Origin: Candidatus Woesearchaeota archaeon
Lineage (GTDB): Archaea; Nanobdellota; Nanobdellia; Woesearchaeales; UBA583
Assembly (NCBI GenBank): GCA_965205335.1
Contig: OZ242164.1
Span: 160,001 to 224,000 of the forward strand
Length of the DNA: 64,000 nt
Direction: 5' to 3'
Below, piece by piece: positions 1 to 64,000 of the stretch. The position numbers and the translations under genes were made by a program. Every line of letters starts with the position of its first letter. Positions within the stretch are counted from its first letter, which is position 1. The notes under the pieces were generated by a model. That model did not search any database, was not told where the DNA came from, and saw nothing but the letters and a program-made list of their open reading frames with translations.

Positions 1-448
1 TTTGATATTTATTAATATCTATGTTAATTAAGTTTTTAGATTTTTCTAAAGAAGTTAAAAAAATATCATTTTCTGCTTTCAATCTATTATTTTCTTGAAT
101 TAAGCCTAAAATTAATTCTTCATAACTAGAGTTAAATTTATTTAACTTATCTAGAAGTTTCTTAGTCCCATAGGAAAGTTTAATTGAAGATTTTAGGTCA
201 AATGTAGAAATATTGTTTGAATTTATATATTTATTTATATCTGGAATACTATGAGCTATTCTATTTCTTAATTTAAGATAATCCTTATTTAAATCTGATT
301 TAGGGTTCTTTGGTTTGATTAAATTAAACATATCATTTAGTAGGAAGGGTATAAATAAATACATATCATCATTATTGAAGTGAATTTTCTCTTCTTTAAT
401 TCTATCAAGTTCTTTATCCATCTTCATTTCTTTTTTAGTTCTTCTCAT
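1..448 (-). CDS. Partial hypothetical protein with HEPN-like RxxxxH motif and RHH-like segment (runs off window)
   Basis: Manually translated from ATG at 448: MRRTKKEMKMDKEL...LKLRNRIAHS...SSIKLSYGTKKLLDKLNKFNSSYEELILGLI...; open to position 1. Confidence 0.5.
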   Translation of the reverse strand, partial: MRRTKKEMKMDKELDRIKEEKIHFNNDDMYLFIPFLLNDMFNLIKPKNPKSDLNKDYLKLRNRIAHSIPDINKYINSNNISTFDLKSSIKLSYGTKKLLDKLNKFNSSYEELILGLIQENNRLKAENDIFLTSLEKSKNLINIDINKYQ

Positions 449-507
449 TTTACATTCAGTATACCATGTATATAAGTCATACTTATTTATAAAATTAACT
501 ATTTAAG

Positions 508-624
508 GGCTTTGTACGAAAAGTAACAATTGCTTTAAAAAAGATTAAAACATTATATTATATATTGATAATTTTAATTATTTCTAATTTATTATTAATT
601 CTTAATGACTTTTCGTACAAAGCC
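508..624. mobile_element. MITE, 117 bp, 17-bp TIR GGCTTTGTACGAAAAGT
   Basis: GGCTTTGTACGAAAAGT at 508 and its exact reverse complement ACTTTTCGTACAAAGCC ending at 624; AT-rich non-coding interior; flanks only imperfectly duplicated. Confidence 0.75.
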
Positions 625-1057
625 CATTTTAAGGAAAATTGATACAGTATTTAATAAAGGAATTTCCTTTTACACATTTAAGGAAAATATAGAGAAAATA
701 CTGGGTTGAGAAATTTAAACAAAATAAATGAAATAGATTATAGAAATAAATTAGATGAAATAGACGAAAATTATAGAGCAGGAATAAAAAGAGAAAAGGG
801 AGAATTAGAGAGAAAGAAAAAAGAATATGAAATGAGAAATCCAGACAAAACTTTTTTTGTGCCACAAAGAAAAGAATACAAATCTCATTTCCATCAGAAA
901 TTACTTGAAATAAATTATTTTGAAGATAGAATTGATAGTTAAAAATGAATAAATACATAAACCAGATGCTAAGCGAGGAAAAATTTGAAGCTCATTTCTG
1001 TGAAAAATTAGAAAAAAATATAAACTACAATGCAGATAGTTCATTTAGTGATTACGA

Positions 1058-1738
1058 TTGAGAGGTAATATGAAAGTGAAGAGAAACATTAAAAAAATCT
1101 TTTTTGACTTTGAAACTACTTATGCCAACCCACTTAAAGCAAATTTGTTTCAAGCGACATTTGTATTTACAGATGGGAACAATGAAATAATTGACGAATT
1201 AAATGAATATATCAAAATAAACGAAAGATACGAAGATTTTAATGAGGAAGAAAAACAAACCTTATTAGATATTCACAAAGTAAGAAATCAAACTGATTTA
1301 GATGAACATAATAAGAAGGGAATAAGTAATGAAGAACTTTTAGATCTTTTTGAAGAAAAAATAACAAATTTTTTTGGAGTGGATAATTTTAAGTATTGTG
1401 AGTTATATGGTTGGAATTGCAATACTTTTGATAACATAATTTTTCAAATTAAATTTAATGAAATTGTAAAGAGAGTTAATTTTAAGTATAGAATTGTTGA
1501 TTTAAAGGACAGATATTTTCTGTTAAAGAATACTATAGGATATATAAATAATGAAAGGTTAGACAAGTTTATTCTTAAAAATGGAGATTCAGTGCGGGCA
1601 AAAAATAGTTTGGAAGTTGTTTATAGATTTCTTATAGAAGATAAAGATTTAGATTTTCATAATTCTGAAACTGATGTGTTAGTTTTATTAGAATTAGATA
1701 GAAAGTTTAATGAAATATTTGAGAGTTTTAGAGAATAA
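1058..1738 (+). CDS. DEDDh (DnaQ-like) 3'-5' exonuclease; ATG at 1070 is the likelier start
   Basis: ExoI FFDFETT, ExoII GWNCNTFD, ExoIII DFHNSETDV motifs. Confidence 0.75.
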   Translation: MRGNMKVKRNIKKIFFDFETTYANPLKANLFQATFVFTDGNNEIIDELNEYIKINERYEDFNEEEKQTLLDIHKVRNQTDLDEHNKKGISNEELLDLFEEKITNFFGVDNFKYCELYGWNCNTFDNIIFQIKFNEIVKRVNFKYRIVDLKDRYFLLKNTIGYINNERLDKFILKNGDSVRAKNSLEVVYRFLIEDKDLDFHNSETDVLVLLELDRKFNEIFESFRE

Positions 1739-1794
1739 GAAATGAAAGAGGTTTAAGATTACCTTTAAATCAAAATGGAGAAAGATTAGAAAAT

Positions 1795-1990
1795 TTAAAA
1801 CCTTTAACAGTTATTGCAAATGAAAATTATAAATCTTATGTTGAAAAGTTACAAACTGAGTATGTTGATGATTTTGGCATTGGATCATCAATTCCTGTGA
1901 AAAATGCTAAGAATAGAACAATAATAAAGTTAAAAAAAGTTTTAAGTTAAATGAGAATTTCAAAGAAATTTGGAATAAAATAAACAAATT
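1795..1990 (+). pseudogene. Fragment of type III restriction (Res) subunit
   Basis: Manual translation LTVIANENYKSYVEKLQTE...(frameshift)...LNENFKEIWNKIN resembles the LTVIANESY and FKELW segments of type III Res proteins; no start codon, frameshifted. Confidence 0.5.
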
Positions 1991-2182
1991 AGGTTTAAAA
2001 GTTTTGAAATTTATAAAAAAGAATTAGAATTTAAAGTAAGTATTAACGCAGGAGAAGAAGGTAAGTAAAAATGACAGATGAAAATTTAATCAATGAATTA
2101 ATGAATAGAATTAAACATGTTAAGAAAGGGGAAGTTATGAGTAATCCAAAAGTTTAAATATAATAACCTCTCAGAAATATAT

Positions 2183-2365
2183 GTGGGAGTTATTACAATG
2201 AATGAATTAAGTACAGAAGTATCTATTTTGAAAAATGAAATACTAGATATGAAGAAGAAAATTATAGACAGAGATTTATATCTTACACCTAAGGAGAAAA
2301 AAGATTTTCTTCAGTCACTAAAAGAATACAATAAAGGAATTAATTTCTCTTTGAATGATATATAA
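2183..2365 (+). CDS. Small archaeal RelB-like antitoxin
   Basis: LTPKEKKDFLQSLKEYNKG...SLNDI pattern, directly upstream of a RelE-like stub. Confidence 0.45.
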   Translation: MGVITMNELSTEVSILKNEILDMKKKIIDRDLYLTPKEKKDFLQSLKEYNKGINFSLNDI

Positions 2366-2384
2366 AAAGAAAGACTTTCAGAAA

Positions 2385-2450
2385 ATGTATGAACTTTCAT
2401 TTTCAAATCAAGCAAGGAAGTTTTTATTGAAATTAGATTATTCTGTTTAA
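2385..2450 (+). pseudogene. Truncated RelE/ParE toxin N-terminus
   Basis: MYELSFSNQARKFLLKLD then premature stop; typical RelE strand 1/helix 1. Confidence 0.45.
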
Positions 2451-2484
2451 AAGTTCTAATGGTTTTTGTATTGTGTAAAATATC

Positions 2485-3060
2485 TTGATTTTTGAAGAGA
2501 GAAAGGAACAACTTGAATTGCCAGAAGAGGCGTTGAGAGAAGCAATTATAAATGCAATAGTTCATAGGGATTATTTTTCCACAGGACATATACAAATAGA
2601 TATTTTTCTTGATAGAATTGAGATAAGCAATCCAGGAGGTCTTGTTAAAGGTTTGGCAGAAAAAGACTTTGGAAAAGTAAGTTTGCCACGTAATCCTTTG
2701 ATAATGGATCTGATGTTAAGGATAAATAAGGTTGAGAAAATTGGTTCAGGGATAGGAAGAATAAAAGATTCAATGAAGTTGTTTGGTCTTGGTGTTAAAT
2801 TTGAGAGCACTGGGTTTTTCACAGTTGTTTTAAGAAGAGTTTCTACCCCCCTAGATACCCCCCAAGTTGAATTTACTGAATTGGAGAAAAAGATGTTGTT
2901 AGAAATACAAACAAATCCCCGGATTTCAAGAAATGAGTTGGCAATTAATTTGGGCATTAGTTCTGATACAGTTAAAGAGCACATTGAGAAGTTGAAGTCT
3001 AAAAATGCGATAAGAAGAATCGAGAAAACAAGTACAGGACATTGGGAGATTTTAAAATAA
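2485..3060 (+). pseudogene. 5'-truncated HATPase_c_4 + HTH transcriptional regulator (AlbA/RecG-C-like family)
   Basis: LREAIINAIVHRDY, IEISNPGGL, PRNPLI, EKIGSGI motifs and C-terminal HTH ending GHWEIL; N-terminal half absent, TTG start. Confidence 0.75.
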
Positions 3061-3143
3061 AACTTCAATTATAGAAGTAACTATACCAATAATTGGCAAA
3101 ATCACACCAACAATTGGCATATATTTGTAAACTTTACAGAAGG

Positions 3144-4193
3144 TCATAAACTATCAATATATGAAGAAAGTTCCTCAAAACTCTTCCTAAAATCTTTTAT
3201 ATCAAATAATTTCAAATCCCCATACTTTTCAATATCCTCCCAAACATTAAACCGAGTTCCAGTTGAGAAAAAAAGTTTCCTTACTTCAATTCCATAATTA
3301 TTCTCAATTATCCTAATCTTTCCTAGAAAATTAGTTATATCCTCTTGAGTAATATGGGCTGAGTTTTTGCACTCTATAAACAACAAATTGTTTCTATGTA
3401 TAATAAAAGAACCATCTAACTCAAAATACCCTGTAAGTCCTCGTCTAGGAGAATGTTTAGGATTAACAAATATGAATGGATTTGAATGAATTTTCTCAAC
3501 TCCCATCCTGTCTAACAAAGAATGAACGTAACACTCAAAAGGTTTGTGAAGTTGGTAAGTATAAAAGAAATTATTCAGATGAGAAATTCCTTCTTGTTTT
3601 ACAATTATATAATTTTCATTGTCCGTTTCATAATAACTTCTATCAATTTTATTCAATACCTCTTTAAAAGGTTCTAAAATATCTTCTTTAAAATTAGGAT
3701 TCCTCTTATAATAAGATAATTGATTCAGGAAATAATTTGTCAAATTTGAATAATAAGACTCATTATCGTCCTGAGGCTCTCCTTTAATAAATCCAAATCT
3801 ATGAATTTGGAAAATATCATTCAACTCTTCTTCAATTCCATCAATCTCTGGTTTAGTAATAAATTTATCTCTTTCATCTCTAAGTTTGTCGAAATTAATT
3901 TCTGTATCGAGTCGAGAAAGTCTTATTATAGAGTTTTTATTGAATTGTACAAAGAAATGTTGAATATTAACACATAAAAAATTTCTTACATTAGGATTGC
4001 TAACTATTAAATTGCTAATTTCGTCTTGGTTCTCTAAATCTGTGATAATATGAATTTTATGTCTTGCTGGTAAATTTGGATATTTTTCATCTAAAAAAAA
4101 TAACTTTCTCTCTCCTACTTCTATAGAACTAATAAACTTTTTCAGAGATTTTGGTACTCTTTCAATGTTACTATCAATTTCTCCATTAGGCAT
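3144..4193 (-). CDS. Protein with C-terminal PD-(D/E)xK nuclease-like domain
   Basis: FECYV...FELDG...LLFIECKNS...DITNFLGK resembles a restriction-endonuclease-fold active site. Confidence 0.55.
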   Translation of the reverse strand: MPNGEIDSNIERVPKSLKKFISSIEVGERKLFFLDEKYPNLPARHKIHIITDLENQDEISNLIVSNPNVRNFLCVNIQHFFVQFNKNSIIRLSRLDTEINFDKLRDERDKFITKPEIDGIEEELNDIFQIHRFGFIKGEPQDDNESYYSNLTNYFLNQLSYYKRNPNFKEDILEPFKEVLNKIDRSYYETDNENYIIVKQEGISHLNNFFYTYQLHKPFECYVHSLLDRMGVEKIHSNPFIFVNPKHSPRRGLTGYFELDGSFIIHRNNLLFIECKNSAHITQEDITNFLGKIRIIENNYGIEVRKLFFSTGTRFNVWEDIEKYGDLKLFDIKDFRKSFEELSSYIDSL

Positions 4194-4202
4194 TTTAAAA
4201 AA

Positions 4203-4670
4203 TCAGGACATATACTTTGAGTATACATATTTTTTAATTTCTTTAAGTGGCCTATGATTCCACTTTTCAACGATCTTTTTAGTTTTAGAAGTATAGTCTC
4301 TATACTTTTCTTTTGTTGTAAGTCGTTTGTACATCTCATTTCCTGCACTACTTAATAAATATCTTATTTTCTTCCCTAAATTTCTCTCATCATCTGATAC
4401 AAAGGTCTCTTCTGATACTAAGATTAGATTTTTGTTTTTTAAATCAACAAGTTTGTCGTTCAAATCAAAAGAAAAGGGACCATAATGATATTTTACAAAT
4501 CTAAAACTTAAGTCTAATCCAAATTCCTCTTTTCCCAAGAATATCTCTTTATGTAATTTTGTTCTACCATCAATTTCTTCTGCAACCCCAAGAAATAGGA
4601 CTAATTTTTCTTCTGTTTCATCCAAGTTACTTTCTCCTTCCTGATGTTCTTTCACTTCCATATGTTTCAT
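4203..4670 (-). CDS. Panacea/SocA-like (DUF4065/YwgA-like) wHTH antitoxin
   Basis: GRTKLHKEIFL...FVKYHYGPFS motif; 9 bp upstream of the nuclease-like gene. Confidence 0.65.
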   Translation of the reverse strand: MKHMEVKEHQEGESNLDETEEKLVLFLGVAEEIDGRTKLHKEIFLGKEEFGLDLSFRFVKYHYGPFSFDLNDKLVDLKNKNLILVSEETFVSDDERNLGKKIRYLLSSAGNEMYKRLTTKEKYRDYTSKTKKIVEKWNHRPLKEIKKYVYSKYMS

Positions 4671-4820
4671 TTCCCCTTAATTCCTTATATTTATGTACAA
4701 TGATTATATAGTAACAACAAATAAACCTCTATTTAAATTATTTATGTTCTATTGGTTCTGTAATAAATTCGGCTGTTTTTATTTATTTGATTTTAATCAA
4801 TAAGAAGGAAACTAAATAAT

Positions 4821-6314
4821 CTATTTGTTTTTAACAATTTTTCTTAGTTCTGTAACAATATCTACCATTGCCATTGTATCTAATTCACAATACTCTTTAA
4901 GTGCCGTTCTTATTTTATTAATTTTTACCTGATCTACACATTTATGAATTGAATAATAATACATAACGCTGGCATGCATACCATCTTCAATATCCATACC
5001 TTCATATGATTTATTTGGAACTAATGCTGGTAAAACATTCTTAATTGAGCAACTGCCCAACTGTTTGGGATTATAATAATAGAAATTTCTAAAGATAATT
5101 AACAGGTCTACAAATCTTGTCATTAATGAATTAATCCAATCCTTATACTCGGGTAAAAATTCTGCTACTTTTTTCATAACTCCTTTTTCAAAAACTTCGC
5201 TATAAACAATAATTGAACCAGTATTACCAATACTGTCTTTAACATGTTGTATAAAATCATGTCTTGGGTCTTCTTTACCTTCTGCTAAAAATTCAATATG
5301 TTTTAATTCACTTGTAGGTGTTTCTTGAATGTGCAATGAAAATTGAAAAGGTATTCCTTGATAAGGTCTTACTCCATCATATAAAGGAACAGCAGAACTA
5401 TAAGTTTCAAAGTCAATATAATAAAGTGGATACTCTAATCTATCTAATTCTTTTTGAATGTTTTTTGGTTCAACATGAATGCAACTATCTTGCTCGCATT
5501 TAACTTGAATCTGTTGTTTTTCATCTAAATTATAGTCTTCTGGTATGTCTTTAATTTTAACAATATTTGAATTATACAAATCACTTGATTTCTTTCCGCC
5601 ACGATACAGGTTAAATACTGAATTTTTTGGTAAGAATCCCCAATCAAGTTCAGGCATACGACAAGTTTTAGGACTTTCACAATGTTCACCAAATCTTAAA
5701 CTATCATATTTATCATTATTAATTATTTTTTGAAAAATAGCAATCTTTTTGTTAATTCCGTCCATTGTATCATAGACTTTTTGTGTGATATCTTTTTTAA
5801 TAAAAAATTCTTGTGGATCAATCTCTCCTTGTTTTACATACTGATTATTAACATGTAATAAAAATATTTTTCTAATTCTCAATCCATAGCCTTTGTAACA
5901 ATGAACTTGAAATGATAAATCATGTAAATGTTCATGTTTAACTGATGTTGAACTTTTAACTTCAATTATATCCCATTCATCTTTTCCAACTGGAACTAAA
6001 ATATCTGCTCTACTATAACAATTATCAAATCTAAATCCTGCTTCAAATAATGGTTTTCTTTTTTGTGATAATTCTTGTGATAATTCTAAAGATTTATTAA
6101 AATCACTTTCAGGAATATCAATACCTTCAGGATAAAGTTGTTTTGCTAATTGTCCCACAATATGTCCTTCATCAAACCTATGCTGTGTACTCATATCAAC
6201 GTCAGGTATATTCTCTTTATCATTGCATGAGATCCATAATGAACGGGGACACTGTAATCCAGTCATATATCTTGATTTAGTTAGTAATTTAGGAAATTTG
6301 GTCATTTTAGTCAT
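4821..6314 (-). CDS. DUF2779-family protein (RecB-like nuclease + RNase H-like domain)
   Basis: LTKSRYMTGLQCPRSLW, RADIL..IIEVKSSTS, YYIDFET, IPFQFSLH, SIKNVLPAL, EYCELDT. Confidence 0.85.
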   Translation of the reverse strand: MTKMTKFPKLLTKSRYMTGLQCPRSLWISCNDKENIPDVDMSTQHRFDEGHIVGQLAKQLYPEGIDIPESDFNKSLELSQELSQKRKPLFEAGFRFDNCYSRADILVPVGKDEWDIIEVKSSTSVKHEHLHDLSFQVHCYKGYGLRIRKIFLLHVNNQYVKQGEIDPQEFFIKKDITQKVYDTMDGINKKIAIFQKIINNDKYDSLRFGEHCESPKTCRMPELDWGFLPKNSVFNLYRGGKKSSDLYNSNIVKIKDIPEDYNLDEKQQIQVKCEQDSCIHVEPKNIQKELDRLEYPLYYIDFETYSSAVPLYDGVRPYQGIPFQFSLHIQETPTSELKHIEFLAEGKEDPRHDFIQHVKDSIGNTGSIIVYSEVFEKGVMKKVAEFLPEYKDWINSLMTRFVDLLIIFRNFYYYNPKQLGSCSIKNVLPALVPNKSYEGMDIEDGMHASVMYYYSIHKCVDQVKINKIRTALKEYCELDTMAMVDIVTELRKIVKNK

Positions 6315-6467
6315 TTATTCTAATCTAATTTAAGAAAATATCAATCAGTTAAAAGAATTTCCTTTTTCATTTGAATAATTTTCCTAAAAATTTACCAAGC
6401 TTACAATTTATTAATCCTTCAACTTGAATTTCTAGAAAAAGCCTCTCTTAATCATTGTTTAAGATTT

Positions 6468-6790
6468 TTAACTTAGTTTTGAATTTTCAAAGTCTTCTTT
6501 TTTAATTAAAACATATTTTTCCACATTCTGTAATAATTCATTTGACCTTGAAAAATTAGTATTTCTGTCTCTATTAAAATAAGTGTAAAGAATTGTTTTA
6601 ACTCCCTTTTTGTAAGCATTGTTTATCGCAGGAATAAAATCAGTATCACATGCAATTAGAATTACATTTTTTATATTTGGATATTTAGCAGAAGTCTCAA
6701 TTAAATCAATAGTTAGCAAAGTATCAACTCCTTTTTGAGAAAACTTGTACCTATTACCCTCTTTTACTCTTTGACACCTTCCTTCTCTTA
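6468..6790 (-). pseudogene. 5'-truncated NYN (LabA/PIN-fold) ribonuclease
   Basis: Frame extends upstream of the listed ORF as IREGRCQR...SQKGVDTLLTIDL...LIACDTDFIPAI..AYKKGVK; N-terminus replaced by the repeat starting at 6782. Confidence 0.75.
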
Positions 6791-7895
6791 TGTTATCATC
6801 AAGTCTTTATTTTTCATAAATTTAACTAAAAATTTTGATTTCTTTATTTATAAAAGTTTAATCCATTCTATAAGTTATTAGAAAATTAAGTATTTAAGAA
6901 TAATTCCTTTGCATCTAAATATTAAAAGTAGAAATTCAAATTCCTATTGTCTTACTATCATTGAGTAGAGAAAACTATATAAATAATAATCTCTTATTAT
7001 TTTAAGTATTAAAGAGAGTTTTCACAATAAAACTCTTAAATGTTAAAAGGCATGCATTTAGTTATTTAAGAATCATATAAACTTTATATGATGGTGCAAG
7101 TTTCTTTTTAATTAACAATGGAAACAACAATTAATTTAGAAGAGAGAATAGGAAACCATATATATAATGGAGATTTTATGGGAGGAATAGAAAGTCCTTC
7201 AAAGAGGAATTTTTTAAAGAAACTTGGGGTTGGTTTAGTTAGTTTAGTAGGTTATGCAACATTATGTAGTTCAGAGGCAAATGCGCAGGGCTTACCACCG
7301 GGGATAGCAAACTGCCGTGATAGAGCAATAAGAATATTATATAGAGATCAAGTTGGAGAAGACAGAGGAAGGAGCAGCTATGGAAGCATTAATAATAGGC
7401 TGAATGGTGTAATTGGTGGATTCTTTGACAGTGTATTAGTAGAGGATAAGTCAAAAAGGATTGAGCCGGCATTGTACTTGTTAAGAGAACAAATTAATCA
7501 CAAATACCGTAGTGGGCTTGGTATTACTGTTAGATTGCCGGAGGTTAGGGATGTGCCTCAGATGTTAAATTTTGATAGAGGAATTAAAAATTTTTATATT
7601 TCTTATATTTATCAGTGGGCAGGTCGTTATATCCCGCATGAAAAAAGCATAGGGAGTGAACAGACAAAAAGAGCGACTGAGAGTAATTTTGTCCATTCAA
7701 TAGCATACGCTGCATATTCTGATACTGAAACAGCAGAACAAAAAGCAAAAGAATATTTAGAGTCAGATATGGAAGGAAAAACAAGAGTAGTTATGGACAT
7801 AAAAAAACAATTTGAGGAAATGAGTAATGGAGACAAAGAATCAAGAGACCCAAGAGACCCGTACAACAGAAAACTCGCAGCATCCTGGAGTAGTT
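6782..7895 (+). repeat. Left arm of ~1.1-kb near-perfect inverted repeat (partner 22293-23405)
   Basis: Reverse complement of 22293-23405; one 1-bp indel seen near 6882; encoded proteins identical up to LAASWSS. Confidence 0.9.
6952..7117 (+). promoter_or_regulatory. 166-bp cassette leader, copy 1 of 6 (others 8381-8546, 9794-9959, 11429-11594 on +; 21633-21798, 23071-23236 on -)
   Basis: TTACTATCATTGAGTAGAGA...AGAGTTTTcacaatAAAACTCT...TATAAAcTTTATATG...TAATTAACA-ATG, nearly identical and the same length before all six genes; TATA-like TTTATA about 30-35 nt upstream of ATG. Confidence 0.85.
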
Positions 7896-8035
7896 TTCGG
7901 CTTGAAAGAAGTATTTTTTTTGAACAGAATGGAACAGATAGTGATAGAAATTTATCAATAAATAGACACATAGAAATCCCTCTGAGAGAAGCAGTAGGGT
8001 TCAGAATCAGAGGACCTCCTCACTATAAACTCTAA
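7118..8035 (+). CDS. Twin-arginine-signal cassette protein A1, unknown function
   Basis: SKRNFLK + hydrophobic stretch + ANA/Q cleavage-like site; paralog of 8547 and 22150. Confidence 0.8.
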   Translation: METTINLEERIGNHIYNGDFMGGIESPSKRNFLKKLGVGLVSLVGYATLCSSEANAQGLPPGIANCRDRAIRILYRDQVGEDRGRSSYGSINNRLNGVIGGFFDSVLVEDKSKRIEPALYLLREQINHKYRSGLGITVRLPEVRDVPQMLNFDRGIKNFYISYIYQWAGRYIPHEKSIGSEQTKRATESNFVHSIAYAAYSDTETAEQKAKEYLESDMEGKTRVVMDIKKQFEEMSNGDKESRDPRDPYNRKLAASWSSFRLERSIFFEQNGTDSDRNLSINRHIEIPLREAVGFRIRGPPHYKL

Positions 8036-8388
8036 TCTGCTTCTCCTTTCTCTTCTGTTCTCTGATGACCCTCATCATTTTGTTGTCTTCTGCAATTGTC
8101 TGATGATGTTAAGTAAAATTCTACTAAACCACTCTTACTAAAATTTAATATTTTTTCTGGCTGCTTTTGTCCTTCTACTTCTACTATTCTTTTAGATTCT
8201 AATGTGTATCTTAATGTTAATTTTGGTGGTTCTCTTGTTCCTGTAAAATGTTGTCCTACTTTTTCTGAGAAACTTCCACTTGTATTTAACTCCCTGAATC
8301 TTCCAATTAAGCCATCTGACAAATTTATTTCTTTTGAGTCAAAATTTTTTAATCCAAGAGATAAATCTTCTATACCACCATTACTATC
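8032..8388 (-). pseudogene. Partner 3'-end fragment alpha1 (tail NDEGHQRTEEKGEAD)
   Basis: Open frame from DSNGGIEDLSLGLKNFDSKEINLSDGLIGRF to stop, with no in-frame ATG; stop overlaps the A1 stop by 4 bp. Confidence 0.7.
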
Positions 8389-8546
8389 ATTGAGTAGAGA
8401 AAACTATATAAATAATAATCTCTTATTATTTTAAGTATTAAAGAGAGTTTTCACAATAAAACTCTTAAATGTTAAAAGGCATGCATTTAGTTATTTAAGA
8501 ATTATATAAACTTTATATGATGGTGCAAGTTTCTTTTTAATTAACA

Positions 8547-9440
8547 ATGGAAACAGCAATTAATTTAGAAGAGCGAATAGGAAACCATATAGATAATAGG
8601 AATATAATGGGAGAGATAGAAAATCCTTCAAGAAGGAATTTTTTAAAAGGACTTGGGATTGGTTTAGCGGGTTATGCAATATTTGGTGGTTTAGAGGCAA
8701 ATGCACAAGGCAGATATGATAACATGGAATTATTAAGACAACATTTACCTCCCGGGATATTAAACTGCCGTGACAGAGCAATTAGAATACTATACGCTCA
8801 GGAAGTCTCTGGCCTCTGGGATGACTTTGGTAGGCTTTATTATAGAATGAAAAGTGAATTTAATGGGTACTACGACAGTGTAATAGTAGAACCTTGGTCA
8901 AGAAAGATTGAACCTGCAATGTATTTACTAAGAGAGCAAATTAATTACAAACGTGGAGGAATTTTTGCAGATTGGCGAAAGGTTACAGATGTGCCACAGA
9001 TGTTAGCTTTTGATGAGGGGATAAGATATTTTTATATTGCTTATGTTTATGGTAATGGTAATGAACAGACAAAAAGAACTACTGAAGATAAATTTGTCCA
9101 TTCAATAGCATACGCTGCATATTCTGATACTGAAACAGCAGAACAAAAAGCAAAAGAATATTTAGAGTCAGATATGGAAGGAAAAACAAGAGTAGTTATG
9201 GACATAAAAAAACAATTTGAGGAAATGAGTAATGGAGACAAAGAATCAAGAGACCCAAGAGACCCGTACAACAGAAAATTAATGGCATCTTGGAGTAGTC
9301 TTATGCTTGAACAGAGTTATTTTTTTGAACAGAATAGAACAGATAGTGAGAGGAATCTTTCAATAAACAGACATATAGAGATTCCCCTTAGAGAAGCAGT
9401 AGGGTTCAGAATCAGAGGACCTCCTCATTATAGATATTAA
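8547..9440 (+). CDS. Twin-arginine-signal cassette protein A2
   Basis: Canonical SRRNFLK motif, ANA/Q site; shares the FVHSIAY...YNRKL block with A1 and A3. Confidence 0.8.
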   Translation: METAINLEERIGNHIDNRNIMGEIENPSRRNFLKGLGIGLAGYAIFGGLEANAQGRYDNMELLRQHLPPGILNCRDRAIRILYAQEVSGLWDDFGRLYYRMKSEFNGYYDSVIVEPWSRKIEPAMYLLREQINYKRGGIFADWRKVTDVPQMLAFDEGIRYFYIAYVYGNGNEQTKRTTEDKFVHSIAYAAYSDTETAEQKAKEYLESDMEGKTRVVMDIKKQFEEMSNGDKESRDPRDPYNRKLMASWSSLMLEQSYFFEQNRTDSERNLSINRHIEIPLREAVGFRIRGPPHYRY

Positions 9441-9447
9441 TTTAATT

Positions 9448-9801
9448 TTATCCTGCACCAACTCCTTCACTTGTCAGATTATTCCCACTGCTTTGTTGTC
9501 TTCTGCAATTGTCTGATGATGTTAAGTAAAATTCTACTGAACCACTCTTACTAAAATTTAATATTTTTTCTGGCTGCTTTTGTCCTTCTACTTCTACTAT
9601 TCTTTTAGATTCTAATGTGTATCTTAATGTTAATTTTGGTGGTTCTCTTGTTCCTGTAAAATGTTGTCCTACTTTTTCTGAGAAACTTCCACTTGTATTT
9701 AACTCCCTGAATCTTCCAATTAAGCCATCTGACAAATTTATTTCTTTTGAGTCAAAATTTTTTAATCCAAGAGATAAATCTTCTATACTACCATTACTAT
9801 C
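9448..9801 (-). pseudogene. Partner 3'-end fragment alpha2 (tail SSGNNLTSEGVGAG)
   Basis: Near-identical to alpha1 up to DNCRRQQ, then a different tail. Confidence 0.7.
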
Positions 9802-9959
9802 ATTGAGTAGAGAAAATTATATAAATAACAATCTCTTATTATTTTAAGTATTAAAGAGAGTTTTCACAATAAAACTCTTAAATGTTAAAAGGCATGCATT
9901 TAGTTATTTAAGAATTATATAAACTTTATATGATGGTGCAAGTTTCTTTTTAATTAACA

Positions 9960-10883
9960 ATGGAAACAACAATTAAATTAGAAAAGCGAATAGGAAACCA
10001 TATATATAATGGAAATTTTATGGAAGAGATAGAAAGTCCTTCAAAGAGGAGATTTTTAAAAGGATTATTAGGTGCGGGGGTTGTTGCAGTTACTCCAAAA
10101 TTAGCATTTGCACAAAGAAAGAAAAGAATCTCAGATGAAGCAAGAAATAGAATATGGGCAAACTACCCAGAAATGCAGGGTGCAATTGATTTGATAAACG
10201 ATGATGTTTTTGAGGGATTAATTGATTATGCAATGTATCCAAGTCAGGGATATTCTGACCCAAGAGGTATTCCCACATCAATAAGAAAAATACCAAGAGA
10301 AGACATTGGCACACCACACTATTGGCTTCTTTTAAAAATTTACGAAGATAATTACAATTATTATGCTGATGAAGGTGGAAATCCAGGAATGGGCGTTCCG
10401 CCTCCCCCCTCCCCACCATCAGGTGTGTGGTATTTTGCAAGAGGTTTGAGAGACAATAGTCCTGACAATGAAAGTGATTTACTTAAAGCATTGTACATAG
10501 GAGCAACAGGCAGTCCACAAGGAGCAGAACCAATAATCAATGGCACATTCATGAATGTACCCAGAGTTAGAGAAAAAGTAAGAGAATGGCGAGAGAGAAA
10601 TCAACTATCTTCAGATTTGGATGAAGAAGAACACTTATTGTTAGCTTATAACTTAAATGTATTAAGGGCAGTTAGATTTAGGGACGAGGAACTTGTTGAG
10701 TTAAGTCTTTTGGCATTAGAGGATTTTTATGATGGAGTTCGTGCTCCTTCAAAGAGTGACATTTATGGAGCGGAGATTATTGCAGATTTAACGAGAAGAG
10801 ACAAATTGCCAAGATATTCCATAATTGAGAGGACTGGTTCAAGTTTTGTTGTAACATCTCCCTTGCCAGTGCTGAGATTTTAA
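9960..10883 (+). CDS. Twin-arginine-signal cassette protein B1
   Basis: SKRRFLK + h-region + AFA/Q; paralog of 11595 and 20691. Confidence 0.8.
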   Translation: METTIKLEKRIGNHIYNGNFMEEIESPSKRRFLKGLLGAGVVAVTPKLAFAQRKKRISDEARNRIWANYPEMQGAIDLINDDVFEGLIDYAMYPSQGYSDPRGIPTSIRKIPREDIGTPHYWLLLKIYEDNYNYYADEGGNPGMGVPPPPSPPSGVWYFARGLRDNSPDNESDLLKALYIGATGSPQGAEPIINGTFMNVPRVREKVREWRERNQLSSDLDEEEHLLLAYNLNVLRAVRFRDEELVELSLLALEDFYDGVRAPSKSDIYGAEIIADLTRRDKLPRYSIIERTGSSFVVTSPLPVLRF

Positions 10884-11380
10884 CCTTTTTCTTTCACGCT
10901 TCTTGTATCTTGTACTTCACCACCACTTGTGATTCTGTTATTTGTTCTGGGATCACATTGTCTTATTCTGAATGTTCTTGATATTGTTACCGGTTCTTTA
11001 TTTTTTTTAGAATTTTTATTCTTTTGATGATATGTTAAGTACAGTGTAACTTCTTCTTCAGGTGTTCCCGTAGGAAGTTTATATCCTGACAAGTTTAATT
11101 CTCCTCTATAAAGATTATCTTTATATTCTAGTTCTCTTTCGGAATCTACTTCTACTTCCTTATCATCTCTTTTTACAGTTTTTTTATATTTGAATTTTTT
11201 AAACTTGTTCTTATCACTGTCTCTTCTCTGCTGTGCAAATGAAACTCTATAATCAAAATGTTTTCCATCATTATTTGTAATAGCAACAATTTCTTGTGTA
11301 TTATAATCAAAACCCTTCAAATTACTTACCGCTGAGATTATTACTGGTATGATTAAATCCTGTTCCTCCTCTTTATTTCT
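10880..11380 (-). pseudogene. Partner 3'-end fragment beta1 (tail DPRTNNRITSGGEVQDTRSVKEKG)
   Basis: Frame open from RNKEEEQDL to stop; 5' end fused out of frame to an alpha stub; stop overlaps the B1 stop. Confidence 0.7.
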
Positions 11381-11594
11381 TTTGAGTCAAAATTTTTTAA
11401 TCCAAGAGATAAATCTTCTATACTACTATTACTATCATTGAGTAGAGATAACTATATAAATAACAATCTCTTATTATTTTAAGTATTAAAGAGAGTTTTC
11501 ACAATAAAACTCTTAAATGTTAAAAGGCACGCATTTAGTTATTTAAGAATTATATAAACTTTATATGATGGTGCAAGTTTCTTTTTAATTAACA

Positions 11595-12533
11595 ATGGAA
11601 ACAGCAATTAATTTAGAAGAGCGAATAGGAAACCATATAGATAATGGAAATATTATGGAAGAGATAGAAAGTCCTTCAAAGAGGAGATTTTTAAAAGGAT
11701 TATTAGGTGCAGGAGTTATTGCAGTTACTCCAAAATTAGCATTTGCACAAAGAAGGAAGAAAATCTCAGATGAGGCAAGAGATAGGATTTGGAAAAACTA
11801 TCCAGAAATGCGAGATGTAATTAATATGATAAATGCAGGTAAAGGCAGAAATCACCTTGATTATGCACTGTTCCCCAATCAAGAAATATCTAATCTAAGA
11901 AATCTTCCTATAATGACCGACAAGATTCCAAAAGACGACATGGGGACACCGCAATACTGGCTTCTTGTAAGAATTGACAATCCAGGAACACGAAGTTATA
12001 ATCTGCTATTTGATGGCAGGCATGATCACCTTGGTGTTCCTCCACTTTCACCTCATACGGGAGTGTGGTATTTTGCAAGAAGTTTGAAAAGCAGAAGTTC
12101 TACTAACGAAAGTGATTTGCTTAAAGCCTTGTACATAGGAGCAACAGGCAGTCCACAAGGAGCAGAACCAATAATAAATGGTACATTTATGAATGTATCT
12201 GGAGTTAGAGAAAAAGTTAGGGAATGGAGAGAAGAATATGACTTTGCCCCACATTCAGATGAAGGAAATCATCTGTTAGCATATAATCTAAACATTCTCA
12301 GGGAAGCCATTTTCCCCAACACAGAACATTTTAAAGGCAGAGAACTTGTAGAATTAAGTCTTTTGGCACTGGAGGATTTTTATGATGAGGTTTATTCACC
12401 TGAAAAGAGTAATATCTATGGAGGAAGAATAGTTGGGGATTTAACGAAGAAGGATAAGTTGCCTGGATATTTTATGATTGATGAAGCAGGAGCAGAATCT
12501 CCTTTACCTGTGTTAAGATTTCATAGTAGGTAG
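11595..12533 (+). CDS. Twin-arginine-signal cassette protein B2
   Basis: Same leader and N-region; NESDLLKALYIGATGSPQGAEPIINGTFMN block shared with B1 and B3. Confidence 0.8.
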   Translation: METAINLEERIGNHIDNGNIMEEIESPSKRRFLKGLLGAGVIAVTPKLAFAQRRKKISDEARDRIWKNYPEMRDVINMINAGKGRNHLDYALFPNQEISNLRNLPIMTDKIPKDDMGTPQYWLLVRIDNPGTRSYNLLFDGRHDHLGVPPLSPHTGVWYFARSLKSRSSTNESDLLKALYIGATGSPQGAEPIINGTFMNVSGVREKVREWREEYDFAPHSDEGNHLLAYNLNILREAIFPNTEHFKGRELVELSLLALEDFYDEVYSPEKSNIYGGRIVGDLTKKDKLPGYFMIDEAGAESPLPVLRFHSR

Positions 12534-12589
12534 CGAGAAAGAGAAATTAAAATTCCATTTATCGGTCTCTGATTGATTATTTCATCTTA

Positions 12590-13276
12590 TTAACTAACCC
12601 CTCCATCTTCTGGAGTTTTTGTTTTTTCTTTCCGTTGAACTCCACCACTTGTGATTCTGTCAATTGTTCTGGGATCACATTGTCTTATTCTGAATGTTCT
12701 TGATATAGTTACTGGTTCTTTATTTTTTTTAGGGTCTTTACTCTTTTGATGATATGTTATATACAGAGTAACTTCTTCTTCAGGAGTTCCTGTTGGAAGT
12801 TTATATCCTGACAAGTTTAATTCTCCTCTATAAAGATTATCTTTATATTCTAGTTCTACTTTTACTTTCTTTTCTCTGCCATTACTATCCTTAATTACAT
12901 TGCCATTATCATCCTTAAGTACAAGATCGAATTTTTTTTCTAACTTGTTCTTCTCATTATCTCTTCTCTGCTGTGCAAATGAAACTCTGTAATCAAAATT
13001 TTTGTTATCATCTCTTTCAATATTCATGATACTCTCATCATCATACTTGAACTTCTCCCAATTACTTACCGCAGAGATTATTACTGGTACAATTAAATCC
13101 TGTTCCTCCTCTTTGTTTCTGACACACAAGCTTTGCTTTTCAAATGGTCTTACTATATCAAATATGAAATTCATATCATCATCTTCTTCATTTTTAACGT
13201 TTGAAGCAACAGTAAATCTGAGTTCAAGTAAATCATTGACATCCACATTTCTTGACACATCTATGTCTTCACCCAT
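12590..13276 (-). CDS. Partner beta2, longest copy (possibly itself a fragment)
   Basis: 228-aa ORF; frame stays open to about 13388; shares FDYRVSFAQQRRD, LNLSGYKLPTGTPEEEVTL and EPVTISRTFRIRQC with beta1 and beta3. Confidence 0.6.
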   Translation of the reverse strand: MGEDIDVSRNVDVNDLLELRFTVASNVKNEEDDDMNFIFDIVRPFEKQSLCVRNKEEEQDLIVPVIISAVSNWEKFKYDDESIMNIERDDNKNFDYRVSFAQQRRDNEKNKLEKKFDLVLKDDNGNVIKDSNGREKKVKVELEYKDNLYRGELNLSGYKLPTGTPEEEVTLYITYHQKSKDPKKNKEPVTISRTFRIRQCDPRTIDRITSGGVQRKEKTKTPEDGGVS

Positions 13277-13444
13277 TATACTATATTTTCTGAAATTATC
13301 TCTTGTTATACTTCCTGCATTGCTTGGTAAAAGTCTTAATAATAATCTACATTTTAATTCAGTAGTTTTATTTGTATTAAGACTTTTTCATAACATATAT
13401 AATTTAATAATAAACCCCCCTTTAAGTTGACAACTCATATAAAC

Positions 13445-14474
13445 GGCTCTGTCCATAAATTAATTTTTTTAAAATAAAAGAGATGAAAATACAATTTGAT
13501 ACTAAAACATTATCATTTTTCTTTTGAAAATTATCCAATTTTCATAGAAGAAAATTACATAAGAAAGTTTTTTTCTAATGTTATACCAAAGAATATTCCA
13601 TGCCATCTCCCTTTTTTTCATAAAATGTATCCTACTTCTGATATTTAGGCCTTGAACTCTCTTGAGTGATGAAAACACACTCTCGACATTGTTCCTTTTA
13701 TTGTATATTTCTTTGTTTTTGAAGTATTTTTGTTTGATTTTCCAATGCTTAAAAGCATTATGCTTGGTTTTTGCATAGTCTTTTGGCGGGAAAATCAAAT
13801 CTATATCTTTATCATTTAGAAAATCTAAATGATCAAAGGAAAAATATCCTTTGTCTGCCACAATAACACTCTTCTTTATTTTGAGTCTTTTGAAAAGTTT
13901 GTTTGCAACTTTTGAATCATGCTGATTCTTAACCAAGAAAGAATAATCAATTATTTGTTTAGAGCCTTGTACGTCACAAATTATATCTAATTTGTGCCAA
14001 GGTGATTTGGGTTCAAATCCAATCCGATGTTTGTAATAAGTAGTTTTATGGTCTGCATCAATTCCCGAACCATCAATTGCTACAAGGTCTGGATTAGGAT
14101 TTTCTAAAGAAAGTCTAATTAGGTTGCGGATAAAACTAACTGAGAAGAACTTTAACCACTTATGAAGTGTTGATTTCTTTGGAAGGCGTTTTAACTGCAA
14201 CCAATGCTTCCATGCGGTTAATGTGCCGTCTAGATTGCTTACAAACCTTCTAAAGGATTTTCCTGATTGGATGTATAAGACTATTATAGAAACTCTTTGA
14301 TAATTGTTAAAGAGTTTGCAACCCCTCACAAAATTGTGAGGCCTTAACCTTAAACTATGACAAAGTTTAAGTACTTCCTTATGTAAACTATTAGTAAAGT
14401 TGGTGTGTTCTAACATAAAAAACTATCAACTTTACACTTTATTAATTCTTCGATTTGAATTTATGGACAGTGCC
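13445..14474 (-). mobile_element. IS5-family insertion sequence (ISH1/IS903-like), 1030 bp
   Basis: 17-bp TIRs GGCTCTGTCCATAAATT / GGCACTGTCCATAAATT around a DDE transposase. Confidence 0.9.
13502..14416 (-). CDS. IS5-family DDE transposase
   Basis: VAIDGSG, HDS, VADKGY, YNKRNNVESVFSSLKR. Confidence 0.9.
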   Translation of the reverse strand: MLEHTNFTNSLHKEVLKLCHSLRLRPHNFVRGCKLFNNYQRVSIIVLYIQSGKSFRRFVSNLDGTLTAWKHWLQLKRLPKKSTLHKWLKFFSVSFIRNLIRLSLENPNPDLVAIDGSGIDADHKTTYYKHRIGFEPKSPWHKLDIICDVQGSKQIIDYSFLVKNQHDSKVANKLFKRLKIKKSVIVADKGYFSFDHLDFLNDKDIDLIFPPKDYAKTKHNAFKHWKIKQKYFKNKEIYNKRNNVESVFSSLKRVQGLNIRSRIHFMKKREMAWNILWYNIRKKLSYVIFFYENWIIFKRKMIMF

Positions 14475-14522
14475 TACACTTGAATAAATTTATAAATAAA
14501 GAGAAATAAAAATACTTTAACT

Positions 14523-16730
14523 ATGAAGATAAATAAGAGGATACGATTATGTATTATTTTAGTGTCGTTGTTTTTCTTATTAGGAATTACTGGATGTGTG
14601 CAAGAACCAGTAATAGTAGAAGAGAATGGCAATACAACATCCAATATAATCGATACAGATTTTGAATATGAATTGTTTAATCAATCTCTGGAAATAAAAA
14701 ATTTCACATCAGAAACCCAACTTAGCGAATATTTAAAGAAGAATTCACAATCAGGTAGTTTCTATTATTCAGATGATTTTGCAACTTTTGGTACTTTTGA
14801 AGGAGATGTAGTCTTTGAAGCTTCTGCTCAAGCAGATTCTTCTGTCAGTGCAAAATCAATAGAGAGTGTTAGAGCAGATGATTACTCCCAGACAAATATA
14901 CAGGTTGAAGGTGTAGATGAGGCTGATTTTGTTAAAAATGATGGAAAATATATTTATATGATATTGCAGGGAAAATTAGTAATTGTAGATGCTTATCCTC
15001 CAAAAGAAGCGAAAATCATATCAAAAACAGAAATTAAAGGAAATCCTCAAAATTTATATATTAATAAAGATAGAGTTATAGTATTTGCATCAGATTATAA
15101 AAAAGTGCAAAAAATCTCAAGATATGATTTCATTCCAAAAGAAACCTCAGAAAGGCATACAATTGCATACATCTATAATGTTTCAGACAGGAAAAATCCA
15201 AAACTCTTAAAGGAATATTCTGCAACAGGAAATTATTTAGAGTCTCGGATGATTGAAGATTATATTTATTTTATATCAAAAGAATCTATCTATTACTATG
15301 ATGATGTAATCACTTTCCCTGAGGTGAGATTAGATGGGAACTTAATTAGCACCCCAGAAGTTTTTTATTTTGATATTCCAGAAAGCAGATATATATTTCA
15401 CACTTTTACAACTTTTAATATATATGAAGATAAAAAATCTAATGCAAAGACATTTATGCTTGGAGCATCAAACAATGTATATGTATCCCAAGATAATATT
15501 TATATAACTCATAAGAAAACATATCCAAGTTTGTTCTATAAGCAATTAGAAATTGATAAATTCTTCAAGGCAGTTGTCCCATTACTCCCTACCCAAGTTG
15601 CAGATAATATCTCAGAAATTAGAAGGGGGTTAGAGGATAACTCAATAGAATCTTATAATGCAATATGGAATGAAATATCTGTTGTTCTTGAAGATATGTA
15701 TAATTCTATGGAGAAGGATGAAAAATATGAATTAATTGATAAAATTGAAGAATCTTTAATTGAGTATGAAACCGAGATTGAAGATAAGATTTCATCATCT
15801 GTTGTTCATAAAATCTCAATTAATGAAGACGAGATTGAATATTTAACAAACGGAGAGGTCAAGGGAACACTTTTAAATCAGTTTTCAATGGATGAAAAAG
15901 ATGGAAATTTAAGGGTTGCAACAACAACTAACTCTTTTTCACGTCAAAGAGGCAGAGTTATGTATAATAATGTATATGTGTTAGATGAAGATTTAGAAAT
16001 TATCGGAAAAATTGAAAAGATTGCACCTGATGAGAGAATTTATTCAACAAGATTTATGGGAGATAAACTTTATATGGTAACATTTAAACAAATAGACCCG
16101 TTATTTACAATTGATTTGTCTAACCCAGAAGAACCTAAAATAATAGGACAGTTAAAAATTCCCGGATTTTCAAATTATCTTCACCCGTATGATGAGAATC
16201 ATTTAATAGGGATTGGACAGGATACATACGTGAATGATCGTGGGGGGGTTAGAACAAAAGGAGTTAAGATTTCATTATTTGATGTTTCAGATTTTGAGAA
16301 TCCAAGAGAGGTTGATAATGTTATTATCGGAGATGAGGGTTCTTATTCGGAGGTTTTAAATGATCATAAAGCACTTTTGTTTAGCCGTGAAAAGAATTTA
16401 CTTGTACTGCCAATTAGAGAAGTATCTGATAACTATAAAACAGATAGAGGCGGGTATTTTAGAAACAGAGTTTGGAATGGGGCTTATGTGTTTACAGTTA
16501 CGCCTGACGGGTTTAGCGAGCGGGGAAAGATAAAACATTCAGATAAAGAATATGATACATATTATTGGAGTTCACCAAGTTCAGTAAGAAGAGCATTATA
16601 CTTAGATGATAATTTATACACGATTTCAGATGAGTATATTAAAATTAATGATTTAAACACTATTGATGAGATAGGAGATATAAAACTGCCTTATAATGAT
16701 AGATGGTATTATGATTATTGGTATAAATAA
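14523..16730 (+). CDS. Secreted beta-propeller domain lipoprotein
   Basis: Lipobox-like LLGITGC; YSQTNIQVEGVDEADFVKNDG, LLNQFSMDE, ERIYSTRF, GQLKIPGFSNYLHP motifs. Confidence 0.9.
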   Translation: MKINKRIRLCIILVSLFFLLGITGCVQEPVIVEENGNTTSNIIDTDFEYELFNQSLEIKNFTSETQLSEYLKKNSQSGSFYYSDDFATFGTFEGDVVFEASAQADSSVSAKSIESVRADDYSQTNIQVEGVDEADFVKNDGKYIYMILQGKLVIVDAYPPKEAKIISKTEIKGNPQNLYINKDRVIVFASDYKKVQKISRYDFIPKETSERHTIAYIYNVSDRKNPKLLKEYSATGNYLESRMIEDYIYFISKESIYYYDDVITFPEVRLDGNLISTPEVFYFDIPESRYIFHTFTTFNIYEDKKSNAKTFMLGASNNVYVSQDNIYITHKKTYPSLFYKQLEIDKFFKAVVPLLPTQVADNISEIRRGLEDNSIESYNAIWNEISVVLEDMYNSMEKDEKYELIDKIEESLIEYETEIEDKISSSVVHKISINEDEIEYLTNGEVKGTLLNQFSMDEKDGNLRVATTTNSFSRQRGRVMYNNVYVLDEDLEIIGKIEKIAPDERIYSTRFMGDKLYMVTFKQIDPLFTIDLSNPEEPKIIGQLKIPGFSNYLHPYDENHLIGIGQDTYVNDRGGVRTKGVKISLFDVSDFENPREVDNVIIGDEGSYSEVLNDHKALLFSREKNLLVLPIREVSDNYKTDRGGYFRNRVWNGAYVFTVTPDGFSERGKIKHSDKEYDTYYWSSPSSVRRALYLDDNLYTISDEYIKINDLNTIDEIGDIKLPYNDRWYYDYWYK

Positions 16731-16814
16731 ATGTAGATTATAAACTCAGATATGCTTAAAAAATTATACTTTATTTGTATATGTTTATAACTTGAATTTA
16801 TAATTTGCAGTTAC

Positions 16815-16942
16815 GGCTCTGTCCATAAATTCAAAAGAACTTAAAATATTATATAAATAAAGTAATTTTTGACAAATAATCTTTTTCTTTGATTGAATAT
16901 AGTTAGCATAGATTTTGGAGAAAACAATTTATGGACAGAGCC
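16815..16942. mobile_element. MITE (128 bp) with TIRs matching the IS at 13445
   Basis: GGCTCTGTCCATAAATT...AATTTATGGACAGAGCC; interior homologous to the copies at 29848 and 43884. Confidence 0.9.
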
Positions 16943-17284
16943 ATATAAACGATAATTTTATAAATATATTATATAATTAATTGTTTAAACAATTTGCTTA
17001 ATAGCCATATATGGAGAATATGACTATTAGTTTGCTTGGGTTAGGTAACGAATATTAAAATATTCGTATTTGGCTTATTACGCTTATTCTAATATTTGAA
17101 ATAAAACACACGTTGCCTATCCTACTTACTTTAAACGTTTAGATTTTAAATAGTTATCGCTTAATTTTCCAAAGATCTTTAGTGTTCTTTTACTCCTTTT
17201 CAGAAAAGAGAAAAATTTATGAATGAACACCCTTTTTAATTTTTATGGAAGGAATTAATAAATATTTAAAAAACGCTTCTAAGA

Positions 17285-17773
17285 GTGGAAGGGGGGAGGG
17301 AGGACAATATGGAAGAAAATATAAAATTTTATTCTGAAATTTACGTTCAAATAATTTATTGCATTAATAAAAAAGGTCTTATAATTAAAGAGAATAAATT
17401 TAATTTTAATAAATTTAAAAAATTAGTCTTAGAATTAAAATCAAAAAATGTGTTTGATTCTATTTTAAATAAGTATAATAAATTTGATGAAAATGAATTA
17501 AAACTAATTCTTATTGGAATTATGAAGATTATTATAAATAGATTTAAAGGAATTGTAGAAGATACTCAAGAAACTTCGCAAAATTATAGTGAAGAATATA
17601 AAGCTGCACTTGCTGATATAAAACATAATTCTTTAAGAGAAATTCAAAAGTTTGAAGAATTAATTTCTAAAAATCAATTTGAAAATATAATATCAGAGAT
17701 AAAGAAAAGCAATATAAGATATGATCCCAAATTTTTTCATTTATTCAGTGAAAGAAATAATAAGAGAACTTAA
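17285..17773 (+). CDS. Hypothetical protein
   Basis: ORF only; ATG near 17309 is the likelier start. Confidence 0.45.
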   Translation: MEGGREDNMEENIKFYSEIYVQIIYCINKKGLIIKENKFNFNKFKKLVLELKSKNVFDSILNKYNKFDENELKLILIGIMKIIINRFKGIVEDTQETSQNYSEEYKAALADIKHNSLREIQKFEELISKNQFENIISEIKKSNIRYDPKFFHLFSERNNKRT

Positions 17774-17821
17774 GAAACTATTGAATCAAACTAAACAAAT
17801 TTTAGAAGAAAACATAATCTA

Positions 17822-17911
17822 CTATTGTAGATATAATACGATATAAATAATAATTATAATTATGCCAATAATAATAAACATACTAATTTGGGATTTCTTT
17901 GCCTTACTCAT
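17822..17911 (-). pseudogene. Class III (pilin-like) signal peptide stub
   Basis: MSKAKKSQ/ISMFIIIGIIIIIIYIVLYLQ then stop. Confidence 0.4.
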
Positions 17912-18390
17912 ATATTCATTACCTAATATTAAATAACACATTTATAATATATGAGGTATGAAAATATTTATAAGTTTATTGAATATGAAAAAAAATTATT
18001 TTTAAATATCAGAATGTGCATATAATATTATGGAAAAAGAACGCAAATGGATGAGTGTTAGTTGGAGGTTTGATAAAAACGGAAATACAATTGGTAAAAA
18101 ACCAGTGTGTAGTGCCATGACATATGTCACCAGTCTAAAGATTAACAATTCTTGTTAACTTTCTTAAAAAACTTTGAGACAGCCTATCTCCAATAAAAAG
18201 AATAAGAGGGAAAGTATCTGATATTGAAGGGGAAATAGAGTTCAAATAGAGATTAAATCTTCAAGTTAAATATGATATTCATATTTTCTGTTACTTCTTC
18301 GTTTAACTCGTGTAAACCTTCTAACTTCTCTGTTATTTCTTCTTCCGACTTCTTGACCTTAGTTTTCTTCATATTTGTTGATTGACAAAG

Positions 18391-18615
18391 TTATTTATAT
18401 ATATTTTTTCTTAAGCCCAAATATTTGACATAAAGTTCCTTTTCCTCAAAATTAATACTAATTAATGTCCTATGATTTCCAATTTTAAGTTTATAATATT
18501 TATCTCCTTCGTAATGTTCTAAATAATGAAAAGGGTTACTTTCAAGTTTTTTTAACTTAACTTTTGTATCTATTATTAAATAGATTTTAAAAAAGATTTT
18601 CTTGATGAATTTCAA
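18391..18615 (-). pseudogene. Degenerate RelE/ParE-family toxin
   Basis: KLKKLESNP...YKLKIGNHR...LYVKYLGLRKNIYK; N-terminus irregular. Confidence 0.6.
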
Positions 18616-18626
18616 AAGTAAAAACC

Positions 18627-20039
18627 AAATGGTAAAATTTACAGAGATTTACCGTTATTAACAATTGAATTAAATTTATCGCTCCTAATGAAAATACTTC
18701 TATTTCCTGCTGATTTCTCAATCAAAAACCCTAAATTTACCAGTTTTTGCAAATCACTTCTAGCAGTTTGTTTTGTAATTACAAATCTCTGTGAGATTTC
18801 TAAAACTGAAAAAATTCTATTCTTATCACTTTCATAAAAACCTAAGATTTGAGCTTGTCTCTCTGTCAAATCCCCATATTTTAAGAACTTCATTGAACTT
18901 CTCTTCTCTTTTAACTTTCTTTCAATATATGCTCTTAAATCATTAAAAGCTAATTCAATTTTATCAACTTTATAATTAATAAAATATGTTAAGTCATTAT
19001 CATCAATTTCTGAATATACGTAAGCTTTAGAATATTGAGAATGACTCTTTATAATAATTCTTGATATACTAATATATTCAAATAGCCAGTAATTATTTGA
19101 GATAAGGTAAAGAAAAAAAATACATCTTGCACATCTTCCGTTTCCATCATAAAATGGATGTATATATCCAAGTAAGAAATGTAATATATTTGCTTTTATA
19201 ATTGGATGTATAAAGAATTTCTGTTCATTATTATAAAAATCACAAAAATCATCTATTAATCTTCCTAATTCTTTCTTACTTGGAGGAATATGATAAACTT
19301 CTCCTGTAATTCTGTCTGCAACTTTGATTTCATCTGTGTTTCTGAATTTTCCTTCGTAATCTACCTTCTCTAACGTTTTGGATGTAATTATCTGATGGAG
19401 TTCCAATAAAATCTCTTTTGTTAGTTTTTCCCCTTTTAAGTCTAAAATTCTTTTCATTGCAAGAAAATTGTTTAAAATCATCTTTTGACTTTTATCTTTA
19501 GGTTTTTTTCTGTTTAGAATCATATCCTTTGCAACTTTTATTGTTGTGCTTGCACCCTCTAACCTTGATGAATTAATTGATTCCTCAATAATTGAATTTA
19601 TTAAAAATCTATCTATTTCATCACTGGGGATTATTCCATTAACTGTTAAACTACCCCCTAAATTTAAGTCAAAATTGTGCAACTTCTCTAAAGTACTACT
19701 TGTTAAGTTAAAACAAAATCTGTACTTTCCAATCTTAATTGATTTTAAATTCTTCATTCTTTCAAGTTTCATCATATGCCAAATATCCTCTCTTGATATA
19801 CCTCTAGGAATATTCTTGTAGTATAATTTCTCCCAATAAATATATTTCTCATTGTATTCTTTGACTAATTCTCTAAATTTTGAATTTGATATGTATGCTT
19901 TAAAAATTCTAGATAAATACTCAGAATCAGCCTTCTTAGGAGGTATTTTTGGAAATCTCATTCTAATATTAGAATTACTTACTTATTTATAAAATTTGTG
20001 TAAATGGTAAAATTTACAGAAATTTACCATTATTGACAA
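18627..20039. repeat. 38-bp quasi-palindromic direct repeats at 18627-18664 and 20002-20039 flanking the Fic gene
   Basis: AAATGGTAAAATTTACAGA(G/A)ATTTACC(G/A)TTATT(A/G)ACAA, 3 mismatches. Confidence 0.8.
18639..19961 (-). CDS. Fic-domain protein with C-terminal wHTH
   Basis: HPFYDGNGRCAR Fic motif; SSRLEG; ITKQTARSDLQKLV HTH. Confidence 0.92.
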   Translation of the reverse strand: MRFPKIPPKKADSEYLSRIFKAYISNSKFRELVKEYNEKYIYWEKLYYKNIPRGISREDIWHMMKLERMKNLKSIKIGKYRFCFNLTSSTLEKLHNFDLNLGGSLTVNGIIPSDEIDRFLINSIIEESINSSRLEGASTTIKVAKDMILNRKKPKDKSQKMILNNFLAMKRILDLKGEKLTKEILLELHQIITSKTLEKVDYEGKFRNTDEIKVADRITGEVYHIPPSKKELGRLIDDFCDFYNNEQKFFIHPIIKANILHFLLGYIHPFYDGNGRCARCIFFLYLISNNYWLFEYISISRIIIKSHSQYSKAYVYSEIDDNDLTYFINYKVDKIELAFNDLRAYIERKLKEKRSSMKFLKYGDLTERQAQILGFYESDKNRIFSVLEISQRFVITKQTARSDLQKLVNLGFLIEKSAGNRSIFIRSDKFNSIVNNGKSL

Positions 20040-20054
20040 CAGCATTTACATAAA

Positions 20055-20683
20055 GTGAAGAAGAGGTTAAATGAAAGAGGAGATGATGTTTACTGGACAT
20101 GGAATAGTGATGACATTCATTTAGCATTTGATTTAGTTAGACCGTTTGAAAAGCAAAGTGTTTGTGTCAGAAATAAAGAAGAGGAACAAGATCTAAATGT
20201 ATCAGTAATAATCTCTGCGGTAAGTAATTTGAAGGATTTTAAGTATATAATGTAAATATTAAAAACAATGATGTAGATGATGATATAGAAAAAGTTCCTA
20301 ATTATTTTGATTATAGAGTTTCATTTGCACAGCAGAGAAGAGATAGTGATAAGAACAAGTTTAAAAAATTCAAATATAAAAAAACTGTAAAAAGAGGTGA
20401 TAAGGAAGTAGAAGTAGATTCCGAAAGAGAACTAAATTATACAGATAATCTTTATAGTGGAATTTTAAACTTGTCAGGATATAAACTTCCAACAGGAACT
20501 CCTGAAGAGGAAGTTACACTGCATATAACTTATCATAAAAAAGATAAAGAACCAGTAACAATATCAAGAACATTCAGAATAAGACAATGTAATCCTGGAA
20601 TAATTGACAGAACCTCTACAGATGACGGTGATGATCCTAGTATTAAGGGAAGCTCTGGGGGAGATATTCCTAGTCAAGAATAA
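20055..20683 (+). pseudogene. Partner beta3, frameshifted near 20245 (tail NPGIIDRTSTDDGDDPSIKGSSGGDIPSQE)
   Basis: FDLVRPFEKQSVCVRNKEEEQDL in one frame continues as FDYRVSFAQQRRD...RIRQC in another. Confidence 0.75.
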
Positions 20684-20690
20684 TTATGAG

Positions 20691-21632
20691 TTAAAATCTT
20701 AATCTTGGTAAAGGATCTCTTACAACATAAATTGAACCATCTCTTTCAATTATAGAATATTCTGGCAACTTTCCTTTTTCTGTTAGGTCTTCAATTACCC
20801 ATGCCCGATAAAGACTTCTCCTTTCAGGAGAATTAGTTCTATCATAAAAATCCGCCAATGTTAAAAGACTTAGTTCTACAAGTTCTTTATCTCTAAAATC
20901 CACGTTCCTGAGAATATTCACATTATATGCTAATAGGTGATTTCCTTCGTCTGAAAATGGAGCAAAGTCATATTTTTCTTTCCATTCTCTTACTTTTTCT
21001 CTAACTCCAGATGCATTCATAAATGTACCATTTATTATTGGTTCTGCTCCTTGTGGACTGCCTGTTGCTCCTACATATAATGATTTAAGTAAATCACTTT
21101 CATTGTCAGGACTATTGTCTCTCAAACCTCTTGCAAAATACCACACACCTGAAGGGGGAGAGGGGGGAGGCGGAACGTCTAACCCTGGATCTCCGTCCTC
21201 ATCGGCAAAGAAATTATAATCATCATCTGCATGAATTTTTAAAAGAAGCCAATAGTGTGGTGTGTCCATATCTTCGCTTGATATTTTATCTATTGATGTA
21301 GGAATACCTCTTGGACTATAATATCCCTGATCTGGATACATTGCATAATCAATTAATACATCATCAACGGATTCATCATTCACATAATTATCATTTATCA
21401 AGTCAATTGCTCCTTGCATTTCTGGGTAGTTTGCCCAAATCCTATTTCTTGCTTCATCTGAGATTTTCTTCCTTCTTTGTGCAAATGCTAATTTTGGAGT
21501 AACTGCAATAACTCCTGCACCTAATAATCCTTTTAAAAATCTCCTCTTTGAAGGACTTTCTATCTCTTCCATAAAATTTCCATTATATATATGGTTTCCT
21601 ATTCGCTTTTCTAATTTAATTGCTGTTTCCAT
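20691..21632 (-). CDS. Twin-arginine-signal cassette protein B3
   Basis: B1-like N-terminal two thirds; B2-like YDFAP.SDEGNHLLAYN block. Confidence 0.8.
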   Translation of the reverse strand: METAIKLEKRIGNHIYNGNFMEEIESPSKRRFLKGLLGAGVIAVTPKLAFAQRRKKISDEARNRIWANYPEMQGAIDLINDNYVNDESVDDVLIDYAMYPDQGYYSPRGIPTSIDKISSEDMDTPHYWLLLKIHADDDYNFFADEDGDPGLDVPPPPSPPSGVWYFARGLRDNSPDNESDLLKSLYVGATGSPQGAEPIINGTFMNASGVREKVREWKEKYDFAPFSDEGNHLLAYNVNILRNVDFRDKELVELSLLTLADFYDRTNSPERRSLYRAWVIEDLTEKGKLPEYSIIERDGSIYVVRDPLPRLRF

Positions 21633-21790
21633 TGTTAATTAAAAAGAAACTTGCACCATCATATAAAGTTTATATAATTCTTAAATAACTAAATGCATGC
21701 CTTTTAACATTTAAGAGTTTTATTGTGAAAACTCTCTTTAATACTTAAAATAATAAGAGATTGTTATTTATATAATTTTCTCTACTCAAT

Positions 21791-22147
21791 GATAGTAATG
21801 GTGGTATAGAAGATTTATCTCTTGGATTAAAAAATTTTGACTCAAAAGAAATAAATTTGTCAGATGGCTTAATTGGAAGATTCAGGGAGTTAAATACAAG
21901 TGGAAGTTTCTCAGAAAAAGTAGGACAACATTTTACAGGAACAAGAGAACCACCAAAATTAACATTAAGATACACATTAGAATCTAAAAGAATAGTAGAA
22001 GTAGAAGGACAAAAGCAGCCAGAAAAAATATTAAATTTTAGTAAGAGTGGTTTAGTAGAATTTTACTTAACATCATCAGACAATTGCAGAAGACAACAAC
22101 AAGGAGATGTAGGGGGAGTAGGTGATGCCGATGAAGGGGAAATTTAA
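21791..22147 (+). pseudogene. Partner 3'-end fragment alpha3 (tail QGDVGGVGDADEGEI)
   Basis: Identical to alpha1 up to DNCRRQQ, third distinct tail. Confidence 0.7.
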
Positions 22148-22149
22148 TG

Positions 22150-23070
22150 TTAATATTTATAATTATAGTGGGGGGGTCCTCTAATCTTAAATCCTACATC
22201 TTCTCTTAATGGTGCTTCTATATTTCTATTTATAAGTAAGCCTATTTCCATTTGATTACCCCTACTAGGGCGATAATTTACTACAAGCCAATAACTACTC
22301 CAGGATGCTGCGAGTTTTCTGTTGTACGGGTCTCTTGGGTCTCTTGATTCTTTGTCTCCATTACTCATTTCCTCAAATTGTTTTTTTATGTCCATAACTA
22401 CTCTTGTTTTTCCTTCCATATCTGACTCTAAATATTCTTTTGCTTTTTGTTCTGCTGTTTCAGTATCAGAATATGCAGCGTATGCTATTGAATGGACAAA
22501 ATTACTCTCAGTCGCTCTTTTTGTCTGTTCACTCCCTATGCTTTTTTCATGCGGGATATAACGACCTGCCCACTGATAAATATAAGAAATATAAAAATTT
22601 TTAATTCCTCTATCAAAATTTAACATCTGAGGCACATCCCTAACCTCCGGCAATCTAACAGTAATACCAAGCCCACTACGGTATTTGTGATTAATTTGTT
22701 CTCTTAACAAGTACAATGCCGGCTCAATCCTTTTTGACTTATCCTCTACTAATACACTGTCAAAGAATCCACCAATTACACCATTCAGCCTATTATTAAT
22801 GCTTCCATAGCTGCTCCTTCCTCTGTCTTCTCCAACTTGATCTCTATATAATATTCTTATTGCTCTATCACGGCAGTTTGCTATCCCCGGTGGTAAGCCC
22901 TGCGCATTTGCCTCTGAACTACATAATGTTGCATAACCTACTAAACTAACTAAACCAACCCCAAGTTTCTTTAAAAAATTCCTCTTTGAAGGACTTTCTA
23001 TTCCTCCCATAAAATCTCCATTATATATATGGTTTCCTATTCTCTCTTCTAAATTAATTGTTGTTTCCAT
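22150..23070 (-). CDS. Twin-arginine-signal cassette protein A3
   Basis: Identical to A1 up to LAASWSS, distinct last ~47 aa. Confidence 0.8.
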   Translation of the reverse strand: METTINLEERIGNHIYNGDFMGGIESPSKRNFLKKLGVGLVSLVGYATLCSSEANAQGLPPGIANCRDRAIRILYRDQVGEDRGRSSYGSINNRLNGVIGGFFDSVLVEDKSKRIEPALYLLREQINHKYRSGLGITVRLPEVRDVPQMLNFDRGIKNFYISYIYQWAGRYIPHEKSIGSEQTKRATESNFVHSIAYAAYSDTETAEQKAKEYLESDMEGKTRVVMDIKKQFEEMSNGDKESRDPRDPYNRKLAASWSSYWLVVNYRPSRGNQMEIGLLINRNIEAPLREDVGFKIRGPPHYNYKY

Positions 23071-23405
23071 TGTTAATTAAAAAGAAACTTGCACCATCAT
23101 ATAAAGTTTATATGATTCTTAAATAACTAAATGCATGCCTTTTAACATTTAAGAGTTTTATTGTGAAAACTCTCTTTAATACTTAAAATAATAAGAGATT
23201 ATTATTTATATAGTTTTCTCTACTCAATGATAGTAAGACAATAGGAATTTGAATTTCTACTTTTAATATTTAGATGCAAAGGAATTATTCTTAAATACTT
23301 AATTTCTAATAACTTATAGAATGGATTAAACTTTTATAAATAAAGAAATCAAAATTTTTAGTTAAATTTATGAAAAATAAAGACTTGATGATAACATAAG
23401 AGAAG
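22293..23405 (-). repeat. Right arm of ~1.1-kb inverted repeat
   Basis: Reverse complement of 6782-7895. Confidence 0.9.
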
Positions 23406-23544
23406 TTGTTACCATATCAAAAGAAGAGTATGAGAGTCTTAAGGCAAAAGAGAAATTTGCACAATATGGTTTAGCCCAACTCAAACTTACTTATAGCAGA
23501 ATACGAAAAAAACGGACTTCAAAAAGTCCTATAGTCATCTACTA
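23370..23544 (+). pseudogene. Frameshifted small antitoxin-like gene
   Basis: ATG at 23370 is out of frame with DDNIREVVTISKEEYESLKAKEK, a pattern common in small archaeal antitoxins. Confidence 0.35.
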
Positions 23545-23848
23545 AAAAATGTTTAAATATCTCTTTGTTTTCTTTAACAAATTTAATTATTTCTTGCCAT
23601 CATAAGCCACTAAAAGTACTTTTTGCGGTTCTATTTTCCAAATATAATCAGTAATAAAGTCTCTTGCTGTCAATAACAACTTTATAATCAACTGAAATAA
23701 TTTTCCGTATATAATTACAATATATTGTACCTTTTTACGTAAATTGCCAAAATAGGGTTCTGTTAAATTTCAGAGACCTGTCAATTTATTTCTTTTAGGT
23801 GATTGAGTAGAGTAAGTGAAAAAACTTTCTGAAAATTTAATAATAAAT

Positions 23849-24001
23849 TTATTCTAATAATTTATTCTTTTTAATGTGTTCTCTAACTGCTTCTTTACAA
23901 AAATCTGCTCTACTTTGATATAGAGGACTTGCATTAATTATCTTATCTACTTCATTCACCATATCCTGAGGAAATGAAACATTTGTATATTTTGAGTTCA
24001 T
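23849..24001 (-). CDS. Ribbon-helix-helix (CopG/NikR-like) regulator, 50 aa
   Basis: Manual translation MNSKYTNVSFPQDMVNEVDKIINASPLYQSRADFCKEAVREHIKKNKLLE. Confidence 0.7.
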   Translation of the reverse strand: MNSKYTNVSFPQDMVNEVDKIINASPLYQSRADFCKEAVREHIKKNKLLE

Positions 24002-24113
24002 ACCTTTGGAAATGGTATTATAAATAAAATATTTATCTGAGACTTCTATAAGAATTATGTGAGATTTCCTATGAAATATGATCTATAAAGTAAGAGATAT
24101 TATGTATAATAAA

Positions 24114-24249
24114 ATGCCTAAAATAAAGTTTGAAGTAGATGGGTGGTTATTGTTGCAGATGTAATCATAAATGGAAAGCAAGGAAGGTAAACAAGCCTAT
24201 AATATGTCCTAAATGTAAAAGTCCATATGGGGATATTTTGAAAAAATAA
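24114..24249 (+). pseudogene. Frameshifted small zinc-ribbon protein
   Basis: MPKIKFEVDGW / (+1 nt) YCCRCNHKWKARK..KPIICPKCKSPY; two CxxC knuckles. Confidence 0.6.
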
Positions 24250-24400
24250 AAAAATTTGCTTATTTATTTGTATTACAACCAAGTGCTTAATCAAATTATT
24301 AGAACTTAATTTCTAAATAAGTAATTCTCAAATTCCATGATTATACATCATAATACACTAAATAAAATTAGAAAAAGTAAATTAAAAAATATAAGATAAT

Positions 24401-27058
24401 TTATCCTACATTAACTTGTGAACCTTCTAAGTTGCCAGAACTTAATCTACTAGCAGCAGCTGACGTATCAGCAGCTGACCAACCATATACTAAAACGGAG
24501 TTCACACTCTCAAACAATCTAATCTGACCCTGTCCAGGAGATAAACCTGACGCAACACCCACTGACGGGTATGGAAGGCTAAGTAGTTGAGCCGCAACCC
24601 TGTTAACAGCAGGACCTCCAACAACAATCATATTACTTGTTCCAATAACCTGACTATCTAACAAAGGACCTGAGATTGCAAAAGTAACTGCTCCCTCTCT
24701 CATATCATTAACCTCTACATTTTTGTACATGCTTTCTCCTTTAAGTTCATCAGCTCTCTCTTCAGCCTCTTCCATTGTCATAAATGATTCAGACATAAAC
24801 TCAGTTTTAGCACTATCACCGAATACAACGGAAACTTCTGCTCTTACCTGTTCATCAGGAGTCATAATAGTTATTTTATCATTATCATCATTTACTTCTA
24901 CCATTACACCATACTTAGTAACGAAAGTTTTAAAGTCTGAATCTTCATCATTATCAGCATTATCAGCATTTACCCACTTATCCTCATCTCCCTCAAGTTG
25001 AGGTGTATTAAATTCCAATTCATCATCTGAGTTCCAAATAATAGGTATAGTAATATTCATATCCACATCATTAGGTTTATCATAATTTACATCACCCTTA
25101 TCTAATTTGAAAGTTAATTTTGATGAAGCAGGAGCTACTGCTAAAAAATTAACATTCTCAGCTTCTTCTGTCAATTCTAAAACCATCTCGTTCTCAAATG
25201 GGATTTCATTACCTAATTTTCTTGTGTCAAGTGTAATTTCACCTCTATCATCAATCACAGTTGAAAATGGAGCACCTCTTCCTAAATCTTCAGCCCAGTC
25301 AGCAAGAGGAAGATTATCCACATCATTTCCCCTTAAAAGTTCATTAAAATGAGTCTCATATTCCTCTGCATCTCCTACTTTCCCAATCTCATACAGGAAA
25401 GCATCATTCTTATCTCCAAGTAAGAAACCAAAACCTTCACTATCACTTAATTTAAATGCTACATTATCATTCATTAAATCCACTATATCACCATCTGCAG
25501 TATTCACAAATCCTGGAATATCTGGTAATGATCCTCTGAAAAATATTCTATTATCATCATTATTTCCTACAACATATAAATGAACCCCAGTAATCACCTT
25601 TTCTGAATCCTTCAATACATTTGCATGTAAAAGTGACTTACTAAGACTTTCACCTTCATCTGTTTCTCCAAAGATTTCAATGTCATCATCATTAGCTTCA
25701 AGTTTTAATTCACTATAATCAGGTTCATTAGTTCCTTCATATACCACTTCAAAAGCGTCAAACAGAACATCTGTAAGAGAGTCTCCTTCCTGTAATAGAA
25801 AATGATCATCTACTATGTAATCAATAGTAATTGTTTCTAAACCTTCACCAGAGAATTCTACATTAATATCATATTCTCCCTCGTACATATCACTAAAATC
25901 CTCATTGTTGATTTTAACTCTACCTTTTTCAAGTGTAACCTTATTTCCACCAACAACTAATACTGCATTACCTTTAGTATGTTGTGACCCTGAAACTAAA
26001 TCAGTAACTGCTATCACAAGTCCGCTTACATCTTCAGAATCATATTCATCAATTGACTGTGCGTCACCGTCAACTTCAAGCAGAACTTCGTCATCATCAA
26101 TGTTCAGAACTGTAATTTCATATGTTCTACCTCCAAAAGGAACAGATATAGATCCACCTTCAGGTAAAGCATACCTCTGAGAACCACCAGTTAAAACTAA
26201 CTTAGTTACATTACGATTTTCATCATCCTTCTTTCCATTTCTTGTAATATCAGCAATAGTAAACTCATTTCCCATAATTTCTAACTCGTGACCGATTAAA
26301 TCATCATCAAACTTATCTTCATCAAGAGAAATAGGACTATTCATTTCTAATGTGTAACTTGCAAATATATCACCATCTTTATAGAAAATTCCACTAGTGA
26401 TTTCTTCCACACCATCAACTTCATCACGCAGAGCATAGTTAAATTCTCCACCAAGTAACTCTAATTTTTGTTCATAATCTTCATCAGAAATGTCATTATC
26501 AAATCTTTTATCTTTTAAAACATCAGTATCTGACTCATCAAATCCACTTGTTTCAGTAACTCCATCAGTTATAATTGGGATTTTATTGCCACTAGGAGCA
26601 TGTAATACGAAACCTTTACTATCAACATCAACTGATAATTCTGGGTCATCATTATTATAATCTGTTGGGAAAAGTTTTGCAAGTTCTCCATCTGGACTAT
26701 AATCATCCCTATGTAAATATTTCTTGTCAAAAAAATCTCCAAGATATTCACCATAGTTCAATTCAGTATTAGACCTTACTGCATCTACTGTATCACCGCC
26801 TCCACCTCCTGTGGATTTGATATAAGTAACCTCATATTTCATACTCTCTGTCTTAAGAGAATCAATAATCATGTTAGCTGCAGTTGAATCAGAAGCCTGA
26901 GCCGCTGCACCTACTACAACATTAACTCCTGTATTATTAAAATTATCAGGATAATTGCTTAATCCAGCACCGAAAACCGCTGAACTTGCCATCACAACAG
27001 ATGTTGCCACTGCTGTAATTCTTCTTGTTGCTTTTTTAAAAGCTCTATTTATTACCAT
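24401..27058 (-). CDS. S-layer protein (Methanococcus/Thermococcus/DPANN type)
   Basis: Signal peptide; N-terminal VVVGAAAQASD and C-terminal MIVVGGPAVNRVA...VYGWSAADT motifs; very acidic. Confidence 0.9.
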   Translation of the reverse strand: MVINRAFKKATRRITAVATSVVMASSAVFGAGLSNYPDNFNNTGVNVVVGAAAQASDSTAANMIIDSLKTESMKYEVTYIKSTGGGGGDTVDAVRSNTELNYGEYLGDFFDKKYLHRDDYSPDGELAKLFPTDYNNDDPELSVDVDSKGFVLHAPSGNKIPIITDGVTETSGFDESDTDVLKDKRFDNDISDEDYEQKLELLGGEFNYALRDEVDGVEEITSGIFYKDGDIFASYTLEMNSPISLDEDKFDDDLIGHELEIMGNEFTIADITRNGKKDDENRNVTKLVLTGGSQRYALPEGGSISVPFGGRTYEITVLNIDDDEVLLEVDGDAQSIDEYDSEDVSGLVIAVTDLVSGSQHTKGNAVLVVGGNKVTLEKGRVKINNEDFSDMYEGEYDINVEFSGEGLETITIDYIVDDHFLLQEGDSLTDVLFDAFEVVYEGTNEPDYSELKLEANDDDIEIFGETDEGESLSKSLLHANVLKDSEKVITGVHLYVVGNNDDNRIFFRGSLPDIPGFVNTADGDIVDLMNDNVAFKLSDSEGFGFLLGDKNDAFLYEIGKVGDAEEYETHFNELLRGNDVDNLPLADWAEDLGRGAPFSTVIDDRGEITLDTRKLGNEIPFENEMVLELTEEAENVNFLAVAPASSKLTFKLDKGDVNYDKPNDVDMNITIPIIWNSDDELEFNTPQLEGDEDKWVNADNADNDEDSDFKTFVTKYGVMVEVNDDNDKITIMTPDEQVRAEVSVVFGDSAKTEFMSESFMTMEEAEERADELKGESMYKNVEVNDMREGAVTFAISGPLLDSQVIGTSNMIVVGGPAVNRVAAQLLSLPYPSVGVASGLSPGQGQIRLFESVNSVLVYGWSAADTSAAASRLSSGNLEGSQVNVG

Positions 27059-27529
27059 TTTTGTTCATCTCATATAATTCTCATATAAGTCTGACATATA
27101 TACAACATAATTAGCAGACATATATTATATTAAGTAATTTAGTATTATCTCAGTAATAACAAATTTTTTATTGTAACTAATGATATGAAAAGTATGTTTA
27201 TAAACTTTGAATTTTTAATTATTCATCCTAAGTTAGAAGTCAAATAAATTTTGTAGATAGATTTTAAACCTCTCATTTACGGAATAGCCAAGACGTTAAA
27301 CCTAACTGGGGACAATAGATTGGTTCTTTCTTTTACCAACCTATTGTGGTTATTTTAGCAGTATAGGCAGTTTTATCTAATATAGTTTTACCTTTGTGGT
27401 TATAAAAAATTTTAACGTTTCAGATAATTATTATACTAGTCTCAGAGAAATAGTTTATTTATGTTAGAAATATTTATTTCTATATAGTAATAATACGAGG
27501 TCTCTGAAATTTAACAGAACCCCAAAATA

Positions 27530-28621
27530 GTGAATTTTATAAATGTACCTTTCCTGATAGTAATAAAAATGGTTAAAATATATGGCTCAAGTGGTAGTGA
27601 AAAAAGATTCCTTGACGCAGTTAATTCAAGACTGAAAGGGTGTGAACTGAACTCTCTTGATGAATTTGAAGAATACAAATCAGACCCCTTAAAATGGGAA
27701 AAAGAACTAATAGACGAAAAAGAATTCAGAGTAAAGTCCTGTGAAGATGAGAATGTGTTCCTAAAAAAAGAGAATGTGAGAAATAAGATTAGAATAGAAA
27801 GAATAGTTTCCAAAATAAATCTCAGAAACAAAACAGTATTAAAGAATTTTGGAGAAATCAAAGAAAAAGCTCAAAATAAAGTTGATGAATTAGAATATAA
27901 AAAATCTAAAATAGAAAAAAATCTAAAAAGAAATAGGGATAAGCTTGTACAAAACACAAAAGACACTCAAAACACCAAAAAAGTTGAAATCAAAACAATA
28001 ATGGAGAATTACAAACACAATGCAAAAGAAATCAAACTTATTCAAAAAGACAAAGAACTTTTAAACTTAATAACTAAATCTCACAGTGAAAACCTTGTTA
28101 TAAAGCGTTTTCAGGAGAGTTTCAGATCAGACAATCTCACTTATTTAATTAACGGACTTAATCTGAACATGCTAAATAAAAATTCAAGAAAACCAAACAT
28201 AATAGATCATCTATTTATATCAAAGAAGGGCGTATTCTTATTTGAAATAACGCAACAGATGAAAATTACTCCAAAAGTTAAAGCAGAGATAAGAAAGAGA
28301 TTAGAAAATCTGGGAAAAGCATTTAAAACTAAATTTAAAGACATAGTGAAGATCAATCCAAAAGTTACCTTAATAAGCGCACGAGAAGAAATCAAATTAG
28401 ACGGGTTCAAAACTTTAAATATTGACAATTTAAAAAAATACATATCAGACAGAGAGGAAATACTAAGCAATGATGATTTAACGATAATTCTAAATGAAGT
28501 CCTGAAATATACTCACAGCATCTCTACAATAGACACTTTATCAATCAAAACAAAGAAAGTATTAGTTGATGTTAAAGAATACATTAACAAAAAATTCAAT
28601 GAAATAAGCAATAAACCTTGA
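27530..28621 (+). CDS. Coiled-coil protein with NERD-like domain; ATG at 27569 is the likelier start
   Basis: SENLV...IDHLFISKKGVFLFE. Confidence 0.55.
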   Translation: MNFINVPFLIVIKMVKIYGSSGSEKRFLDAVNSRLKGCELNSLDEFEEYKSDPLKWEKELIDEKEFRVKSCEDENVFLKKENVRNKIRIERIVSKINLRNKTVLKNFGEIKEKAQNKVDELEYKKSKIEKNLKRNRDKLVQNTKDTQNTKKVEIKTIMENYKHNAKEIKLIQKDKELLNLITKSHSENLVIKRFQESFRSDNLTYLINGLNLNMLNKNSRKPNIIDHLFISKKGVFLFEITQQMKITPKVKAEIRKRLENLGKAFKTKFKDIVKINPKVTLISAREEIKLDGFKTLNIDNLKKYISDREEILSNDDLTIILNEVLKYTHSISTIDTLSIKTKKVLVDVKEYINKKFNEISNKP

Positions 28622-28650
28622 TTTAAATTTTCGATTTTTTAATAAAAAAC

Positions 28651-29799
28651 CTATCCTTTCCAATTAATAATTGGTTTAATATGAGAGAGAACTCTAACAC
28701 TCTTTTTCTGAGCATCCATTACATCATAAATATTCTTATATGCCTGTGGAGCTTCATCTAATGTATTCTTATCAATCTTTCCAACAATACCTTTCATCTT
28801 ATCCTCAAACTCTTTCATCTTAATCTTTAACTTTGCCTCTGTCCTGCTTAAAACTCTTCCTGCCCCATGTGATGAACTTTCCAAAAAATCCTTATTTCCC
28901 AAACCTTCAACCAAAAAACATCCCTCCTGCATATTTGCTGGAATAACTCCTTTCTCATTCTTTCTTGCAGGAGTAGCTCCTTTTCTGTGGATATAAAATC
29001 CCCTCTCGAAAATTGCATGATTATGATTCTTATTAGTCCATAACTCAAAATTTAAAGAAGAATCACGTAAAATGTTTCTTAAAACATCCCTGGCCTTATA
29101 CGCCATCTCTAATCTATTTAATAATGCAAACTCCAAACCAAAATTTAAAACATTTAGGTACTCTCTACCTTCCTGAGAGTCAATATCTAAAGAATATGTT
29201 TTCTCATACCCTTTATCACTTCCTGACGCCTTCTTCATATAATGAGTTGCAACTTTGTGACCAATGCCTCTTGAACCACTATGAATTACGAGCCATACCT
29301 CATCACATTTCCCTTTAATAAAACCAAGCTCAATAAAATGATTCCCAGAACCTAGAGAACCTAAATGAGAAACTGCCTGAGTTCTTAAAAACTTGTAAAC
29401 ATCTTTATCATAATCTCTTTTACAAAAGTCTTCTAAAATCACTTTAAAATCTTCCCTTGACTTATCTGAAACATCCTTTAAATGCCCAATCCTCCCCTTC
29501 CCCATTGGAATAACCAAACTAACATCATCAAAAATCCTCTTAGCTTTTTCTCTAACTAAACTTACAATATTCTCTTTCCTGAAAACACATGCAATCACCC
29601 CGCAGCCAATATCATAACCAACCCATGAAGGAATAATTTTATTCCTAGTTTTAAAAACCGAACCTATTGGTGCTACATATCCCTTATGAGCATCAGGCAT
29701 AAGCGAAGCATGAACTACAAAATCCTCACTGCAACAAGAATCAAACTGAGACATAGTGCTCTCATCAAGTCCAATTGCGAAATTAGTTACTTTCTTCAT
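28651..29799 (-). CDS. rtcB: RNA ligase RtcB
   Basis: MPDAHKGY, VGYDIGCG, GSLGSGNHF, HSGSRG, HRKGAT, SHGAGR, DEAPQAYK. Confidence 0.95.
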   Translation of the reverse strand: MKKVTNFAIGLDESTMSQFDSCCSEDFVVHASLMPDAHKGYVAPIGSVFKTRNKIIPSWVGYDIGCGVIACVFRKENIVSLVREKAKRIFDDVSLVIPMGKGRIGHLKDVSDKSREDFKVILEDFCKRDYDKDVYKFLRTQAVSHLGSLGSGNHFIELGFIKGKCDEVWLVIHSGSRGIGHKVATHYMKKASGSDKGYEKTYSLDIDSQEGREYLNVLNFGLEFALLNRLEMAYKARDVLRNILRDSSLNFELWTNKNHNHAIFERGFYIHRKGATPARKNEKGVIPANMQEGCFLVEGLGNKDFLESSSHGAGRVLSRTEAKLKIKMKEFEDKMKGIVGKIDKNTLDEAPQAYKNIYDVMDAQKKSVRVLSHIKPIINWKG

Positions 29800-29847
29800 A
29801 TGAATTATAAAAGAATAAGTAAGATATTATAAACTTCTTCTTTTTTA

Positions 29848-29974
29848 GGCTCTGTCCGGAAATTCAAGAGAACTTAAAATATTGTATCAATAAAGCAACT
29901 TTTGACGAATAATTTTTTCTTTGATTGAGTATAGTTAGCATAGATTTTGGAAAAAGCAATTTCCGGACAGAGCC
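29848..29974. mobile_element. MITE with 8-bp TSD CTTTTTTA
   Basis: TIR GGCTCTGTCCGGAAATT at both ends; TSD at 29840-29847 and 29975-29982. Confidence 0.92.
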
Positions 29975-30069
29975 CTTTTTTAAGGTAATTAATTAATGTA
30001 ATATAATTCTCTTTAACTCTTGGAGTAGTAACTAAATAATAAATATAATTAGAAGGTGATACAAGTAAA

Positions 30070-30357
30070 ATGGAAGAAAAAAAAACATTTAAATTAAGCG
30101 ATGGAAAAACATTCACAACTCTTAGGGGATTTGCCAAAGCTCTTACAAGAATGCCCTTAGAAGTTTACGAGGCGCATGTCAATCCACAAAAAAATGACTT
30201 TTCCAAATGGATGCATCATTCATTAGGAAAAGAAGAACTTGCAAAAAGAATAGATGGGCAAATCTCAAAAGTAGAACTTGAACTTGAAGTATTAAGGCAT
30301 TTTATACACGAGGTGTCAATTAATAAAAATTCAACTAAAACAAAACATAGATCCTAA
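30070..30357 (+). CDS. DUF5752-like small protein
   Basis: FKLSDG...AHVNPQKNDFSKW...LA pattern. Confidence 0.65.
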   Translation: MEEKKTFKLSDGKTFTTLRGFAKALTRMPLEVYEAHVNPQKNDFSKWMHHSLGKEELAKRIDGQISKVELELEVLRHFIHEVSINKNSTKTKHRS

Positions 30358-30360
30358 ATT

Positions 30361-30657
30361 CTATGCTTTCTCTTCAACTTCTTGGGCTTCATCATCCTCA
30401 TTAGAATGAGATGTTCCAAAATCAACATCCTGAACTATTATAATATCACCAAAAGCCCTAAAAAACTTCTGGGGAATAATTACGCCTTTTGCATCTCGTA
30501 CCTTACTTGCTAGAAGAGAACCAGGGACTGCCTTAATCTTCCATGATTTAATTCTATTTTCCTCAATTAAAGCCTCTTCAATCTCTCCGAAGAAGTATCC
30601 TGAATCTGAAAACACCTTCATCTCATAAACATCTGTTAATCTTTTAAACCTTGCCAT
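30361..30657 (-). CDS. PRC-barrel protein (CdpB-like)
   Basis: KVFSDSGYFFGEIEE...VIIP...AFGDIIIV. Confidence 0.85.
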   Translation of the reverse strand: MARFKRLTDVYEMKVFSDSGYFFGEIEEALIEENRIKSWKIKAVPGSLLASKVRDAKGVIIPQKFFRAFGDIIIVQDVDFGTSHSNEDDEAQEVEEKA

Positions 30658-30688
30658 ATTTTATAGTTTCCTTTAATATTTATAAATA

Positions 30689-31267
30689 TTACTCTTCTTT
30701 TTTTGTATCGGAACTTGATTCTTTTTCACTGCTTCCTCTTGAAATCCACACTAAAACCCCTATTATTGCTATAATAAGAAGAACTGTTGCAATATCTTCT
30801 CCTGTGATTGCAATTTTGTCTGTTGATTCAAACAACCAATCCCATACTCCTAAAACAGCAAACAAAATACCTACTGCAACAGCCACTACAATTCCTCCTA
30901 CTGTCCATATAATTCCTTTATTTGGTTTTCCATCCTTATCATGAAACATATGGGTAAAAAAATCTTTCCCGAAAATAAATCCTAAAGCTATTAAAGTTGC
31001 TAAAATGAATACAAGAAATACAACAATATTTACAATCAAACTCTGAATGTATTTAACCGACTGAATTGATGCTATAACAAATAAACCAAAAACAAAAGCA
31101 ACTACTGCATTGACTGTCCTTGAATTTTTCTCACTTCCTTCTTTCTCAAAGATTCCTGATTTTTCAAGAATTGCAAATACTATGGCATAAACTAAAATAA
31201 AAGGCAGAAATATGTCATAGAAACCGATATTTCTCAAATTCTCTATGACATTGTTAAAATCCACCAT
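30689..31267 (-). CDS. Multi-pass membrane protein
   Basis: About 5 hydrophobic helices; GFYDIFLPFILVYAIVFAILEK. Confidence 0.75.
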   Translation of the reverse strand: MVDFNNVIENLRNIGFYDIFLPFILVYAIVFAILEKSGIFEKEGSEKNSRTVNAVVAFVFGLFVIASIQSVKYIQSLIVNIVVFLVFILATLIALGFIFGKDFFTHMFHDKDGKPNKGIIWTVGGIVVAVAVGILFAVLGVWDWLFESTDKIAITGEDIATVLLIIAIIGVLVWISRGSSEKESSSDTKKEE

Positions 31268-31285
31268 TTTTAAAGTAAAAAACTA

Positions 31286-31555
31286 TTAAAGAATATCTTC
31301 TTCAGAGATAACAACAAAGTCTCCTATAGCAATAACTGAGTGAAAAGGTACAAGAAAATCTCCATTCGTATCCTTTTCCAAACTCACATCCTTTACATAT
31401 TTAGTTGGATTGACTATTGTAAAATCAATAATCTCTCCTGTTTTGGTGTCAAAAACAAGATCTCCAACTTCACCAAATTTCTTTCCTCCCTTGCTCACAA
31501 CTACCCTATCTATGAGCCTCTTAGATAGAATTTTCTCATTTGTTTGCTTTGCCAT
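31286..31555 (-). CDS. PRC-barrel protein (CdpB-like)
   Basis: VVSKGGKKFGEVGDLVFDTKTGEI...VPFHSVIAIGDFVVI. Confidence 0.88.
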   Translation of the reverse strand: MAKQTNEKILSKRLIDRVVVSKGGKKFGEVGDLVFDTKTGEIIDFTIVNPTKYVKDVSLEKDTNGDFLVPFHSVIAIGDFVVISEEDIL

Positions 31556-31602
31556 ATTACTAAATTAAACTAAATACTCATTTATATGCTTTTGCTTTTC
31601 GT

Positions 31603-32433
31603 TCAGTTGATTGTATCTCTTTGAGTTTTTTTCATTAATCGAGGAGAAAAAGATTGTACATTAGGTGCATTGAACTCACCAACCTTCTCAAGAGCAGGAA
31701 GATCTAAAGATTTTGCATAAGGTACATACAAATCACCACCAACCATCTCAAGAGCAGGAAGATCTAAAGATTGTGCACAAGGTGCACTCAAATGGTTACC
31801 AACTGTCTTAAGAGCAGAAAAATATAAAGATTGTGCATCAAATGCAAACAAATCTCCACCAATTGTCTTAAGAGCAGGAAGATCTAAAGATTTTACTATA
31901 GGTGTAAACAAATCACCACCAACCTCCTCAAGAGCAGGAAGATATAAAGATTGTGCACAAGGTGCACTCAAATGGTTACCAACTGTCTTAAGAGCAGGAA
32001 GATCTAAAGATTTAGATGTAAACAACTTACTAACAACCTTCTCAAGAACAGAAAGGTGTAAAGATTTTACTATAGATATATACAAACTGCCACCAACCTC
32101 CTCAAGAGCAGGAAGATGTGAAGATTTTGCATAAGATGCATTCAAATTACCACCAACTATCTTAAGAGCAGGGAGATATAAAGATTTTGCACTATATACA
32201 TCCAACTTACCACCAACATATTCAAGGCTTTTATATAAAATTCTACCTGAATCAGAAGTATCAGAAAAATTACCCTCAATTCTCTTAATTCTATTCTTTT
32301 TATCCTCATTCAAATCTGTAAAATCCCATACAATCCTTGGATATAAAAAGAATTTCTCTAACCCCCCATAATTGCTATCATCTAACTTAACAGTCTTAGA
32401 AATTATAGAGTCACTTTCGTCTAAATCAGTCAT
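31603..32433 (-). CDS. Leucine-rich/receptor-L-like tandem repeat protein (20-aa unit)
   Basis: About 9-10 copies of AKSLxLPALxxVGGxLxA; 60-bp DNA period at ~31660-32225. Confidence 0.8.
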   Translation of the reverse strand: MTDLDESDSIISKTVKLDDSNYGGLEKFFLYPRIVWDFTDLNEDKKNRIKRIEGNFSDTSDSGRILYKSLEYVGGKLDVYSAKSLYLPALKIVGGNLNASYAKSSHLPALEEVGGSLYISIVKSLHLSVLEKVVSKLFTSKSLDLPALKTVGNHLSAPCAQSLYLPALEEVGGDLFTPIVKSLDLPALKTIGGDLFAFDAQSLYFSALKTVGNHLSAPCAQSLDLPALEMVGGDLYVPYAKSLDLPALEKVGEFNAPNVQSFSPRLMKKTQRDTIN

Positions 32434-32525
32434 ATTACTTAATTCAATTAAATATTAATTTATGTAATTTTGCTTTTGTAAAGAGCATCCAAAACTTATA
32501 AGATATCTTTATAAACAAAAATAAT

Positions 32526-34067
32526 TTGGTGATTTATATGAGCAAAATTAGCATTGAGGAACTCGCTACATTCTGCAAAAAAAAAGGATTTGTATTTGCG
32601 GCGGGAGAAATCTACGGTGGACTTAGCGGATTCTTTGACTTCGGACCCCTAGGGGTTGAACTAAAAAATAACCTAAAACAAATATACTGGAAAGAATTCG
32701 TCCTAAAAAGAGAAGATATAGTAGGTCAGGATGGTTCAACTATTACAAATCCAAAAGTCTGGAAAGCTTCAGGACACATTGATAACTTTGCAGATTTAAT
32801 TCTCACAACAAAAAAAACGAACACAAAAATAAGAGCGGACACATTCATCGAGGACAAACTAAAAATTCCTGCAGATGGAATGACTACCAAACAAATCAAT
32901 GACTTAATCAAAAAACACAAACTAACATATGAAGGTGAGGAATTTAACGAAGTTAAAGACTTTAATTTAATGTTTCAAACTCAGGTTGGAGCGGATTCCT
33001 CAAAAAATTCAACTGCATACCTAAGACCTGAAACCGCACAGAGCATCTTTCCGAACTTTAAAATAATCACAGAAACATCAAGAATGACTCTTCCCTTTGG
33101 AATAACTCAAATCGGAAAAGCATACCGAAATGAAATATCCCCAAGAGATTTTGTTTTCAGAGACAGAGAATTTGAACAAATAGAGATGGAATACTTCTTC
33201 AACCCCCTAAACAAATGCGAGGAACTAAATAATAAGATTCTTAATGTAAAATTCCAATTCCTTGATGCCAAAACTCAAAAAAAAGGAAAATCAGATATAA
33301 GAGAAACAACATTTAAAGAATTAATTCAAAACAAAGAATACAAATTCAACACATTTCATGCTTACTGGCTTTCAAAATTCTTTATCTGGTTCAAAGATGA
33401 AATTGGTTTATCATACGAGAACATGAGAATCAGAGAACACACAAAATCTGAACTATCACATTACTCCTGTGCAACATTTGATATTGAATACAATTTTCCA
33501 ATGGGTTTTAAAGAAATGTTTGGCATGGCAAACCGTGGAAATTATGATTTAACAAAACATGCACAGCACTCAAAAACCAAAATGGAAATATTTGATGAAG
33601 CAACCAAATCAAGAATCATTCCACATGTAATTGAACCAACAATTGGAGTTGAAAGACTAATGATGGCTGTCCTATGCGAATCATATAACGATGACAAACA
33701 AAGAGGAAACATTGTCTTAAACATACCTCCAAAAATCTCCCCATACAAAGCTACAGTTCTTCCCCTTGTTAATAAAGAAAAAATATTAGAAAAAGCAAGA
33801 AAAATCTTTGAAGAATTAATATTTAATGAAATCAGCACATTTTATGACAAATCTGGAAGCATAGGGAGAAGATATGCAAGGCAGGACGAAATTGGAACTC
33901 CATTTTGTTTAACCATTGACTTTGAGACAATTGAAGAAGGAGAACTCAAAAACACGATAACGCTTCGTCAAAGAGAAACAACAGAGCAGAAAAGAATTAA
34001 CGCAGAAAATATCTCAGAAACAATTAATGGTTTAGTCAAAGGAAACATACAATTCAAAAATTTATAA
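32526..34067 (+). CDS. glyS: Glycyl-tRNA synthetase (alpha2, archaeal/eukaryal type); ATG at 32538 is the likelier start
   Basis: EIYGG..DFGPLG, LRPETAQ, RNEISPR, GSIGRRYARQDEIGTP. Confidence 0.97.
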   Translation: MVIYMSKISIEELATFCKKKGFVFAAGEIYGGLSGFFDFGPLGVELKNNLKQIYWKEFVLKREDIVGQDGSTITNPKVWKASGHIDNFADLILTTKKTNTKIRADTFIEDKLKIPADGMTTKQINDLIKKHKLTYEGEEFNEVKDFNLMFQTQVGADSSKNSTAYLRPETAQSIFPNFKIITETSRMTLPFGITQIGKAYRNEISPRDFVFRDREFEQIEMEYFFNPLNKCEELNNKILNVKFQFLDAKTQKKGKSDIRETTFKELIQNKEYKFNTFHAYWLSKFFIWFKDEIGLSYENMRIREHTKSELSHYSCATFDIEYNFPMGFKEMFGMANRGNYDLTKHAQHSKTKMEIFDEATKSRIIPHVIEPTIGVERLMMAVLCESYNDDKQRGNIVLNIPPKISPYKATVLPLVNKEKILEKARKIFEELIFNEISTFYDKSGSIGRRYARQDEIGTPFCLTIDFETIEEGELKNTITLRQRETTEQKRINAENISETINGLVKGNIQFKNL

Positions 34068-34068
34068 A

Positions 34069-35811
34069 ATGAGAGAAGAAATAATAAAGTTCTTAGAAGG
34101 AAACCTTGAACCTAAAATTGATTACCATAAGTTACTTAACAAGTCCAGTTCAGACGACTATGGAGATTTCTCGCTTCTTGTCTTTGAACTATCAAAAAAA
34201 CTTAGAAAATCCCCTGATGACATAGCAAAATCCTTTGAAAAAAAACTATCTAAATCTCTTCCAAAACAAATCAAAAAAATCATTGCAAAAGGAGGATACT
34301 TAAATTTCTATTTAGACAATCTCGCATTAACTGAAGGCATTATAAAAAAAATCCACTCAGAAGAAATGTTTAATCCCAAAATTTCAAAAAAAGAAAAAAT
34401 TATGATAGAATATCCATCCCCTAACACAAACAAATCTCTGCACATAGGACATATCAGAAATATCTTACTTGGAAACTCTTTAAGTCATATACTGAAAAAA
34501 GTTGGGCACACAATTATTAAAACAACATTAAATAACGACAGAGGAATTGCAATATGCAAAGCAATGCTTGGTTACGAATTATTTTTTAGCAATGACACCC
34601 CTGAATCCCTGAATATGAAATCAGATGAATTTGTCGGCATGTGCTACTTTGAATTTGAAAAAAGATTGGAGGAAAATAAAAAACAATCTAACAAAAACAA
34701 AAAAGAAAACTTGGAAAAACAGGTTCAGAAAATGCTTGTCAAATGGGAAGCAGGAGATAAAAAAACACGAGAACTATGGACTAAAATTCTTGACTGGGTA
34801 TATAAAGGATATGCTATAACATTTTATGACTTAAAACTTGAAAGATTTGACAAATCATATTTTGAATCTCAAATTTATGATAAAGGAAGAGAAATAATAT
34901 TAGATGCCCTAAAAAGAAAAATTAAGGGATTTGAGAAAGACAAAGATGGTAGTGTCCTATGCGATTTTGAGGACAAAACATATGGTAAAAAATACCTTCT
35001 AAGAAAAGATGGGACAGCTCTTTACATGACTACGGACTTATACCTCGCAAAAATCAAAGTAGATGAATTTAATTGTGACAAATACATCTTCGTAGTCGGA
35101 AGAGAACAAGAGCATCACTTTGAGATTCTCTTTGAACTGCTTGATAGAATTGGAATTGCCAAATCCCAAGAAAATTACCACTATGCTTATGGCTATGTCT
35201 TTGATAAAAACGGAGAAAAATTCTCATCACGAAAAGGAAGAACCATAAGTGCTGATGATTTATTAGAGATGATGCGAGAGAGTGCAAAAGAGAACCTGCT
35301 CTTAAAAGAAATGACCAAGAACCTATCTCAAACCGAATTAAAGAGAAGAGTAAATATTATAGGCTACGGAGCAATGGCTTTTACAATCCTGAACACAAAT
35401 CCTATGTTAGACATAAGATTTGATATAGACAAGACATTAGACTTCATAGGTGAGACAGGTCCCTACTTACAGTACACATACGCAAGAATTAATTCAGTTC
35501 TAAAAAAAGCAGAATTCAAAAGCACAGATATTGATGTTTCTATTTATACTGATAAAGAAATCTCACTAATCAAAAAACTTGGTGACTACAGTGATATTTT
35601 AATTGATTCAGCAGACAAATTAAAACCATCATTAATAGCTAACTATCTAATCAAATTAGCTCAGAGTTACAATGAATTCTATCAAAGCACTCCAATATTA
35701 AAATCAACTGAAAAGAAAAAATCAGTTAGATTAGAATTAAGTTATTTAGTAGCAAAAACCCTAAAAGAAGGCTTGGAACTGTTAGATATTGACACACTAG
35801 ATGAAATGTGA
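34069..35811 (+). CDS. argS: Arginyl-tRNA synthetase
   Basis: SPNTNKSLHIGH, KFSSRKG, GPYLQYTYAR, C-terminal EM. Confidence 0.97.
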   Translation: MREEIIKFLEGNLEPKIDYHKLLNKSSSDDYGDFSLLVFELSKKLRKSPDDIAKSFEKKLSKSLPKQIKKIIAKGGYLNFYLDNLALTEGIIKKIHSEEMFNPKISKKEKIMIEYPSPNTNKSLHIGHIRNILLGNSLSHILKKVGHTIIKTTLNNDRGIAICKAMLGYELFFSNDTPESLNMKSDEFVGMCYFEFEKRLEENKKQSNKNKKENLEKQVQKMLVKWEAGDKKTRELWTKILDWVYKGYAITFYDLKLERFDKSYFESQIYDKGREIILDALKRKIKGFEKDKDGSVLCDFEDKTYGKKYLLRKDGTALYMTTDLYLAKIKVDEFNCDKYIFVVGREQEHHFEILFELLDRIGIAKSQENYHYAYGYVFDKNGEKFSSRKGRTISADDLLEMMRESAKENLLLKEMTKNLSQTELKRRVNIIGYGAMAFTILNTNPMLDIRFDIDKTLDFIGETGPYLQYTYARINSVLKKAEFKSTDIDVSIYTDKEISLIKKLGDYSDILIDSADKLKPSLIANYLIKLAQSYNEFYQSTPILKSTEKKKSVRLELSYLVAKTLKEGLELLDIDTLDEM

Positions 35812-35918
35812 AAATTTTTAAGTGGTTAAACTCTATATTATAGGATAATCATAATATATTACATTTGTCTTAAAAAAATAAGAAAAAATTTTTTAAACTC
35901 TAAGTTTGCACATAAAAT

Positions 35919-37547
35919 ATGTTAGATAATTTAAGAAAACTTGTTTTTGGTTTGGGTGAGTTTGAAAAAATAAGAATAGATGACAGATTTAAAAAAATTG
36001 CATCCCTTCTTAACTCGATTCAAATATCTAATTTAGAAGATTTTGAAATAATTGAAGAATGCTTATACAAACTAAAAGAACAGCTAAGAATAAAATCATC
36101 CAATCTAAACAGAGTAGTAAAAGACTTAGGATGTGATATATCAAAAAAACAAGTTCTTAATGTAATTGAAAAATTAGATTCAATCAGACAAAATTTCCTA
36201 AAAAAAGCTCTGATAAACACAAATAATATCACTAAAGAATTAGAAGAAAGAGAAGAAGATAGGAAGGAATTACCACAAACAAACCAGAAAAAACCAGAAC
36301 AGAAACAATCAGAAAAAAAAGAACAAAATAAATCAACTGAAAAACCAAAACCAAACGAAATTGAATTAATTGAAAAAGATGATTACAAAGTAATACTTCA
36401 CAACGGAAAAACACCATATTTAGTTGTTTTATTCAAAAATGAAATCAATTATACTACTATTAGAGATTTATCAATGATATTCTTTGAAACGTATAAAATT
36501 GGGGGAACAAACATAATAATTGAAAAAAACACCGCCCTAATAATATCAAGGTTAGAAAATGATAATCTCTTAAATCTTCCAAGAATTAATTCAGATTTAG
36601 ATAAAATATTTGAAAACTTGGCATCAAAAGAAATAGATGAGAGGCAAGAAGAATACAAAGATATAAAAGAATACAAAACAGAAGGAAAAATTCAAACGAG
36701 AAAAAACAAAGAAGATTCCCTTGATAAATTACTCTCTTCTGCATTAGAAAACTCCCAAACTCCTCCACCAAAGCCAAAGCAAGACAAATCAACTCCAGAA
36801 ATAATAGAAGGAAGATCAATTGAAATAGAAAAAAAGCCTAAAAATAAATATAATGACATTGAAATAATAAAAGATAATATTAAAGATAAATTAGAGGATA
36901 TAGGTAAAGAGACTCAAACTCCTCTAAAAGATGAAACTAAAGATAAATTAGAAGATGAGGTTGAAGAAATCCAGACATATCCAAGAGAAAAGCAGAAAAT
37001 TGAGGAAGTTAAAACAAACAAAGAAGAAAATCAATTAGAAGATGAAGAAAGGGAAGAGGAGTTGAAAGCAATACAACTTCCTTTTGAATTATACAGAGAT
37101 GAGAACATTATTGCATATCTTAAAGAAGATTCTCAAGTAAAAGGTGAGATAGTTTTACGCCCATTCTCAAACAAATCATTAAGAGAATTAAACGAATCTG
37201 AGATGCCATATATAACTATTTTCTCAAAAGTATTTGTCCAAGTACTATTTGAAGTAACTCAGGCCCAGGGAACAAACATTATTTGGAACTACAATGATAA
37301 TATAATTCAGATTATTCCAAGATTTGACAATGACAAAATAAATCTCAGTTGGGAATTAAAATCTGAAAAAGAAGAATTTTTAGAACAGATAAGAAACAGA
37401 CTAATAAAAACAATGCAAAAAGAAATTAGTACAGATGGAAAAGAGAATAGACAAGAGGAGCAACCTCCTTCAAAAGAAATAATAAATGAGGATGAAATAA
37501 AAGAAAGAGCAGAACATGTAATGGAGTCAGTTAGAAGATTACCATAA
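35919..37547 (+). CDS. Hypothetical protein with two degenerate HIT-like segments and charged linkers
   Basis: GGTNIII..ISRLEND and AQGTNII..IIPRFDND..LSW; no histidine triad. Confidence 0.5.
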   Translation: MLDNLRKLVFGLGEFEKIRIDDRFKKIASLLNSIQISNLEDFEIIEECLYKLKEQLRIKSSNLNRVVKDLGCDISKKQVLNVIEKLDSIRQNFLKKALINTNNITKELEEREEDRKELPQTNQKKPEQKQSEKKEQNKSTEKPKPNEIELIEKDDYKVILHNGKTPYLVVLFKNEINYTTIRDLSMIFFETYKIGGTNIIIEKNTALIISRLENDNLLNLPRINSDLDKIFENLASKEIDERQEEYKDIKEYKTEGKIQTRKNKEDSLDKLLSSALENSQTPPPKPKQDKSTPEIIEGRSIEIEKKPKNKYNDIEIIKDNIKDKLEDIGKETQTPLKDETKDKLEDEVEEIQTYPREKQKIEEVKTNKEENQLEDEEREEELKAIQLPFELYRDENIIAYLKEDSQVKGEIVLRPFSNKSLRELNESEMPYITIFSKVFVQVLFEVTQAQGTNIIWNYNDNIIQIIPRFDNDKINLSWELKSEKEEFLEQIRNRLIKTMQKEISTDGKENRQEEQPPSKEIINEDEIKERAEHVMESVRRLP

Positions 37548-37552
37548 TCTCT

Positions 37553-39073
37553 TTATTTTAAAGTTATAGGACTATCATCTTCTACAAGAGCAATGGCATA
37601 CTTTAATTTAGTTTTGGAATTAGAATAAATAGTAAATATTACATCACCTTTAGATACCTTATCACAAACACTCTTATGAATATAAATCCCTGCGGCTTTA
37701 TCATTTGGATTCCCAAGCATAAAAGATAATTTAGCGATTTTCCTATTATGAATAGAAACAATCTTTCCATTTTCTTGACTCCTATATTCATATTTAAACT
37801 TTGCATGTTTTGGCAGTTTTCTTCTCCCTTGTGCATCAACTATCTCATCAAACTTCTTCTTTGCAAGATCTGAATCAAGAATTAATGTTGCGACAGATTC
37901 TCCCATGCCTGCTTTTGCAGCTCCTCCCATCTCAAGAAGAAGTCCTGCCATCCAGATTGCCTTATTACGCAATTTCATCGGTTGATCTTCTGAATTGTTC
38001 AAAACTTTCAAAATATCTTCAATCTCAAGCAATGGACCTACTCCTTTTCCAATTGGAGAACTACCATCTGAAATAATAACTTTCATATTCAAACCAACAG
38101 CTTTTCCTATCTTCTCAAATCTTTTCTTAAGTCTCATTCCATTTATCCTATCATACTTAGCAGTGCGTCCTATGGGGATATCTAAAAGAACATGAGTTGC
38201 CCCAGCAGACACTTTTTTTGATAAAATTGATGCAATCATCTGCCCTTCTGAATCAATTTCTAATGGATGCTCCACATTAATTATCAAGTCATCAGCAGGG
38301 CTTAAATCCAAACCACCCCCCCAAACTATGCAAGCACCAACTCTGCGAACAACTTCATCCATTTGAGACAAAGACAAATCTACGTTTGCTATAACTTCCA
38401 TTGTATCTGCTGTTCCTGAGGGAGAAGTTATTGCCCTTGATGAAGTTTTAGGAATAATAAGCCCTGCCGCTGCAACAATAGGAGTTACAAGCATAGTAGT
38501 CCTATTTCCAGGAATTCCTCCAACGCAATGCTTATCAACAATTACTCCATTTTCCGAAAGTTCTTTAAAACTCATAAACCTTCCCACATTAATCATGGCT
38601 CTCGTTAAAGCAATCGTTTCCTTATCATCAATAGGATGAGAAGCGCAGCTTAAAACAAAAAAAGTAGTCTCAATATTTGAATATCTATTCAAGACAATAT
38701 CAGTTATAATCTCATCAAAATGTTTCTGGGAAAGTCTGATTTTTCCCTTAAACTTATCTCTGACATACTCCAAAGATTTCGTCTTGCTTGCAGGAACAAT
38801 CGTTATTCTATCTCTTCTATCCAATTCTAATTTCTCAAAAACACACTTAAAAATCCCTGCCTCTCCTTTTCTTAACTTAATATCATTAGAACTTGACTCT
38901 GCAATAAGCAACTCACAGACAAGAAAAGACCTTCTCTTCAATGAACAAACCTTAGATGAGCACACCCTAACCCTATCTCCACTATGAAGTCCTAACTCCG
39001 ATGCATCCTCTCCTAAAAGCACAACATTAAACTCATCACCAGAATCTATATTAATTCTCTTAATCCTGAACAT
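37553..39073 (-). CDS. AMP phosphorylase (thymidine phosphorylase family)
   Basis: DKHCVGGIPGN, PKTSSRAITSPSGTADTMEV, LSPADD, ASILSKK; archaeal N-terminal domain. Confidence 0.93.
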   Translation of the reverse strand: MFRIKRINIDSGDEFNVVLLGEDASELGLHSGDRVRVCSSKVCSLKRRSFLVCELLIAESSSNDIKLRKGEAGIFKCVFEKLELDRRDRITIVPASKTKSLEYVRDKFKGKIRLSQKHFDEIITDIVLNRYSNIETTFFVLSCASHPIDDKETIALTRAMINVGRFMSFKELSENGVIVDKHCVGGIPGNRTTMLVTPIVAAAGLIIPKTSSRAITSPSGTADTMEVIANVDLSLSQMDEVVRRVGACIVWGGGLDLSPADDLIINVEHPLEIDSEGQMIASILSKKVSAGATHVLLDIPIGRTAKYDRINGMRLKKRFEKIGKAVGLNMKVIISDGSSPIGKGVGPLLEIEDILKVLNNSEDQPMKLRNKAIWMAGLLLEMGGAAKAGMGESVATLILDSDLAKKKFDEIVDAQGRRKLPKHAKFKYEYRSQENGKIVSIHNRKIAKLSFMLGNPNDKAAGIYIHKSVCDKVSKGDVIFTIYSNSKTKLKYAIALVEDDSPITLK

Positions 39074-39188
39074 AAAATTACTTCAAAAAATCTCTTTTAA
39101 TAAATTAGTACCTATTGCTGGGTTAGTAATTGCAAAAAAATCCAAAAACTAAATAAATTTATATATTCATAAAAATACAAATAAAAAT

Positions 39189-40274
39189 ATGGAAGAAGAA
39201 AATCCAAGACAATTCATTGAAATTGATTCCAAAATCGGAGAAATAGGAGAAAAACTTAATTATCTCTTGTACATTAATCCAACCAATTCACAATCCGAAA
39301 AAGAAAAATTTTTTGATAGCAATTTTGTAAATGAACCAGAGTTTAAATACAAAAATTTAGATATAGACACATGGGAAATAAAATCCCAATTAGAAAACAT
39401 TGAAATCCCAAAAGGAAGTTTTGAAAACCTAATCAAGAAAAAAATCAAATTCGTAAAAATCCAGTGCGATTTAATTGGAAATATTAACAATCCTTCCTTT
39501 TTGAATCTCTCAAAAAAATTATTTGGTTGTCCCAAGCCAGAATTAGTTGCAAAAGCCTATAAAATATTAAAACTCAAAACCAAAATTAAAAAAGATGAAA
39601 AAAGAAAAAAAATTTCCTCCTTGGAATTAAAAGAATTAATGGAAAAATGTTTAAAAGATTACTCTCTGAAAGATTGGAAAATCATTCTAAGCAAAAATTA
39701 CTCAACTTCTGTTCTTAGTAATATTAAATCAATCTCTATTTGTCAGGATAGAGAGTTTGATGAAATAGATATAAGAAGACTTCTAATGCATGAAATTGAG
39801 GTTCACGTATTAAGATCTGAAAATGGAAGTAATCAAGTTCTTCCCTTCTGTTTTCAAAGAAATGACTCAGAATCATTAGGAACTGAAGAAGGACTTGCAA
39901 TATACACTCAAGTAAAAAACGATTTAATGCCTAATGGAAGTTGGAGAAGCATTGCATCAAGTGTTATAATAATAGATTCTTTAGTTAACGGAAAATCATT
40001 TGTGCAAACTTTCAATTTGCTTAAATCACTTGGACTCTCGGACGAATTCTCATGGAGAAAATGTCTTAGAACATATCGTGGGGGAGGTCTGACTAAAGAT
40101 TACATTTACTTAGAGGGTTACCTAAAAATTGAAGAATTTGTAAGAAAAGGTGGAAGTATTAGAGATTTGTACATTGGAAAAATAAGCATTTCTGATTTAG
40201 AATGGACTAAGCCCTTAGTTGAAAAAGGAATACTTAAAGAAGCCAGACATCTTCCTAATTTTTTAGAAAAATGA
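39189..40274 (+). CDS. DUF1704/MATCAP-like metallocarboxypeptidase
   Basis: HEIEVH, TEEGLA, GGLTKDYIYLEG. Confidence 0.85.
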   Translation: MEEENPRQFIEIDSKIGEIGEKLNYLLYINPTNSQSEKEKFFDSNFVNEPEFKYKNLDIDTWEIKSQLENIEIPKGSFENLIKKKIKFVKIQCDLIGNINNPSFLNLSKKLFGCPKPELVAKAYKILKLKTKIKKDEKRKKISSLELKELMEKCLKDYSLKDWKIILSKNYSTSVLSNIKSISICQDREFDEIDIRRLLMHEIEVHVLRSENGSNQVLPFCFQRNDSESLGTEEGLAIYTQVKNDLMPNGSWRSIASSVIIIDSLVNGKSFVQTFNLLKSLGLSDEFSWRKCLRTYRGGGLTKDYIYLEGYLKIEEFVRKGGSIRDLYIGKISISDLEWTKPLVEKGILKEARHLPNFLEK

Positions 40275-40711
40275 AATTAGTTATTCAAAGAGTAGACAAA
40301 GCTCAGGTTAAGGTTTGTGGAAAAACTATCAGTAGCATAAACAAAGGCTTGTTAATTTTAGTTGGATTCTCTAAGACCTTTGAGGAGAAAAAGATAAATT
40401 GGGCTGTAAGAAAAATATTAAACCTAAGACTCTGGGAATCAGATGAGAAAGGTTTTGATTTATCAGTTAAAGACATAAAAGGAGAAATATTAATTGTCCC
40501 ACAGTTCACATTATTTGGAAACTGCAAGGAAGGAAACAAACCAAATTTTGCAGATGCAATGGATTATGAGAATGCTAAGAAAAACTATGACAAACTTATA
40601 AGTGCTCTTAAAGAAAACACAGAGTTAAATGTACAGAGTGGAAAATTCGGAGTTATGATGGAACTAGAATTAATTAACAATGGTCCTGTTACTATTATTC
40701 TTGAGAATTAA
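40271..40711 (+). CDS. dtd: D-aminoacyl-tRNA deacylase (DTD1 type)
   Basis: MKLVIQRV, PQFTL, G.FG..M, NNGPVT. Confidence 0.95.
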   Translation: MKLVIQRVDKAQVKVCGKTISSINKGLLILVGFSKTFEEKKINWAVRKILNLRLWESDEKGFDLSVKDIKGEILIVPQFTLFGNCKEGNKPNFADAMDYENAKKNYDKLISALKENTELNVQSGKFGVMMELELINNGPVTIILEN

Positions 40712-41897
40712 TCTCATCAAGAAAAACCTCAATTTCATCTTTATGGTGATTAATAAAACTTCTAAGAGATTTAATATCCTTGATGTGGATTTTCCCGATA
40801 AACAAATCCCTTATGTCGTGATTTTTGACATAATCTACAACTTTGTAAAACCCCTTAAAATAAACATAATCCTTCGTAAATCCTCCATGCTCAGAAGTAT
40901 CTCTTAAATTTCTTTTTGAACGGTAAGCAACAGAAAACGCCACTTTATCCGTAAAGCCGTAGTATTTCAGTATTTCAAAAACCTCATAAAACGATTTCTT
41001 TGTTGCATAATAAGTTGCAATTACCCTGCCTGCATAAACAAACATCTGGGCTTTGGAAAGCAGACCCTTAATATATTCAGCGTATGCTGCAAGCCCCTCC
41101 TCAGTTTCAAGATAATTGGAAGTTCCCCCCTCAAGCAGTTTAGTTTTCCACTTTGAAGCATTATAATATCTCACATAATGTACTGCTATTTCATGAGTCT
41201 TAAGCCTTTCAAGATCAAGTGTCGTAAATGTTTCATTTGGATTTATTTCAATTAAATTTTGGCTTGGTTCAATATTAATCTTTGCTGCCATATCATGATA
41301 AATAACATTAATATCATTTCCTGTTAATCTCTTAACTTCTTTCTTTAACTCTGTTCCAACTTTCTTTGGAGTTATTCTAATAAACCTTACTTTTTCTCTC
41401 TTATATTCTCTGCAATATCTTATAGCTTTTCTAAGTGTTGCGCGATCTGGCTTTCCCCAGTACTTAACAATATACTTAGTAGAATTAGGACTTCCCCATA
41501 AGAGATGGTATTTTATCTGAATTAATTTTGTTTCAAGTCTTTTCCGATATAATTTTCTTATACCTGTATAACTATTCTTAAGCATTAGTCTTCTTATCTT
41601 TTTCTTATGTTTCTCAAGAAGTTGTAAATTACATTCATACTTTTCGTATTTTATCTGAGGATTGTAAACTCTATCATCTGCAAGAGCCATAAAGAACTTC
41701 TTTTTCTCTTCTTGAAGATTAATAGGTTTTGGAATTTTAAAAGAATATTTACTGACCATTTCATTATAAAGTTTTTCAAACTCAGAAATTTTCTTCAAAT
41801 ATTTCTCTTTATTAAATTTCATTTTCAATAGCCATAAACCTTTACCTAAAAACAAGTTTTTAAATTTATCTCTTAGAATTTGCCTATTACAAATCAA
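40695..41897 (-). CDS. Second DUF1704/MATCAP-like metallocarboxypeptidase; ATG near 41822 is the likelier start
   Basis: HEIAVH, TEEGLA, GGFTKDYVYFKG. Confidence 0.85.
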   Translation of the reverse strand: MICNRQILRDKFKNLFLGKGLWLLKMKFNKEKYLKKISEFEKLYNEMVSKYSFKIPKPINLQEEKKKFFMALADDRVYNPQIKYEKYECNLQLLEKHKKKIRRLMLKNSYTGIRKLYRKRLETKLIQIKYHLLWGSPNSTKYIVKYWGKPDRATLRKAIRYCREYKREKVRFIRITPKKVGTELKKEVKRLTGNDINVIYHDMAAKINIEPSQNLIEINPNETFTTLDLERLKTHEIAVHYVRYYNASKWKTKLLEGGTSNYLETEEGLAAYAEYIKGLLSKAQMFVYAGRVIATYYATKKSFYEVFEILKYYGFTDKVAFSVAYRSKRNLRDTSEHGGFTKDYVYFKGFYKVVDYVKNHDIRDLFIGKIHIKDIKSLRSFINHHKDEIEVFLDEINSQE

Positions 41898-41957
41898 ATT
41901 ACAAAAAAATTAATATTCCCAATTCTTTCTCATCCCTTATTACTGCCTTTTCTCTTT

Positions 41958-43721
41958 TCACTTAACCTTGTGAACAATAACATTCCCGACTTTTAAAACT
42001 TCAACTACTTTTTTATCCCCTATAAATCCAACATCATGATTCTGACCACCCATAGTAGGATAAAATAAAGTCTTATCTAAAACAATATACTTACTCTTTT
42101 CAAACTCAAATTCCTTAATTACATTAAACTCATCTGTATCTCTGTATGTATCTTTATAGAATAAAAGTTCCGTGGAGGGAAGGTCTGAAACAAATTCATA
42201 TAACTTGCTCTTTTTTTCCTTTAAATCTGACTGCTTTCTATTCTCAAAGAACTCATTAACTTTTGCATAAAAATTTGGAAGAACTTTAATCTTTTTTTCT
42301 TTCTTTAAGAATGCCTGAGAAATCTCATCAGGAGTAATCCCCTCTGAAATATAATATTTTATGAAATCATCACTTGTTGGCTCTTTACCCCCTTTGACTA
42401 AAACATTAATTTTATTTTCAACTTTTTGCTTATGCTCCTTATACCTTCTGACTTCATTGTCAATAATCTTTTTAATTCCTTCAAGCTCTAATTCAAGTTC
42501 TGGGTATAAATCTTTAACTTCCTGAGCCTGCATTGAAATGACATCAAATAAATCAATATCCCAATCATACTTATAAATGAATCCAAGGGCTCTTCTTAGA
42601 AGAAGTCTTAAATTGTATCCTCCTTTAACATTTGAAGGAAGAGCCCCATCAGTTAAAGCATAAAGAAGAGTTCTTGAATGATCTGCAACAGAATAAATTC
42701 CTGCAATTGGTTCAATCTGGGACTTCAAATCAGAAACATTAACATTGCCAATTCTCTTTGCTATATTCTCCCAGACTTTATCAATGTCATCAACTTCATC
42801 TAAATTCAGATTTCCTGAATATGGAAGAAACTTATTATACAAATCCCAATCAGGTTTTAAACCTGACTTCTCAAACAGATATTTGCAAACTATCGGCATT
42901 GAGGCTTCGTACTGGTTTAAACTTCCTTTTGAAAACCAACAGCATCTCTCAAGTCCCATCCCCATATCCAAGACTTTAATGTTTAAGGGTTTAATCTCGG
43001 AAATATCTTCTGCATCACTCATATCAAACCACATATAAACCTGATTTCCAAGTTCCAACCCCCTTGAAAAAAATTCCATAGAAGAACCGCAGTCTCCACC
43101 TCCAACCCAAGCGTCCTCATGAATCTGCAATTCATCCTTTGGAATTTTCATAACTTCTGTAAACCACTCAAACAAATCCTTAAAATATTTTGTTTGGTTG
43201 TATTCTTTGGGGTTAGTGAATGCTAATTGTCCAATCATGACAAAATTAGTTCCGTGCCTTCCGCTGTAACCTACATTGTCTATATCAGAAAATCTTATGC
43301 AGTTTTGGGGAATTGTAACTAATTTTGCAGGTGGCTGGGATAATCCCTTTGTAACATACGGCTGGAATCCAATTATTGATGCAATATTAAAATCCAAATC
43401 ATCTCTCCACCTCGCAACAATCGGGAATCTGTCAACATGCGTATATCCTCTTTTTGATAAAAATTTTCTGAATAGTTCATATGTTTGAGCAAACTCCATT
43501 TTCTTCTTTGCAGGAGTATTTCCGATAAATGAATAAGTTCCAACACAAGAAGTATCCCCACACACATCACGTTTAACACTTGCCCAGAACACTGTAGAAC
43601 ACTTTGAGCATTTCTGTCTTGTAAGCCCCAACTCCTCTAAAACCTTGACAGGAAAATATTTCTCAGGACTAGAACTTGCTTTCTTAATTATCTGCTTCTT
43701 TATCTTCTTTTCAATCTTCAT
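41958..43721 (-). CDS. alaS: Alanyl-tRNA synthetase, aminoacylation part only (no editing or C-Ala domain)
   Basis: Archaeal Zn knuckle; CIRFSDIDNVG..GRH, DMGMGLER, ADHSR, GGYNLR, FYPTMGGQ; stops at 587 aa. Confidence 0.93.
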   Translation of the reverse strand: MKIEKKIKKQIIKKASSSPEKYFPVKVLEELGLTRQKCSKCSTVFWASVKRDVCGDTSCVGTYSFIGNTPAKKKMEFAQTYELFRKFLSKRGYTHVDRFPIVARWRDDLDFNIASIIGFQPYVTKGLSQPPAKLVTIPQNCIRFSDIDNVGYSGRHGTNFVMIGQLAFTNPKEYNQTKYFKDLFEWFTEVMKIPKDELQIHEDAWVGGGDCGSSMEFFSRGLELGNQVYMWFDMSDAEDISEIKPLNIKVLDMGMGLERCCWFSKGSLNQYEASMPIVCKYLFEKSGLKPDWDLYNKFLPYSGNLNLDEVDDIDKVWENIAKRIGNVNVSDLKSQIEPIAGIYSVADHSRTLLYALTDGALPSNVKGGYNLRLLLRRALGFIYKYDWDIDLFDVISMQAQEVKDLYPELELELEGIKKIIDNEVRRYKEHKQKVENKINVLVKGGKEPTSDDFIKYYISEGITPDEISQAFLKKEKKIKVLPNFYAKVNEFFENRKQSDLKEKKSKLYEFVSDLPSTELLFYKDTYRDTDEFNVIKEFEFEKSKYIVLDKTLFYPTMGGQNHDVGFIGDKKVVEVLKVGNVIVHKVK

Positions 43722-43883
43722 AACTAAATACTACACAAACATATCTTTTTATAAATATTGTTAATTTAAAGGTTATGTTTTGAATTCCCCCTCGTCTCAA
43801 TTGGAAGAGGAGTAGTAATTCATCCCCACCCTTTAGCAAAACATACACCTCTTCTTCTCATATTATTCAATTCAGATTATATG

Positions 43884-44011
43884 GGCTCTGTCCGAAAATT
43901 GTTTTTTCCAAAATTTATGCTAACTATATTCAATCAAAGAAAAAAAATATTTGTCAAAAATTGCTTTATTTATATAACATTTTAAGTTCTCTTGAATTTT
44001 CGGACAGAGCC
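43884..44011. mobile_element. MITE with 8-bp TSD ATTATATG, opposite orientation to the other copies
   Basis: TIR GGCTCTGTCCGAAAATT at both ends; TSD at 43876-43883 and 44012-44019. Confidence 0.92.
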
Positions 44012-44054
44012 ATTATATGAAAAAATTTATAAGTTATAAGAATAAATCTATTTT

Positions 44055-45482
44055 ATGGTAATTCAAATTGGTTCTAAAAAACAAGAAGTCGTTGTAATTC
44101 CCACATTCAGTGAGAAGGATAAAGTAAAGTTCTTTGATAAAAAGAAAAGAAAAGAACTTGAAAAAGAAATAAAAGAATTTAGATTTAAATCAGAAGACGC
44201 TGAGATACTCTACACCAAAGTAAACAGGAAGAAAATAATCCTTTTGGGATTTAAGAAAAATTACACATTAGAAAACCTTAGAAATAATTACTCAGTATTG
44301 TTTTCATTTCTAAAATCCAAAAAAATAAATGAAGTTTCAATAAACGTTCCAAAAGAAGATACAAATGAAATCAGGGCAGTCATTGATGGAATTGACTTAA
44401 CTGACTACAAATTTGACAAGTACTTAAAAAAAGAAAAAGAAGAAAAAATAAATATATTTCTGGATGTTTCAGACAAGTTCGATTCTCTTCTGAAAAAGAG
44501 TGTGAAAACAAATTCTAACGTCAAACTTGTTCGTGATTTAGTAAACGAAAACTCATCTATTATAACCCCTCAGAAATTAGAATCAATTGTAAAAAAATTT
44601 GTAGCAAAACATAAACTAAAAAGCAGAATACTTGATGAGAAAAAAATACTCAAAGAAAAACTCAATCTTATTTACAATGTCGGAAAAGGCTCTTCCCACC
44701 CACCAAGATTGATAATAGTTGAGTATAAAGGAAACCCGAAATCAAAAGAAAAAACTGCACTTGTCGGAAAGGGCATAACATTTGACAGTGGGGGTTTGAA
44801 CTTAAAACCGACAAACTACATTGAGACTATGAAACTTGATATGGGAGGAGCGGTAACTGTATTTGGAGCATTTAAAACTGCTGTTGAATTAAAGATGAAA
44901 AAGAACTTAGTCTTGGTTATGGGATGTGCTGAAAACGTAGTTGATGCAAACTCATACAGACCAGGAGATGTTATTGAATCCTATTCTAAGAAAACAGTAG
45001 AAATTGCAAACACTGATGCCGAAGGAAGATTAGTTTTAGCTGACTGCTTATCGTACATTCAAAAGCACTACAAACCAACACACATAATTGATTTGGCAAC
45101 TCTTACTGGAGCATGTCTTGTTGCTCTTGGTCCGAGTTTAATTGCCATTATAGGAAATGATTCTCAAATGAACAGAGAGATATTTGAAGCAGGAGAATTA
45201 ACAGGAGATATGGGATGGGAACTTCCTATACATGATGAGCACAGGGAAATGAATAAATCAAAAATTGCAGATATTAGAAATCTCGGAGGAAAATATGCAG
45301 GAACTATCACAGCAGGAGCATTCTTGGAAGCATTTGTTAATGAAAAAGTAAAATGGGTTCACCTTGATATTGCTGGAGCAGCATTTGCTGAAAACCCACA
45401 TTTCCATAAATATAATGGAATTCATGCAACAGGAGTGGGAGTAAGATTATTAGTTGATTACTTGCAGGAGGATATTTTATAA
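44055..45482 (+). CDS. pepA: Leucyl aminopeptidase (M17)
   Basis: VGKGITFDSGG, MKLDMGG, NTDAEGRL, DLATLTGA, HLDIAG. Confidence 0.95.
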   Translation: MVIQIGSKKQEVVVIPTFSEKDKVKFFDKKKRKELEKEIKEFRFKSEDAEILYTKVNRKKIILLGFKKNYTLENLRNNYSVLFSFLKSKKINEVSINVPKEDTNEIRAVIDGIDLTDYKFDKYLKKEKEEKINIFLDVSDKFDSLLKKSVKTNSNVKLVRDLVNENSSIITPQKLESIVKKFVAKHKLKSRILDEKKILKEKLNLIYNVGKGSSHPPRLIIVEYKGNPKSKEKTALVGKGITFDSGGLNLKPTNYIETMKLDMGGAVTVFGAFKTAVELKMKKNLVLVMGCAENVVDANSYRPGDVIESYSKKTVEIANTDAEGRLVLADCLSYIQKHYKPTHIIDLATLTGACLVALGPSLIAIIGNDSQMNREIFEAGELTGDMGWELPIHDEHREMNKSKIADIRNLGGKYAGTITAGAFLEAFVNEKVKWVHLDIAGAAFAENPHFHKYNGIHATGVGVRLLVDYLQEDIL

Positions 45483-45663
45483 CATATTTTATAATTTATA
45501 AATTTACCTCTCTATCATCCGATAAGTTACATATTAAAAATAGCACTTGAATTTGAATCAGAACCGTATGGCTTGGAATAGATGTCTAAAAGTGCAATCA
45601 ATATTCTACAAAACCTCTCATAAAAAATAAAAACTTATAAATAACTCCTCCTATATTTTTGTT

Positions 45664-46344
45664 ATGAATAAAATTCAAGTTGTGGTTCTTGTCGCAGGGG
45701 AAGGAAAACGGCTTCTACCACTTACTAACACCATCCCAAAAGTTTTAGTTGATATTAATGGAAAATCAATACTTGAAAGATGTCTTGATAGTGTATCAGT
45801 TATAGCCTCAGAAATTATTATTATTATTAGTTATCTTGGGCATAAAATAAAAGAAAAAATCGGAAATTCATACAAAGGAGTTTCTATTAAATACGCAAAT
45901 GTTAAGACTAAGGGAACAGGTTATGCTATCTCAGAGATTAAAGACATTTTGAATGAGAGATTTATGGTAATATATGGTGATGATATTTTACGCAAAAGTG
46001 ATTTGGAGAAATCAAAACAGAATGAATTTGGGATAATTGGTGCTCATGTAATTAATCCTTCAAAGTTTGGAATTCTTGATTACGATGAAAATGATTACCT
46101 AACAGATATTGTTGAAAAACCAAAAAATCCTATAGGTAATCTTGCAAATGCAGGAGGATATACTTTAAACAAAAAGATTTTTGAACACAAATTAAAGCCT
46201 TCAATAAGAGGAGAATATGAAATAACCGATTACATTAAATATCTTATAGAAACAGGCGAAAAAATAAAAATAATAAAAACAGATTACTGGTATCCTATTG
46301 GAAACTTTGAAGAACTTAATAGAGCAAGAAGTGAGATTAAATAG
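45664..46344 (+). CDS. Sugar-phosphate nucleotidyltransferase (stand-alone domain)
   Basis: LVAGEGKRLLPLT..PK, YGDD, VEKP, RGEYEITD; no hexapeptide domain. Confidence 0.88.
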   Translation: MNKIQVVVLVAGEGKRLLPLTNTIPKVLVDINGKSILERCLDSVSVIASEIIIIISYLGHKIKEKIGNSYKGVSIKYANVKTKGTGYAISEIKDILNERFMVIYGDDILRKSDLEKSKQNEFGIIGAHVINPSKFGILDYDENDYLTDIVEKPKNPIGNLANAGGYTLNKKIFEHKLKPSIRGEYEITDYIKYLIETGEKIKIIKTDYWYPIGNFEELNRARSEIK

Positions 46345-46478
46345 AAAATCATATAATTAATCTAAAACTTCTAATTTATTTGGTAGGCAAATTAAAGGCA
46401 TTCTCAAACAATTTATCACTATTTTAGAGTTAATAAAACAAAAAATTTTTAAACTATTATCAATTACATATAAACACT

Positions 46479-47048
46479 ATGAATATAATTAAAAAGATTT
46501 TAGGTACAGCAGTCATTGGAGGAGTTCTTTTAAGTTACAATGGTCAGGTAGAACGAAATCATATTCCAGATCCTATCTGTTCTGAACCATTGCCAGAAAT
46601 AACCGATCAAAATTTTGGAACAGAACTTTATAGAAGAGCCATAAATTGTGATAGAGGACTTATTAAAAGACTAGGTACTTCAAATTTACATTATAATGCA
46701 GAAGAGGTTACCTTTAGAAATAATGGAGTAGTATATTTTGCAAGTATCAGCCAAACAAGTATAATTGTTCACTTTATGCAGAATCCTTTTACATTAGAAG
46801 GATTAAAAGGATATGTGATTGATACAGCACCAAAGGATGCTTATATGAATTCTGGCTATATACCTAATTCTTCAAATGAACTTGATTCAATTTGCGAAGT
46901 AGTTACTTTATATAATAAGCATAATGAGAAACTTTCTTCTTGGGTTTTAGCGATGGAATATACTAAAGAAGAAAAGGAATCTGCTCAAGAAATCTGTCAT
47001 ACTGTTCTAAATGGAATGAGAGATTTTTATAATTCTCACTTGGAATAA
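46479..47048 (+). CDS. Hypothetical exported protein
   Basis: N-terminal signal-like segment; several Cys. Confidence 0.55.
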   Translation: MNIIKKILGTAVIGGVLLSYNGQVERNHIPDPICSEPLPEITDQNFGTELYRRAINCDRGLIKRLGTSNLHYNAEEVTFRNNGVVYFASISQTSIIVHFMQNPFTLEGLKGYVIDTAPKDAYMNSGYIPNSSNELDSICEVVTLYNKHNEKLSSWVLAMEYTKEEKESAQEICHTVLNGMRDFYNSHLE

Positions 47049-47158
47049 TTTTTATAATCCTTCAATATATTATCCTCAAAGAATGAACATTACCTCCCAA
47101 CTTATCTAACATCTCGAATATTAGCAAAATTTATATACAAGAACAAATTTGAAAGGAT

Positions 47159-48901
47159 ATGTGCGGAATAATTGCAAGAATGTCAAGGGATTTGTGTCCG
47201 ATAAAAACACTTGAAGGATTGAAATTTCTTGAATACAGGGGTTATGATTCATACGGAATTCTCCTGTCAAATGAAAAAGAAGAAAAACTCCAAAAAGACA
47301 TTGGAGAACTACCAAAAGAACAAATTGAAAAACTGAAAAACTTCAAGTCAAACATTGAAATAGGACACACAAGATGGGCAACCCATGGAAGAGTCACAAA
47401 AACGAATGCCCACCCCCACTTTGACAAAGACAAAAAATTCTACGTAGTAATGAATGGAATAATTGAAAATTACCTTGACATTAAAACAAAATTCAAAAAC
47501 AAAATAAACTTCATATCAGAATCAGACACAGAAGTAATCCCCCAATTATACTCATACTTTATCAAAGAGACAAAAGACTCCAAATCAGACTTACTACTTG
47601 TAACAAAAAAAATACTGAAAAAACTAAAAGGAGAATTCTCATTTATTATAAAATACAAAAATATTCTTCTTGCATACAAAAACATCAACCCTATAATAGT
47701 TGGAACAAAGAAAAACGAAATAATAATCTCATCAGACATCGGACTTGTTCAAAACAACTCTCAAAAACACAATATACTAAACGACAACGAAATACTAATA
47801 GCCGCCTTTGAAGAAGGTAAAACTAATTCTTCCCTTCTACATAACTTCAAAAAAATAACACCCAAATGGAGAAAATCAGTAAAATCCATAATGACTGTAA
47901 ACAAAGAACACAAGACATTTATGGAAAAAGAAATATACGAACAAAAATACATTAGAAACCTAATAACAAGTGAAAATCTATCATCTGTAAACTACTTAAA
48001 AAACACAATAAAAAACAAAAAAAACTTAGTCCTTACTGCTGCTGGAACATCATACTACGCTGCATACTATATGCACTATATGCTCCTTGAAGAAGGAATA
48101 AACTCAAATGTAATCCTTGCATCAGAACTAAACAACTATACAAAAGTAATCCAAAATTCAACAATTGTAGTACTCTCTCAGTCAGGCGAAACAGCAGATT
48201 TAATCCATCCACTAAAAGCACTTCGGGATGAAAATGACATCTTCACGATAACAAACACCCCAAGCTCAACACTTGACAGATTCGCATCAAGAAGCATTTA
48301 TCTAAACTGCGGAAGAGAAATTGCAGTTGCGGCAACAAAATCATTCTCATCCCAGATATTTGTAACATACCTTCTAAAACAAAAACTATCAGGAGAAAAA
48401 ATTATAGAAAAACTAAACAAATACGAAAAAGAATTTGACAAAGTCCTTGCAAAAAACAAACCGATAATTAAAGAAATCTGCAAAAGATTCAAAAAATCAA
48501 AAGACTTCTTTTTCATTGGAAGAGGCAAAAACCACCCCCTTGCATTAGAAGGAGCCCTGAAACTAAAAGAAATATCTTACATCCACGCAGAAGGCTTCGC
48601 AGGAGGCGAACTAAAACACGGAACATTAGCCCTAATTGAAAAAGGAGTTCCAGTAGTTGCTCTTGGGGATTCAGAAGACATAATATCTAACGCAATTGAG
48701 ATTAAAACACGTGGAGGGGTCATTATTGGAATATCAAGCAAAAAATCAGCTATTTTTGACTACCATCTGTCCATTCCAAAATACTACGAAGAGATATTTA
48801 TGACCGTTCTAATGCAACAACTCTCATTTGAGATGACCCTTAAACTTGGATACAATCCTGATAAACCAAGAAACCTTGCAAAAAGTGTAACTGTAAAATA
48901 A
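47159..48901 (+). CDS. glmS: Glutamine-fructose-6-phosphate transaminase
   Basis: MCGI, EYRGYDS, GHTRWATHG, SQSGETAD, ELKHG, PRNLAKSVTV. Confidence 0.97.
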   Translation: MCGIIARMSRDLCPIKTLEGLKFLEYRGYDSYGILLSNEKEEKLQKDIGELPKEQIEKLKNFKSNIEIGHTRWATHGRVTKTNAHPHFDKDKKFYVVMNGIIENYLDIKTKFKNKINFISESDTEVIPQLYSYFIKETKDSKSDLLLVTKKILKKLKGEFSFIIKYKNILLAYKNINPIIVGTKKNEIIISSDIGLVQNNSQKHNILNDNEILIAAFEEGKTNSSLLHNFKKITPKWRKSVKSIMTVNKEHKTFMEKEIYEQKYIRNLITSENLSSVNYLKNTIKNKKNLVLTAAGTSYYAAYYMHYMLLEEGINSNVILASELNNYTKVIQNSTIVVLSQSGETADLIHPLKALRDENDIFTITNTPSSTLDRFASRSIYLNCGREIAVAATKSFSSQIFVTYLLKQKLSGEKIIEKLNKYEKEFDKVLAKNKPIIKEICKRFKKSKDFFFIGRGKNHPLALEGALKLKEISYIHAEGFAGGELKHGTLALIEKGVPVVALGDSEDIISNAIEIKTRGGVIIGISSKKSAIFDYHLSIPKYYEEIFMTVLMQQLSFEMTLKLGYNPDKPRNLAKSVTVK

Positions 48902-48903
48902 AT

Positions 48904-49236
48904 ATGGAAATCAAAACAAAAAACATAAAATCAACTGGAATAAAAGTAATATGCGAAATAGACAAAAAAGAAGTTGGAAGAGCATACTTATACATTATGA
49001 AAAACGACTTGCACAAAAGACCCTTTGGATATTTAGAAGATTTATTTGTTGAAAAAGAATTCAGAGGACAAGGAATCTCCAAAAAAATCCTAAACAAAAC
49101 ATTTGAACTATCAAAAGAGAATAACTGCTACAAATTAGTATGCGCATCAAGATATAGAAAAGAAGAACTTCACAAATATTATGAAAGTTTAGGATTTAAA
49201 ATAACAGGTAAATCATTTAGAATGAACTTTGACTAA
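48904..49236 (+). CDS. GNAT acetyltransferase, GNA1-like
   Basis: GYLEDLFV..EFRGQG, NCYKL, YESLGF; 2 bp after glmS. Confidence 0.8.
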   Translation: MEIKTKNIKSTGIKVICEIDKKEVGRAYLYIMKNDLHKRPFGYLEDLFVEKEFRGQGISKKILNKTFELSKENNCYKLVCASRYRKEELHKYYESLGFKITGKSFRMNFD

Positions 49237-49316
49237 ACATATTCTTCAAACTTTTTTGTTTCTAATTATTAAGTAGCAAGTAAATAATATAAAACCATTT
49301 TAACCCTCCATTTTTA

Positions 49317-50573
49317 ATGAAAATATTAATGCTTGGTTGGGAATTTCCACCATTTTTTGCAGGAGGAGTAGGAATAGTTTGCTATGAACTAACAAAAGCA
49401 TTATGTGAATTTGATGATTTGGAAATTGAATACGTTATGGCTTATGGAATTGAAAACCAAAGTATCTCTGATAAAATCAAATTAACATCTGCTAATGAGT
49501 TAGGAGCAGGACAAGAGAACTTAAAAATCAATAAAATCAAGACTCTTCTCTATTCATACGATAACAATGAATATTACAAGCAAAGATACAAAAGAATCCT
49601 TGAAGATAAAAAAAATACAAACAGCAATAAATCCCTAAAAGAAATCTATGGGAAAAACTTACTCTATGAAGTTTACTTATACTCTCAACGAATTGCAGAC
49701 AATTACAAAGATGGAGAGTTTGACATAATCCATGCTCATGACTGGACAACAGTCCCTGCGGCTCTTCTTCTTAAAAAACTAACAAAAAAACCTGTTGTAT
49801 TTCATGTTCACATAACAGAATTAGATAAAACAGGAGGAATGGGAGGATGGGAAGAAGTTTTCAAAATTGAAAGATTAGGATTTGAGCAAGTTGACATTTT
49901 AATTGCAGTTTCAAACTTTGTTAAAAACAGGCTAATAAATGATTACAAAGTAGACCCTAACAAAATCAGAGTCATTCACAACGGAGGGATTTCAGACTTA
50001 AAGCCAAGCCTTACCTCAAATAATAATTTACTCCCGAACTCAAAAGTAGTTTTATTTGCAGGAAGAATGACTCTTCAAAAAGGCCCAAGACACTTTCTAA
50101 TTACAGCAAAAAAAGTCCTTGAATACAACCCAGATGTTTCATTTGTTATGATTGGGAGTGGGGACATGCTCTCAGAAGTAATTGAATTTGCAGTTGAATT
50201 GGGAATTTCCAAAAATGTATTCTTCCACGGACAATACAACCGTGATGAAGCAAACCAGTTCTTTGAAAGAGCAGATGTGTTTGTTATGCCATCAATATCT
50301 GAACCATTTGGCATAGTTTCAATTGAAGCTATATCCAAAGGAACTCCCTCAATCATCTCAAAACAATCGGGAATATCAGAAGTATTGCAAAATGTATTCA
50401 AAGTTGATTTCTGGGACTGCGATGAAATGGCTCACAAAATCCTCGCTTTACTGCAATATCCAACACTCCACTCACACATGAGAAATGCGGCATTTTCTGA
50501 AATTGACAAATTCAGTTGGAACAAACCAGCAAAAAAATGCTATAACTTGTATAAAGAACTAAACAAAAATTAA
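49317..50573 (+). CDS. GT4 glycosyltransferase (glycogen cluster)
   Basis: GWEFPP..GG.G, HAHDW, QKGP, SEPFG..EA. Confidence 0.9.
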   Translation: MKILMLGWEFPPFFAGGVGIVCYELTKALCEFDDLEIEYVMAYGIENQSISDKIKLTSANELGAGQENLKINKIKTLLYSYDNNEYYKQRYKRILEDKKNTNSNKSLKEIYGKNLLYEVYLYSQRIADNYKDGEFDIIHAHDWTTVPAALLLKKLTKKPVVFHVHITELDKTGGMGGWEEVFKIERLGFEQVDILIAVSNFVKNRLINDYKVDPNKIRVIHNGGISDLKPSLTSNNNLLPNSKVVLFAGRMTLQKGPRHFLITAKKVLEYNPDVSFVMIGSGDMLSEVIEFAVELGISKNVFFHGQYNRDEANQFFERADVFVMPSISEPFGIVSIEAISKGTPSIISKQSGISEVLQNVFKVDFWDCDEMAHKILALLQYPTLHSHMRNAAFSEIDKFSWNKPAKKCYNLYKELNKN

Positions 50574-50635
50574 AAGTCTAGTATTTACTCTCAGTGAAAA
50601 TTCAACTATAAATAACAAAGAGCATTCCCTTTTAT

Positions 50636-51871
50636 ATGGTCGCAGTATGCTTCTACTTTCAGGTTCATCAACCCTTTAGAATAAAGCCATATAAAATATT
50701 TGACATAGGACATGATAGCAAGTATTTTGACAAACAAAAAAACATAGAAATAATGGATAAAGTAGCAAACAAGTGTTATCTCCCTATGAATTACCTGCTT
50801 CTTGAACTAATAAACAAACACAAAGGAAAATTTAAAGTTGCATTCTCAATCTCAGGAGTTGCAATAGAACAAATGGAAAAATATGCTCCCCATGTTCTTG
50901 AGTCATTCAAAAAATTATCCCGAAGCGGATGCGTTGAATTTCTCTCTGAAACATATCATCACTCCCTTAGTTTCTTGTACTCAAAAGAAGAATTTAAAGA
51001 ACAAATTAAAATACATAACAAAAAAATAAAAGAACATTTTAACGTCAAGCCTAAAATTTTCAGAAACACTGAATTAGCTTATTCAAACGAACTAGGCAAT
51101 TTCATTGAGAACATGGGATACAAAGGAGTTTTAGCCGAGGGCTGGGATCCCATTCTTGGATACAGGTCAGCAAACTATCTATACAAGCCAAAAAACTCAA
51201 AAAAAAAAATTTCTTTATTTCTAAAAAACTACAAACTATCAGATGACATAGCATTTAGATTCTCAAACAAAGCATGGGAACAATGGCCTCTTACAACCGA
51301 GAAATTTTCCCATTGGATTAACCGAGCAAATGGAAATGGAGAGATAATAAATCTATTTATGGACTACGAAACATTTGGAGAACACCAATGGGAAGATACA
51401 GGAATTTTTGAATTTATGAAACAACTCCCTCAAGAAATTCTTAAAAACCCCCACAACTCATTTGTAACACCATCAGAAGCAATCAAAAGATTTGAAAAAA
51501 GAGATGAAATAGACATTCCTCATATACTAACATGGGCGGATACTGAAAGAGACTTATCAGCATGGCTTGGAAACAATTTGCAAAACGAAGCCAGTTATGA
51601 AATATTCAAAATGGAAAAAGATGTAAAAGAACTCAAAGACAAAGAAATACTTGAAAAATGGAGAAAACTTACAACATCAGATCATTTCTATTATATGAGC
51701 ACTAAATACTCAGAAGATGGAGACGTTCACAAATATTTCTCAGCATACGACTCACCATATGATGCATACGTGTATTTCATGAACATAATGCGTGACTTGA
51801 AAATGAGAGTTGCTCAATTAAAAGAAAAAAAAAGGGAACTAAAAACCAATAAAGTAAGCAATATTTCTTAA
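50636..51871 (+). CDS. GH57 alpha-amylase
   Basis: FQVHQP, ETYHHSL, FRNTEL, FMDYETFGEH, TSDHFYYM. Confidence 0.93.
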   Translation: MVAVCFYFQVHQPFRIKPYKIFDIGHDSKYFDKQKNIEIMDKVANKCYLPMNYLLLELINKHKGKFKVAFSISGVAIEQMEKYAPHVLESFKKLSRSGCVEFLSETYHHSLSFLYSKEEFKEQIKIHNKKIKEHFNVKPKIFRNTELAYSNELGNFIENMGYKGVLAEGWDPILGYRSANYLYKPKNSKKKISLFLKNYKLSDDIAFRFSNKAWEQWPLTTEKFSHWINRANGNGEIINLFMDYETFGEHQWEDTGIFEFMKQLPQEILKNPHNSFVTPSEAIKRFEKRDEIDIPHILTWADTERDLSAWLGNNLQNEASYEIFKMEKDVKELKDKEILEKWRKLTTSDHFYYMSTKYSEDGDVHKYFSAYDSPYDAYVYFMNIMRDLKMRVAQLKEKKRELKTNKVSNIS

Positions 51872-53727
51872 CAATTAGGATTACATCTCTTAAACAGTTT
51901 ATCTACCATTTCAATATATGACGTGCTGCTCCATAACTGAGCATAACATCCTTGAGGCTTCTGCTCCTTTGCTGAACTAATCTCTGAACCAAAGCCAATG
52001 CAACCAAGTTCTAAAATATCCTTAGTTGAACTAAGTAGAAGATTATTAATTTCCTTTCTATATTTCTTTCCATTAAAATCATCTAAAACAATTGCTGCAA
52101 TATTATTAATCCAGTACCATGAATCTCCATTATGATAACTCAAATTATTTTCACCTGTATAAGAATCCTTGAAATTAGGATCTTTCTTTGAAAGAGAAGA
52201 AACACCCCCCCAATCGGTTTTCATAACTTTCAGTGCATTATCAAATACCATCTCCCAATCCTCACTTGTCAAAAAATATTTATAAAAATAATAAGCCAAA
52301 AATACATTGCACGACAACCTATCAATCATTGGTTCATCATATAAATTTCCACTTCTAAAATAGATACTTGCTATATGTGAACTGAACTCTTTCTCAAACT
52401 CTGAGAAATTGCTCTCATCCTCCCACTTCCCTAAAATTCTTGCAAACGAAGTAATATTACTTACAAAACCAAGCAATTGAACCAAAATATCCAAAGGATA
52501 ATCCAACGGAATAGTATCCATCCATGAATCTCCTCTATCAACTCTTAGAAGACTAACTTCCCTATCCCAGTTCCTTCTTAGAATCGCTCTAAAAGAACTT
52601 ACGAATTTATTATAAATTTCCTCAAGTTCATAATTACTAAAATACTTATAAAGTTCCTCTCTCTTCTTTAGAGTCTTTATAAAATCAGTAAACCTTTTTG
52701 ATAACCAAAAAACTGAATCAGGAGAACAATTTGAACCATCCTTATCAATAATCTTCAAACTACCATCCTCATCAATATTTTTAATATAATGCATTAACCT
52801 GCCCCTGACATAATCAAATTCTCCATTTGAAATAAAAGCCCAAATACTTACAAGTTCATCCCTTGACCAGACATCAGAAAACCAAGGAATTCCTGCAAAA
52901 GCTCCACTTCCATTTAAAAACTTATAAACAGCATTATTTGACAATTTATATGCTAAATTAACATTTGCAGTCATTAACCTTTTAAATTTTTTATCCTCTA
53001 ATAATTTCTGTGTGTTTTGAGCATCGGAAAAATAAGTTTTCTCAAAATTTAACCTTGCCCTACAAACCTTTGATATTGCCTCATCTCTTAAAAGACTTAC
53101 TGCAAATATTATCTCTTCCTCTGATTTAACCTTAAACATTAAAGCCTTAAAAACATACAAATCAAACAAAGAATCTCTTTCCTGCGAATAAGAATACTTC
53201 TTATTAACCCATTTTTTAATTTCCTCAATTTCCAAGTTCTCTGTTTCAAATGCCAAATACACTTTATAATCAACACTCTCTCCATTTTTCTTAATGTATT
53301 CTATTACGCAGATACCATTCTCATAACTAATATTATAGAATCTTCCCATATCAGAAAAATCATCAGATTTTCTTGCATCTAAATCCAATTCAATCCAAAC
53401 AGGGTTATTTGTTGAATAAAACAAAACTTCATCAGAACTCACATAGAATTTATCATAAAATCCATCAAAGAATCTTCTTACCTCAAGCCCTGAATACTTT
53501 ACCTCAACAGGCTCTTTTTGAGAAGATACTATAAACTCATCAATTACTTTGTAAGTTTGCTTTGAGTTAGAATCATAAAATGAATAACCCTGAAACTTGC
53601 ATGAATTTCTCACAACTCCCAAATTCAAAAAACCACCTTTGCAGTCAGTCAGGAAAAAATTAGAATTAATCAAATCTTTTGTTTCAAATGATACAGTATC
53701 AAGAATGAAATCATATGAAATCTTCAT
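51868..53727 (-). CDS. Amylo-alpha-1,6-glucosidase (glycogen debranching)
   Basis: AGIPWF..WSRD, SWMDT, SYHNGDSW, AQLWS. Confidence 0.85.
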   Translation of the reverse strand: MKISYDFILDTVSFETKDLINSNFFLTDCKGGFLNLGVVRNSCKFQGYSFYDSNSKQTYKVIDEFIVSSQKEPVEVKYSGLEVRRFFDGFYDKFYVSSDEVLFYSTNNPVWIELDLDARKSDDFSDMGRFYNISYENGICVIEYIKKNGESVDYKVYLAFETENLEIEEIKKWVNKKYSYSQERDSLFDLYVFKALMFKVKSEEEIIFAVSLLRDEAISKVCRARLNFEKTYFSDAQNTQKLLEDKKFKRLMTANVNLAYKLSNNAVYKFLNGSGAFAGIPWFSDVWSRDELVSIWAFISNGEFDYVRGRLMHYIKNIDEDGSLKIIDKDGSNCSPDSVFWLSKRFTDFIKTLKKREELYKYFSNYELEEIYNKFVSSFRAILRRNWDREVSLLRVDRGDSWMDTIPLDYPLDILVQLLGFVSNITSFARILGKWEDESNFSEFEKEFSSHIASIYFRSGNLYDEPMIDRLSCNVFLAYYFYKYFLTSEDWEMVFDNALKVMKTDWGGVSSLSKKDPNFKDSYTGENNLSYHNGDSWYWINNIAAIVLDDFNGKKYRKEINNLLLSSTKDILELGCIGFGSEISSAKEQKPQGCYAQLWSSTSYIEMVDKLFKRCNPNC

Positions 53728-53829
53728 AAAAACAAGAGTTGCAAAAATTTTATATAAAATCCTCTTAATTATTAAGTAAATAATAAATTATTTCAAAATT
53801 TAGGAATGTGGATTAAATATAAAAACCCA

Positions 53830-54543
53830 CTACTTCTCTCCTTTAGAACCTTTTCTGAATTTAAAAATATAAATAAAGAAACAAGAAATCATACTTCCAA
53901 TTCCTTCCAAGAGCATATCCTTTTGTGCATCCCACACATCCCCTTGCGAACCTAAAACTCCACCATATATTTTCTCCTCAAAATGAATAGAATAACCCCA
54001 CTCCAAAATCTCATAAATCGCCCCGGTTGCAAAAGCAAAAAGAACTATGCATAGCAAAGTGAACAATGAATTCTTCTTCAAAAGTTTTTTCTCTGTTAAA
54101 AGTTCATAAGCAGGTAAGGTAAGCAAAAGCCCAAACGAAAAATGAATTATTCTATCATAATGATTTCTACCAAGATTAAATAACTCGCTTAGAAAAAACC
54201 CTAAAGGAACTTCCGCATAAGAATAATGAGCTCCAATTGTCTGAAAAATTCCTATTAAAAAAATCATAAAATAAGATATCCTTGAAAATCGAAACTTCTT
54301 ATAAGTAAAAATTAAAACAAACAAAAAAATAACAAACAGGACATTTTCAGAAACCCAAACACTCCTATAATTAGGATTAATTGCTAAGGCAGTCCAAAAA
54401 ATTAAAAAAATAATTAACAGAATCTTTTCAAAATTTAATTTCATATCCTGAGCACCCTTTAAAGAATTTGATTTCTTATCTGACATCTGAAAAATAAATA
54501 TTCTCCTGCCTTTAAAAATATTATCATAATCTATTAAAAACAC
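53830..54543 (-). CDS. DUF2238 (YjdF-like) membrane protein; true start probably internal
   Basis: IGAHYSYAEVP, RNHYDR..HF..G, YEILEW, LGSQGDVWDAQKDM. Confidence 0.88.
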   Translation of the reverse strand: MFLIDYDNIFKGRRIFIFQMSDKKSNSLKGAQDMKLNFEKILLIIFLIFWTALAINPNYRSVWVSENVLFVIFLFVLIFTYKKFRFSRISYFMIFLIGIFQTIGAHYSYAEVPLGFFLSELFNLGRNHYDRIIHFSFGLLLTLPAYELLTEKKLLKKNSLFTLLCIVLFAFATGAIYEILEWGYSIHFEEKIYGGVLGSQGDVWDAQKDMLLEGIGSMISCFFIYIFKFRKGSKGEK

Positions 54544-54546
54544 ACC

Positions 54547-56187
54547 CTACAATTTCTTTATCGCAAAATCATATGCTCTCAAGTAGTTCTCAATAAACAC
54601 AGACCAATCATATTTTAAAGCAAGTTTCTTTGCAACACCTCTGCGAAAAGACTTTGCTTCATCACTCTCTTGCAAAAAACTATCAAGCATAAAACATAAA
54701 TCATCAATAGCACATTCCTCACTGCAATTAATCCTATCAAGCACTAAAGCACCTGAACACAAACTCCCATGAACTGACTCAATAGTTTGCCCAAAACCTG
54801 CAAGATTAGAAGTTATCGCAGGAACGCTAAACGAAATGCTCTCAAGAGGTGTATATCCCCAAGGTTCATAATATGACGGAAAAACTCCTAAATCACAGCC
54901 TGAAATAAACTCATAATATTCTCTATTAAAAGCCCTATCAGAACCATCAAGAAGAACAGGAATTAAAATATTTCTAACCTTATCATCACTACAATTCTCT
55001 AGTCCATTCTCTCTTAAACACCTTATAATATCATGCTCTTCTATGCAATGTGTTGAAAGAGGAGTTTTAAAACCTCCATCAATTTTCTCTTCATTATAAT
55101 TTGCAGTTGAATCAAATATCTGAGAATTTAACTCAAAATCCCCTATGATTACAATAAAAAAATTCAACACCTCCATCTCTGACTTTTCATTCTTTAACTT
55201 TTCATTTAACCTTGAAAGAGCCTTTATGTAAATATCATATCCCTTGTTCCTAAACTCATTTCTCCCACTTGTATAAAAAATCTTAGTTTTGCTTGTATCA
55301 ATCTCATAAAAATTACTAAAATACAATTCAATAAAATGATTTGTTATTTCCCTTGAATTCCTGAACTTCCCATCACCCCATGCTAATCCATCAACATTCT
55401 GATTATTAAACCCATTGTACAATAAAACATCAGCTTCCTTTCCATATAATGCTCTTGCCTCATTATTTGTAACATCTGATACTGTTGTAAAACAATCCGA
55501 AATATGAGCCAAAACTCTCTCTGTCTGATGCTTAGTATGAACACCCATATCATAAGCATATCTCTGAGGATTTATTACATTCTGTATACTTCTAAGATCT
55601 TCCCCATGAGATGAAATTGTTCTTCCAAGCATCGTTGCATGGGTTGTAAAAATGCATTTGAACTTACGAATTTCCTTCATTTTAAAATATAATATAGTCC
55701 CTCCACTCATCCATTCATGAGCATGAACTAATACATTTTCATCATTATCCTCATTTAATTTCTCAATAACTATTCCACAGCACCACGACCAGAGAATTGC
55801 TTCATCATAATCATGCCAGTCTGAATTCAAAGAATCAATCTCATATCTCTTCCATAACTTCTTTTTAATATCATCTATATTCTCACTATAACTCATATAA
55901 TCAACTAATATAACATTTTTATCTCCTGAAATATCTGTTGTTCCAAAATGAACCTTTATTCCCATAGACTCTAATTCCTTTACTTTTTCAGTTAGATTTT
56001 GAGGAACTTCTGTTTCATAAAAAGTCTTTTTTGAAGACTCAAAGTAAGGACCTACCATATAATAATCTCTAACTTTATCCACAATATATGGAACTTTAGA
56101 ACTTATGACTGTAAAAATTCCCCCTTGCTTATTGCAAACTTCCCAAGAAACCTCATACAATACAGAATCTATTCTCATACAATCCAA
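54547..56187 (-). CDS. GT3-type glycogen synthase
   Basis: EVSWEVCNKQGGI, HAHEWM, FTTHATMLGR, SGRNEFRNKG, FPSYYEPWGYTPLES. Confidence 0.9.
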   Translation of the reverse strand: MDCMRIDSVLYEVSWEVCNKQGGIFTVISSKVPYIVDKVRDYYMVGPYFESSKKTFYETEVPQNLTEKVKELESMGIKVHFGTTDISGDKNVILVDYMSYSENIDDIKKKLWKRYEIDSLNSDWHDYDEAILWSWCCGIVIEKLNEDNDENVLVHAHEWMSGGTILYFKMKEIRKFKCIFTTHATMLGRTISSHGEDLRSIQNVINPQRYAYDMGVHTKHQTERVLAHISDCFTTVSDVTNNEARALYGKEADVLLYNGFNNQNVDGLAWGDGKFRNSREITNHFIELYFSNFYEIDTSKTKIFYTSGRNEFRNKGYDIYIKALSRLNEKLKNEKSEMEVLNFFIVIIGDFELNSQIFDSTANYNEEKIDGGFKTPLSTHCIEEHDIIRCLRENGLENCSDDKVRNILIPVLLDGSDRAFNREYYEFISGCDLGVFPSYYEPWGYTPLESISFSVPAITSNLAGFGQTIESVHGSLCSGALVLDRINCSEECAIDDLCFMLDSFLQESDEAKSFRRGVAKKLALKYDWSVFIENYLRAYDFAIKKL

Positions 56188-56245
56188 TCAAAAAAACGCT
56201 AATTAAAAATTCTTATTAATCAAACAGTTGTAAACAAAAAATTGA

Positions 56246-56842
56246 CTATTTTTTGATAAAAAGACCCGAATCCCCAACTTTCTGAATCAACGAAAAATTG
56301 TCAGATTCATAATCATTATATATTTTTCTTAAAGTTTGAATCAATAATTTACTTTCAAATTCTCTTTTCGAAGCTAAATATTTTTTTCTTCTAGCTTCTT
56401 CTCCTTGTAGGACTTGTAGGGTCTTCTGGTACATTACACTTACTCCCGTCACATTCTCATATCCTCTAATCATATTCTCATCTTCTCTCCTTATGTCTTC
56501 ATATTCTTTCCGTGCCTCTAATAATCCTAAAAAATTTAACAAACCTGCAAACAAATTTCTAATTTTTTTATTATTCCGCTTAAGAAGTATTTTTCTTTCA
56601 CTATCCAGCTTAATACCTCCCAGCGAATAATAACTCTCCTTAAGAATTTCAATGTTCTTCTCTGCCATTTTAGTAAGACTTTTCTTAAATAGCCCTTTGC
56701 TAAATCTTTTGTCATATCCCTTGCACAAATTTAAAATCTGCTTCTCATAAGCTAAAAAACCTAGCATCTCATTAACTGTAAATTCATGACCAGTTGTCAA
56801 TTTCTCCTGAAGATCTCTTATTTTATCACTTAAATTTCTCAT
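56246..56842 (-). CDS. Hypothetical protein
   Basis: 198-aa ORF with ATG start, no motif recognised. Confidence 0.55.
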   Translation of the reverse strand: MRNLSDKIRDLQEKLTTGHEFTVNEMLGFLAYEKQILNLCKGYDKRFSKGLFKKSLTKMAEKNIEILKESYYSLGGIKLDSERKILLKRNNKKIRNLFAGLLNFLGLLEARKEYEDIRREDENMIRGYENVTGVSVMYQKTLQVLQGEEARRKKYLASKREFESKLLIQTLRKIYNDYESDNFSLIQKVGDSGLFIKK

Positions 56843-57026
56843 TTTTCACATTATAACCAAAGTTACATCTAGTTTTTATCTTTTTTATATATATATATGT
56901 TAACTAAGAAGTAGTATCTCCTTGTAAAATCGGCACTTAAGAAATTTTTTGATATGAAAAATTACAAACCGAACTTATACAAGTAAAATTTATAAAGAGT
57001 ACACATCTAAAATAATTTATACTACT

Positions 57027-59183
57027 ATGTTAGCGAAATTAATAGGGAAATCAGATATTTACAAATTCAGAATTGAAATCTTAGGAGATGTTAAAACATT
57101 TGATTTCCTAAAAGTAAATCATGAAGAATTCCCAAACATTCTAACCCAAGTCACTAACATAACTCGTGATGGCGATACTCTTTTAGGAGACTGCAAAATT
57201 ATAGGGTACAGAGAAAGCGGAGTACTAAAAAACATAAGAACACCATTCTTATTAGATGCACAAATTGAAAAAGCTGATGACAAATTTATTGAAGAAACAA
57301 TAGGACTAAACATTGACAAAGAAAACTTCATAGGAGTCTTAGAACACCACTCAGGTTTAAAAATTTCAATTGATCTTAAAAAAGCAATCACAAAACACAT
57401 GGCAATTCTTGCAAAATCAGGAGCGGGAAAATCATACACTGTTGGAGTAATACTTGAAGAAGTCCTGAAAAAGAACATACCAATTGTAATACTTGACCCT
57501 CATAACGAATATGCATCCCTGAAATATCCCAACGCTGAAAAAAAAGACTTGGGCAGACTTGAAAAATTCAATTTAAAACCTCAGGGATTTTTAGAAAGAG
57601 TAAAAGAATTCTCCCCTGACACTGAAATAAATCCTCAATGTGAACCAATAACACTTGACATAAACAAACTAAAACCTCAGGAATTAGTTGATTCCCTTCC
57701 CCAAAAACTAAGCCCTGCCCAATCAAACATACTATTTAACATTCTCAGCAACACAACAAACAAACTAAGCATTGATGAATTAATATTTAACATTTCAAAC
57801 GAAGAATCAAACTCAAAATGGTCTCTTATAACAATGCTTGAACAACTTAAAAAATTAAAACTATACTCAAACACCCCAACGCCCCCCGAAGAGATAGTAA
57901 AATACAAAAGATGCTCTATCATTTCATTAAAAGGAGTTGAGCCCTATGTCCAAGAAACATTCATTAGCGGACTAATAAGAGACTTATTTGACAAAAGAAA
58001 AAAAGAAGAAATCCCACCCTTCTTATTAGTCTTAGAAGAAGCCCATAATTTCTGCCCTGAAAGAGCACTTGGAGAAACAAAAGCCTCAAAAGTAATTCGG
58101 ACAATTGCTGCTGAAGGTCGTAAATTCGGACTTGGACTATGCGTCATTTCACAAAGACCAGCAAAAGTTGATAAAAATGTAATCTCCCAATGCACAACCC
58201 AGATACTTCTTAAAATCACAAATCCCAACGACTTAAAATCTGTTATATCATCATCAGAGGGTGTATCTTCTGACTCTGAAGGGGAAATCCAAAAACTAAA
58301 CATCGGAACATGCCTCCTAACTGGAGTCATCGACATACCTCTAAAAATAAACATAAGACCAAGAATTTCAAAACACGGAGGAGAAACCGTTGACATAACA
58401 CTTCCATATGAATTAGATGAAAACGGAAACAAATCAGAAGACGCTAATACACCAAATGAAAATGAACAAAAAAACACAAATAACGAGAAAACAGAAGATG
58501 ATAAAAAAGAAATAAAAGAAGTAGAAAATAAAACAGATGAAAAAGAAATGAACAAAGAGAGAAATGATGACAAAATATTTACTTCTGGCAAGAACAATGA
58601 ATTCATCCAACACATCAGTGCAGAAATAACACCTGACGATGCCAAAGTAATGCTTGACTGCGATAAAATTGAAATCCAATTAGTCCCAGCATCAATAATC
58701 AAGCTAAAAACAAGTTCAGGAAAACAGGCAAACATACTGTACGATAGAGCAAACAAAAAAATAATAAAAAAAATATTTCCTTATGAAGGATATGATGCAA
58801 ATCTAAATCCTGATAACCTAACAGATACTGAAATGAAATTTCTAAAAGTCATTCTAAAACTTGAAGACAGCTTTAATCCAGCTGAACTAATGATTAAAAC
58901 CGACAGCACATTCAACGAAATCCTAAGAGTCTGCGACACATTAGCAGCAAAAGGAGTTATTAACAAATCAAACAAACAATTTGAAATAGGAAGCCTAAAA
59001 TTTGCCAAAAAATTAGATGAATTAAACTTTTATGGAAACCAGAAATTTGAAGAAATATCTTATGATACAATCCTTGACTCAAAAATTAATGAAAACGAGA
59101 CTAGAAAACTCTTTGAAATATTTGGAACTGTTCATAACATCAAGGAAATATTCATACTAAAATACATTGGAAAGAAAATATAA
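57027..59183 (+). CDS. HerA/FtsK-superfamily (DUF87) ATPase with C-terminal wHTH-like region
   Basis: AKSGAGKS, ILDPHNEY, LEEAHNFCPE, EGRKFG, SQRPAKVD. Confidence 0.88.
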   Translation: MLAKLIGKSDIYKFRIEILGDVKTFDFLKVNHEEFPNILTQVTNITRDGDTLLGDCKIIGYRESGVLKNIRTPFLLDAQIEKADDKFIEETIGLNIDKENFIGVLEHHSGLKISIDLKKAITKHMAILAKSGAGKSYTVGVILEEVLKKNIPIVILDPHNEYASLKYPNAEKKDLGRLEKFNLKPQGFLERVKEFSPDTEINPQCEPITLDINKLKPQELVDSLPQKLSPAQSNILFNILSNTTNKLSIDELIFNISNEESNSKWSLITMLEQLKKLKLYSNTPTPPEEIVKYKRCSIISLKGVEPYVQETFISGLIRDLFDKRKKEEIPPFLLVLEEAHNFCPERALGETKASKVIRTIAAEGRKFGLGLCVISQRPAKVDKNVISQCTTQILLKITNPNDLKSVISSSEGVSSDSEGEIQKLNIGTCLLTGVIDIPLKINIRPRISKHGGETVDITLPYELDENGNKSEDANTPNENEQKNTNNEKTEDDKKEIKEVENKTDEKEMNKERNDDKIFTSGKNNEFIQHISAEITPDDAKVMLDCDKIEIQLVPASIIKLKTSSGKQANILYDRANKKIIKKIFPYEGYDANLNPDNLTDTEMKFLKVILKLEDSFNPAELMIKTDSTFNEILRVCDTLAAKGVINKSNKQFEIGSLKFAKKLDELNFYGNQKFEEISYDTILDSKINENETRKLFEIFGTVHNIKEIFILKYIGKKI

Positions 59184-59298
59184 ATTCTAATAATTGAGAT
59201 AACAAAAATATTTTTATCTCTCTTATTTTTGCTATTTGACACCCAAGAGTGATTAAAAAACACAAACTTATAAATATATTTCTATTTTTTATCATATT

Positions 59299-60144
59299 GT
59301 GACATTAGAAAAAGTTCTTGAAACATCAGGAGAAGAATTTAATAGGTTCGATGAAATCTGTAAAATCTATGAAATTTCAAAGGAAAGATTAGAAGAGATT
59401 ATAGAAAAATTCCCTGCATTTGCAGGATATGACCATAAAAGAGTTGTAAAGCAGGCAACACAAGTATATGAAAACGAAAAAAGAGTTAAAGAAGCTATAT
59501 TAAAATTCCCTCCATTTGCAGGACTTGACCATAAAAGAGTTGTAAAGCAAGCAACACAAGTATATGAAAACGAAAAAAGAGTTAAAGAAGCTATATTAAA
59601 ACACCCTCAATTTGCAGGACTTGACCACAAAAGAGTTGTAAAGCAAGCAACACAAGTATATGAAAACGAAAAAAGAGTTAAAGAAGCTATATTAAAACAC
59701 CCTCCATTTGCAGGATATGACCACAAAAGAGTTGTACAAGAAGCAACACAAGTATATGAAAACGAAAAAAGAGTTAAAGAAGCTATATTAAAATTCCCTC
59801 GATTTGCAGGACTTGACCATAAAAGAGTATATAGACAGAAAACAAGAATCGGACGCCTTATAGGTTTATCCAATGAAGAATCCATTGATATTATTCTTAA
59901 TACTTCTAATTCGGCTGGTTATTCCTACAGAAGGGATTTAGCCAGAATTGATGTTGTAAGAACTCTAAGAGATGAAGGAGTGGAAATCACAGAAGATGTA
60001 AAAAACTGGTTTATTAATAACTATATAAAAAGTCCATATGTACCTAATACAAGAAGAAGAATCTCTCATGTAGATGATGGGTTAGAGCCACCATTATTAG
60101 TTGGGGCAAGGAGAAAATTTGCAGACCAACTTAATGCAATCTAA
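59299..60144 (+). CDS. 32-aa tandem helical repeat protein (mTERF-like spacing)
   Basis: Four near-identical 96-bp units P.FAG.DHKRVVKQATQVYENEKRVKEAILK plus a partial fifth, ~59410-59830. Confidence 0.75.
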   Translation: MTLEKVLETSGEEFNRFDEICKIYEISKERLEEIIEKFPAFAGYDHKRVVKQATQVYENEKRVKEAILKFPPFAGLDHKRVVKQATQVYENEKRVKEAILKHPQFAGLDHKRVVKQATQVYENEKRVKEAILKHPPFAGYDHKRVVQEATQVYENEKRVKEAILKFPRFAGLDHKRVYRQKTRIGRLIGLSNEESIDIILNTSNSAGYSYRRDLARIDVVRTLRDEGVEITEDVKNWFINNYIKSPYVPNTRRRISHVDDGLEPPLLVGARRKFADQLNAI

Positions 60145-60179
60145 TAGTAATTCTAAATAAAATTTTTATCTAACCATCT

Positions 60180-60285
60180 TGACTTTTTTAATGCCTTAAT
60201 TCTGCTCTCTGTTGTTGGATGTGTTGAAAATAATTTAAATATTGAACTTCCTTTAAACGGGTTTACAATAAATAAACCCTCAACT
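60180..60285 (-). pseudogene. C-terminal remnant of an HtpX-like M48 protease
   Basis: [30 protein letters not shown] with an in-frame stop just upstream. Confidence 0.6.
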
Positions 60286-60365
60286 TAAGCAGTTCCCAAA
60301 TGGACATTTTATTCCCTTCAAAATAATTATAAATATATTTCAATAAAAACTTTATAAAAGTTCTA

Positions 60366-61289
60366 ATGAGTTCACAAAACAGCCTGACAACCCTTTACAA
60401 TATTAGCAGTTCCATCCCTCTTCTACTATTTATAATTTCATTATTTATTTTACACCAATTCATTATAGAAGAATTCTCATATGGATTTATTGCAATGTTT
60501 CTTGCATTAATCATACAGACTATGTATTTAATGATCAAAGACTTGCAACATACTAATCAAAGTAACTTTAACAAATATCTAACGAACATTTCAGAACTTA
60601 TCACATTTGGTATCTGTCCAATTATTTTTGGATTAATCTTCTTCAAAGGTGCTGAATCCATATTTATTATATCATCATTAATACTTTTTGCGATATTTAC
60701 AATACTTTGGGCGGTAAGAAATTGGGCGCTTGATATGAAAAATTCAGTGGGCTGGTCAATCTCGTTTAATGGTTTATTCATGCCAATAATCTATTACATA
60801 TACTTATACCACCTTTACGGCTCAGACAGTTCTGTATTCCTTTTATACTTTCTAACAGTTGGTGTTCTAGGCATTTGGAATTACAATTTTTTAAGCAATA
60901 TAAAAGATAAAGAAAAATACTATTTAGAAGAATTTGAAATCCAGAAATCAAGGATAATGGATATGGTTGAGAATTATTATGACAAAAAGGAAAACCTGCA
61001 AAATAGCAAAGACAATGAGAACCTAGAAGATGAAGAATTTGAAATAGATGGAGAATTTGAGGCTGATAGAGAATTCATTGAAAAAACCTTCCAAAATGAA
61101 ACAAAAAATAATAATGATTTTAGAATAGAAAATATGCCAACTGAAAGTGAATTAAGAGATACATTTGACCCTTCAAGCATGAAAATAGAAAATTCAACTA
61201 AAAAATCATTACAAGAAGAAAGAAAGAAAAACGAAAATAATTCTGCAGATAATAACAAAGAAGATGAATTAGATAGAAAATGGGATTAA
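60366..61289 (+). CDS. Membrane protein, degenerate CDP-alcohol phosphatidyltransferase-like, with acidic tail
   Basis: About 6 TM helices; ISELITFGICP resembles PssA LADxVSFGVAP. Confidence 0.45.
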   Translation: MSSQNSLTTLYNISSSIPLLLFIISLFILHQFIIEEFSYGFIAMFLALIIQTMYLMIKDLQHTNQSNFNKYLTNISELITFGICPIIFGLIFFKGAESIFIISSLILFAIFTILWAVRNWALDMKNSVGWSISFNGLFMPIIYYIYLYHLYGSDSSVFLLYFLTVGVLGIWNYNFLSNIKDKEKYYLEEFEIQKSRIMDMVENYYDKKENLQNSKDNENLEDEEFEIDGEFEADREFIEKTFQNETKNNNDFRIENMPTESELRDTFDPSSMKIENSTKKSLQEERKKNENNSADNNKEDELDRKWD

Positions 61290-62572
61290 ATCCTTAGGAA
61301 TTTCCTGTTTCCTAAGTAAGGTCTTAGAACTCTTGGAATTCTTACATTTGCATCCATTGTCTGATACTGTTCAATTATTGCAATAATAACCCTTGTTAGA
61401 GCAATTGCTGTTGAGTTCAAAGTGTGCATAAATTCTAATGTTCCATCTTCTGTCTGATACCTTGCATTTAACCTTCTTGCTCCATAATCTCTATAATTTG
61501 AGGCGCTAACCATTTCACGATACTTTTTCTGAGAAGGCAGCCACGCTTCAATATCAAATTTTCTTGATGCCATCGAACCAATATCTCCACTACAAATATC
61601 AACAACTCCATAATGCAGTCCCAACTCATCAAAAATCTCCTTTGCATTACCTAATATCTCCTCATACAACTCATCTGAATCTTCTGGCTTTGAAAATATG
61701 AACTGTTCAATCTTATTAAAATTATGAACTCTAAATATCCCCTTTGAGTCCTTTGTAACTCCAAGTTCCTTTCTAAAACACGCAGAAAAACCAACATACT
61801 TCAAAGGTAAATCCTTATGATTAATTTCACAATCAGCATGCAACACAGCAAGAGCATGCTCTGATGTTCCAATCAAACATAAATCCTCTCCCTCAATATC
61901 ATAAATTAATTCCTTAAAATCACTAAGCGAAACAGACTTTCCAAGCGCTTCTTTTCTAAGCATGGGAGGAACTTCTATAGGACAATAACCTTTTGAAATC
62001 ATTTTATTTAAAACATAATTGTAGAGGGCAAATTGAAGCATTACAAGTTCATTTTTCAAGTAATAAAAACGTTTCCCTGAATGCTTTGCGGCAGTCTTTA
62101 AATCATACCAATCATTTGCCTCGCAGATTTCCTGATGTGTTTTTACATCAAATTCAAATTCAGGTTTCTTTCCTCTTCTTTCCACCTCAACATTATCCTC
62201 TTCATCTTCGCCATAAGGAACTTCTTTATCTAAGAGATTTGGAATTTTTATCAATATCTCATCTCTCTCACTTTCCAAATTTTTAACTTGCTCATCCTTA
62301 TTAACTATATCATCCGCTACCTTCTTAACCTTATCCAACTGGGACTTAATATCTCCTCCTTCCTTTTTCACTTGCGCTATAAGTTTTGACTCCTTATTTT
62401 TTTCTGATTTTAGTTTGTCTAAGTCAAATTTAGCCTTTCTCCACTTCTCATCTGCTCTTAGGACTTCATCAACAATTGATACATCAAAATCAACTCTTCT
62501 TTTCAATTCCTCTTTCACAAAATCAGGTCTTTCACGAATTAATTTAATATCAAGCATAGTTATGTCACACAC
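61286..62572 (-). CDS. serS: Seryl-tRNA synthetase
   Basis: MLDIKLIR, LIGTSE, CFRKE, GIFRVHNFNKIEQF, EMVSASN, HTLNST. Confidence 0.97.
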   Translation of the reverse strand: MCDITMLDIKLIRERPDFVKEELKRRVDFDVSIVDEVLRADEKWRKAKFDLDKLKSEKNKESKLIAQVKKEGGDIKSQLDKVKKVADDIVNKDEQVKNLESERDEILIKIPNLLDKEVPYGEDEEDNVEVERRGKKPEFEFDVKTHQEICEANDWYDLKTAAKHSGKRFYYLKNELVMLQFALYNYVLNKMISKGYCPIEVPPMLRKEALGKSVSLSDFKELIYDIEGEDLCLIGTSEHALAVLHADCEINHKDLPLKYVGFSACFRKELGVTKDSKGIFRVHNFNKIEQFIFSKPEDSDELYEEILGNAKEIFDELGLHYGVVDICSGDIGSMASRKFDIEAWLPSQKKYREMVSASNYRDYGARRLNARYQTEDGTLEFMHTLNSTAIALTRVIIAIIEQYQTMDANVRIPRVLRPYLGNRKFLRI

Positions 62573-62691
62573 TTTTCATATTTAAACATTTCTATTGTTA
62601 CATAAAATATTTGTTATCATTTAAAGTAAATAGTAAAATTTTATGAACTCTCTAAGTCTTTCTTTTAGAATTCAAAAAGGTACTAAAAAAA

Positions 62692-63762
62692 ATGTTAAAT
62701 GAAAAGCAAGCAAGAGAACTTATGGAAGAGTATGGCCCAACAGTAAATGAAGGTAGAACAATTGAAGAGTTAATTAGAGATAATGAGATTCCAAGACTAA
62801 ATGAGGAAGACATAGAAACCAGAAAAGGGAAAGTAACTGATAGTGTTTTTGGCGAAAACTTAAAAATTGAATATCTTCCCCTTCGCCTTATGTATAGAAC
62901 AAACAAGGTATCAACTCATGATATAAACAGAGGAACTATTCCTTTTAAGGATCAGGTTCTTGCAGTGAATCACGAATTTATGAGAGGACTTGTAGGAAAA
63001 ACTTTAGGAGATCCTCAATTCAATATTCTAAATCTTGAGCCAACATCAACAGTAATCCCTACTGTTAATCTTCATATGATAATGATAGAGAGTGTTCTTA
63101 GAAAATATATGGCAGAAAGCTCCACTCAAACCTCACTCTATCAGGCATGGTTGAGGGCTAAACAAGATGACTTAGAAAGTTTTAATTATGCAGGAAGAGA
63201 TTTTAAGGTAAGTAATTTATCTCCTAACGGACTTCTCCCATTCCTACTTGATTCTCCATCTACAAAATCAGAGGTTGATGAAACCATATCACCCGAGGAA
63301 GTCATTAGCAGAGGAATATGTACAGAAGGTGATTATACAAAGATAGTAAACGTTGGAAGTCAAGCATTTAACCTTGTAGCAGACTATCTTTCCGAAAGTG
63401 GTTTGGTGTTAGTTGATACCAAATTAGAGCACGGAAGAATACCTAGTAAAATAATTAAGAGTCAAATTTTTGGAGCAGACGAATTATTTACATTGGATTC
63501 TTCACGATTCTGGAGACTTGATGATTCTGGTAATATTGAAATAGGAGAAAATGGAAAACCTGTTTCATATTCAAAGGAATTTGTTAGAGGAATGGAGTTT
63601 GATAAAAGAGGTCTCTTAAAGCCTGAAGATGAAATAAGAGCAGGAGTTAGATATATAATAGGAATTCAGCATATAATAGGAAAGGAGTTTAAGCCAGATT
63701 TAAGACCAAGAGATGAGAGAATTGTAGAATCAACAAATATGATACTTAAGTATCTAACATAA
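62692..63762 (+). CDS. purC: SAICAR synthetase-family protein
   Basis: GKV.D, TNKVSTHD..IPFKDQVL, PSTK, LVDTKLEHG, DELFTLDSSRFW, SKEFVR. Confidence 0.8.
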   Translation: MLNEKQARELMEEYGPTVNEGRTIEELIRDNEIPRLNEEDIETRKGKVTDSVFGENLKIEYLPLRLMYRTNKVSTHDINRGTIPFKDQVLAVNHEFMRGLVGKTLGDPQFNILNLEPTSTVIPTVNLHMIMIESVLRKYMAESSTQTSLYQAWLRAKQDDLESFNYAGRDFKVSNLSPNGLLPFLLDSPSTKSEVDETISPEEVISRGICTEGDYTKIVNVGSQAFNLVADYLSESGLVLVDTKLEHGRIPSKIIKSQIFGADELFTLDSSRFWRLDDSGNIEIGENGKPVSYSKEFVRGMEFDKRGLLKPEDEIRAGVRYIIGIQHIIGKEFKPDLRPRDERIVESTNMILKYLT

Positions 63763-63875
63763 TAATTTTTATCTATCTACAATTTAGGTTTACGATATTT
63801 CTTAATTAGTTTTTTCCAAGATAAACTACAATAAACTTTATATTAATAGTTCAATTTCTCTTCTTTATTATTCAT

Positions 63876-63950
63876 GGCCCTATAGCTTAATCTGGATTAG
63901 AGTAAGAGGTTTCGGCCCTCTTGGTGCGGGTTCAAATCCCGCTGGGGTCT
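63876..63950 (+). tRNA. tRNA-Arg (anticodon TCG), CCA not encoded
   Basis: Acceptor GGCCCTA/TGGGGTC; anticodon arm AGAGG-TTTCGGC-CCTCT; T arm GCGGG-TTCAAAT-CCCGC. Confidence 0.93.
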
Positions 63951-64000
63951 TTTCTTAATTGCATTTACGCTTATTCCCAGTAAAAACACACTAAAAAAAT

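Follow-up and report, generated by a model that had tools for sequence, protein, structure and literature searches.

An array of paired convergent gene ends in a Woesearchaeota genome: possible cassettes for the recombining tail of a giant surface protein and its exported partner

The window analysed here, a stretch of 64,000 nucleotides from a Candidatus Woesearchaeota genome assembled as a single 1.2-Mb contig (95% complete), carries six intact genes of 297-313 aa: A1, A2, B1 and B2 on the forward strand, B3 and A3 on the reverse strand. Each belongs to a unit made of a leader, the gene itself and the convergent, truncated end of a giant gene. The 166-nt leader occurs in exactly seven copies genome-wide (1.2 Mb), 98-100% identical and all directly before an A or B gene; six lie within the window and the seventh, at genome positions 754808-754973, belongs to the distant unit B4 described below. 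A genes are always paired with an end of the alpha type (3 of 3 units) and B genes with an end of the beta type (4 of 4 units including B4), without exception in the seven units. The initial annotation had described six such units with intact genes, a fixed A-alpha and B-beta pairing and opposed arms across IS and Fic DNA, all of which we recovered. It had also held the six genes to be different, and their identity within type is indeed 63-93% for A and 61-75% for B.

The left arm opens with one half of a perfect inverted repeat (6782-7904), comprising an upstream extension, the leader and most of A1; its counterpart lies at 22284-23405 (I1/I17, 100% complementary over the outer 1124 nt; also 1114 nt with one mismatch or indel). 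Leader copy 1 (6952-7117, +) precedes A1 (7118-8035, +; 305 aa), which has a signal peptide with the motif SKRNFLKK and an all-alpha mature part. A1 converges on alpha1 (8032-8403, -), a truncated 3' end of an alpha-type giant gene, and the last ~44 codons of A1 form with the last ~16 codons of alpha1 a variable 3'-3' junction patch (7896-8079; partner patch 22100-22292). There follow leader copy 2 (8381-8546, +), A2 (8547-9440, +; 297 aa, SRRNFLKG) and alpha2 (9448-9816, -); then leader copy 3 (9794-9959, +), B1 (9960-10883, +; 307 aa, SKRRFLKG) and beta1 (10880-11380, -), which comprises the terminal ~166 codons of a giant gene of the beta type and is joined at 11372-11426 to a segment of 57 nt. 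The fourth unit consists of leader copy 4 (11429-11594, +), B2 (11595-12533, +; 312 aa) and beta2 (12590-13387, -), whose open frame of the last 265 codons is cut by an IS element (13440-14520, -; DDE_Tnp_1 transposase at 13502-14416). The DNA between the arms holds this IS, a beta-propeller gene, a 162-aa ORF and a Fic gene. The right arm faces the left one, their outer parts forming the inverted repeat, and contains beta3 (20037-20683, +; about 200 codons broken over two frames), B3 (20691-21632, -; 313 aa), leader copy 5 (21633-21798, -), alpha3 (21776-22147, +), A3 (22150-23070, -; 306 aa), which equals A1 save for its C-terminal ~45 residues, and leader copy 6 (23071-23236, -). A NYN gene is truncated at the edge of the array. 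Among the ORFs of 6400-23500 there is no site-specific recombinase or diversity-generating retroelement, the IS transposase being the only recombinase, in line with what had been stated before; the genome carries six full copies and one partial copy of this IS. As an RNA, the leader has a fold z-score of -1.45 and no Rfam match at E <= 1, and at the gathering threshold Rfam found only a tRNA in the whole window.

The seventh unit lies outside the window, 590 kb from the array, where B4 converges on an intact, full-length beta gene, beta4, of 1838 aa (genome 755942-761455). The initial annotation had asked to look for a full-length gene of this kind, and for beta it exists. A lone hydrophobic segment at the N-terminus and 25-29 Cys in conserved positions lead us to read the protein as extracellular. 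The gene is conserved across the order (144 of 301 genomes). Neither the whole protein nor its last 228-260 residues have a significant match in Pfam, NCBIfam, PADLOC or PHROGs, the sole Ig-related match being a sub-threshold one to Big_13; a sequence search against the PDB gave no match, and its core has no usable match in the ESM Atlas.

Besides this single 1838-aa gene, the genome contains the fragments beta1-3 and alpha1-3 and one more alpha-type piece, 3 kb from B4; the A4 profile has nine matches in the genome. The cassettes retain between 115 and 265 codons from the 3' end of the giant gene. The alpha reading frame stays open for 123 codons, through the 57-nt spacer into the leader, and alpha is therefore a truncated gene end; the alternative of a 96-aa alpha gene is ruled out by the same open frame. 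The 304-aa metagenome protein P0055 matches the alpha1 frame (57% identity, E = 2e-33) and runs upstream of the match with motifs of the giant's C-terminal domain, which shows that alpha is the tail end of the giant gene in an alpha-type allele. Alpha1-3, and likewise beta1, are followed by one and the same 57-nt segment and the leader. The cognate ends that had been assigned to the A and B genes are thus real, as 3' fragments of one giant secreted-protein gene of which beta3 is broken, and the cassettes resemble tails of that gene that were displaced or archived, more than a system in its own right. The fragments have no start codon or promoter; with beta3 broken, they may be junk in decay and not donors that the cell maintains.

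The partner genes are real genes, with dN/dS of 0.23-0.47, 30 metagenome relatives of B and about 20 of A, and confident AF2 models (pTM 0.81 for B4, 0.76 for A1); all seven are intact. Pfam, NCBIfam, PADLOC and PHROGs place A and B in no known family, in agreement with the initial annotation, and with Foldseek no PDB structure matched B4 or A1 below E = 1. No relatives of A or B were found on viral contigs. A distant relationship between A and B had also been suggested. Their models are both all-alpha and three motifs occur in a common order; nevertheless, alignment of the mature regions as family profiles with hhalign gave a probability of 0.4% (E = 0.15, 48 columns) and BLAST similarity is limited to the first 44-45 residues, so that the suggestion finds no support. 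The same applies to export through the Tat pathway. The signal peptides carry a twin-arginine-like motif resembling S/T-R-R-x-F-L-K, with RR in A2 and B4 and KR in A1, A3 and B1-3, but Pfam TAT_signal scores reach only 11.8-15.1 bits against a cut-off of 22.7, with A1 and A3 giving no match, and neither TatA nor TatC was matched in the source genome (95% complete, one contig); applied elsewhere, the same TatC search was positive for 11 of 121 genomes of the order and for 11 of 14 controls. Despite the Tat-like motif, A and B may be exported via Sec; both are without a lipobox.

Comparison of the units shows the cassettes to be mosaics that apparently swap segments with one another and with the full-length locus by homologous recombination. 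B2/beta2 differs from B4/beta4 by only 3 mismatches over a tract of 656 nt (12159-12814; genome 755508-756163) that spans both gene ends, namely the 3'-terminal 125 codons of B2, the spacer and the 3'-terminal ~75 codons of beta2; taken over the full mature genes, dS is 0.34 between B2 and B4 and 0.30 between beta2 and beta4. The A1 and A3 units are identical save for the ~180-nt junction patch encoding both C-termini. Leaders are 98-100% identical in the seven copies and partner-gene dS is 0.13-1.13. In the B family every combination of N-terminal and C-terminal type is present, and C-terminal patch types are common to distant A proteins. Exchanged tracts are flanked by the constant leader and signal region on one side and by giant-gene sequence on the other, and the segment most often replaced codes for both C-termini together.

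Two further species of the genus show the same design. In four of the five congeners analysed (G158, G040, G282 and G532, not G226) the giant gene is followed by a convergent signal-peptide gene, and orphan modules adjoin the main gene in G282 and G532. The tandem orphan unit of G532 resembles a simple tandem duplication, with 91% identity across 2951 nt, and has its variable patch at the equivalent 3'-3' junction, 48-63% identical between long tracts of 100% identity. In G282 the orphan unit has a leader 96.5-99% identical before two dissimilar partner genes. Of 16 genomes with the giant's C-terminal domain, 4 contain additional copies of it, and the C-terminal domains of the congeners are homologous at 23-30% identity. 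The proteins in the partner position of congeners have at most a weak similarity to A, in the N-terminal signal region only (best BLAST match G532p-A, E = 1e-4, N-terminal 58 aa; best hhalign match, E = 0.016), and none to B. This weakness counts against the reading of the array as a store, set out below. B itself was found in none of 300 genomes of the order searched with a single protein and in none of 400 in a phylum sample searched with a profile. A contig of a Binatota MAG contains a low-GC island in which a mature A domain, from a gene 65% identical to A, follows a high-GC signal peptide and is accompanied by an alpha tail; judging from this island, the A/alpha unit moves between genomes. 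The linkage of A and alpha in homologues, on which the initial annotation had made its case depend, gives a mixed picture: it is seen in this relative and is missing in more distant ones from bacteria and metagenomes. In bacteria, the A relatives L056 and the four JGI loci with listed ORFs stand alone, with neither giant gene nor alpha tail.

We propose that the array serves as a store of 3'-end cassettes orphaned from a single giant secreted surface-protein gene, an explanation to which we give an even chance. Each cassette would consist of two convergent gene ends, a giant-gene tail and a complete A or B gene of ~300 aa that keeps its own constant leader and signal peptide. The partner, predicted to be an exported all-alpha protein, would work with, and probably bind, the extracellular C-terminal tip of the giant protein; a complex prediction for the last 260 residues of beta4 with mature B4 (score 0.10, mark 0.32) gives no verdict either way. 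A swap of the junction module would alter tip and partner at once, so that the pair stays matched, and the intact partner genes could represent a repertoire of tip/partner specificities towards hosts, kin or viruses. The function would then be recombinational variation of a surface-protein tip with its cognate exported partner, and reshuffling of the tail probably alters how the surface of this small symbiont-type archaeon is recognised. The repertoire proposed in the initial annotation is borne out insofar as these are recombining, probably exported proteins linked to cognate gene ends, while their role in specificity is our own suggestion too.

Several observations count against a store. Exchange between the array and the full-length locus is documented by one clear tract only; dN/dS is below 1 everywhere, hence there is no overall signal of diversifying selection; the stand-alone bacterial relatives indicate that the A family can work without a giant protein; and the IS elements and the truncated NYN gene show that plain rearrangement is active at the array. 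Alternatively, the array may be a neutral by-product: unequal crossing-over and then an IS-linked inverted duplication would have copied a partner gene along with its neighbour, the end of the giant gene. A and B would then be an expanded paralogue family, the fragments junk and the mosaics ordinary gene conversion between repeats in a small-population symbiont. The common origin of the internal junctions (57 nt plus leader behind alpha1-3 and beta1), the IS cut in beta2 with six full IS copies in the genome, the broken beta3, the truncated NYN gene, the low dN/dS and the tandem-like unit of G532 all fit such a history. It accounts poorly for deep divergence (dS up to 1.13) beside leaders of 98-100% identity, and for patches of ~50% identity within 100%-identical flanks at the equivalent junction in two species, a pattern that must have its source in third alleles and not in local decay. 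Moreover, all seven partner genes are still intact, the unit is duplicated in three species and it is found in a foreign genome, that of the Binatota MAG; we regard a neutral origin as unlikely. Concatenation by the assembler of several strains' alleles of one locus is very improbable. Repeats of 0.3-1.1 kb at 96-100% identity do favour misassembly, and none of the short contigs of three public runs of one sample (X1-X3) bridges the array repeats, so that the order of the array is the one given by the single-contig assembly. Variant contigs further indicate that related alleles exist in the sample. However, the genome was assembled into one contig of 1.2 Mb, the contigs of these runs contain the unique part of each cassette at 99-100% identity, junctions such as beta1/57 nt/leader and the IS cut in beta2 are specific, and tandem units of like kind occur in independent assemblies of two other species.

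A conflict module following the logic of polymorphic toxins has also to be considered. The giant's tip would act on the envelope of a host or rival and the exported partner would neutralise it; the array would be a set of antidotes to the archaeon's own tips and those of its neighbours, and other organisms would capture partner genes for protection. Partner genes that stay intact while effector fragments decay, orphan modules beside the main gene in G282 and G532, the mature A with alpha tail that sits behind a foreign high-GC signal peptide on the bacterial MAG contig, and a contig of the sample that is 95% identical to B1 over 284 nt, deeper (23.6, though contig depths of X1-X3 are not counted as evidence) and continued by a different N-terminal sequence matching Cys-rich B relatives, speak for this reading. 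On the other hand, no toxin domain was found in the last 228-260 residues of the giant, the C-terminal domain is one homologous fold (23-30% identity) and not a series of unrelated toxins, the partner of ~300 aa is exported and convergent with its own leader instead of being co-transcribed downstream, and the distant bacterial relatives of A are ordinary stand-alone genes. Such a module appears distinctly improbable to us. Still more doubtful is an inter-domain arms race, in which tip and exported partner form a matched lock-and-key pair with both C-termini encoded by one swappable DNA patch, several versions being archived by the archaeon, and co-resident bacteria capture the partner halves, fuse them to their own signal peptides and so blunt the symbiont's contact protein.

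To our knowledge, the way in which DPANN archaea recognise and hold other cells is largely unexplained; giant surface proteins are the main suspects for their cell contact. The locus singles out one such protein, conserved in 144 of 301 genomes of the order, whose tail is in one genus reshuffled with a dedicated exported partner, and thereby offers a concrete protein pair for work on binding and specificity. New here are the seventh unit B4, the full-length beta gene and alpha as the tail of an alpha-type giant allele. If the store explanation is true, this would be an archaeal case of cassette-based surface variation with an unusual design, since a module covering two convergent gene ends would let one recombination event change both partners. 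That the module occurs on a contig of a bacterial MAG, and perhaps also in another organism of the same sample, suggests a cross-domain exchange of surface-specificity genes.

In the CDI system (cdiA-CT/cdiI) and in Rhs tips, recombination replaces the C-terminal end of a large secreted protein, and truncated 3' fragments survive as orphans, each beside a small cognate gene; the immunity gene of polymorphic toxins lies immediately downstream and is co-directional. Orphan C-terminal/immunity modules of this kind have been described (Zhang et al., 2012; PMC3482391). The present locus resembles them in its giant secreted protein with a recombined C-terminal end and in its orphan 3' fragments, each with a cognate gene, which in G282 and G532 lie beside the main gene. 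In contrast, Pfam, NCBIfam, PADLOC and PHROGs identify no variable C-terminal toxin domain, and neither a pre-toxin motif nor genes of a secretion system came to light. The partner is here convergent (7 of 7 units, 4 of 5 congeners), exported and ~300 aa long with a constant leader of its own, the variation is concentrated in patches of one homologous C-terminal fold, and 590 kb separate the array from the full-length gene. In Archaea, the VARTIG module of Thermococcales comprises a large secreted protein, hypervariable in its C-terminal region through recombination, and variable neighbour genes, in a layout resembling a polymorphic toxin system, to which the source assigns no function (Makarova et al., 2021; PMC8416519). 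Its downstream genes are co-oriented, and that account, supplementary tables aside, describes no orphan array and reports no counterpart outside Thermococcales. With the same reservation for these tables, our literature search found no paper describing a module of alpha/beta tail and A/B partner. Both systems combine an archaeal large secreted protein, a recombined C-terminal region and variable neighbour genes. Judged by the sub-threshold Big_13 match, the convergent partner and the lineage, the giant protein described here appears to be no arCOG07710-type Ig protein with co-oriented genes and to belong to a different family.

The variable surface lipoproteins of Mycoplasma (vlp, vsp, vsa) form clustered families with a conserved 5' region and signal peptide, to which the near-identical leader and signal region before divergent mature proteins is comparable. 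Unlike them, A and B have no lipobox, neither a site-specific recombinase nor a phase-variable tract was found, and each A or B gene comes coupled to a piece of a different gene. Neisseria pilE/pilS and the MgPar of Mycoplasma genitalium combine an expression site with silent cassettes. The same combination serves surface variation in the vlsE/vls locus of Borrelia (PMC11499132, PMC2632889). Here too a small genome of a host-dependent organism contains one full-length gene with promoterless partial copies of its variable region, and identity is segmental and sharply bounded, as gene conversion would predict. Unlike the bearers of those systems, the organism, an archaeon, faces no adaptive immunity that it would have to escape; each of its cassettes adds a complete, probably expressed second gene, and the variable module covers the ends of two convergent genes.

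Six intact genes of 297-313 aa were confirmed in the window by ORF listing and repeat finding, as the initial annotation had described. The ORF listing places four of them on the forward strand (A1, 7118-8035; A2, 8547-9440; B1, 9960-10883; B2, 11595-12533) and two on the reverse strand (B3, 20691-21632; A3, 22150-23070). The proposed pairing was also borne out: each gene converges on a gene fragment, with three copies of alpha behind the A genes and three of beta behind the B genes. The alpha copies are ~99% identical except in their last ~15 codons. A 166-nt leader is present in exactly seven copies (98-100% identity) in the 1,199,749-nt single-contig genome, and all seven lie directly ahead of an A or B gene. 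The two arms of the array are oriented towards each other, and over their outermost 1124 nt they are perfect inverted copies. They enclose an IS with a DDE_Tnp_1 transposase, the gene of a beta-propeller protein (735 aa), an ORF of 162 aa and a Fic gene. An NYN-domain gene without its N-terminal half (6468-6806, reverse strand) has a frame that carries on past the left boundary of the inverted repeat, which marks the array edge as a rearrangement breakpoint. The Fic gene (18639-19961, reverse strand) is a match to the SoFic model of anti-phage defence at E = 4.6e-45; 45-nt direct repeats, 87% identical, flank it (18627-18671 and 20002-20046), and it looks as if it had been inserted next to the truncated beta3 end. 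Adjoining the array, an 885-aa ORF (24401-27058, reverse strand) with a hydrophobic N-terminal stretch matched no Pfam or NCBIfam family and may encode another surface protein.

The full-length beta partner envisaged in the initial annotation was found ~590 kb away, where a seventh unit (genome 754808-755879) is made up of leader plus B4 (302 aa), and B4 converges on a complete gene of 1838 aa (beta4). The last 253 residues of this giant protein are 78% identical to beta2. It has 29 Cys and one hydrophobic segment, the N-terminal signal, and the giant proteins of three congeners that were scanned have 25-26 Cys at corresponding positions; we therefore read it as probably wholly extracellular. 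When 301 genomes of the order were sampled, its core (~residues 1036-1237) turned up in 144, and in most of these the matches fall within one gene 1.4-2.5 thousand residues long. Four genomes flagged as unpublished (G112, G183, G206 and G208) are part of this tally and enter no other result. A profile of the C-terminal ~260 residues, made from sequences of the genus alone and so biased towards it, hit 15 of the 19 other congeneric genomes and none of 21 outside the genus. When compared with 1.84 billion representative proteins, this profile matched 69: 28 of at least 1600 aa with the domain at the extreme C-terminus, 13 of 463-1169 aa, and 28 shorter than 350 aa, among which orphan fragments and genes cut by contig ends are indistinguishable.

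No full-length alpha copy is present anywhere in the genome itself. The alpha frame is open for 123 codons, across a 57-nt spacer and into the leader, and is 57% identical (E = 2e-33) to P0055, a 304-aa metagenome protein whose upstream part carries motifs of the giant's C-terminal domain. A further alpha-type piece, a 103-aa ORF 3 kb upstream of B4 (positions 3792-4103, reverse strand, of L014, the B4 locus; genome ~751.8-752.1 kb), is 56% identical to P0055 residues 74-171 (E = 3e-38). To judge from the open frame, the P0055 match and this extra piece, the giant gene also exists as an alpha-type allele, of which the alpha copies are tails. Small ORFs and an rve-type IS lie between the 103-aa ORF and B4, and a partial copy of the array's own IS is found nearby (genome 750258-750562). 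As for the beta fragments, beta2 is cut by the array's IS, beta3 is split across two frames and beta1 is fused to a copy of the 57 nt separating the alpha fragments from the leader, so that all internal junctions derive from one founding joint.

Identity between the units, measured in a sliding window, flips sharply between ~100% and ~50%. B2/beta2 (window 12159-12814) and B4/beta4 (genome 755508-756163) differ at only 3 positions over 656 nt. This tract takes in the spacer together with the final 125 codons of B on one side and the final ~75 of beta on the other; in their 5' halves these genes are 27-83% identical. The A1 and A3 units are identical over 1114 nt and 484 nt, and their sole difference is a ~180-nt patch (7896-8079) that encodes the C-terminal ~44 residues of A and ~16 of alpha. 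These alignments indicate that cassettes exchange sequence with each other and with the full-length locus, and that replacement falls mainly on the two C-termini that converge. With dN/dS of 0.23-0.47 (dS 0.13-1.13), the partner genes evolve like genuine genes; the beta fragments have dN/dS of 0.47-0.64. A near-identical, non-coding leader beside such diverged genes needs a special explanation: either it has been homogenised by gene conversion or it sits just beyond the replaced tracts. A comparable mosaic appears in the family alignment of B relatives, where the C-terminal ~60 residues come in three or more kinds, combined variously with two kinds of N-terminus, one RR-type, the other Cys-rich and lipoprotein-like. 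The C-terminal patch type of A3 recurs in the metagenome homologue P0047, which is overall only 58% identical to A1. In two short-contig public runs from one sample containing the organism (X2 and X3), we noticed a deeper contig (23.6 vs about 5) with 14 differences from B1 over 284 nt (95% identity; window 10155-10438). It diverges upstream, where we read T-I-S-D-Y-A-R-D-C-I, as in P0010 and other B relatives of the Cys-rich kind. The sample thus contains a second organism or strain whose B1-like allele has a different N-terminus.

Among four congeners first examined, three (G158, G040 and G282) have a convergent gene for a 249-270-aa signal-peptide protein after the giant gene; in the fourth, G226, no convergent gene of at least 100 aa lies behind it. 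G282 additionally carries an orphan giant fragment of ~855 codons with its own partner gene. The two partner genes of G282 have a common leader (96.5-99% identical over 106-116 nt), unrelated to that of the present genome, and despite this leader their proteins are not BLAST-similar. Its giant gene (L034 6442-13141) is read as two overlapping ORFs of 1445 and 792 aa and the orphan copy (L034 2127-4689) is split at the corresponding place (315 and 540 aa). Being common to both copies, the split is no sequencing error. Another genome, G532, has in tandem the full-length gene of 1715 aa, a 319-aa partner with GRRDFLKK, a 628-codon orphan and a second partner of 316 aa. Its units are 100% identical in long tracts and 48-63% identical in one patch, which takes in the final ~45 codons of the partner and ~25 of the giant and sits in the same place as the A1/A3 patch. 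From these sequences, the same design appears in three species. The G532 partner resembles A in its N-terminal 58 residues (36% identity, E = 1e-4), and its H-A-Y-W-L-L motif has counterparts in B (H-Y-W-L-L), A (L-Y-L-L) and the G158 partner (W-Y-L-L), which hints that the partners form one fast-evolving superfamily.

In 20 genomes of the order outside the genus, the nearest ORF downstream of the giant gene is convergent in 11, four of these with a signal-like N-terminus as judged by eye; otherwise the place is taken by a co-oriented membrane protein or by other genes. At four loci from other families of the order (L038, L039, L040 and L043), the convergent neighbour has an H-E-x-x-H motif and may be a small metalloprotease-like protein occupying the partner position. 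Among partner-position proteins, that of G061 matches those of G169 (E = 5.6e-30) and G096 (E = 8e-5), and the match between those of G120 and G169 is weak (E = 0.054). Near the giant gene of other DPANN lineages we observed a ~630-aa nucleotidyltransferase-HEPN fusion (L044 7110-8996, L054 1746-3668 and similar loci) and a ~270-aa membrane protein of no known family. The fusion fits the MNT-HEPN cluster listed for DPANN in PMC6393860.

Neither A nor B has a match in Pfam, NCBIfam, PADLOC or PHROGs. AF2 models of B4 (pLDDT 82, pTM 0.81) and A1 (pLDDT 74, pTM 0.76) are all-alpha, and Foldseek returned nothing below E = 1 for either in the PDB. The suggestion that A and B are distantly related was not supported: their first 44-45 residues are 67-71% identical (86% for A2-B2), the remainder differs, and profile comparison of the mature regions gave a probability of 0.4% (E = 0.15). 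The signal resembles the Tat type, but its Pfam score is below the cut-off, and neither TatC nor TatA was found in the genome. K-R replaces R-R in five of the seven copies. TatC was likewise not found in the congener G040, and its distribution is patchy, with the same search detecting it in 11 of 121 sampled genomes of the order. We infer that A and B are probably exported by Sec. RR- or KR-type motifs are present in the partner proteins of this genome (G000), G158, G040 and G532 alike.

Among 5.8 billion clustered proteins there are 30 relatives of B and about 20 of A; B has no match in 300 other genomes of the order, nor in 400 of the phylum sample. The A family extends to bacteria, with a copy in a Gammaproteobacteria MAG (38% identical) beside TbpB-like, LuxR and Opp genes. 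Six JGI contigs carry A copies that are 23-45% identical over the best segment, and tblastn found no tail on any of them; on the four with ORFs listed, the A-like ORFs start with an RR-type signal. A 2.4-kb Binatota-MAG contig (L055) carries an A copy that is 65% identical, together with a convergent alpha-tail remnant of ~48 codons. The mature domain of this gene (631-1650) and the remnant form a low-GC island (25-52% per 100-nt window), whereas the flanks and the signal-peptide coding stretch have 59-69% GC, the latter 59-67%. The gene is thus chimeric in composition; the next gene is a carboxylesterase-like ORF of 68% GC. The island comprises mature partner and giant tail, so the exchanged unit matches that of the array. 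Given a contig this short, with low coverage, the island may instead be the product of a chimeric assembly.

The most likely mode of action is that the partner, once exported, acts on the extracellular giant protein at its tip or binds to it there. Since one DNA patch encodes both C-termini, a single recombination event would alter both, and tip and partner would stay matched. The intact partner genes in orphan cassettes could then represent a repertoire. Such a pair may serve docking and display, self-recognition, or a neutralisation like that of immunity proteins. The capture of the partner domain by other organisms leans towards a function that the partner performs alone, and the conserved tip fold and lack of a toxin signature lean against a classical toxin.

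Our literature search found no description of this tail-plus-partner module. The three nearest known systems are the orphan modules of polymorphic toxins, systems with an expression site and silent cassettes (vls), and the VARTIG module of Thermococcales, for which its authors report no close counterpart in other archaea (PMC8416519). No toxin domain was found at the present locus and switching was not observed; with its convergent partner, the locus therefore departs from each of the three in one or more defining features. In polymorphic toxin systems the partner is co-directional, whereas here it is convergent.

Follow-up and report, generated by a model that had tools for sequence, protein, structure and literature searches.

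The locus analysed here raises the question of what six short open frames, each meeting a neighbouring gene end to end, really are, and whether their variable ends pass between gene copies as one unit. The window, that is, the whole stretch of DNA analysed, comprises 64,000 nt of a Candidatus Woesearchaeota archaeon (GCA_965205335.1 OZ242164.1:160001-224000), from a genome assembled as one contig and 95% complete; coordinates given without a prefix are window positions. With a probability of about 0.7, we read the locus as a set of orphan 3' ends that undergo gene conversion with a single full-length gene, changing the ends of two proteins together. The fragments, termed alpha and beta, are promoter-less 3' ends of a gene for a secreted giant protein, not small genes, and each stands tail to tail with a complete gene, the partner gene, for a protein of about 300 aa with a leader of the twin-arginine type. 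The array contains the following features.

6782-7904: left arm of the inverted repeat, containing codons 1-262 of partner gene A1 together with the region upstream of them (other arm, 22284-23405)
6953-7117, + strand: nearly invariant upstream region of about 165 nt with TATA-like boxes, one of seven copies
7118-8035, + strand: partner gene A1, 305 aa; leader METTINLEERIG...SKRNFLKK, then a hydrophobic stretch
7905-8080: variable patch of unit A1, made of the partner's last 43 codons and the alpha tail
8032-8403, - strand: alpha1, orphan 3' fragment of an A-type giant gene; open frame of 123 codons, TTG at 8322
8547-9440, + strand: partner gene A2, 297 aa, 67% identical to A1
9448-9735, - strand: alpha2, orphan fragment
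9960-10883, + strand: partner gene B1, 307 aa
10880-11392, - strand: beta1, orphan 3' fragment of a B-type giant gene; tail DPRTNNRITSGGEVQDTRSVKEKG
11595-12533, + strand: partner gene B2, 312 aa; last ~124 codons within the tract common to the full-length locus
12121-12780 (approximate, to within one 60-column alignment window): tract 99.5% identical to the full-length locus
12590-13387, - strand: beta2, orphan 3' fragment of the giant gene; open frame of 265 codons, truncated beside an insertion sequence
13502-14416, - strand: insertion-sequence transposase (DDE_Tnp_1; PF01609, E 6e-21), at the truncated edge of beta2
20055-20683, + strand: beta3, orphan fragment, degenerate and split over two reading frames; tail NPGIIDRTSTDDGDDPSIKGSSGGDIPSQE
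20691-21632, - strand: partner gene B3, 313 aa
21857-22147, + strand: alpha3, orphan fragment
22150-23070, - strand: partner gene A3, 306 aa; first 262 codons the same as in A1, then divergent

Taken as a whole, the array is a near-perfect inverted duplication flanked by insertion sequences, its arms comprising two stretches (1,022 nt and 103 nt) that are each 100% complementary and offset by one base. Open reading frames cover 8032-8322 (-) in alpha1, 10880-11320 (-) in beta1, where homology continues to 11392 across one in-frame TGA, 12590-13276 (-) in beta2 and 20471-20683 (+) in beta3. In agreement with the original prediction that most fragments lack a start, the start of the full-length gene is absent from all six: the first codon of the three alpha fragments, beta1 and beta3 is a TTG inside a longer open frame, that of beta2 is an internal ATG, and homology to longer proteins extends upstream of these codons.

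The endings of the fragments were also described correctly in that prediction. The three alpha frames are identical or nearly so through ...DNCRRQQ and then end in NDEGHQRTEEKGEAD (alpha1), SSGNNLTSEGVGAG (alpha2) and QGDVGGVGDADEGEI (alpha3), and the three beta frames reach RIRQC before continuing into three separate tails. At the DNA level the alpha boundary is sharp, the roughly 30 nt that end with the QQ codons being invariant and the following 45-55 nt unalignable. Stops that abut or overlap were found, as claimed, in five of the six pairs, at no more than 7 nt from the partner's stop: A1/alpha1 and B1/beta1 overlap by 4 nt, A3/alpha3 are separated by 2 nt, and A2/alpha2 and B3/beta3 by 7 nt; the stops of B2 and beta2 lie 56 nt apart. 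The hydrophilic tail belongs to the giant protein itself, as a C-terminal extension after the last, often Cys-ended, beta-strand, and an extension at this point is found across the giant-protein family. Among 13 relatives retrieved from 1.84 billion representatives, 11 show a final Cys followed by 8-45 hydrophilic residues at the end; the two exceptions are a short internal piece (P0044) and a protein with its final Cys 22 residues earlier (P0050).

The genome holds just one full-length giant gene, at genome 755939-761455 and 595 kb from the array. It encodes 1,838 aa with a signal-like hydrophobic stretch at the N terminus, and the gene convergent with it is a fourth B-type partner. An rve integrase adjoins this partner gene. 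When beta2 was compared with the 1,838-aa frame, the last 228 residues were matched (genome 755942-756598) at 78% identity. The full-length locus sought for both fragment types was therefore located for beta, whereas no full-length alpha gene is present in this genome; full-length alpha-like ends occur just in three genomes of the same genus (G009, G017 and G018). The assignment of alpha is based on homology, since it matches the end of a longer relative (P0037, to residues 193-293 of which alpha1 aligns) and resembles the ends of the full-length genes in those three genomes. As a consequence of the lack of a full-length alpha gene here, three of the six cassettes lack a target for conversion. 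On the strand of the B-type full-length gene, 3.8 kb beyond its 3' end, there is a further piece of the A-type domain (genome 751797-752159).

Evidence for exchange comes from cassette B2, which differs from the full-length locus at 3 positions in 656 nt (genome 755508-756163). This tract spans the last third of the partner, the spacer and about the last 74 codons of the giant gene including the tail, and the beta2 tail is that of the full-length gene but for one residue. The upstream flank shows roughly 210 differences in 490 nt (about 57% identical) and the downstream flank roughly 100 in 290 nt (about 65% identical). A near-identical tract with diverged flanks indicates that an exchange has happened. 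Both tract ends sit in conserved arms, in windows with 86-96% agreement among all B copies. This block supports an exchange between a cassette and the full-length locus, in one direction or the other, and, being a single exchanged tract, it could be a one-off accident of concerted evolution.

Other units show a mosaic pattern. Between A1 and A3, identity is 98-100% in each 50-column window of 6783-7904 and 100% over 8081-8380, and falls to 38-66% across the patch of about 175 nt between these arms; in the comparison of B1 with B3, blocks at 100% alternate with diverged blocks. The same design is found independently in genome G004, where a full-length gene and a 630-aa orphan stand in tandem and arms 95-100% identical flank a patch of about 240 nt at 48-68%, consisting of the partner's last ~50 codons and the giant's tail. 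The idea of one linked block, with the variable ends of both convergent genes lying between conserved arms, is borne out in both genomes. In line with this notion, a metagenome relative of the B-type partner (P0008) is 92-100% identical to B3 over the first ~200 columns of the alignment and 25-45% in the last third. Apart from the pair formed by B2 and the full-length locus, the genome holds no second copies of the variable patches, and public reads contain one contig with a junction absent from the assembly (short contigs, depth about 5, one sample). A diversity-generating retroelement was considered and rejected: the differences between patches involve all four bases as well as indels, no second patch copy exists, and the reverse transcriptase profile PF00078 has no match in the genome.

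Starting from the anatomy of the array, the full-length locus, the exchanged tract, the mosaic units and the recurrence of the design in another species, we propose a model in which the movable block, lying between conserved stretches, would run from the C-terminal part of the partner across the spacer to the tail and last codons of the giant gene. Homologous recombination (gene conversion) would carry this block from one cassette to another, and to or from the full-length gene, altering the ends of the giant and partner proteins together. By analogy with the orphan arrays of polymorphic toxin loci, the orphans may arise as new 3' ends displace old ones.

The partner genes, in turn, are intact in all seven cases. 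The nearly invariant upstream region precedes every partner ATG (the other copies stand before 8547, 9960, 11595, 21632 (-), 23070 (-) and the partner of the full-length locus), and its TATA-like boxes suggest a promoter. With partner genes that are whole and begin behind a common upstream region, a cassette is not silent in its entirety; silence looks confined to the pieces of the giant gene. All three protein families involved lack annotation, and partner A1 matches no known family. Regarding the Tat label that the partners had been given, the leaders resemble those of Tat substrates in part, and the export machinery was not found. Shared with Tat substrates are an S/T-R-R-x-F-L-K motif, a hydrophobic stretch and an Ala-x-Ala-like site, with RR in 12 of 17 aligned leaders (motif judged by eye) and K-R in its place in A1 and A3. 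Unlike Tat substrates, the leaders have an extra conserved L-E-x-R-M-G-I-F motif before the RR, and they score 15.1 and 14.3 bits with PF10518 (TAT_signal), below the curated cut-off of 22.7, two of the four partner genes scanned giving no hit. Furthermore, TatC (PF00902) was found in none of 20 genomes of the genus, this one included (control positive in 11 of 14 known genomes), and TatA (PF02416) was not found in the one genome searched, that of this organism.

Across the genus, the giant gene is present in 19 of 19 genomes, with a conserved core and a length of about 1,670-1,880 aa. Sixteen same-genus loci were read: nine have a convergent partner with a signal-like leader, three a co-directional one and four none. 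Normalised distances reach 0.86-0.96 for the giant's last 200 residues versus 0.44-0.79 for the core, and 0.86-0.98 when the last 200 residues and the partners are taken together.

As for the tails, they may have no specific function, being unconstrained disordered ends or read-through to the end of the convergent gene, a reading limited to the tails and compatible with gene conversion of the block, and to which we give only slightly less than an even chance. Their purine-rich coding strand (A+G 0.59-0.80) would then mirror the pyrimidine/T-rich 3' region of the partner, possibly a terminator, in accordance with runs of 5 and 6 T on the + strand beneath the B2 tail, right after the partner's stop; and they would be cassette-specific only through lying within 60 nt of the partner's variable end. 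In the beta2 model, the beta-sandwiches are well modelled and the tail (residues 243-265) has a pLDDT under 50, that is, it is modelled as disordered. The tails are of low complexity and differ in length by insertions and deletions, as between G004a and G004b, and the A1 and A2 tails are unalignable, yet their partner genes agree at 89% of the final ~113 nt. Also in favour, tails measure 8-45 aa at loci with a convergent partner (11 cassettes in 9 same-genus genomes), whereas in two genomes with a co-directional partner (G017, G012) and three without any partner (G005, G014, G019) the protein stops 0-3 residues past the final strand. Among these genomes, which are kin, the link between tail and gene orientation is nevertheless not clean, because G013 has an 8-aa tail without a partner and G011 a 24-aa tail with a co-directional one. 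Single tails stay open in 0.11-0.36 of 20,000 composition-preserving shuffles (11-36%), but they are open in all 7 copies of this genome and in all 11 convergent cassettes read in relatives. For the six tails the joint chance is a product of about 1e-4; they are only partly independent, because the beta tails have their first ~12 residues in common. Finally, an unalignable tail beside arms that are 96-100% identical does not result from neutral point change after duplication, and something has kept or imported the difference.

A further explanation, possible although the odds are against it, regards the array as passive debris: insertion-sequence-driven duplication and displaced old 3' ends, in which conversion is incidental and switching not selected, the partner genes being an ordinary multigene family. 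The near-perfect inverted duplication, the transposase at the truncated edge of beta2 and the integrase beside the partner of the full-length locus speak for it, and the 595-kb distance and the flanking insertion sequences also fit passive duplication. The stop in beta1 and the frame break in beta3 would be as in decaying remnants. Moreover, displacement predicts the A-type piece downstream of the B-type full-length gene, and the orphans of G004 and G015, the latter with one diverged second set, lie immediately downstream of the main gene. Against it stand a sharply bounded patch between identical arms in two species, seven intact partner genes behind an invariant upstream region, and the modular exchange of the partner's last third in metagenome relatives.

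The original prediction in full, in which tail and partner C terminus co-evolve as ligand and receptor and are swapped as matched sets, appears unlikely to us. It is consistent with a differing patch that covers the partner's last 43-50 codons and the tail in two genomes, with the exchanged tract bringing both ends together, with the far greater divergence of the giant's last 200 residues and the partners than of the core, and with convergent pairing in 9 of 16 same-genus loci. Physical linkage alone, however, explains joint inheritance, and the A1 and A2 tails differ where the partner ends are nearly alike. In addition, G017 and G012 have a partner without a tail, and a distance-matrix test of co-variation in 10 genomes was not significant (partial r 0.16, permutation p 0.18). 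In 60 relatives, most of which have the giant gene, the B-type partner was not found, and its family is therefore not obligatory. Least probable by far is a polymorphic toxin-immunity system, with a toxin delivered at the giant's C terminus and the orphans as spare immunity genes, since the shared layout (a large secreted protein, a variable end and neighbour, orphans of a 3' fragment plus a complete neighbour) is set against a C-terminal module modelled as beta-sandwiches and resembling pilins, adhesins and cadherins weakly (E about 3e-3, TM at most 0.39), searches of Pfam, NCBIfam, PADLOC, PHROGs and PDB sequences that gave no toxin family, a stretch of only 14-30 residues beyond the conserved boundary, and a convergent partner of about 300 aa with an export leader.

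Orphan toxin-immunity modules lie downstream of cdiA and rhs, and displaced effector-immunity arrays occur in type VI secretion loci. The loci described here resemble these systems in having a giant gene with a conserved body, a polymorphic 3' end and a co-travelling polymorphic neighbour; in orphans that combine a 3' fragment retaining homology with a complete neighbour (six in the window, one in G004 and one in G015), which in G004 and G015 directly follow the main gene; and, in this genome, in an older-type fragment that follows the present 3' end. They differ in the archaeal host, in the distance between array and full-length gene, and in a neighbour that is convergent in all seven cassettes, helical, of about 300 aa and equipped with an export-type leader instead of being a small immunity protein of the cytoplasm; for the variable end, an Ig-like module with a short disordered tail is predicted, in which a toxin domain was not detected.

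Silent partial cassettes feed gene-conversion antigenic variation at Neisseria pilE/pilS, Borrelia vlsE/vls and the Mycoplasma genitalium MgPa repeats. As in these systems, there is one full-length gene, here putatively expressed, with promoter-less partial copies elsewhere (three beta fragments, and three alpha fragments that lack a full-length gene in this genome), the variable segments lie between conserved arms, and one cassette segment nearly matches the full-length gene. Here, in contrast, a single tract is seen, the opposite strand of the cassettes also carries complete and probably expressed genes, the unit that is exchanged includes the ends of both convergent genes, and the host is an archaeon with a small genome instead of a pathogen exposed to adaptive immunity.

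Together, our findings lead us to read these loci as a new archaeal form of orphan-cassette, gene-conversion loci, in which the exchange of blocks would vary a surface structure of the organism.

The window covers positions 160,001-224,000 of its source genome, a single contig of 1.2 Mb with a G+C content of ~30%, which contains a small-subunit rRNA gene scoring 1,320 bits with the archaeal model. The array comprises six partner genes of two types, A and B, each facing a short convergent frame, alpha or beta, that ends in a variable tail; we refer to a partner gene plus its convergent fragment as a cassette.

Partner genes, convergent short frames and the neighbouring transposase gene (window positions)
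7118-8035, +, partner A1, ~300 aa, twin-arginine-type leader
8032-8322, -, alpha1, short frame convergent with A1
8547-9440, +, partner A2, ~300 aa, twin-arginine-type leader
9448-9735, -, alpha2, short frame convergent with A2
9960-10883, +, partner B1, ~300 aa, twin-arginine-type leader
10880-11320, -, beta1, short frame convergent with B1
11595-12533, +, partner B2, ~300 aa, twin-arginine-type leader
12590-13276, -, beta2, short frame convergent with B2
13502-14416, -, DDE_Tnp_1 transposase, at the truncated edge of beta2
20471-20683, +, beta3, short frame convergent with B3
20691-21632, -, partner B3, ~300 aa, twin-arginine-type leader
21857-22147, +, alpha3, short frame convergent with A3
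22150-23070, -, partner A3, ~300 aa, twin-arginine-type leader

Re-reading these frames confirms the original prediction in its description of tails, conserved ends and stop positions: agreement extends to DNCRRQQ among the alpha copies and to RIRQC among the beta copies, the tails are as first quoted, and the stops of the six pairs either overlap by 4 nt (twice) or lie 2, 7, 7 and 56 nt apart. In alpha DNA the boundary is abrupt, with ~30 invariant bases running to the QQ codons and then 45-55 bases that cannot be aligned, and the beta copies behave likewise. An open frame is no surprise for any single tail (0.11-0.36 of shuffles), and for all six jointly the chance is ~1e-4. Open frames of 76 codons lie opposite the alpha copies (8204-8434, +; 9617-9847, +; 21745-21975, -), and probably result from the purine richness of the strand that codes for alpha. 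The array also holds a near-perfect inverted repeat (6782-7904 and 22284-23405; 1,022 and 103 nt at 100%, with a one-base offset), whose arms flank a 14.4-kb segment. Besides the remaining array, this segment contains an insertion sequence, a gene for a beta-propeller protein and, in the central part of the array, a Fic/DOC gene with a C-terminal HTH (18639-19961, -), itself flanked by a 45-nt direct repeat, 87% identical (18627-18671 and 20002-20046).

The fragments had been proposed to feed a full-length expression locus. For beta a full-length locus exists, with its own convergent B-type partner, and for alpha this genome has none. Aligned with beta2, the final 228 residues of a 1,838-aa frame show 78% identity.

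Features at and near the full-length locus (genome positions, or positions in L023, the handle of this locus)
754974-755882, fourth B-type partner gene, convergent on the giant gene
755939-761455, giant gene, 1,838 aa
L023:1827-2690, +, rve integrase, adjoining the partner gene
751797-752159, -, orphan A-type piece, outside the window

The giant gene is present in one full-length copy and encodes a protein with a signal-like hydrophobic start, no further strongly hydrophobic segment and 29 cysteines; searches that included NCBIfam, PDB sequences, PADLOC and PHROGs gave it only a sub-threshold Ig-like match. Upstream of the beta2 ATG the frame is still open and homologous, and it ends abruptly beside the insertion-sequence transposase; beta1 has an in-frame TGA and beta3 lies in two reading frames. 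The sequence that runs on from the edge of the rve element is found again at 636.5 kb of the genome.

Alpha occurs in three copies in the genome. A single longer relative of it was found in 5.8 billion proteins; this relative, P0037, is a piece of 304 aa from a 2.2-kb contig and ends in DNCRRQQ and a fourth acidic tail. The homology with this longer protein extends upstream of the alpha TTG, and alpha as a free-standing small gene was rejected. P0037 also weakly matches the B-type C-terminal region (E 0.003), so that alpha and beta represent remote variants of a single domain. Its residues 52-171 match the orphan A-type piece, and the alpha copies start at about residue 193; we infer displacement of an older A-type 3' end, which a rearrangement later split. 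The orphan piece is on the same strand as the B-type full-length gene, 3.8 kb downstream of it, and the interval holds three small genes and an integrase gene of the rve type.

A sign of exchange comes from a comparison of the full-length locus with cassette B2, which differ at 3 positions in 656 nt (genome 755508-756163), against roughly 210 differences in 490 nt upstream and roughly 100 in 290 nt downstream, a 24-nt gap included. The exchanged tract takes in the final ~124 codons of the partner gene, the spacer of 56 nt and, together with the tail, the final ~74 codons of the giant gene, and both its ends fall at sites where the four B copies are 86-96% identical. Among the A cassettes, A1 and A3 show 98-100% identity over 6783-7904 and 100% over 8081-8380, but in the intervening ~175 nt, which hold the partner's last 43 codons and the tail, identity is only 38-66%. 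The pattern is repeated in the related genome G004, where arms with 95-100% identity enclose a ~240-nt patch with 48-68% that spans the final ~50 codons of the partner gene plus the tail. Near-identical arms beside a diverged patch cannot have arisen by point change after duplication. Either conversion keeps the arms alike while the patch escapes, or recombination imports patches; no second copy of the A3 patch was found in the genome. Two other mechanisms were rejected. One is an invertible switch, in which the inverted arms would, on recombining, swap only the identical 5' parts of A1 and A3; the other is a diversity-generating retroelement, for which no reverse transcriptase was found.

Modules also reassort, as judged from sequence comparison, among metagenome relatives of the B-type partner. 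P0008 is 92-100% identical to B3 over the first ~200 alignment columns and 25-45% thereafter, and P0005 has a leader of another kind, yet is 75-97% identical to B1 in most later windows (65% in the last). In P0005, P0009-P0011, P0014, P0016, P0017, P0019 and P0025, a MKRLLPLGLALACA-like leader and a Cys-rich stretch replace the twin-arginine leader, and in their cores identity to B1 or B3 reaches 97%. The public runs listed for the locus are all DNA, three of one sample in one study, with short contigs and a depth of about 5. At the full-length locus these contigs are fragmented at the repeats, and none spans from the unique gene body to the tail; among the 11 of 16 loose ends that were compared, 10 map exactly to other assembly copies and one maps nowhere within 3 mismatches. 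A contig of the run X3 (depth 3.8; L023:3746-4070) differs from the B2-type tail at 3 of 325 nt and then continues into 54 nt absent from the assembly within 3 mismatches, whose translation resembles a further beta variant; its junction hints, no more, at another mosaic.

The giant gene is found in 42 of 61 genomes searched, our own included, and in 19 of 19 same-genus genomes. Among 16 same-genus loci, nine have a convergent gene with a signal-like leader (G001, G002, G004, G007, G008, G009, G015, G016 and G018), three have a same-strand partner after the giant gene (G011, G017 and G012), and no partner was seen at the giant gene in four (G005, G013, G014 and G019). The stops lie within 5 nt of each other in 7 of the 11 cassettes from the nine genomes with convergent partners. 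By sequence, A-type partners occur in 4 of 19 same-genus genomes, always at the giant gene, and in none of 41 other genomes, and the giant protein of G009 ends in a clearly alpha-like KFYLTANENC followed by 12 residues. B-type partners were found in none of 60 relatives; their 34 metagenome-protein matches comprise 30 relatives and the genome's own four copies, and no locus of these relatives was confirmed in scans of genome, metagenome and viral contigs. Orphan cassettes lie directly downstream of the main giant gene in two genomes.

Orphan cassettes in related genomes
L046 (locus of G004), 3732-12858, 630-aa fragment and partner gene, in tandem with the full-length gene
L052 (locus of G015), 4357-16186, diverged second set; main gene in two frames (1,460 and 796 aa)

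The seven partner genes of our genome are all intact, and ~165 nt upstream of each ATG are nearly invariant, less variable than the partner coding sequence, and contain TATA-like boxes. In these features the partner genes do not look like silent cassettes. An Rfam search of 6000-24000 gave no match.

Copies of the ~165-nt upstream region (window positions unless L023 is given)
6953-7117, +
8382-8546, +
9795-9959, +
11430-11594, +
21633-21797, -
23071-23235, -
L023:2809-2973

Partner leaders share L-E-x-R-M-G-I-F, followed by R-R-x-F-L-K (12 of 17 aligned) and a hydrophobic stretch. The first of these motifs precedes the RR within the first ~45 residues (for example at window 7118-7250 and in loci L044, L046, L048, L054 and L058) and is common to partners that show no sequence relationship in their mature parts. 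TatC was detected in none of the 20 genomes of the genus (our own and 19 others), and TatA was not detected in our own. Twin-arginine-type leaders without detected Tat machinery pose an export puzzle; if true, canonical leaders in a genus that lacks the translocase would point to a route of export not yet known, or to the machinery of another cell.

The B-type partner is predicted to be all-helical (pLDDT 79.5, pTM 0.80). Its model gave no match in a PDB fold search (best E 0.67), no family was found in PDB sequence, PADLOC, PHROGs and NCBIfam searches, and the ESM Atlas returned signal-peptide look-alikes only, or nothing usable. The mature domains of the two types align with an hhalign probability of 0.8%; by eye only, both have an E-S-[DN]-hydrophobic...A-E stretch.

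In an exhaustive search of 1.84 billion representatives, the last 440 residues of the giant protein retrieved 13 proteins, three of them full-length (1,775-1,821 aa). Eleven have a final Cys followed by 8-45 hydrophilic residues, often acidic or Gly/Ser/Pro-rich; the exceptions are P0044, a short internal piece, and P0050, with its final Cys 22 residues earlier. The final Cys is not universal in the genus, being absent from G008, G016 and G018. In the beta2 model (mean pLDDT 78), beta-sandwiches extend through the strand VTISRTFRIRQ and pLDDT falls below 50 from residue 243 on; the best PDB matches are weak and generic Ig-like ones (pilins, adhesins, cadherins and an S-layer protein; E from 3e-3). 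With a co-directional or absent partner, the giant mostly ends 0-3 residues past the last strand (G017, G012, G005, G014 and G019), with G013 (8 residues) and G011 (24 residues) as exceptions. The genomes compared are few and akin, so that a link between tails and convergent packing counts as no more than a lead.

In its structural half, namely the cassettes, homology arms, linked variable block and full-length locus, the original prediction largely holds, with one documented exchange. Its functional half, in which tail and partner form a matched ligand-receptor pair, appears less likely than a disordered end that evolves fast and moves along with its neighbour. The tails of A1 and A2 are unrelated, yet their partner genes show 89% identity over the final ~113 nt. 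Co-variation across 10 full-length loci was not significant (partial Mantel r 0.16, p 0.18), in a set without G004b, G015a/b, G018, G008 and the window orphans, which lack the core region; across these loci both the final 200 residues of the giant and the partners approach saturation, and the giant core does not. Complex prediction with B-type residues 44-302 (28-row alignment) and the giant's last 264 residues (15-row) scored 0.00 twice, in runs without controls, and speaks neither for nor against binding.

Taken together, the locus set is best filed as a new archaeal form of the loci that combine orphan cassettes with gene conversion, with three unannotated protein families. A wider reading, to which we give roughly one chance in five, is that the giant and its exported helical partner form a surface recognition device retuned by cassettes, with partners exported without Tat. 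The contacting ends, that is, the C-terminal part of the partner and the tail or last module of the giant, would be encoded back-to-back, and one short gene-conversion tract drawing on the cassette store could retune both together. Surface-protein variation by cassettes is known in bacterial and eukaryotic pathogens, and orphan modules in bacterial toxin loci; the titles and abstract beginnings surveyed describe neither for archaeal giant surface proteins.

If true, such a device would be the archaeal equivalent of variation in antigens or in specificity. The layout is unusual in that a single short tract alters two convergent genes together. The giant protein, present in every searched genome of the genus, and the three families without annotation offer a testable handle, and the end-shuffling locus marks which parts of two unannotated proteins face pressure to differ.

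Follow-up and report, generated by a model that had tools for sequence, protein, structure and literature searches.

The lifestyle of DPANN archaea is one of attachment to other cells, and their S-layer is therefore a contact surface for hosts and viruses; the ways in which this surface varies are, to our knowledge, largely unknown. In a stretch of 64,000 nucleotides from a Candidatus Woesearchaeota archaeon (contig OZ242164.1, positions 160,001 to 224,000; the window), an S-layer-type gene lies between inverted repeats, which raises the question of whether a coat gene can be the cargo of a transposable element lacking its own transposase, as originally predicted.

We analyzed the boundaries of this segment by reading the sequence and with a repeat finder. 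Both confirmed the predicted perfect terminal inverted repeats (24/24 bp), the exact 9-bp flanking duplication (CCAAAATAG), and a length of 3766 bp between the two duplication copies (Table 1). The repeat finder gives 25 nt for the end pair, as the final base of the duplication pairs as well. We assign a 24-bp end and a 9-bp duplication, rather than a 25-bp end and a shorter duplication, because the duplications of other elements of the family (TGGAGAAAC and TGTGTTCAA) do not start with C and finish with G. From composition, the expected frequency of a 9-mer match at the cassette spacing is 1.3e-5; the genome showed such a match at 20/1,195,965 positions. With up to 3 mismatches, the end pattern occurs twice in the window, while none of 100 shuffles gave two matches. 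The stated distance of about 350 bp to a polymorphic cassette locus also proved essentially right, with an inverted duplicate block (94.6%) that stops at 23405. Past the right duplication copy, the flanking gene (ATG at 27569) encodes a 350-aa orphan without homologue among 40 relatives.

Table 1. Features of the S-layer cassette (window positions) and units of the same family with a 9-bp duplication (genome positions)
Feature	Position	Strand	Remarks
Left target-site duplication copy, CCAAAATAG	23747..23755	.	chance ~1.3e-5
Left IS6-like terminal inverted repeat (starts with GG; G7)	23756..23779	+	reads GGTTCTGTTAAATTTCAGAGACCT; identity with second copy (genome 512573) starts at first G
50-aa ribbon-helix-helix (RHH) protein gene, cassette backbone	23849..24001	-	intact ORF; identical in second copy
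Left arm of 43-nt subterminal inverted repeat (86% complementary)	24020..24062	.	repeat finder; divergent RHH/Zn-ribbon intergenic region
36-codon CxxC...CxxC zinc-ribbon ORF, open	24139..24249	+	ORF read
885-aa S-layer-family gene, intact, cargo	24401..27058	-	ORF list
Upstream region of cargo gene, 439 bp	27059..27497	-	unique in genome; unrelated to upstream region of resident paralogue
Right arm of 43-nt subterminal inverted repeat	27420..27462	.	repeat finder; 35 bp inside right end
Right terminal inverted repeat	27498..27521	-	24/24 complementary to left
Right target-site duplication copy, CCAAAATAG	27522..27530	.	38 bp upstream of ATG of flanking gene
Unit with transposase	genome 34174-38741		4568 bp; 21/24-matching ends; restriction-modification cargo
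Unit	genome 1194783-1195789
Unit	genome 664673-665487		duplication visible once two MITE insertions are discounted
S-layer cassette	genome 183756-187521

Inside the cassette, the ORFs of the 885-aa protein, as had been proposed, and of the small RHH protein are intact; the latter product gave a weak match to NikR-type RHH proteins (E 2e-4, far under the cut-off). The proposed breakage of the zinc-ribbon gene is not established; its 36-codon ORF is open. A 16-codon ORF in another frame precedes it, with the same layout in a decayed second copy of the cassette, and the 36-codon ORF may or may not represent a truncated or frameshifted gene. No transposase domain was detected in the 885-aa or 50-aa products with Pfam and NCBIfam, a tblastn search with the IS6-like transposase described below gave no match within genome positions 183756-187521, and neither the ORF list nor the domain search revealed a recombinase gene inside the cassette or beside it.

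The cargo protein is large, acidic, and mostly beta; it starts with a hydrophobic leader, and blocks at both termini are conserved. Its own score against Pfam S_layer_C (PF05124) is 14.6 bits, under the gathering cut-off of 23.9, while the domain is present in 20 of 36 homologues, and homologue P0011 (about 43-45% identical to the cargo) scores 37.2 bits. Profile comparison with the PDB matched the cargo to 9fsa, "S-layer protein" (E 1.2e-3). A structure model (pLDDT 77.4) had as its best Foldseek match an S-layer domain of M. acetivorans (3u2g; probability 0.99, with a low TM of 0.12/0.24). The Pfam matches of the homologues suggest that the protein is a member of the S-layer family, an assignment made at family level.

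The original prediction called for a genome search with the terminal repeat. The genome does contain a transposase associated with such ends, further cargo units with 9-bp duplications, and the second cassette copy. The end sequence was found at 8 sites with up to 3 mismatches (reversed control, 0) and at 16 with up to 6, and a perfect 9-bp duplication was present in 4 of 7 candidate end pairs. Besides the S-layer cassette, two of these four units lack a transposase; their cargo is of the MORN-repeat type. The sole intact transposase of the family (355 aa, genome 37660-38727) is encoded in the 4568-bp unit together with Vsr and a C5 methylase, and its stop codon sits within the right end of that unit. 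It harbors a SWIM finger (22.5 bits, cut-off 19.6), a zinc ribbon, and a DDE_Tnp_IS240 domain (PF13610; 77.2 bits, cut-off 27), and the D, D, and E motifs can be read in its sequence as WHTDE, ITDGS, and IIERYHGTHKDR. IS6 (NF033587) was by a wide margin the best of 8 NCBIfam models, and because its score of 120.9 bits falls short of the cut-off of 125, we call the element IS6-like. At least 4 of the 7 transposase copies or remnants terminate in cassette-type ends. No minimal end-transposase-end copy and no short (0.7-1.4 kb) autonomous copy was found in the genome. Solo ends of the family are common there.

The cassette ends start with GGTTCTG and thus show the G1, G2, and G7 of the IS6 family (PMC6807381). 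The target duplication is 9 bp in 4/4 duplicated units compared to 8 bp for canonical IS6 (PMC7986276), and 9 bp is also given for the archaeal IS6 members ISH15 and ISPfu5 (Table 5 of PMC6807381). Of the two origins first envisaged for these ends, the IS6 type was retained, while the transposase link and the 9-bp duplications spoke against the IS5/IS903 type.

The window also contains an unrelated IS5-type IS of 1030 bp (13445-14474; ends beginning GGCTCTGT) with a 128-bp MITE, whose transposase might have moved the cassette in place of the IS6-like enzyme. With 5 IS copies and no fewer than 35 MITE pairs, the element is clearly active. Its ends and those of the cassette family are nearly the same over their first 8 bases, and one cargo unit has GGCTCTGTTCAG as its left end. 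However, the IS5-type ends GGCTCTGTCC are associated with 8-bp duplications, in 22/35 MITE pairs and 4/5 IS copies, whereas each of the 4 GGTTCTGTT-type units with a duplication shows 9 bp. By this 9-bp signature, the cassette belongs to the IS6-like system. Furthermore, the cassette ends agree with those of the IS6-like transposase at 21/24 positions but with the IS5-type ends over the first 8-9 bases only. Mobilization by the IS5-type enzyme is thus very unlikely.

The S-layer paralogues of the genome were then counted, as suggested with the original prediction. A second intact one, hereafter the resident gene, is located at genome 431011-433410, and the cassette gene is therefore not a sole syntenic S-layer gene. 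The decayed second copy of the cassette (genome 510806-512577) repeats the order end, RHH, Zn-ribbon, S-layer in a different flank. Its backbone is 99.7% identical, with 2 differences over the ~665 bp that separate the outermost base of the end from the stop codon, and the flanks are unrelated. Comparison of the cassette gene with the resident gene gave a whole-gene dN of 0.19 and dS of 0.53, and dN/dS was below 1 in every window, which shows purifying selection at the level of the coding sequences. The cassette protein carries a 58-residue insertion (residues 107-164; modelled pLDDT <50) that is absent in the resident paralogue, and its diverged middle spans about residues 497-702. In middle windows dS was 0.6-1.6, compared to 0.000 for residues 763-822. 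Near the 3' end of the coding sequence, cassette and resident gene are 96-100% identical, the second cassette copy being about 85-90% identical to both. Past the stop, the two cassette copies agree at 44/44 positions. An old middle combined with near-identical coding ends indicates that the mobile copy recently exchanged sequence with the resident gene by gene conversion. In a tree of the middle region, the cassette allele grouped with P0003 of another assembly (support 98/94) and the resident allele with a different protein, P0004 (support 95/92), as would be expected from horizontal delivery or from two alleles of long standing. The S-layer neighbours in 8 relatives scatter over this genome, a neighbour pair being shared by the 431-kb copy only and with one relative only, so that synteny cannot name the ancestral paralogue.

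Contigs assembled independently from two runs contain both cassette junctions. No contig skips the cassette, although rare variants are lost from contigs and the genome itself may stem from the sample sequenced in these runs. The end pattern was detected in 0/40 relatives and in none of the genome, viral, or metagenome contig collections, and the same relatives and collections yielded no cassette copy outside this genome. An empty site, the recovery of which had been proposed as a check, was found neither there nor in the run contigs.

We favor, with a probability of roughly 0.8, the reading of the 3766-bp segment as a non-autonomous cargo element (mobile insertion cassette, MIC) of the IS6-like family, with an S-layer paralogue that exchanges sequence with the resident gene. 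The ends, the 9-bp duplication, and the sister units support the original prediction in that a cargo unit lacking a transposase was inserted by transposition. The cassette would have inserted as one unit between two genes, creating the family-type duplication, with the transposase supplied in trans, most likely by the 355-aa protein or a close relative. The second copy, with its unrelated flank and 2/~665 backbone differences, is indirect support for mobilization in trans. Insertion may have been intermolecular (cointegrate and resolution, as in IS26) or simple; following the IS6 model (PMC7986276), the integrity of both duplication copies argues against an intramolecular replicative event. 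The RHH gene and the zinc-ribbon ORF would represent the backbone beside the intact cargo, and the nearly identical 5' and 3' coding ends around the diverged middle indicate conversion with the resident gene, which would make the cassette a movable second coat allele or a reservoir. In this reading the cargo gene would be expressed and form coat, and the originally predicted delivery of an alternative cell coat is a possible role.

It is this last step that a different reading of the gene disputes, namely, that it is a silent archival copy from which no coat protein is made and which serves only as conversion donor or recipient for the expressed resident gene. The documented conversion tract, the decay of the sister copy, the low-confidence insertion missing from the resident paralogue, and an upstream region unrelated to that of the resident gene would all suit an archive. 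Since the 885-codon ORF is intact with dN/dS <1 in all windows, and the gene brings its own 439 bp of upstream sequence within the element, we consider this unlikely, although worth keeping in mind. An invertible switch of the sap or slp kind is harder still to reconcile with the data and is the most improbable of the readings we weighed. Inversion-based S-layer switching occurs in bacteria, and an S-layer gene between perfect inverted repeats could suggest that these repeats are the sites at which it flips. But contigs of 3 runs show one orientation only and no strand-changing joint, a recombinase gene is found neither inside the element nor beside it, and repeats of this type delimit a transposase-bearing element and have direct duplications on either side. 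Finally, a native S-layer gene might have become bracketed by independent solo ends or decayed IS copies, a compound transposon remnant that never moved as a unit. The abundance of solo ends would allow this, and pseudo-compound transposons are known for IS6-family elements (PMC7986276); those, however, consist of directly repeated whole ISs and not of inverted bare ends. The identical duplication around the whole unit (p ~1e-5), the 24/24 identity of the two ends, and the recurrence of the gene order at a second site, with identity beginning at the exact start of the end, make such an origin highly improbable.

MIC231 of Bacillus cereus is reportedly mobilized by the transposase of IS231A. 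Transposase-less passenger cassettes with IS ends are an established class, including the qnrS2 MIC of Aeromonas plasmids and Tn3-type MICs with TALE genes in Xanthomonas (PMC4337579, PMC5444012, PMC6542083), and the initial claim that no example had been described was thus too strong. Like MICs, the cassette has IS-type inverted ends on both sides, a target duplication of the parent's length (9 bp), passengers without transposase, and, at another place in the genome, a transposase that goes with its ends. Unlike them, it has an IS6-like parent instead of IS4/IS231 or Tn3 and a DPANN-type archaeal host, and it carries a paralogue of what is putatively the major envelope protein of the cell itself, a passenger that appears to recombine with the resident gene. 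The accessible part of the literature contained no description of such a cassette of the IS6 type, nor of an S-layer gene as passenger. With IS6/IS26 elements (archaeal ISH14, ISH15, and ISPfu5; zinc-finger ISCpe7, ISCbo1, and ISTps1), the family shares the DDE_Tnp_IS240 domain and GG ends with G7, and the 355-aa enzyme has an N-terminal zinc-binding extension like clade VII transposases (340-353 aa). It differs by the 9-bp rather than 8-bp duplication, by the extra SWIM finger, and by an intact transposase found only in a 4.6-kb unit with Vsr and C5 methylase. ISfinder holds one passenger-carrying IS6 member (ISDsp3) and two MITEs (PMC7986276), and the accessible text of the IS6 reviews (PMC7986276, PMC6807381) mentions no transposase-less cargo derivative.

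As for the cargo, its homologues carry PF05124, as do S-layer proteins of the Methanococcales/Thermococcales type (S_layer_N/S_layer_C), whereas the protein itself stays below the Pfam threshold and has the 58-residue insertion. Campylobacter fetus sap homologues and Lactobacillus slpA/slpB are multicopy S-layer genes with conserved ends that recombine. The paralogues described here similarly have conserved terminal coding blocks, a variable body, and signs of exchange between copies, but one copy is on a transposable cassette, the upstream regions are unrelated, and no inversion or single-promoter mechanism was seen.

In this one closed genome, the IS6-like family consists mostly of cargo carriers (restriction-modification, MORN-repeat surface proteins, S-layer) and not of plain insertion sequences. 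According to the accessible text of PMC6807381, no experimental data exist on archaeal IS6-like transposases, and the 24-bp ends with the 9-bp duplication represent natural substrates for a first biochemistry. A structural coat gene on a transposable cassette, linked to a resident gene by a conversion tract, is a candidate route for coat variation. We tentatively propose, as a possibility that we hold with considerable doubt, that IS6-like cassettes are vehicles of coat variation in DPANN archaea, alleles with recombinogenic ends spreading between strains and being swapped at the resident locus by conversion. If so, the surface met by viruses and by the symbiont's host cell would change.

The unit carrying the S-layer gene in this closed genome (1,199,749 bp, 30.9% G+C) is bounded by IS6-like ends and was inserted with a 9-bp duplication. 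The organism is an archaeon of DPANN/Woesearchaeota type, a name under which one weak homologue is recorded. The perfect 24-bp inverted repeats and the exact duplication named in the original prediction were read directly in the sequence, and both junctions were bridged without difference by independent contigs from two public sequencing runs, which may represent the sample from which the genome came. In the end-sequence control, none of 100 shuffles had two matches, and a 9-mer match at the cassette spacing occurred at 20 of 1,195,965 genome positions (1.3e-5 expected from composition). An orphan gene has its ATG 38 bp downstream of the cassette. The distance of about 350 bp to the neighbouring cassette locus was likewise borne out, as the 94.6% identical block there stops at 23405. 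This 1.9-kb stretch is part of paralogous inverted gene blocks whose pieces are 75 to 96% identical and which belong to the family of a 306-aa secreted-looking protein; a third such block is found elsewhere in the genome.

Positions of the cassette features, related mobile units and S-layer loci
Feature	Position	Strand	Remark
Left end GGTTCTGTTAAATTTCAGAGACCT	window 23756-23779	+	sequence read, repeat finder
Right end, exact complement of GGTTCTGTTAAATTTCAGAGACCT	window 27498-27521	minus	sequence read, repeat finder
9-bp duplication CCAAAATAG	window 23747-23755 and 27522-27530		directly outside both ends
43-nt subterminal inverted repeat	window 24020-24062 and 27420-27462		86% complementary
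Hairpin CAATAGATTGGT ... ACCAACCTATTG	window 27310-27345		imperfect, 12 bp
Paralogous inverted gene blocks	window 6782-13352 and 20108-23405		
Third paralogous block	genome 754757-756674		
306-aa secreted-looking protein	window 22150-23070		
IS5-family IS	window 13445-14474		1030 bp
128-bp MITE copies in the window	window 29848-29974 and 16815-16942		
L049, transposase-bearing unit	34174-38741		4568 bp; duplication CTAAGAAAG
MORN_2 cargo unit	1194783-1195789		duplication TGGAGAAAC
MORN_2 cargo unit	664673-665487		duplication TGTGTTCAA
L051, locus of the latter unit	genome 664537-665624		
Candidate end pairs, no duplication	116278-125230, 137400-147023, 827526-829751		
Transposase copy, 77% identity	genome 440966-442765		
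GIY-YIG genes inside solo ends	292165-292512, 439363-439680		
Decayed cassette copy	genome 510806-512577		
L052, rve/IS481-like transposase ORF	genome 509884-510804		287 aa
Resident S-layer paralogue (P0002)	genome 431011-433410		799 aa

An empty site, which the original prediction proposed to find, was not recovered. No joint skipping the cassette occurred in the contigs of four runs (X1-X3 and X6) over window 22500-28700, rare variants being lost in contigs. Synteny offered no such site either, because homologues of the right-flank gene were not found in any of 40 relatives. The only skip among the contig joints (from 26545 to 26740, where 20 different letters intervene) was the form of the resident paralogue.

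A second, decayed copy of the cassette, inverted and set in an unrelated flank, shares its left end, RHH gene and zinc-ribbon ORF, so the cassette must have occupied two or more sites. Identity between the two copies sets in precisely with the first G of the end, indicating that the inverted repeat is the cassette boundary, and over the roughly 665 bp that separate this G from the stop codon of the S-layer gene they differ at 2 positions. Residues ~92-107, 163-240 and 646-885 of its S-layer part remain, in separate frames. The decayed copy adjoins the transposase ORF of L052, which probably truncated it and whose 66-bp terminal sequence is present in at least 8 other genome places.

Searching the genome for the terminal repeat, as suggested with the original prediction, yielded both a transposase-bearing unit and two further cargo units. 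With up to 3 mismatches allowed, the cassette end sequence (short form of the type, GGTTCTGTT) had 8 genome sites and its reversed control 0; allowing up to 6 raised the count to 16. Each end of L049 matches the cassette end at 21 of 24 positions, and this unit encloses a 355-aa protein, with the stop codon inside the right end. The protein scored 77.2 bits against Pfam DDE_Tnp_IS240 (cut-off 27) and 22.5 bits against a SWIM finger (cut-off 19.6), and harbors an IS1/IS1595-type zinc domain; its top NCBIfam model was IS6, at 120.9 bits, below the cut-off of 125. The genome thus holds a cognate transposase for the cassette ends, and the IS6-like system mobilises units as large as 4.6 kb. Because its cargo includes Vsr and a C5 cytosine methylase, L049 is a passenger-carrying IS. 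It also carries an unknown 238-aa protein, possibly a restriction enzyme, and its right duplication is immediately followed, at 38751, by a further solo end of the family. No inner left end of the kind that would delimit a short autonomous IS was found just upstream of the transposase.

A tblastn search with the transposase gave seven genome places (one intact, one at 77% identity, one truncated and four remnants), at least four of which terminate in a cassette-type inverted repeat. In the 77% identical copy no right end can be recognised, and the reading frame continues into a 583-aa ORF whose C-terminal half is unrelated. GIY-YIG genes were seen just inside two other solo ends. Among distant relatives of the transposase, a plausible end pair was found at one of seven loci (L046), and the ends of these relatives differ from the cassette end. 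The cassette end pattern was found in none of 40 relatives and had no match in genome_contigs, viral_contigs or metagenome_contigs.

The original prediction had left two families open for the ends, IS5/IS903 and IS6. A second transposon system in this genome, whose first bases GGCTCTGTCC are similar, consists of an IS5-family IS (Pfam DDE_Tnp_1) and the 128-bp MITE of which it is the parent. The IS has five copies, four of them with an 8-bp duplication, and the MITE, with inverted GGCTCTGTCC... ends, has 35 paired copies, 22 of them with a perfect 8-bp duplication. A perfect 9-bp duplication was found in four of seven candidate pairs of cassette-type ends and was absent in the other three. Two transposase-less units with such ends carry MORN_2-repeat proteins; in one of them, the duplication emerges after discounting two MITEs inside its copies. 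In this 815-bp unit (L051), both MITEs sit at the same 8-bp target GTGTTCAA, an 8-mer now present four times, which could mean that this target is strongly preferred or that recombination produced a copy. The 9-bp mark together with the 21/24 end match places the S-layer cassette in the IS6-like system, and the IS5-type half of the prediction falls with the 8-bp system. In passages of the IS6 literature, members are described with 8-bp repeats (PMC7986276) and with ends that start with GG and have a G at position 7 (PMC6807381); for archaeal members, longer ends are reported (PMC7986276, PMC6807381), and Table 5 of PMC6807381 contains two with 9 bp.

We infer that the cassette was mobilised in trans by the 355-aa IS6-like transposase. 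According to the IS26 model given in PMC7986276, replicative transposition within one molecule leaves the flanking repeats divided between two inverted copies. The duplication enclosing the cassette is intact and therefore points either to a cointegrate formed between molecules and then resolved by homologous recombination, the partner being a sister chromosome, a plasmid or foreign DNA, or to a simple insertion that this putative archaeal enzyme may carry out.

Within the cassette, one arm of the 43-nt subterminal repeat lies in the divergent promoter region of the RHH and zinc-ribbon genes and the other 35 bp inside the right end; speculatively, the repeat is a possible operator or outward promoter. 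The hairpin, located where the region upstream of the S-layer gene is richer in G+C, had no Rfam match. Nothing meaningful came from scanning the cassette for Rfam families, tRNAs, promoters and terminators, the sigma-70 scan being unsuited to archaea.

The 885-aa cargo had no Pfam match at E ≤0.01, and at a relaxed threshold S_layer_C scored 14.6 bits, below the cut-off of 23.9. PF05124 is annotated in 20 of 36 homologues (precomputed annotation), and the homologue P0011 reached 37.2 bits with S_layer_C. A profile of 33 family members matched PDB 9fsa, 'S-layer protein' (E 1.2e-3). The AlphaFold model (pLDDT 77.4, pTM 0.63) is nearly all beta, and its top Foldseek match was the Methanosarcina acetivorans S-layer domain 3u2g (probability 0.99, TM 0.12/0.24), the others being low-probability beta-propeller noise. 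We accept the protein as a member of the S-layer family, at family level, with a putative coat role. Matches were present in 14 of 19 genomes of the genus, mostly as one full-length gene of about 820 aa, with more in several genomes; no close relative was confirmed in JGI metagenomes. Residues 107-164 form a 58-residue insertion that is absent from the resident paralogue and has a pLDDT below 50.

Counting S-layer paralogues, as the original prediction advised, revealed a second intact gene besides the decayed one. Cassette-type ends do not bracket this resident gene, nor were flanking inverted repeats of this type found at the S-layer loci of eight relatives. Synteny was too scrambled for naming the ancestral locus; only the resident copy has a common neighbour pair with a relative, and with one relative only.

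Over the whole gene, cassette and resident differ with a dS of 0.53 and a dN of 0.19 (dN/dS 0.36). Middle windows gave a dS of 0.6 to 1.6 (dN/dS 0.04 to 0.44), the first 63 codons 0.096 and codons 763-822 0.000. The upstream and downstream DNA of the two genes is unrelated, and their 3' coding parts are 96 to 100% identical per 50-base window, the decayed copy being about 85 to 90% identical to both. Over the 44 positions just past the stop codon, the cassette agrees with the decayed copy at all 44 and with the resident gene at 22. As the backbones of the two cassettes are only 0.3% apart, one of the two genes, cassette or resident, has recently had its 3' part overwritten by the other. The result is a gene-conversion tract that stops where the homology does. 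A maximum-likelihood tree of the middle region (33 rows) groups the cassette allele with P0003 (98/94) and the resident one with P0004 (95/92), both homologues from other assemblies; hence either both alleles are older than the lineage of this genome or one was acquired horizontally.

By structure and likely mode of movement, both shared with mobile insertion cassettes, the unit is likely a member of this established class, and the statement that no example had been described does not hold for the class itself. A passage of PMC7986276 lists only two MITEs and one passenger-carrying member for the IS6 family in ISfinder. As far as the literature searched reaches, an IS6-like parent for a mobile insertion cassette and an S-layer paralogue as its cargo are both new, as is the sequence exchange that the alignments show between mobile and resident coat genes.
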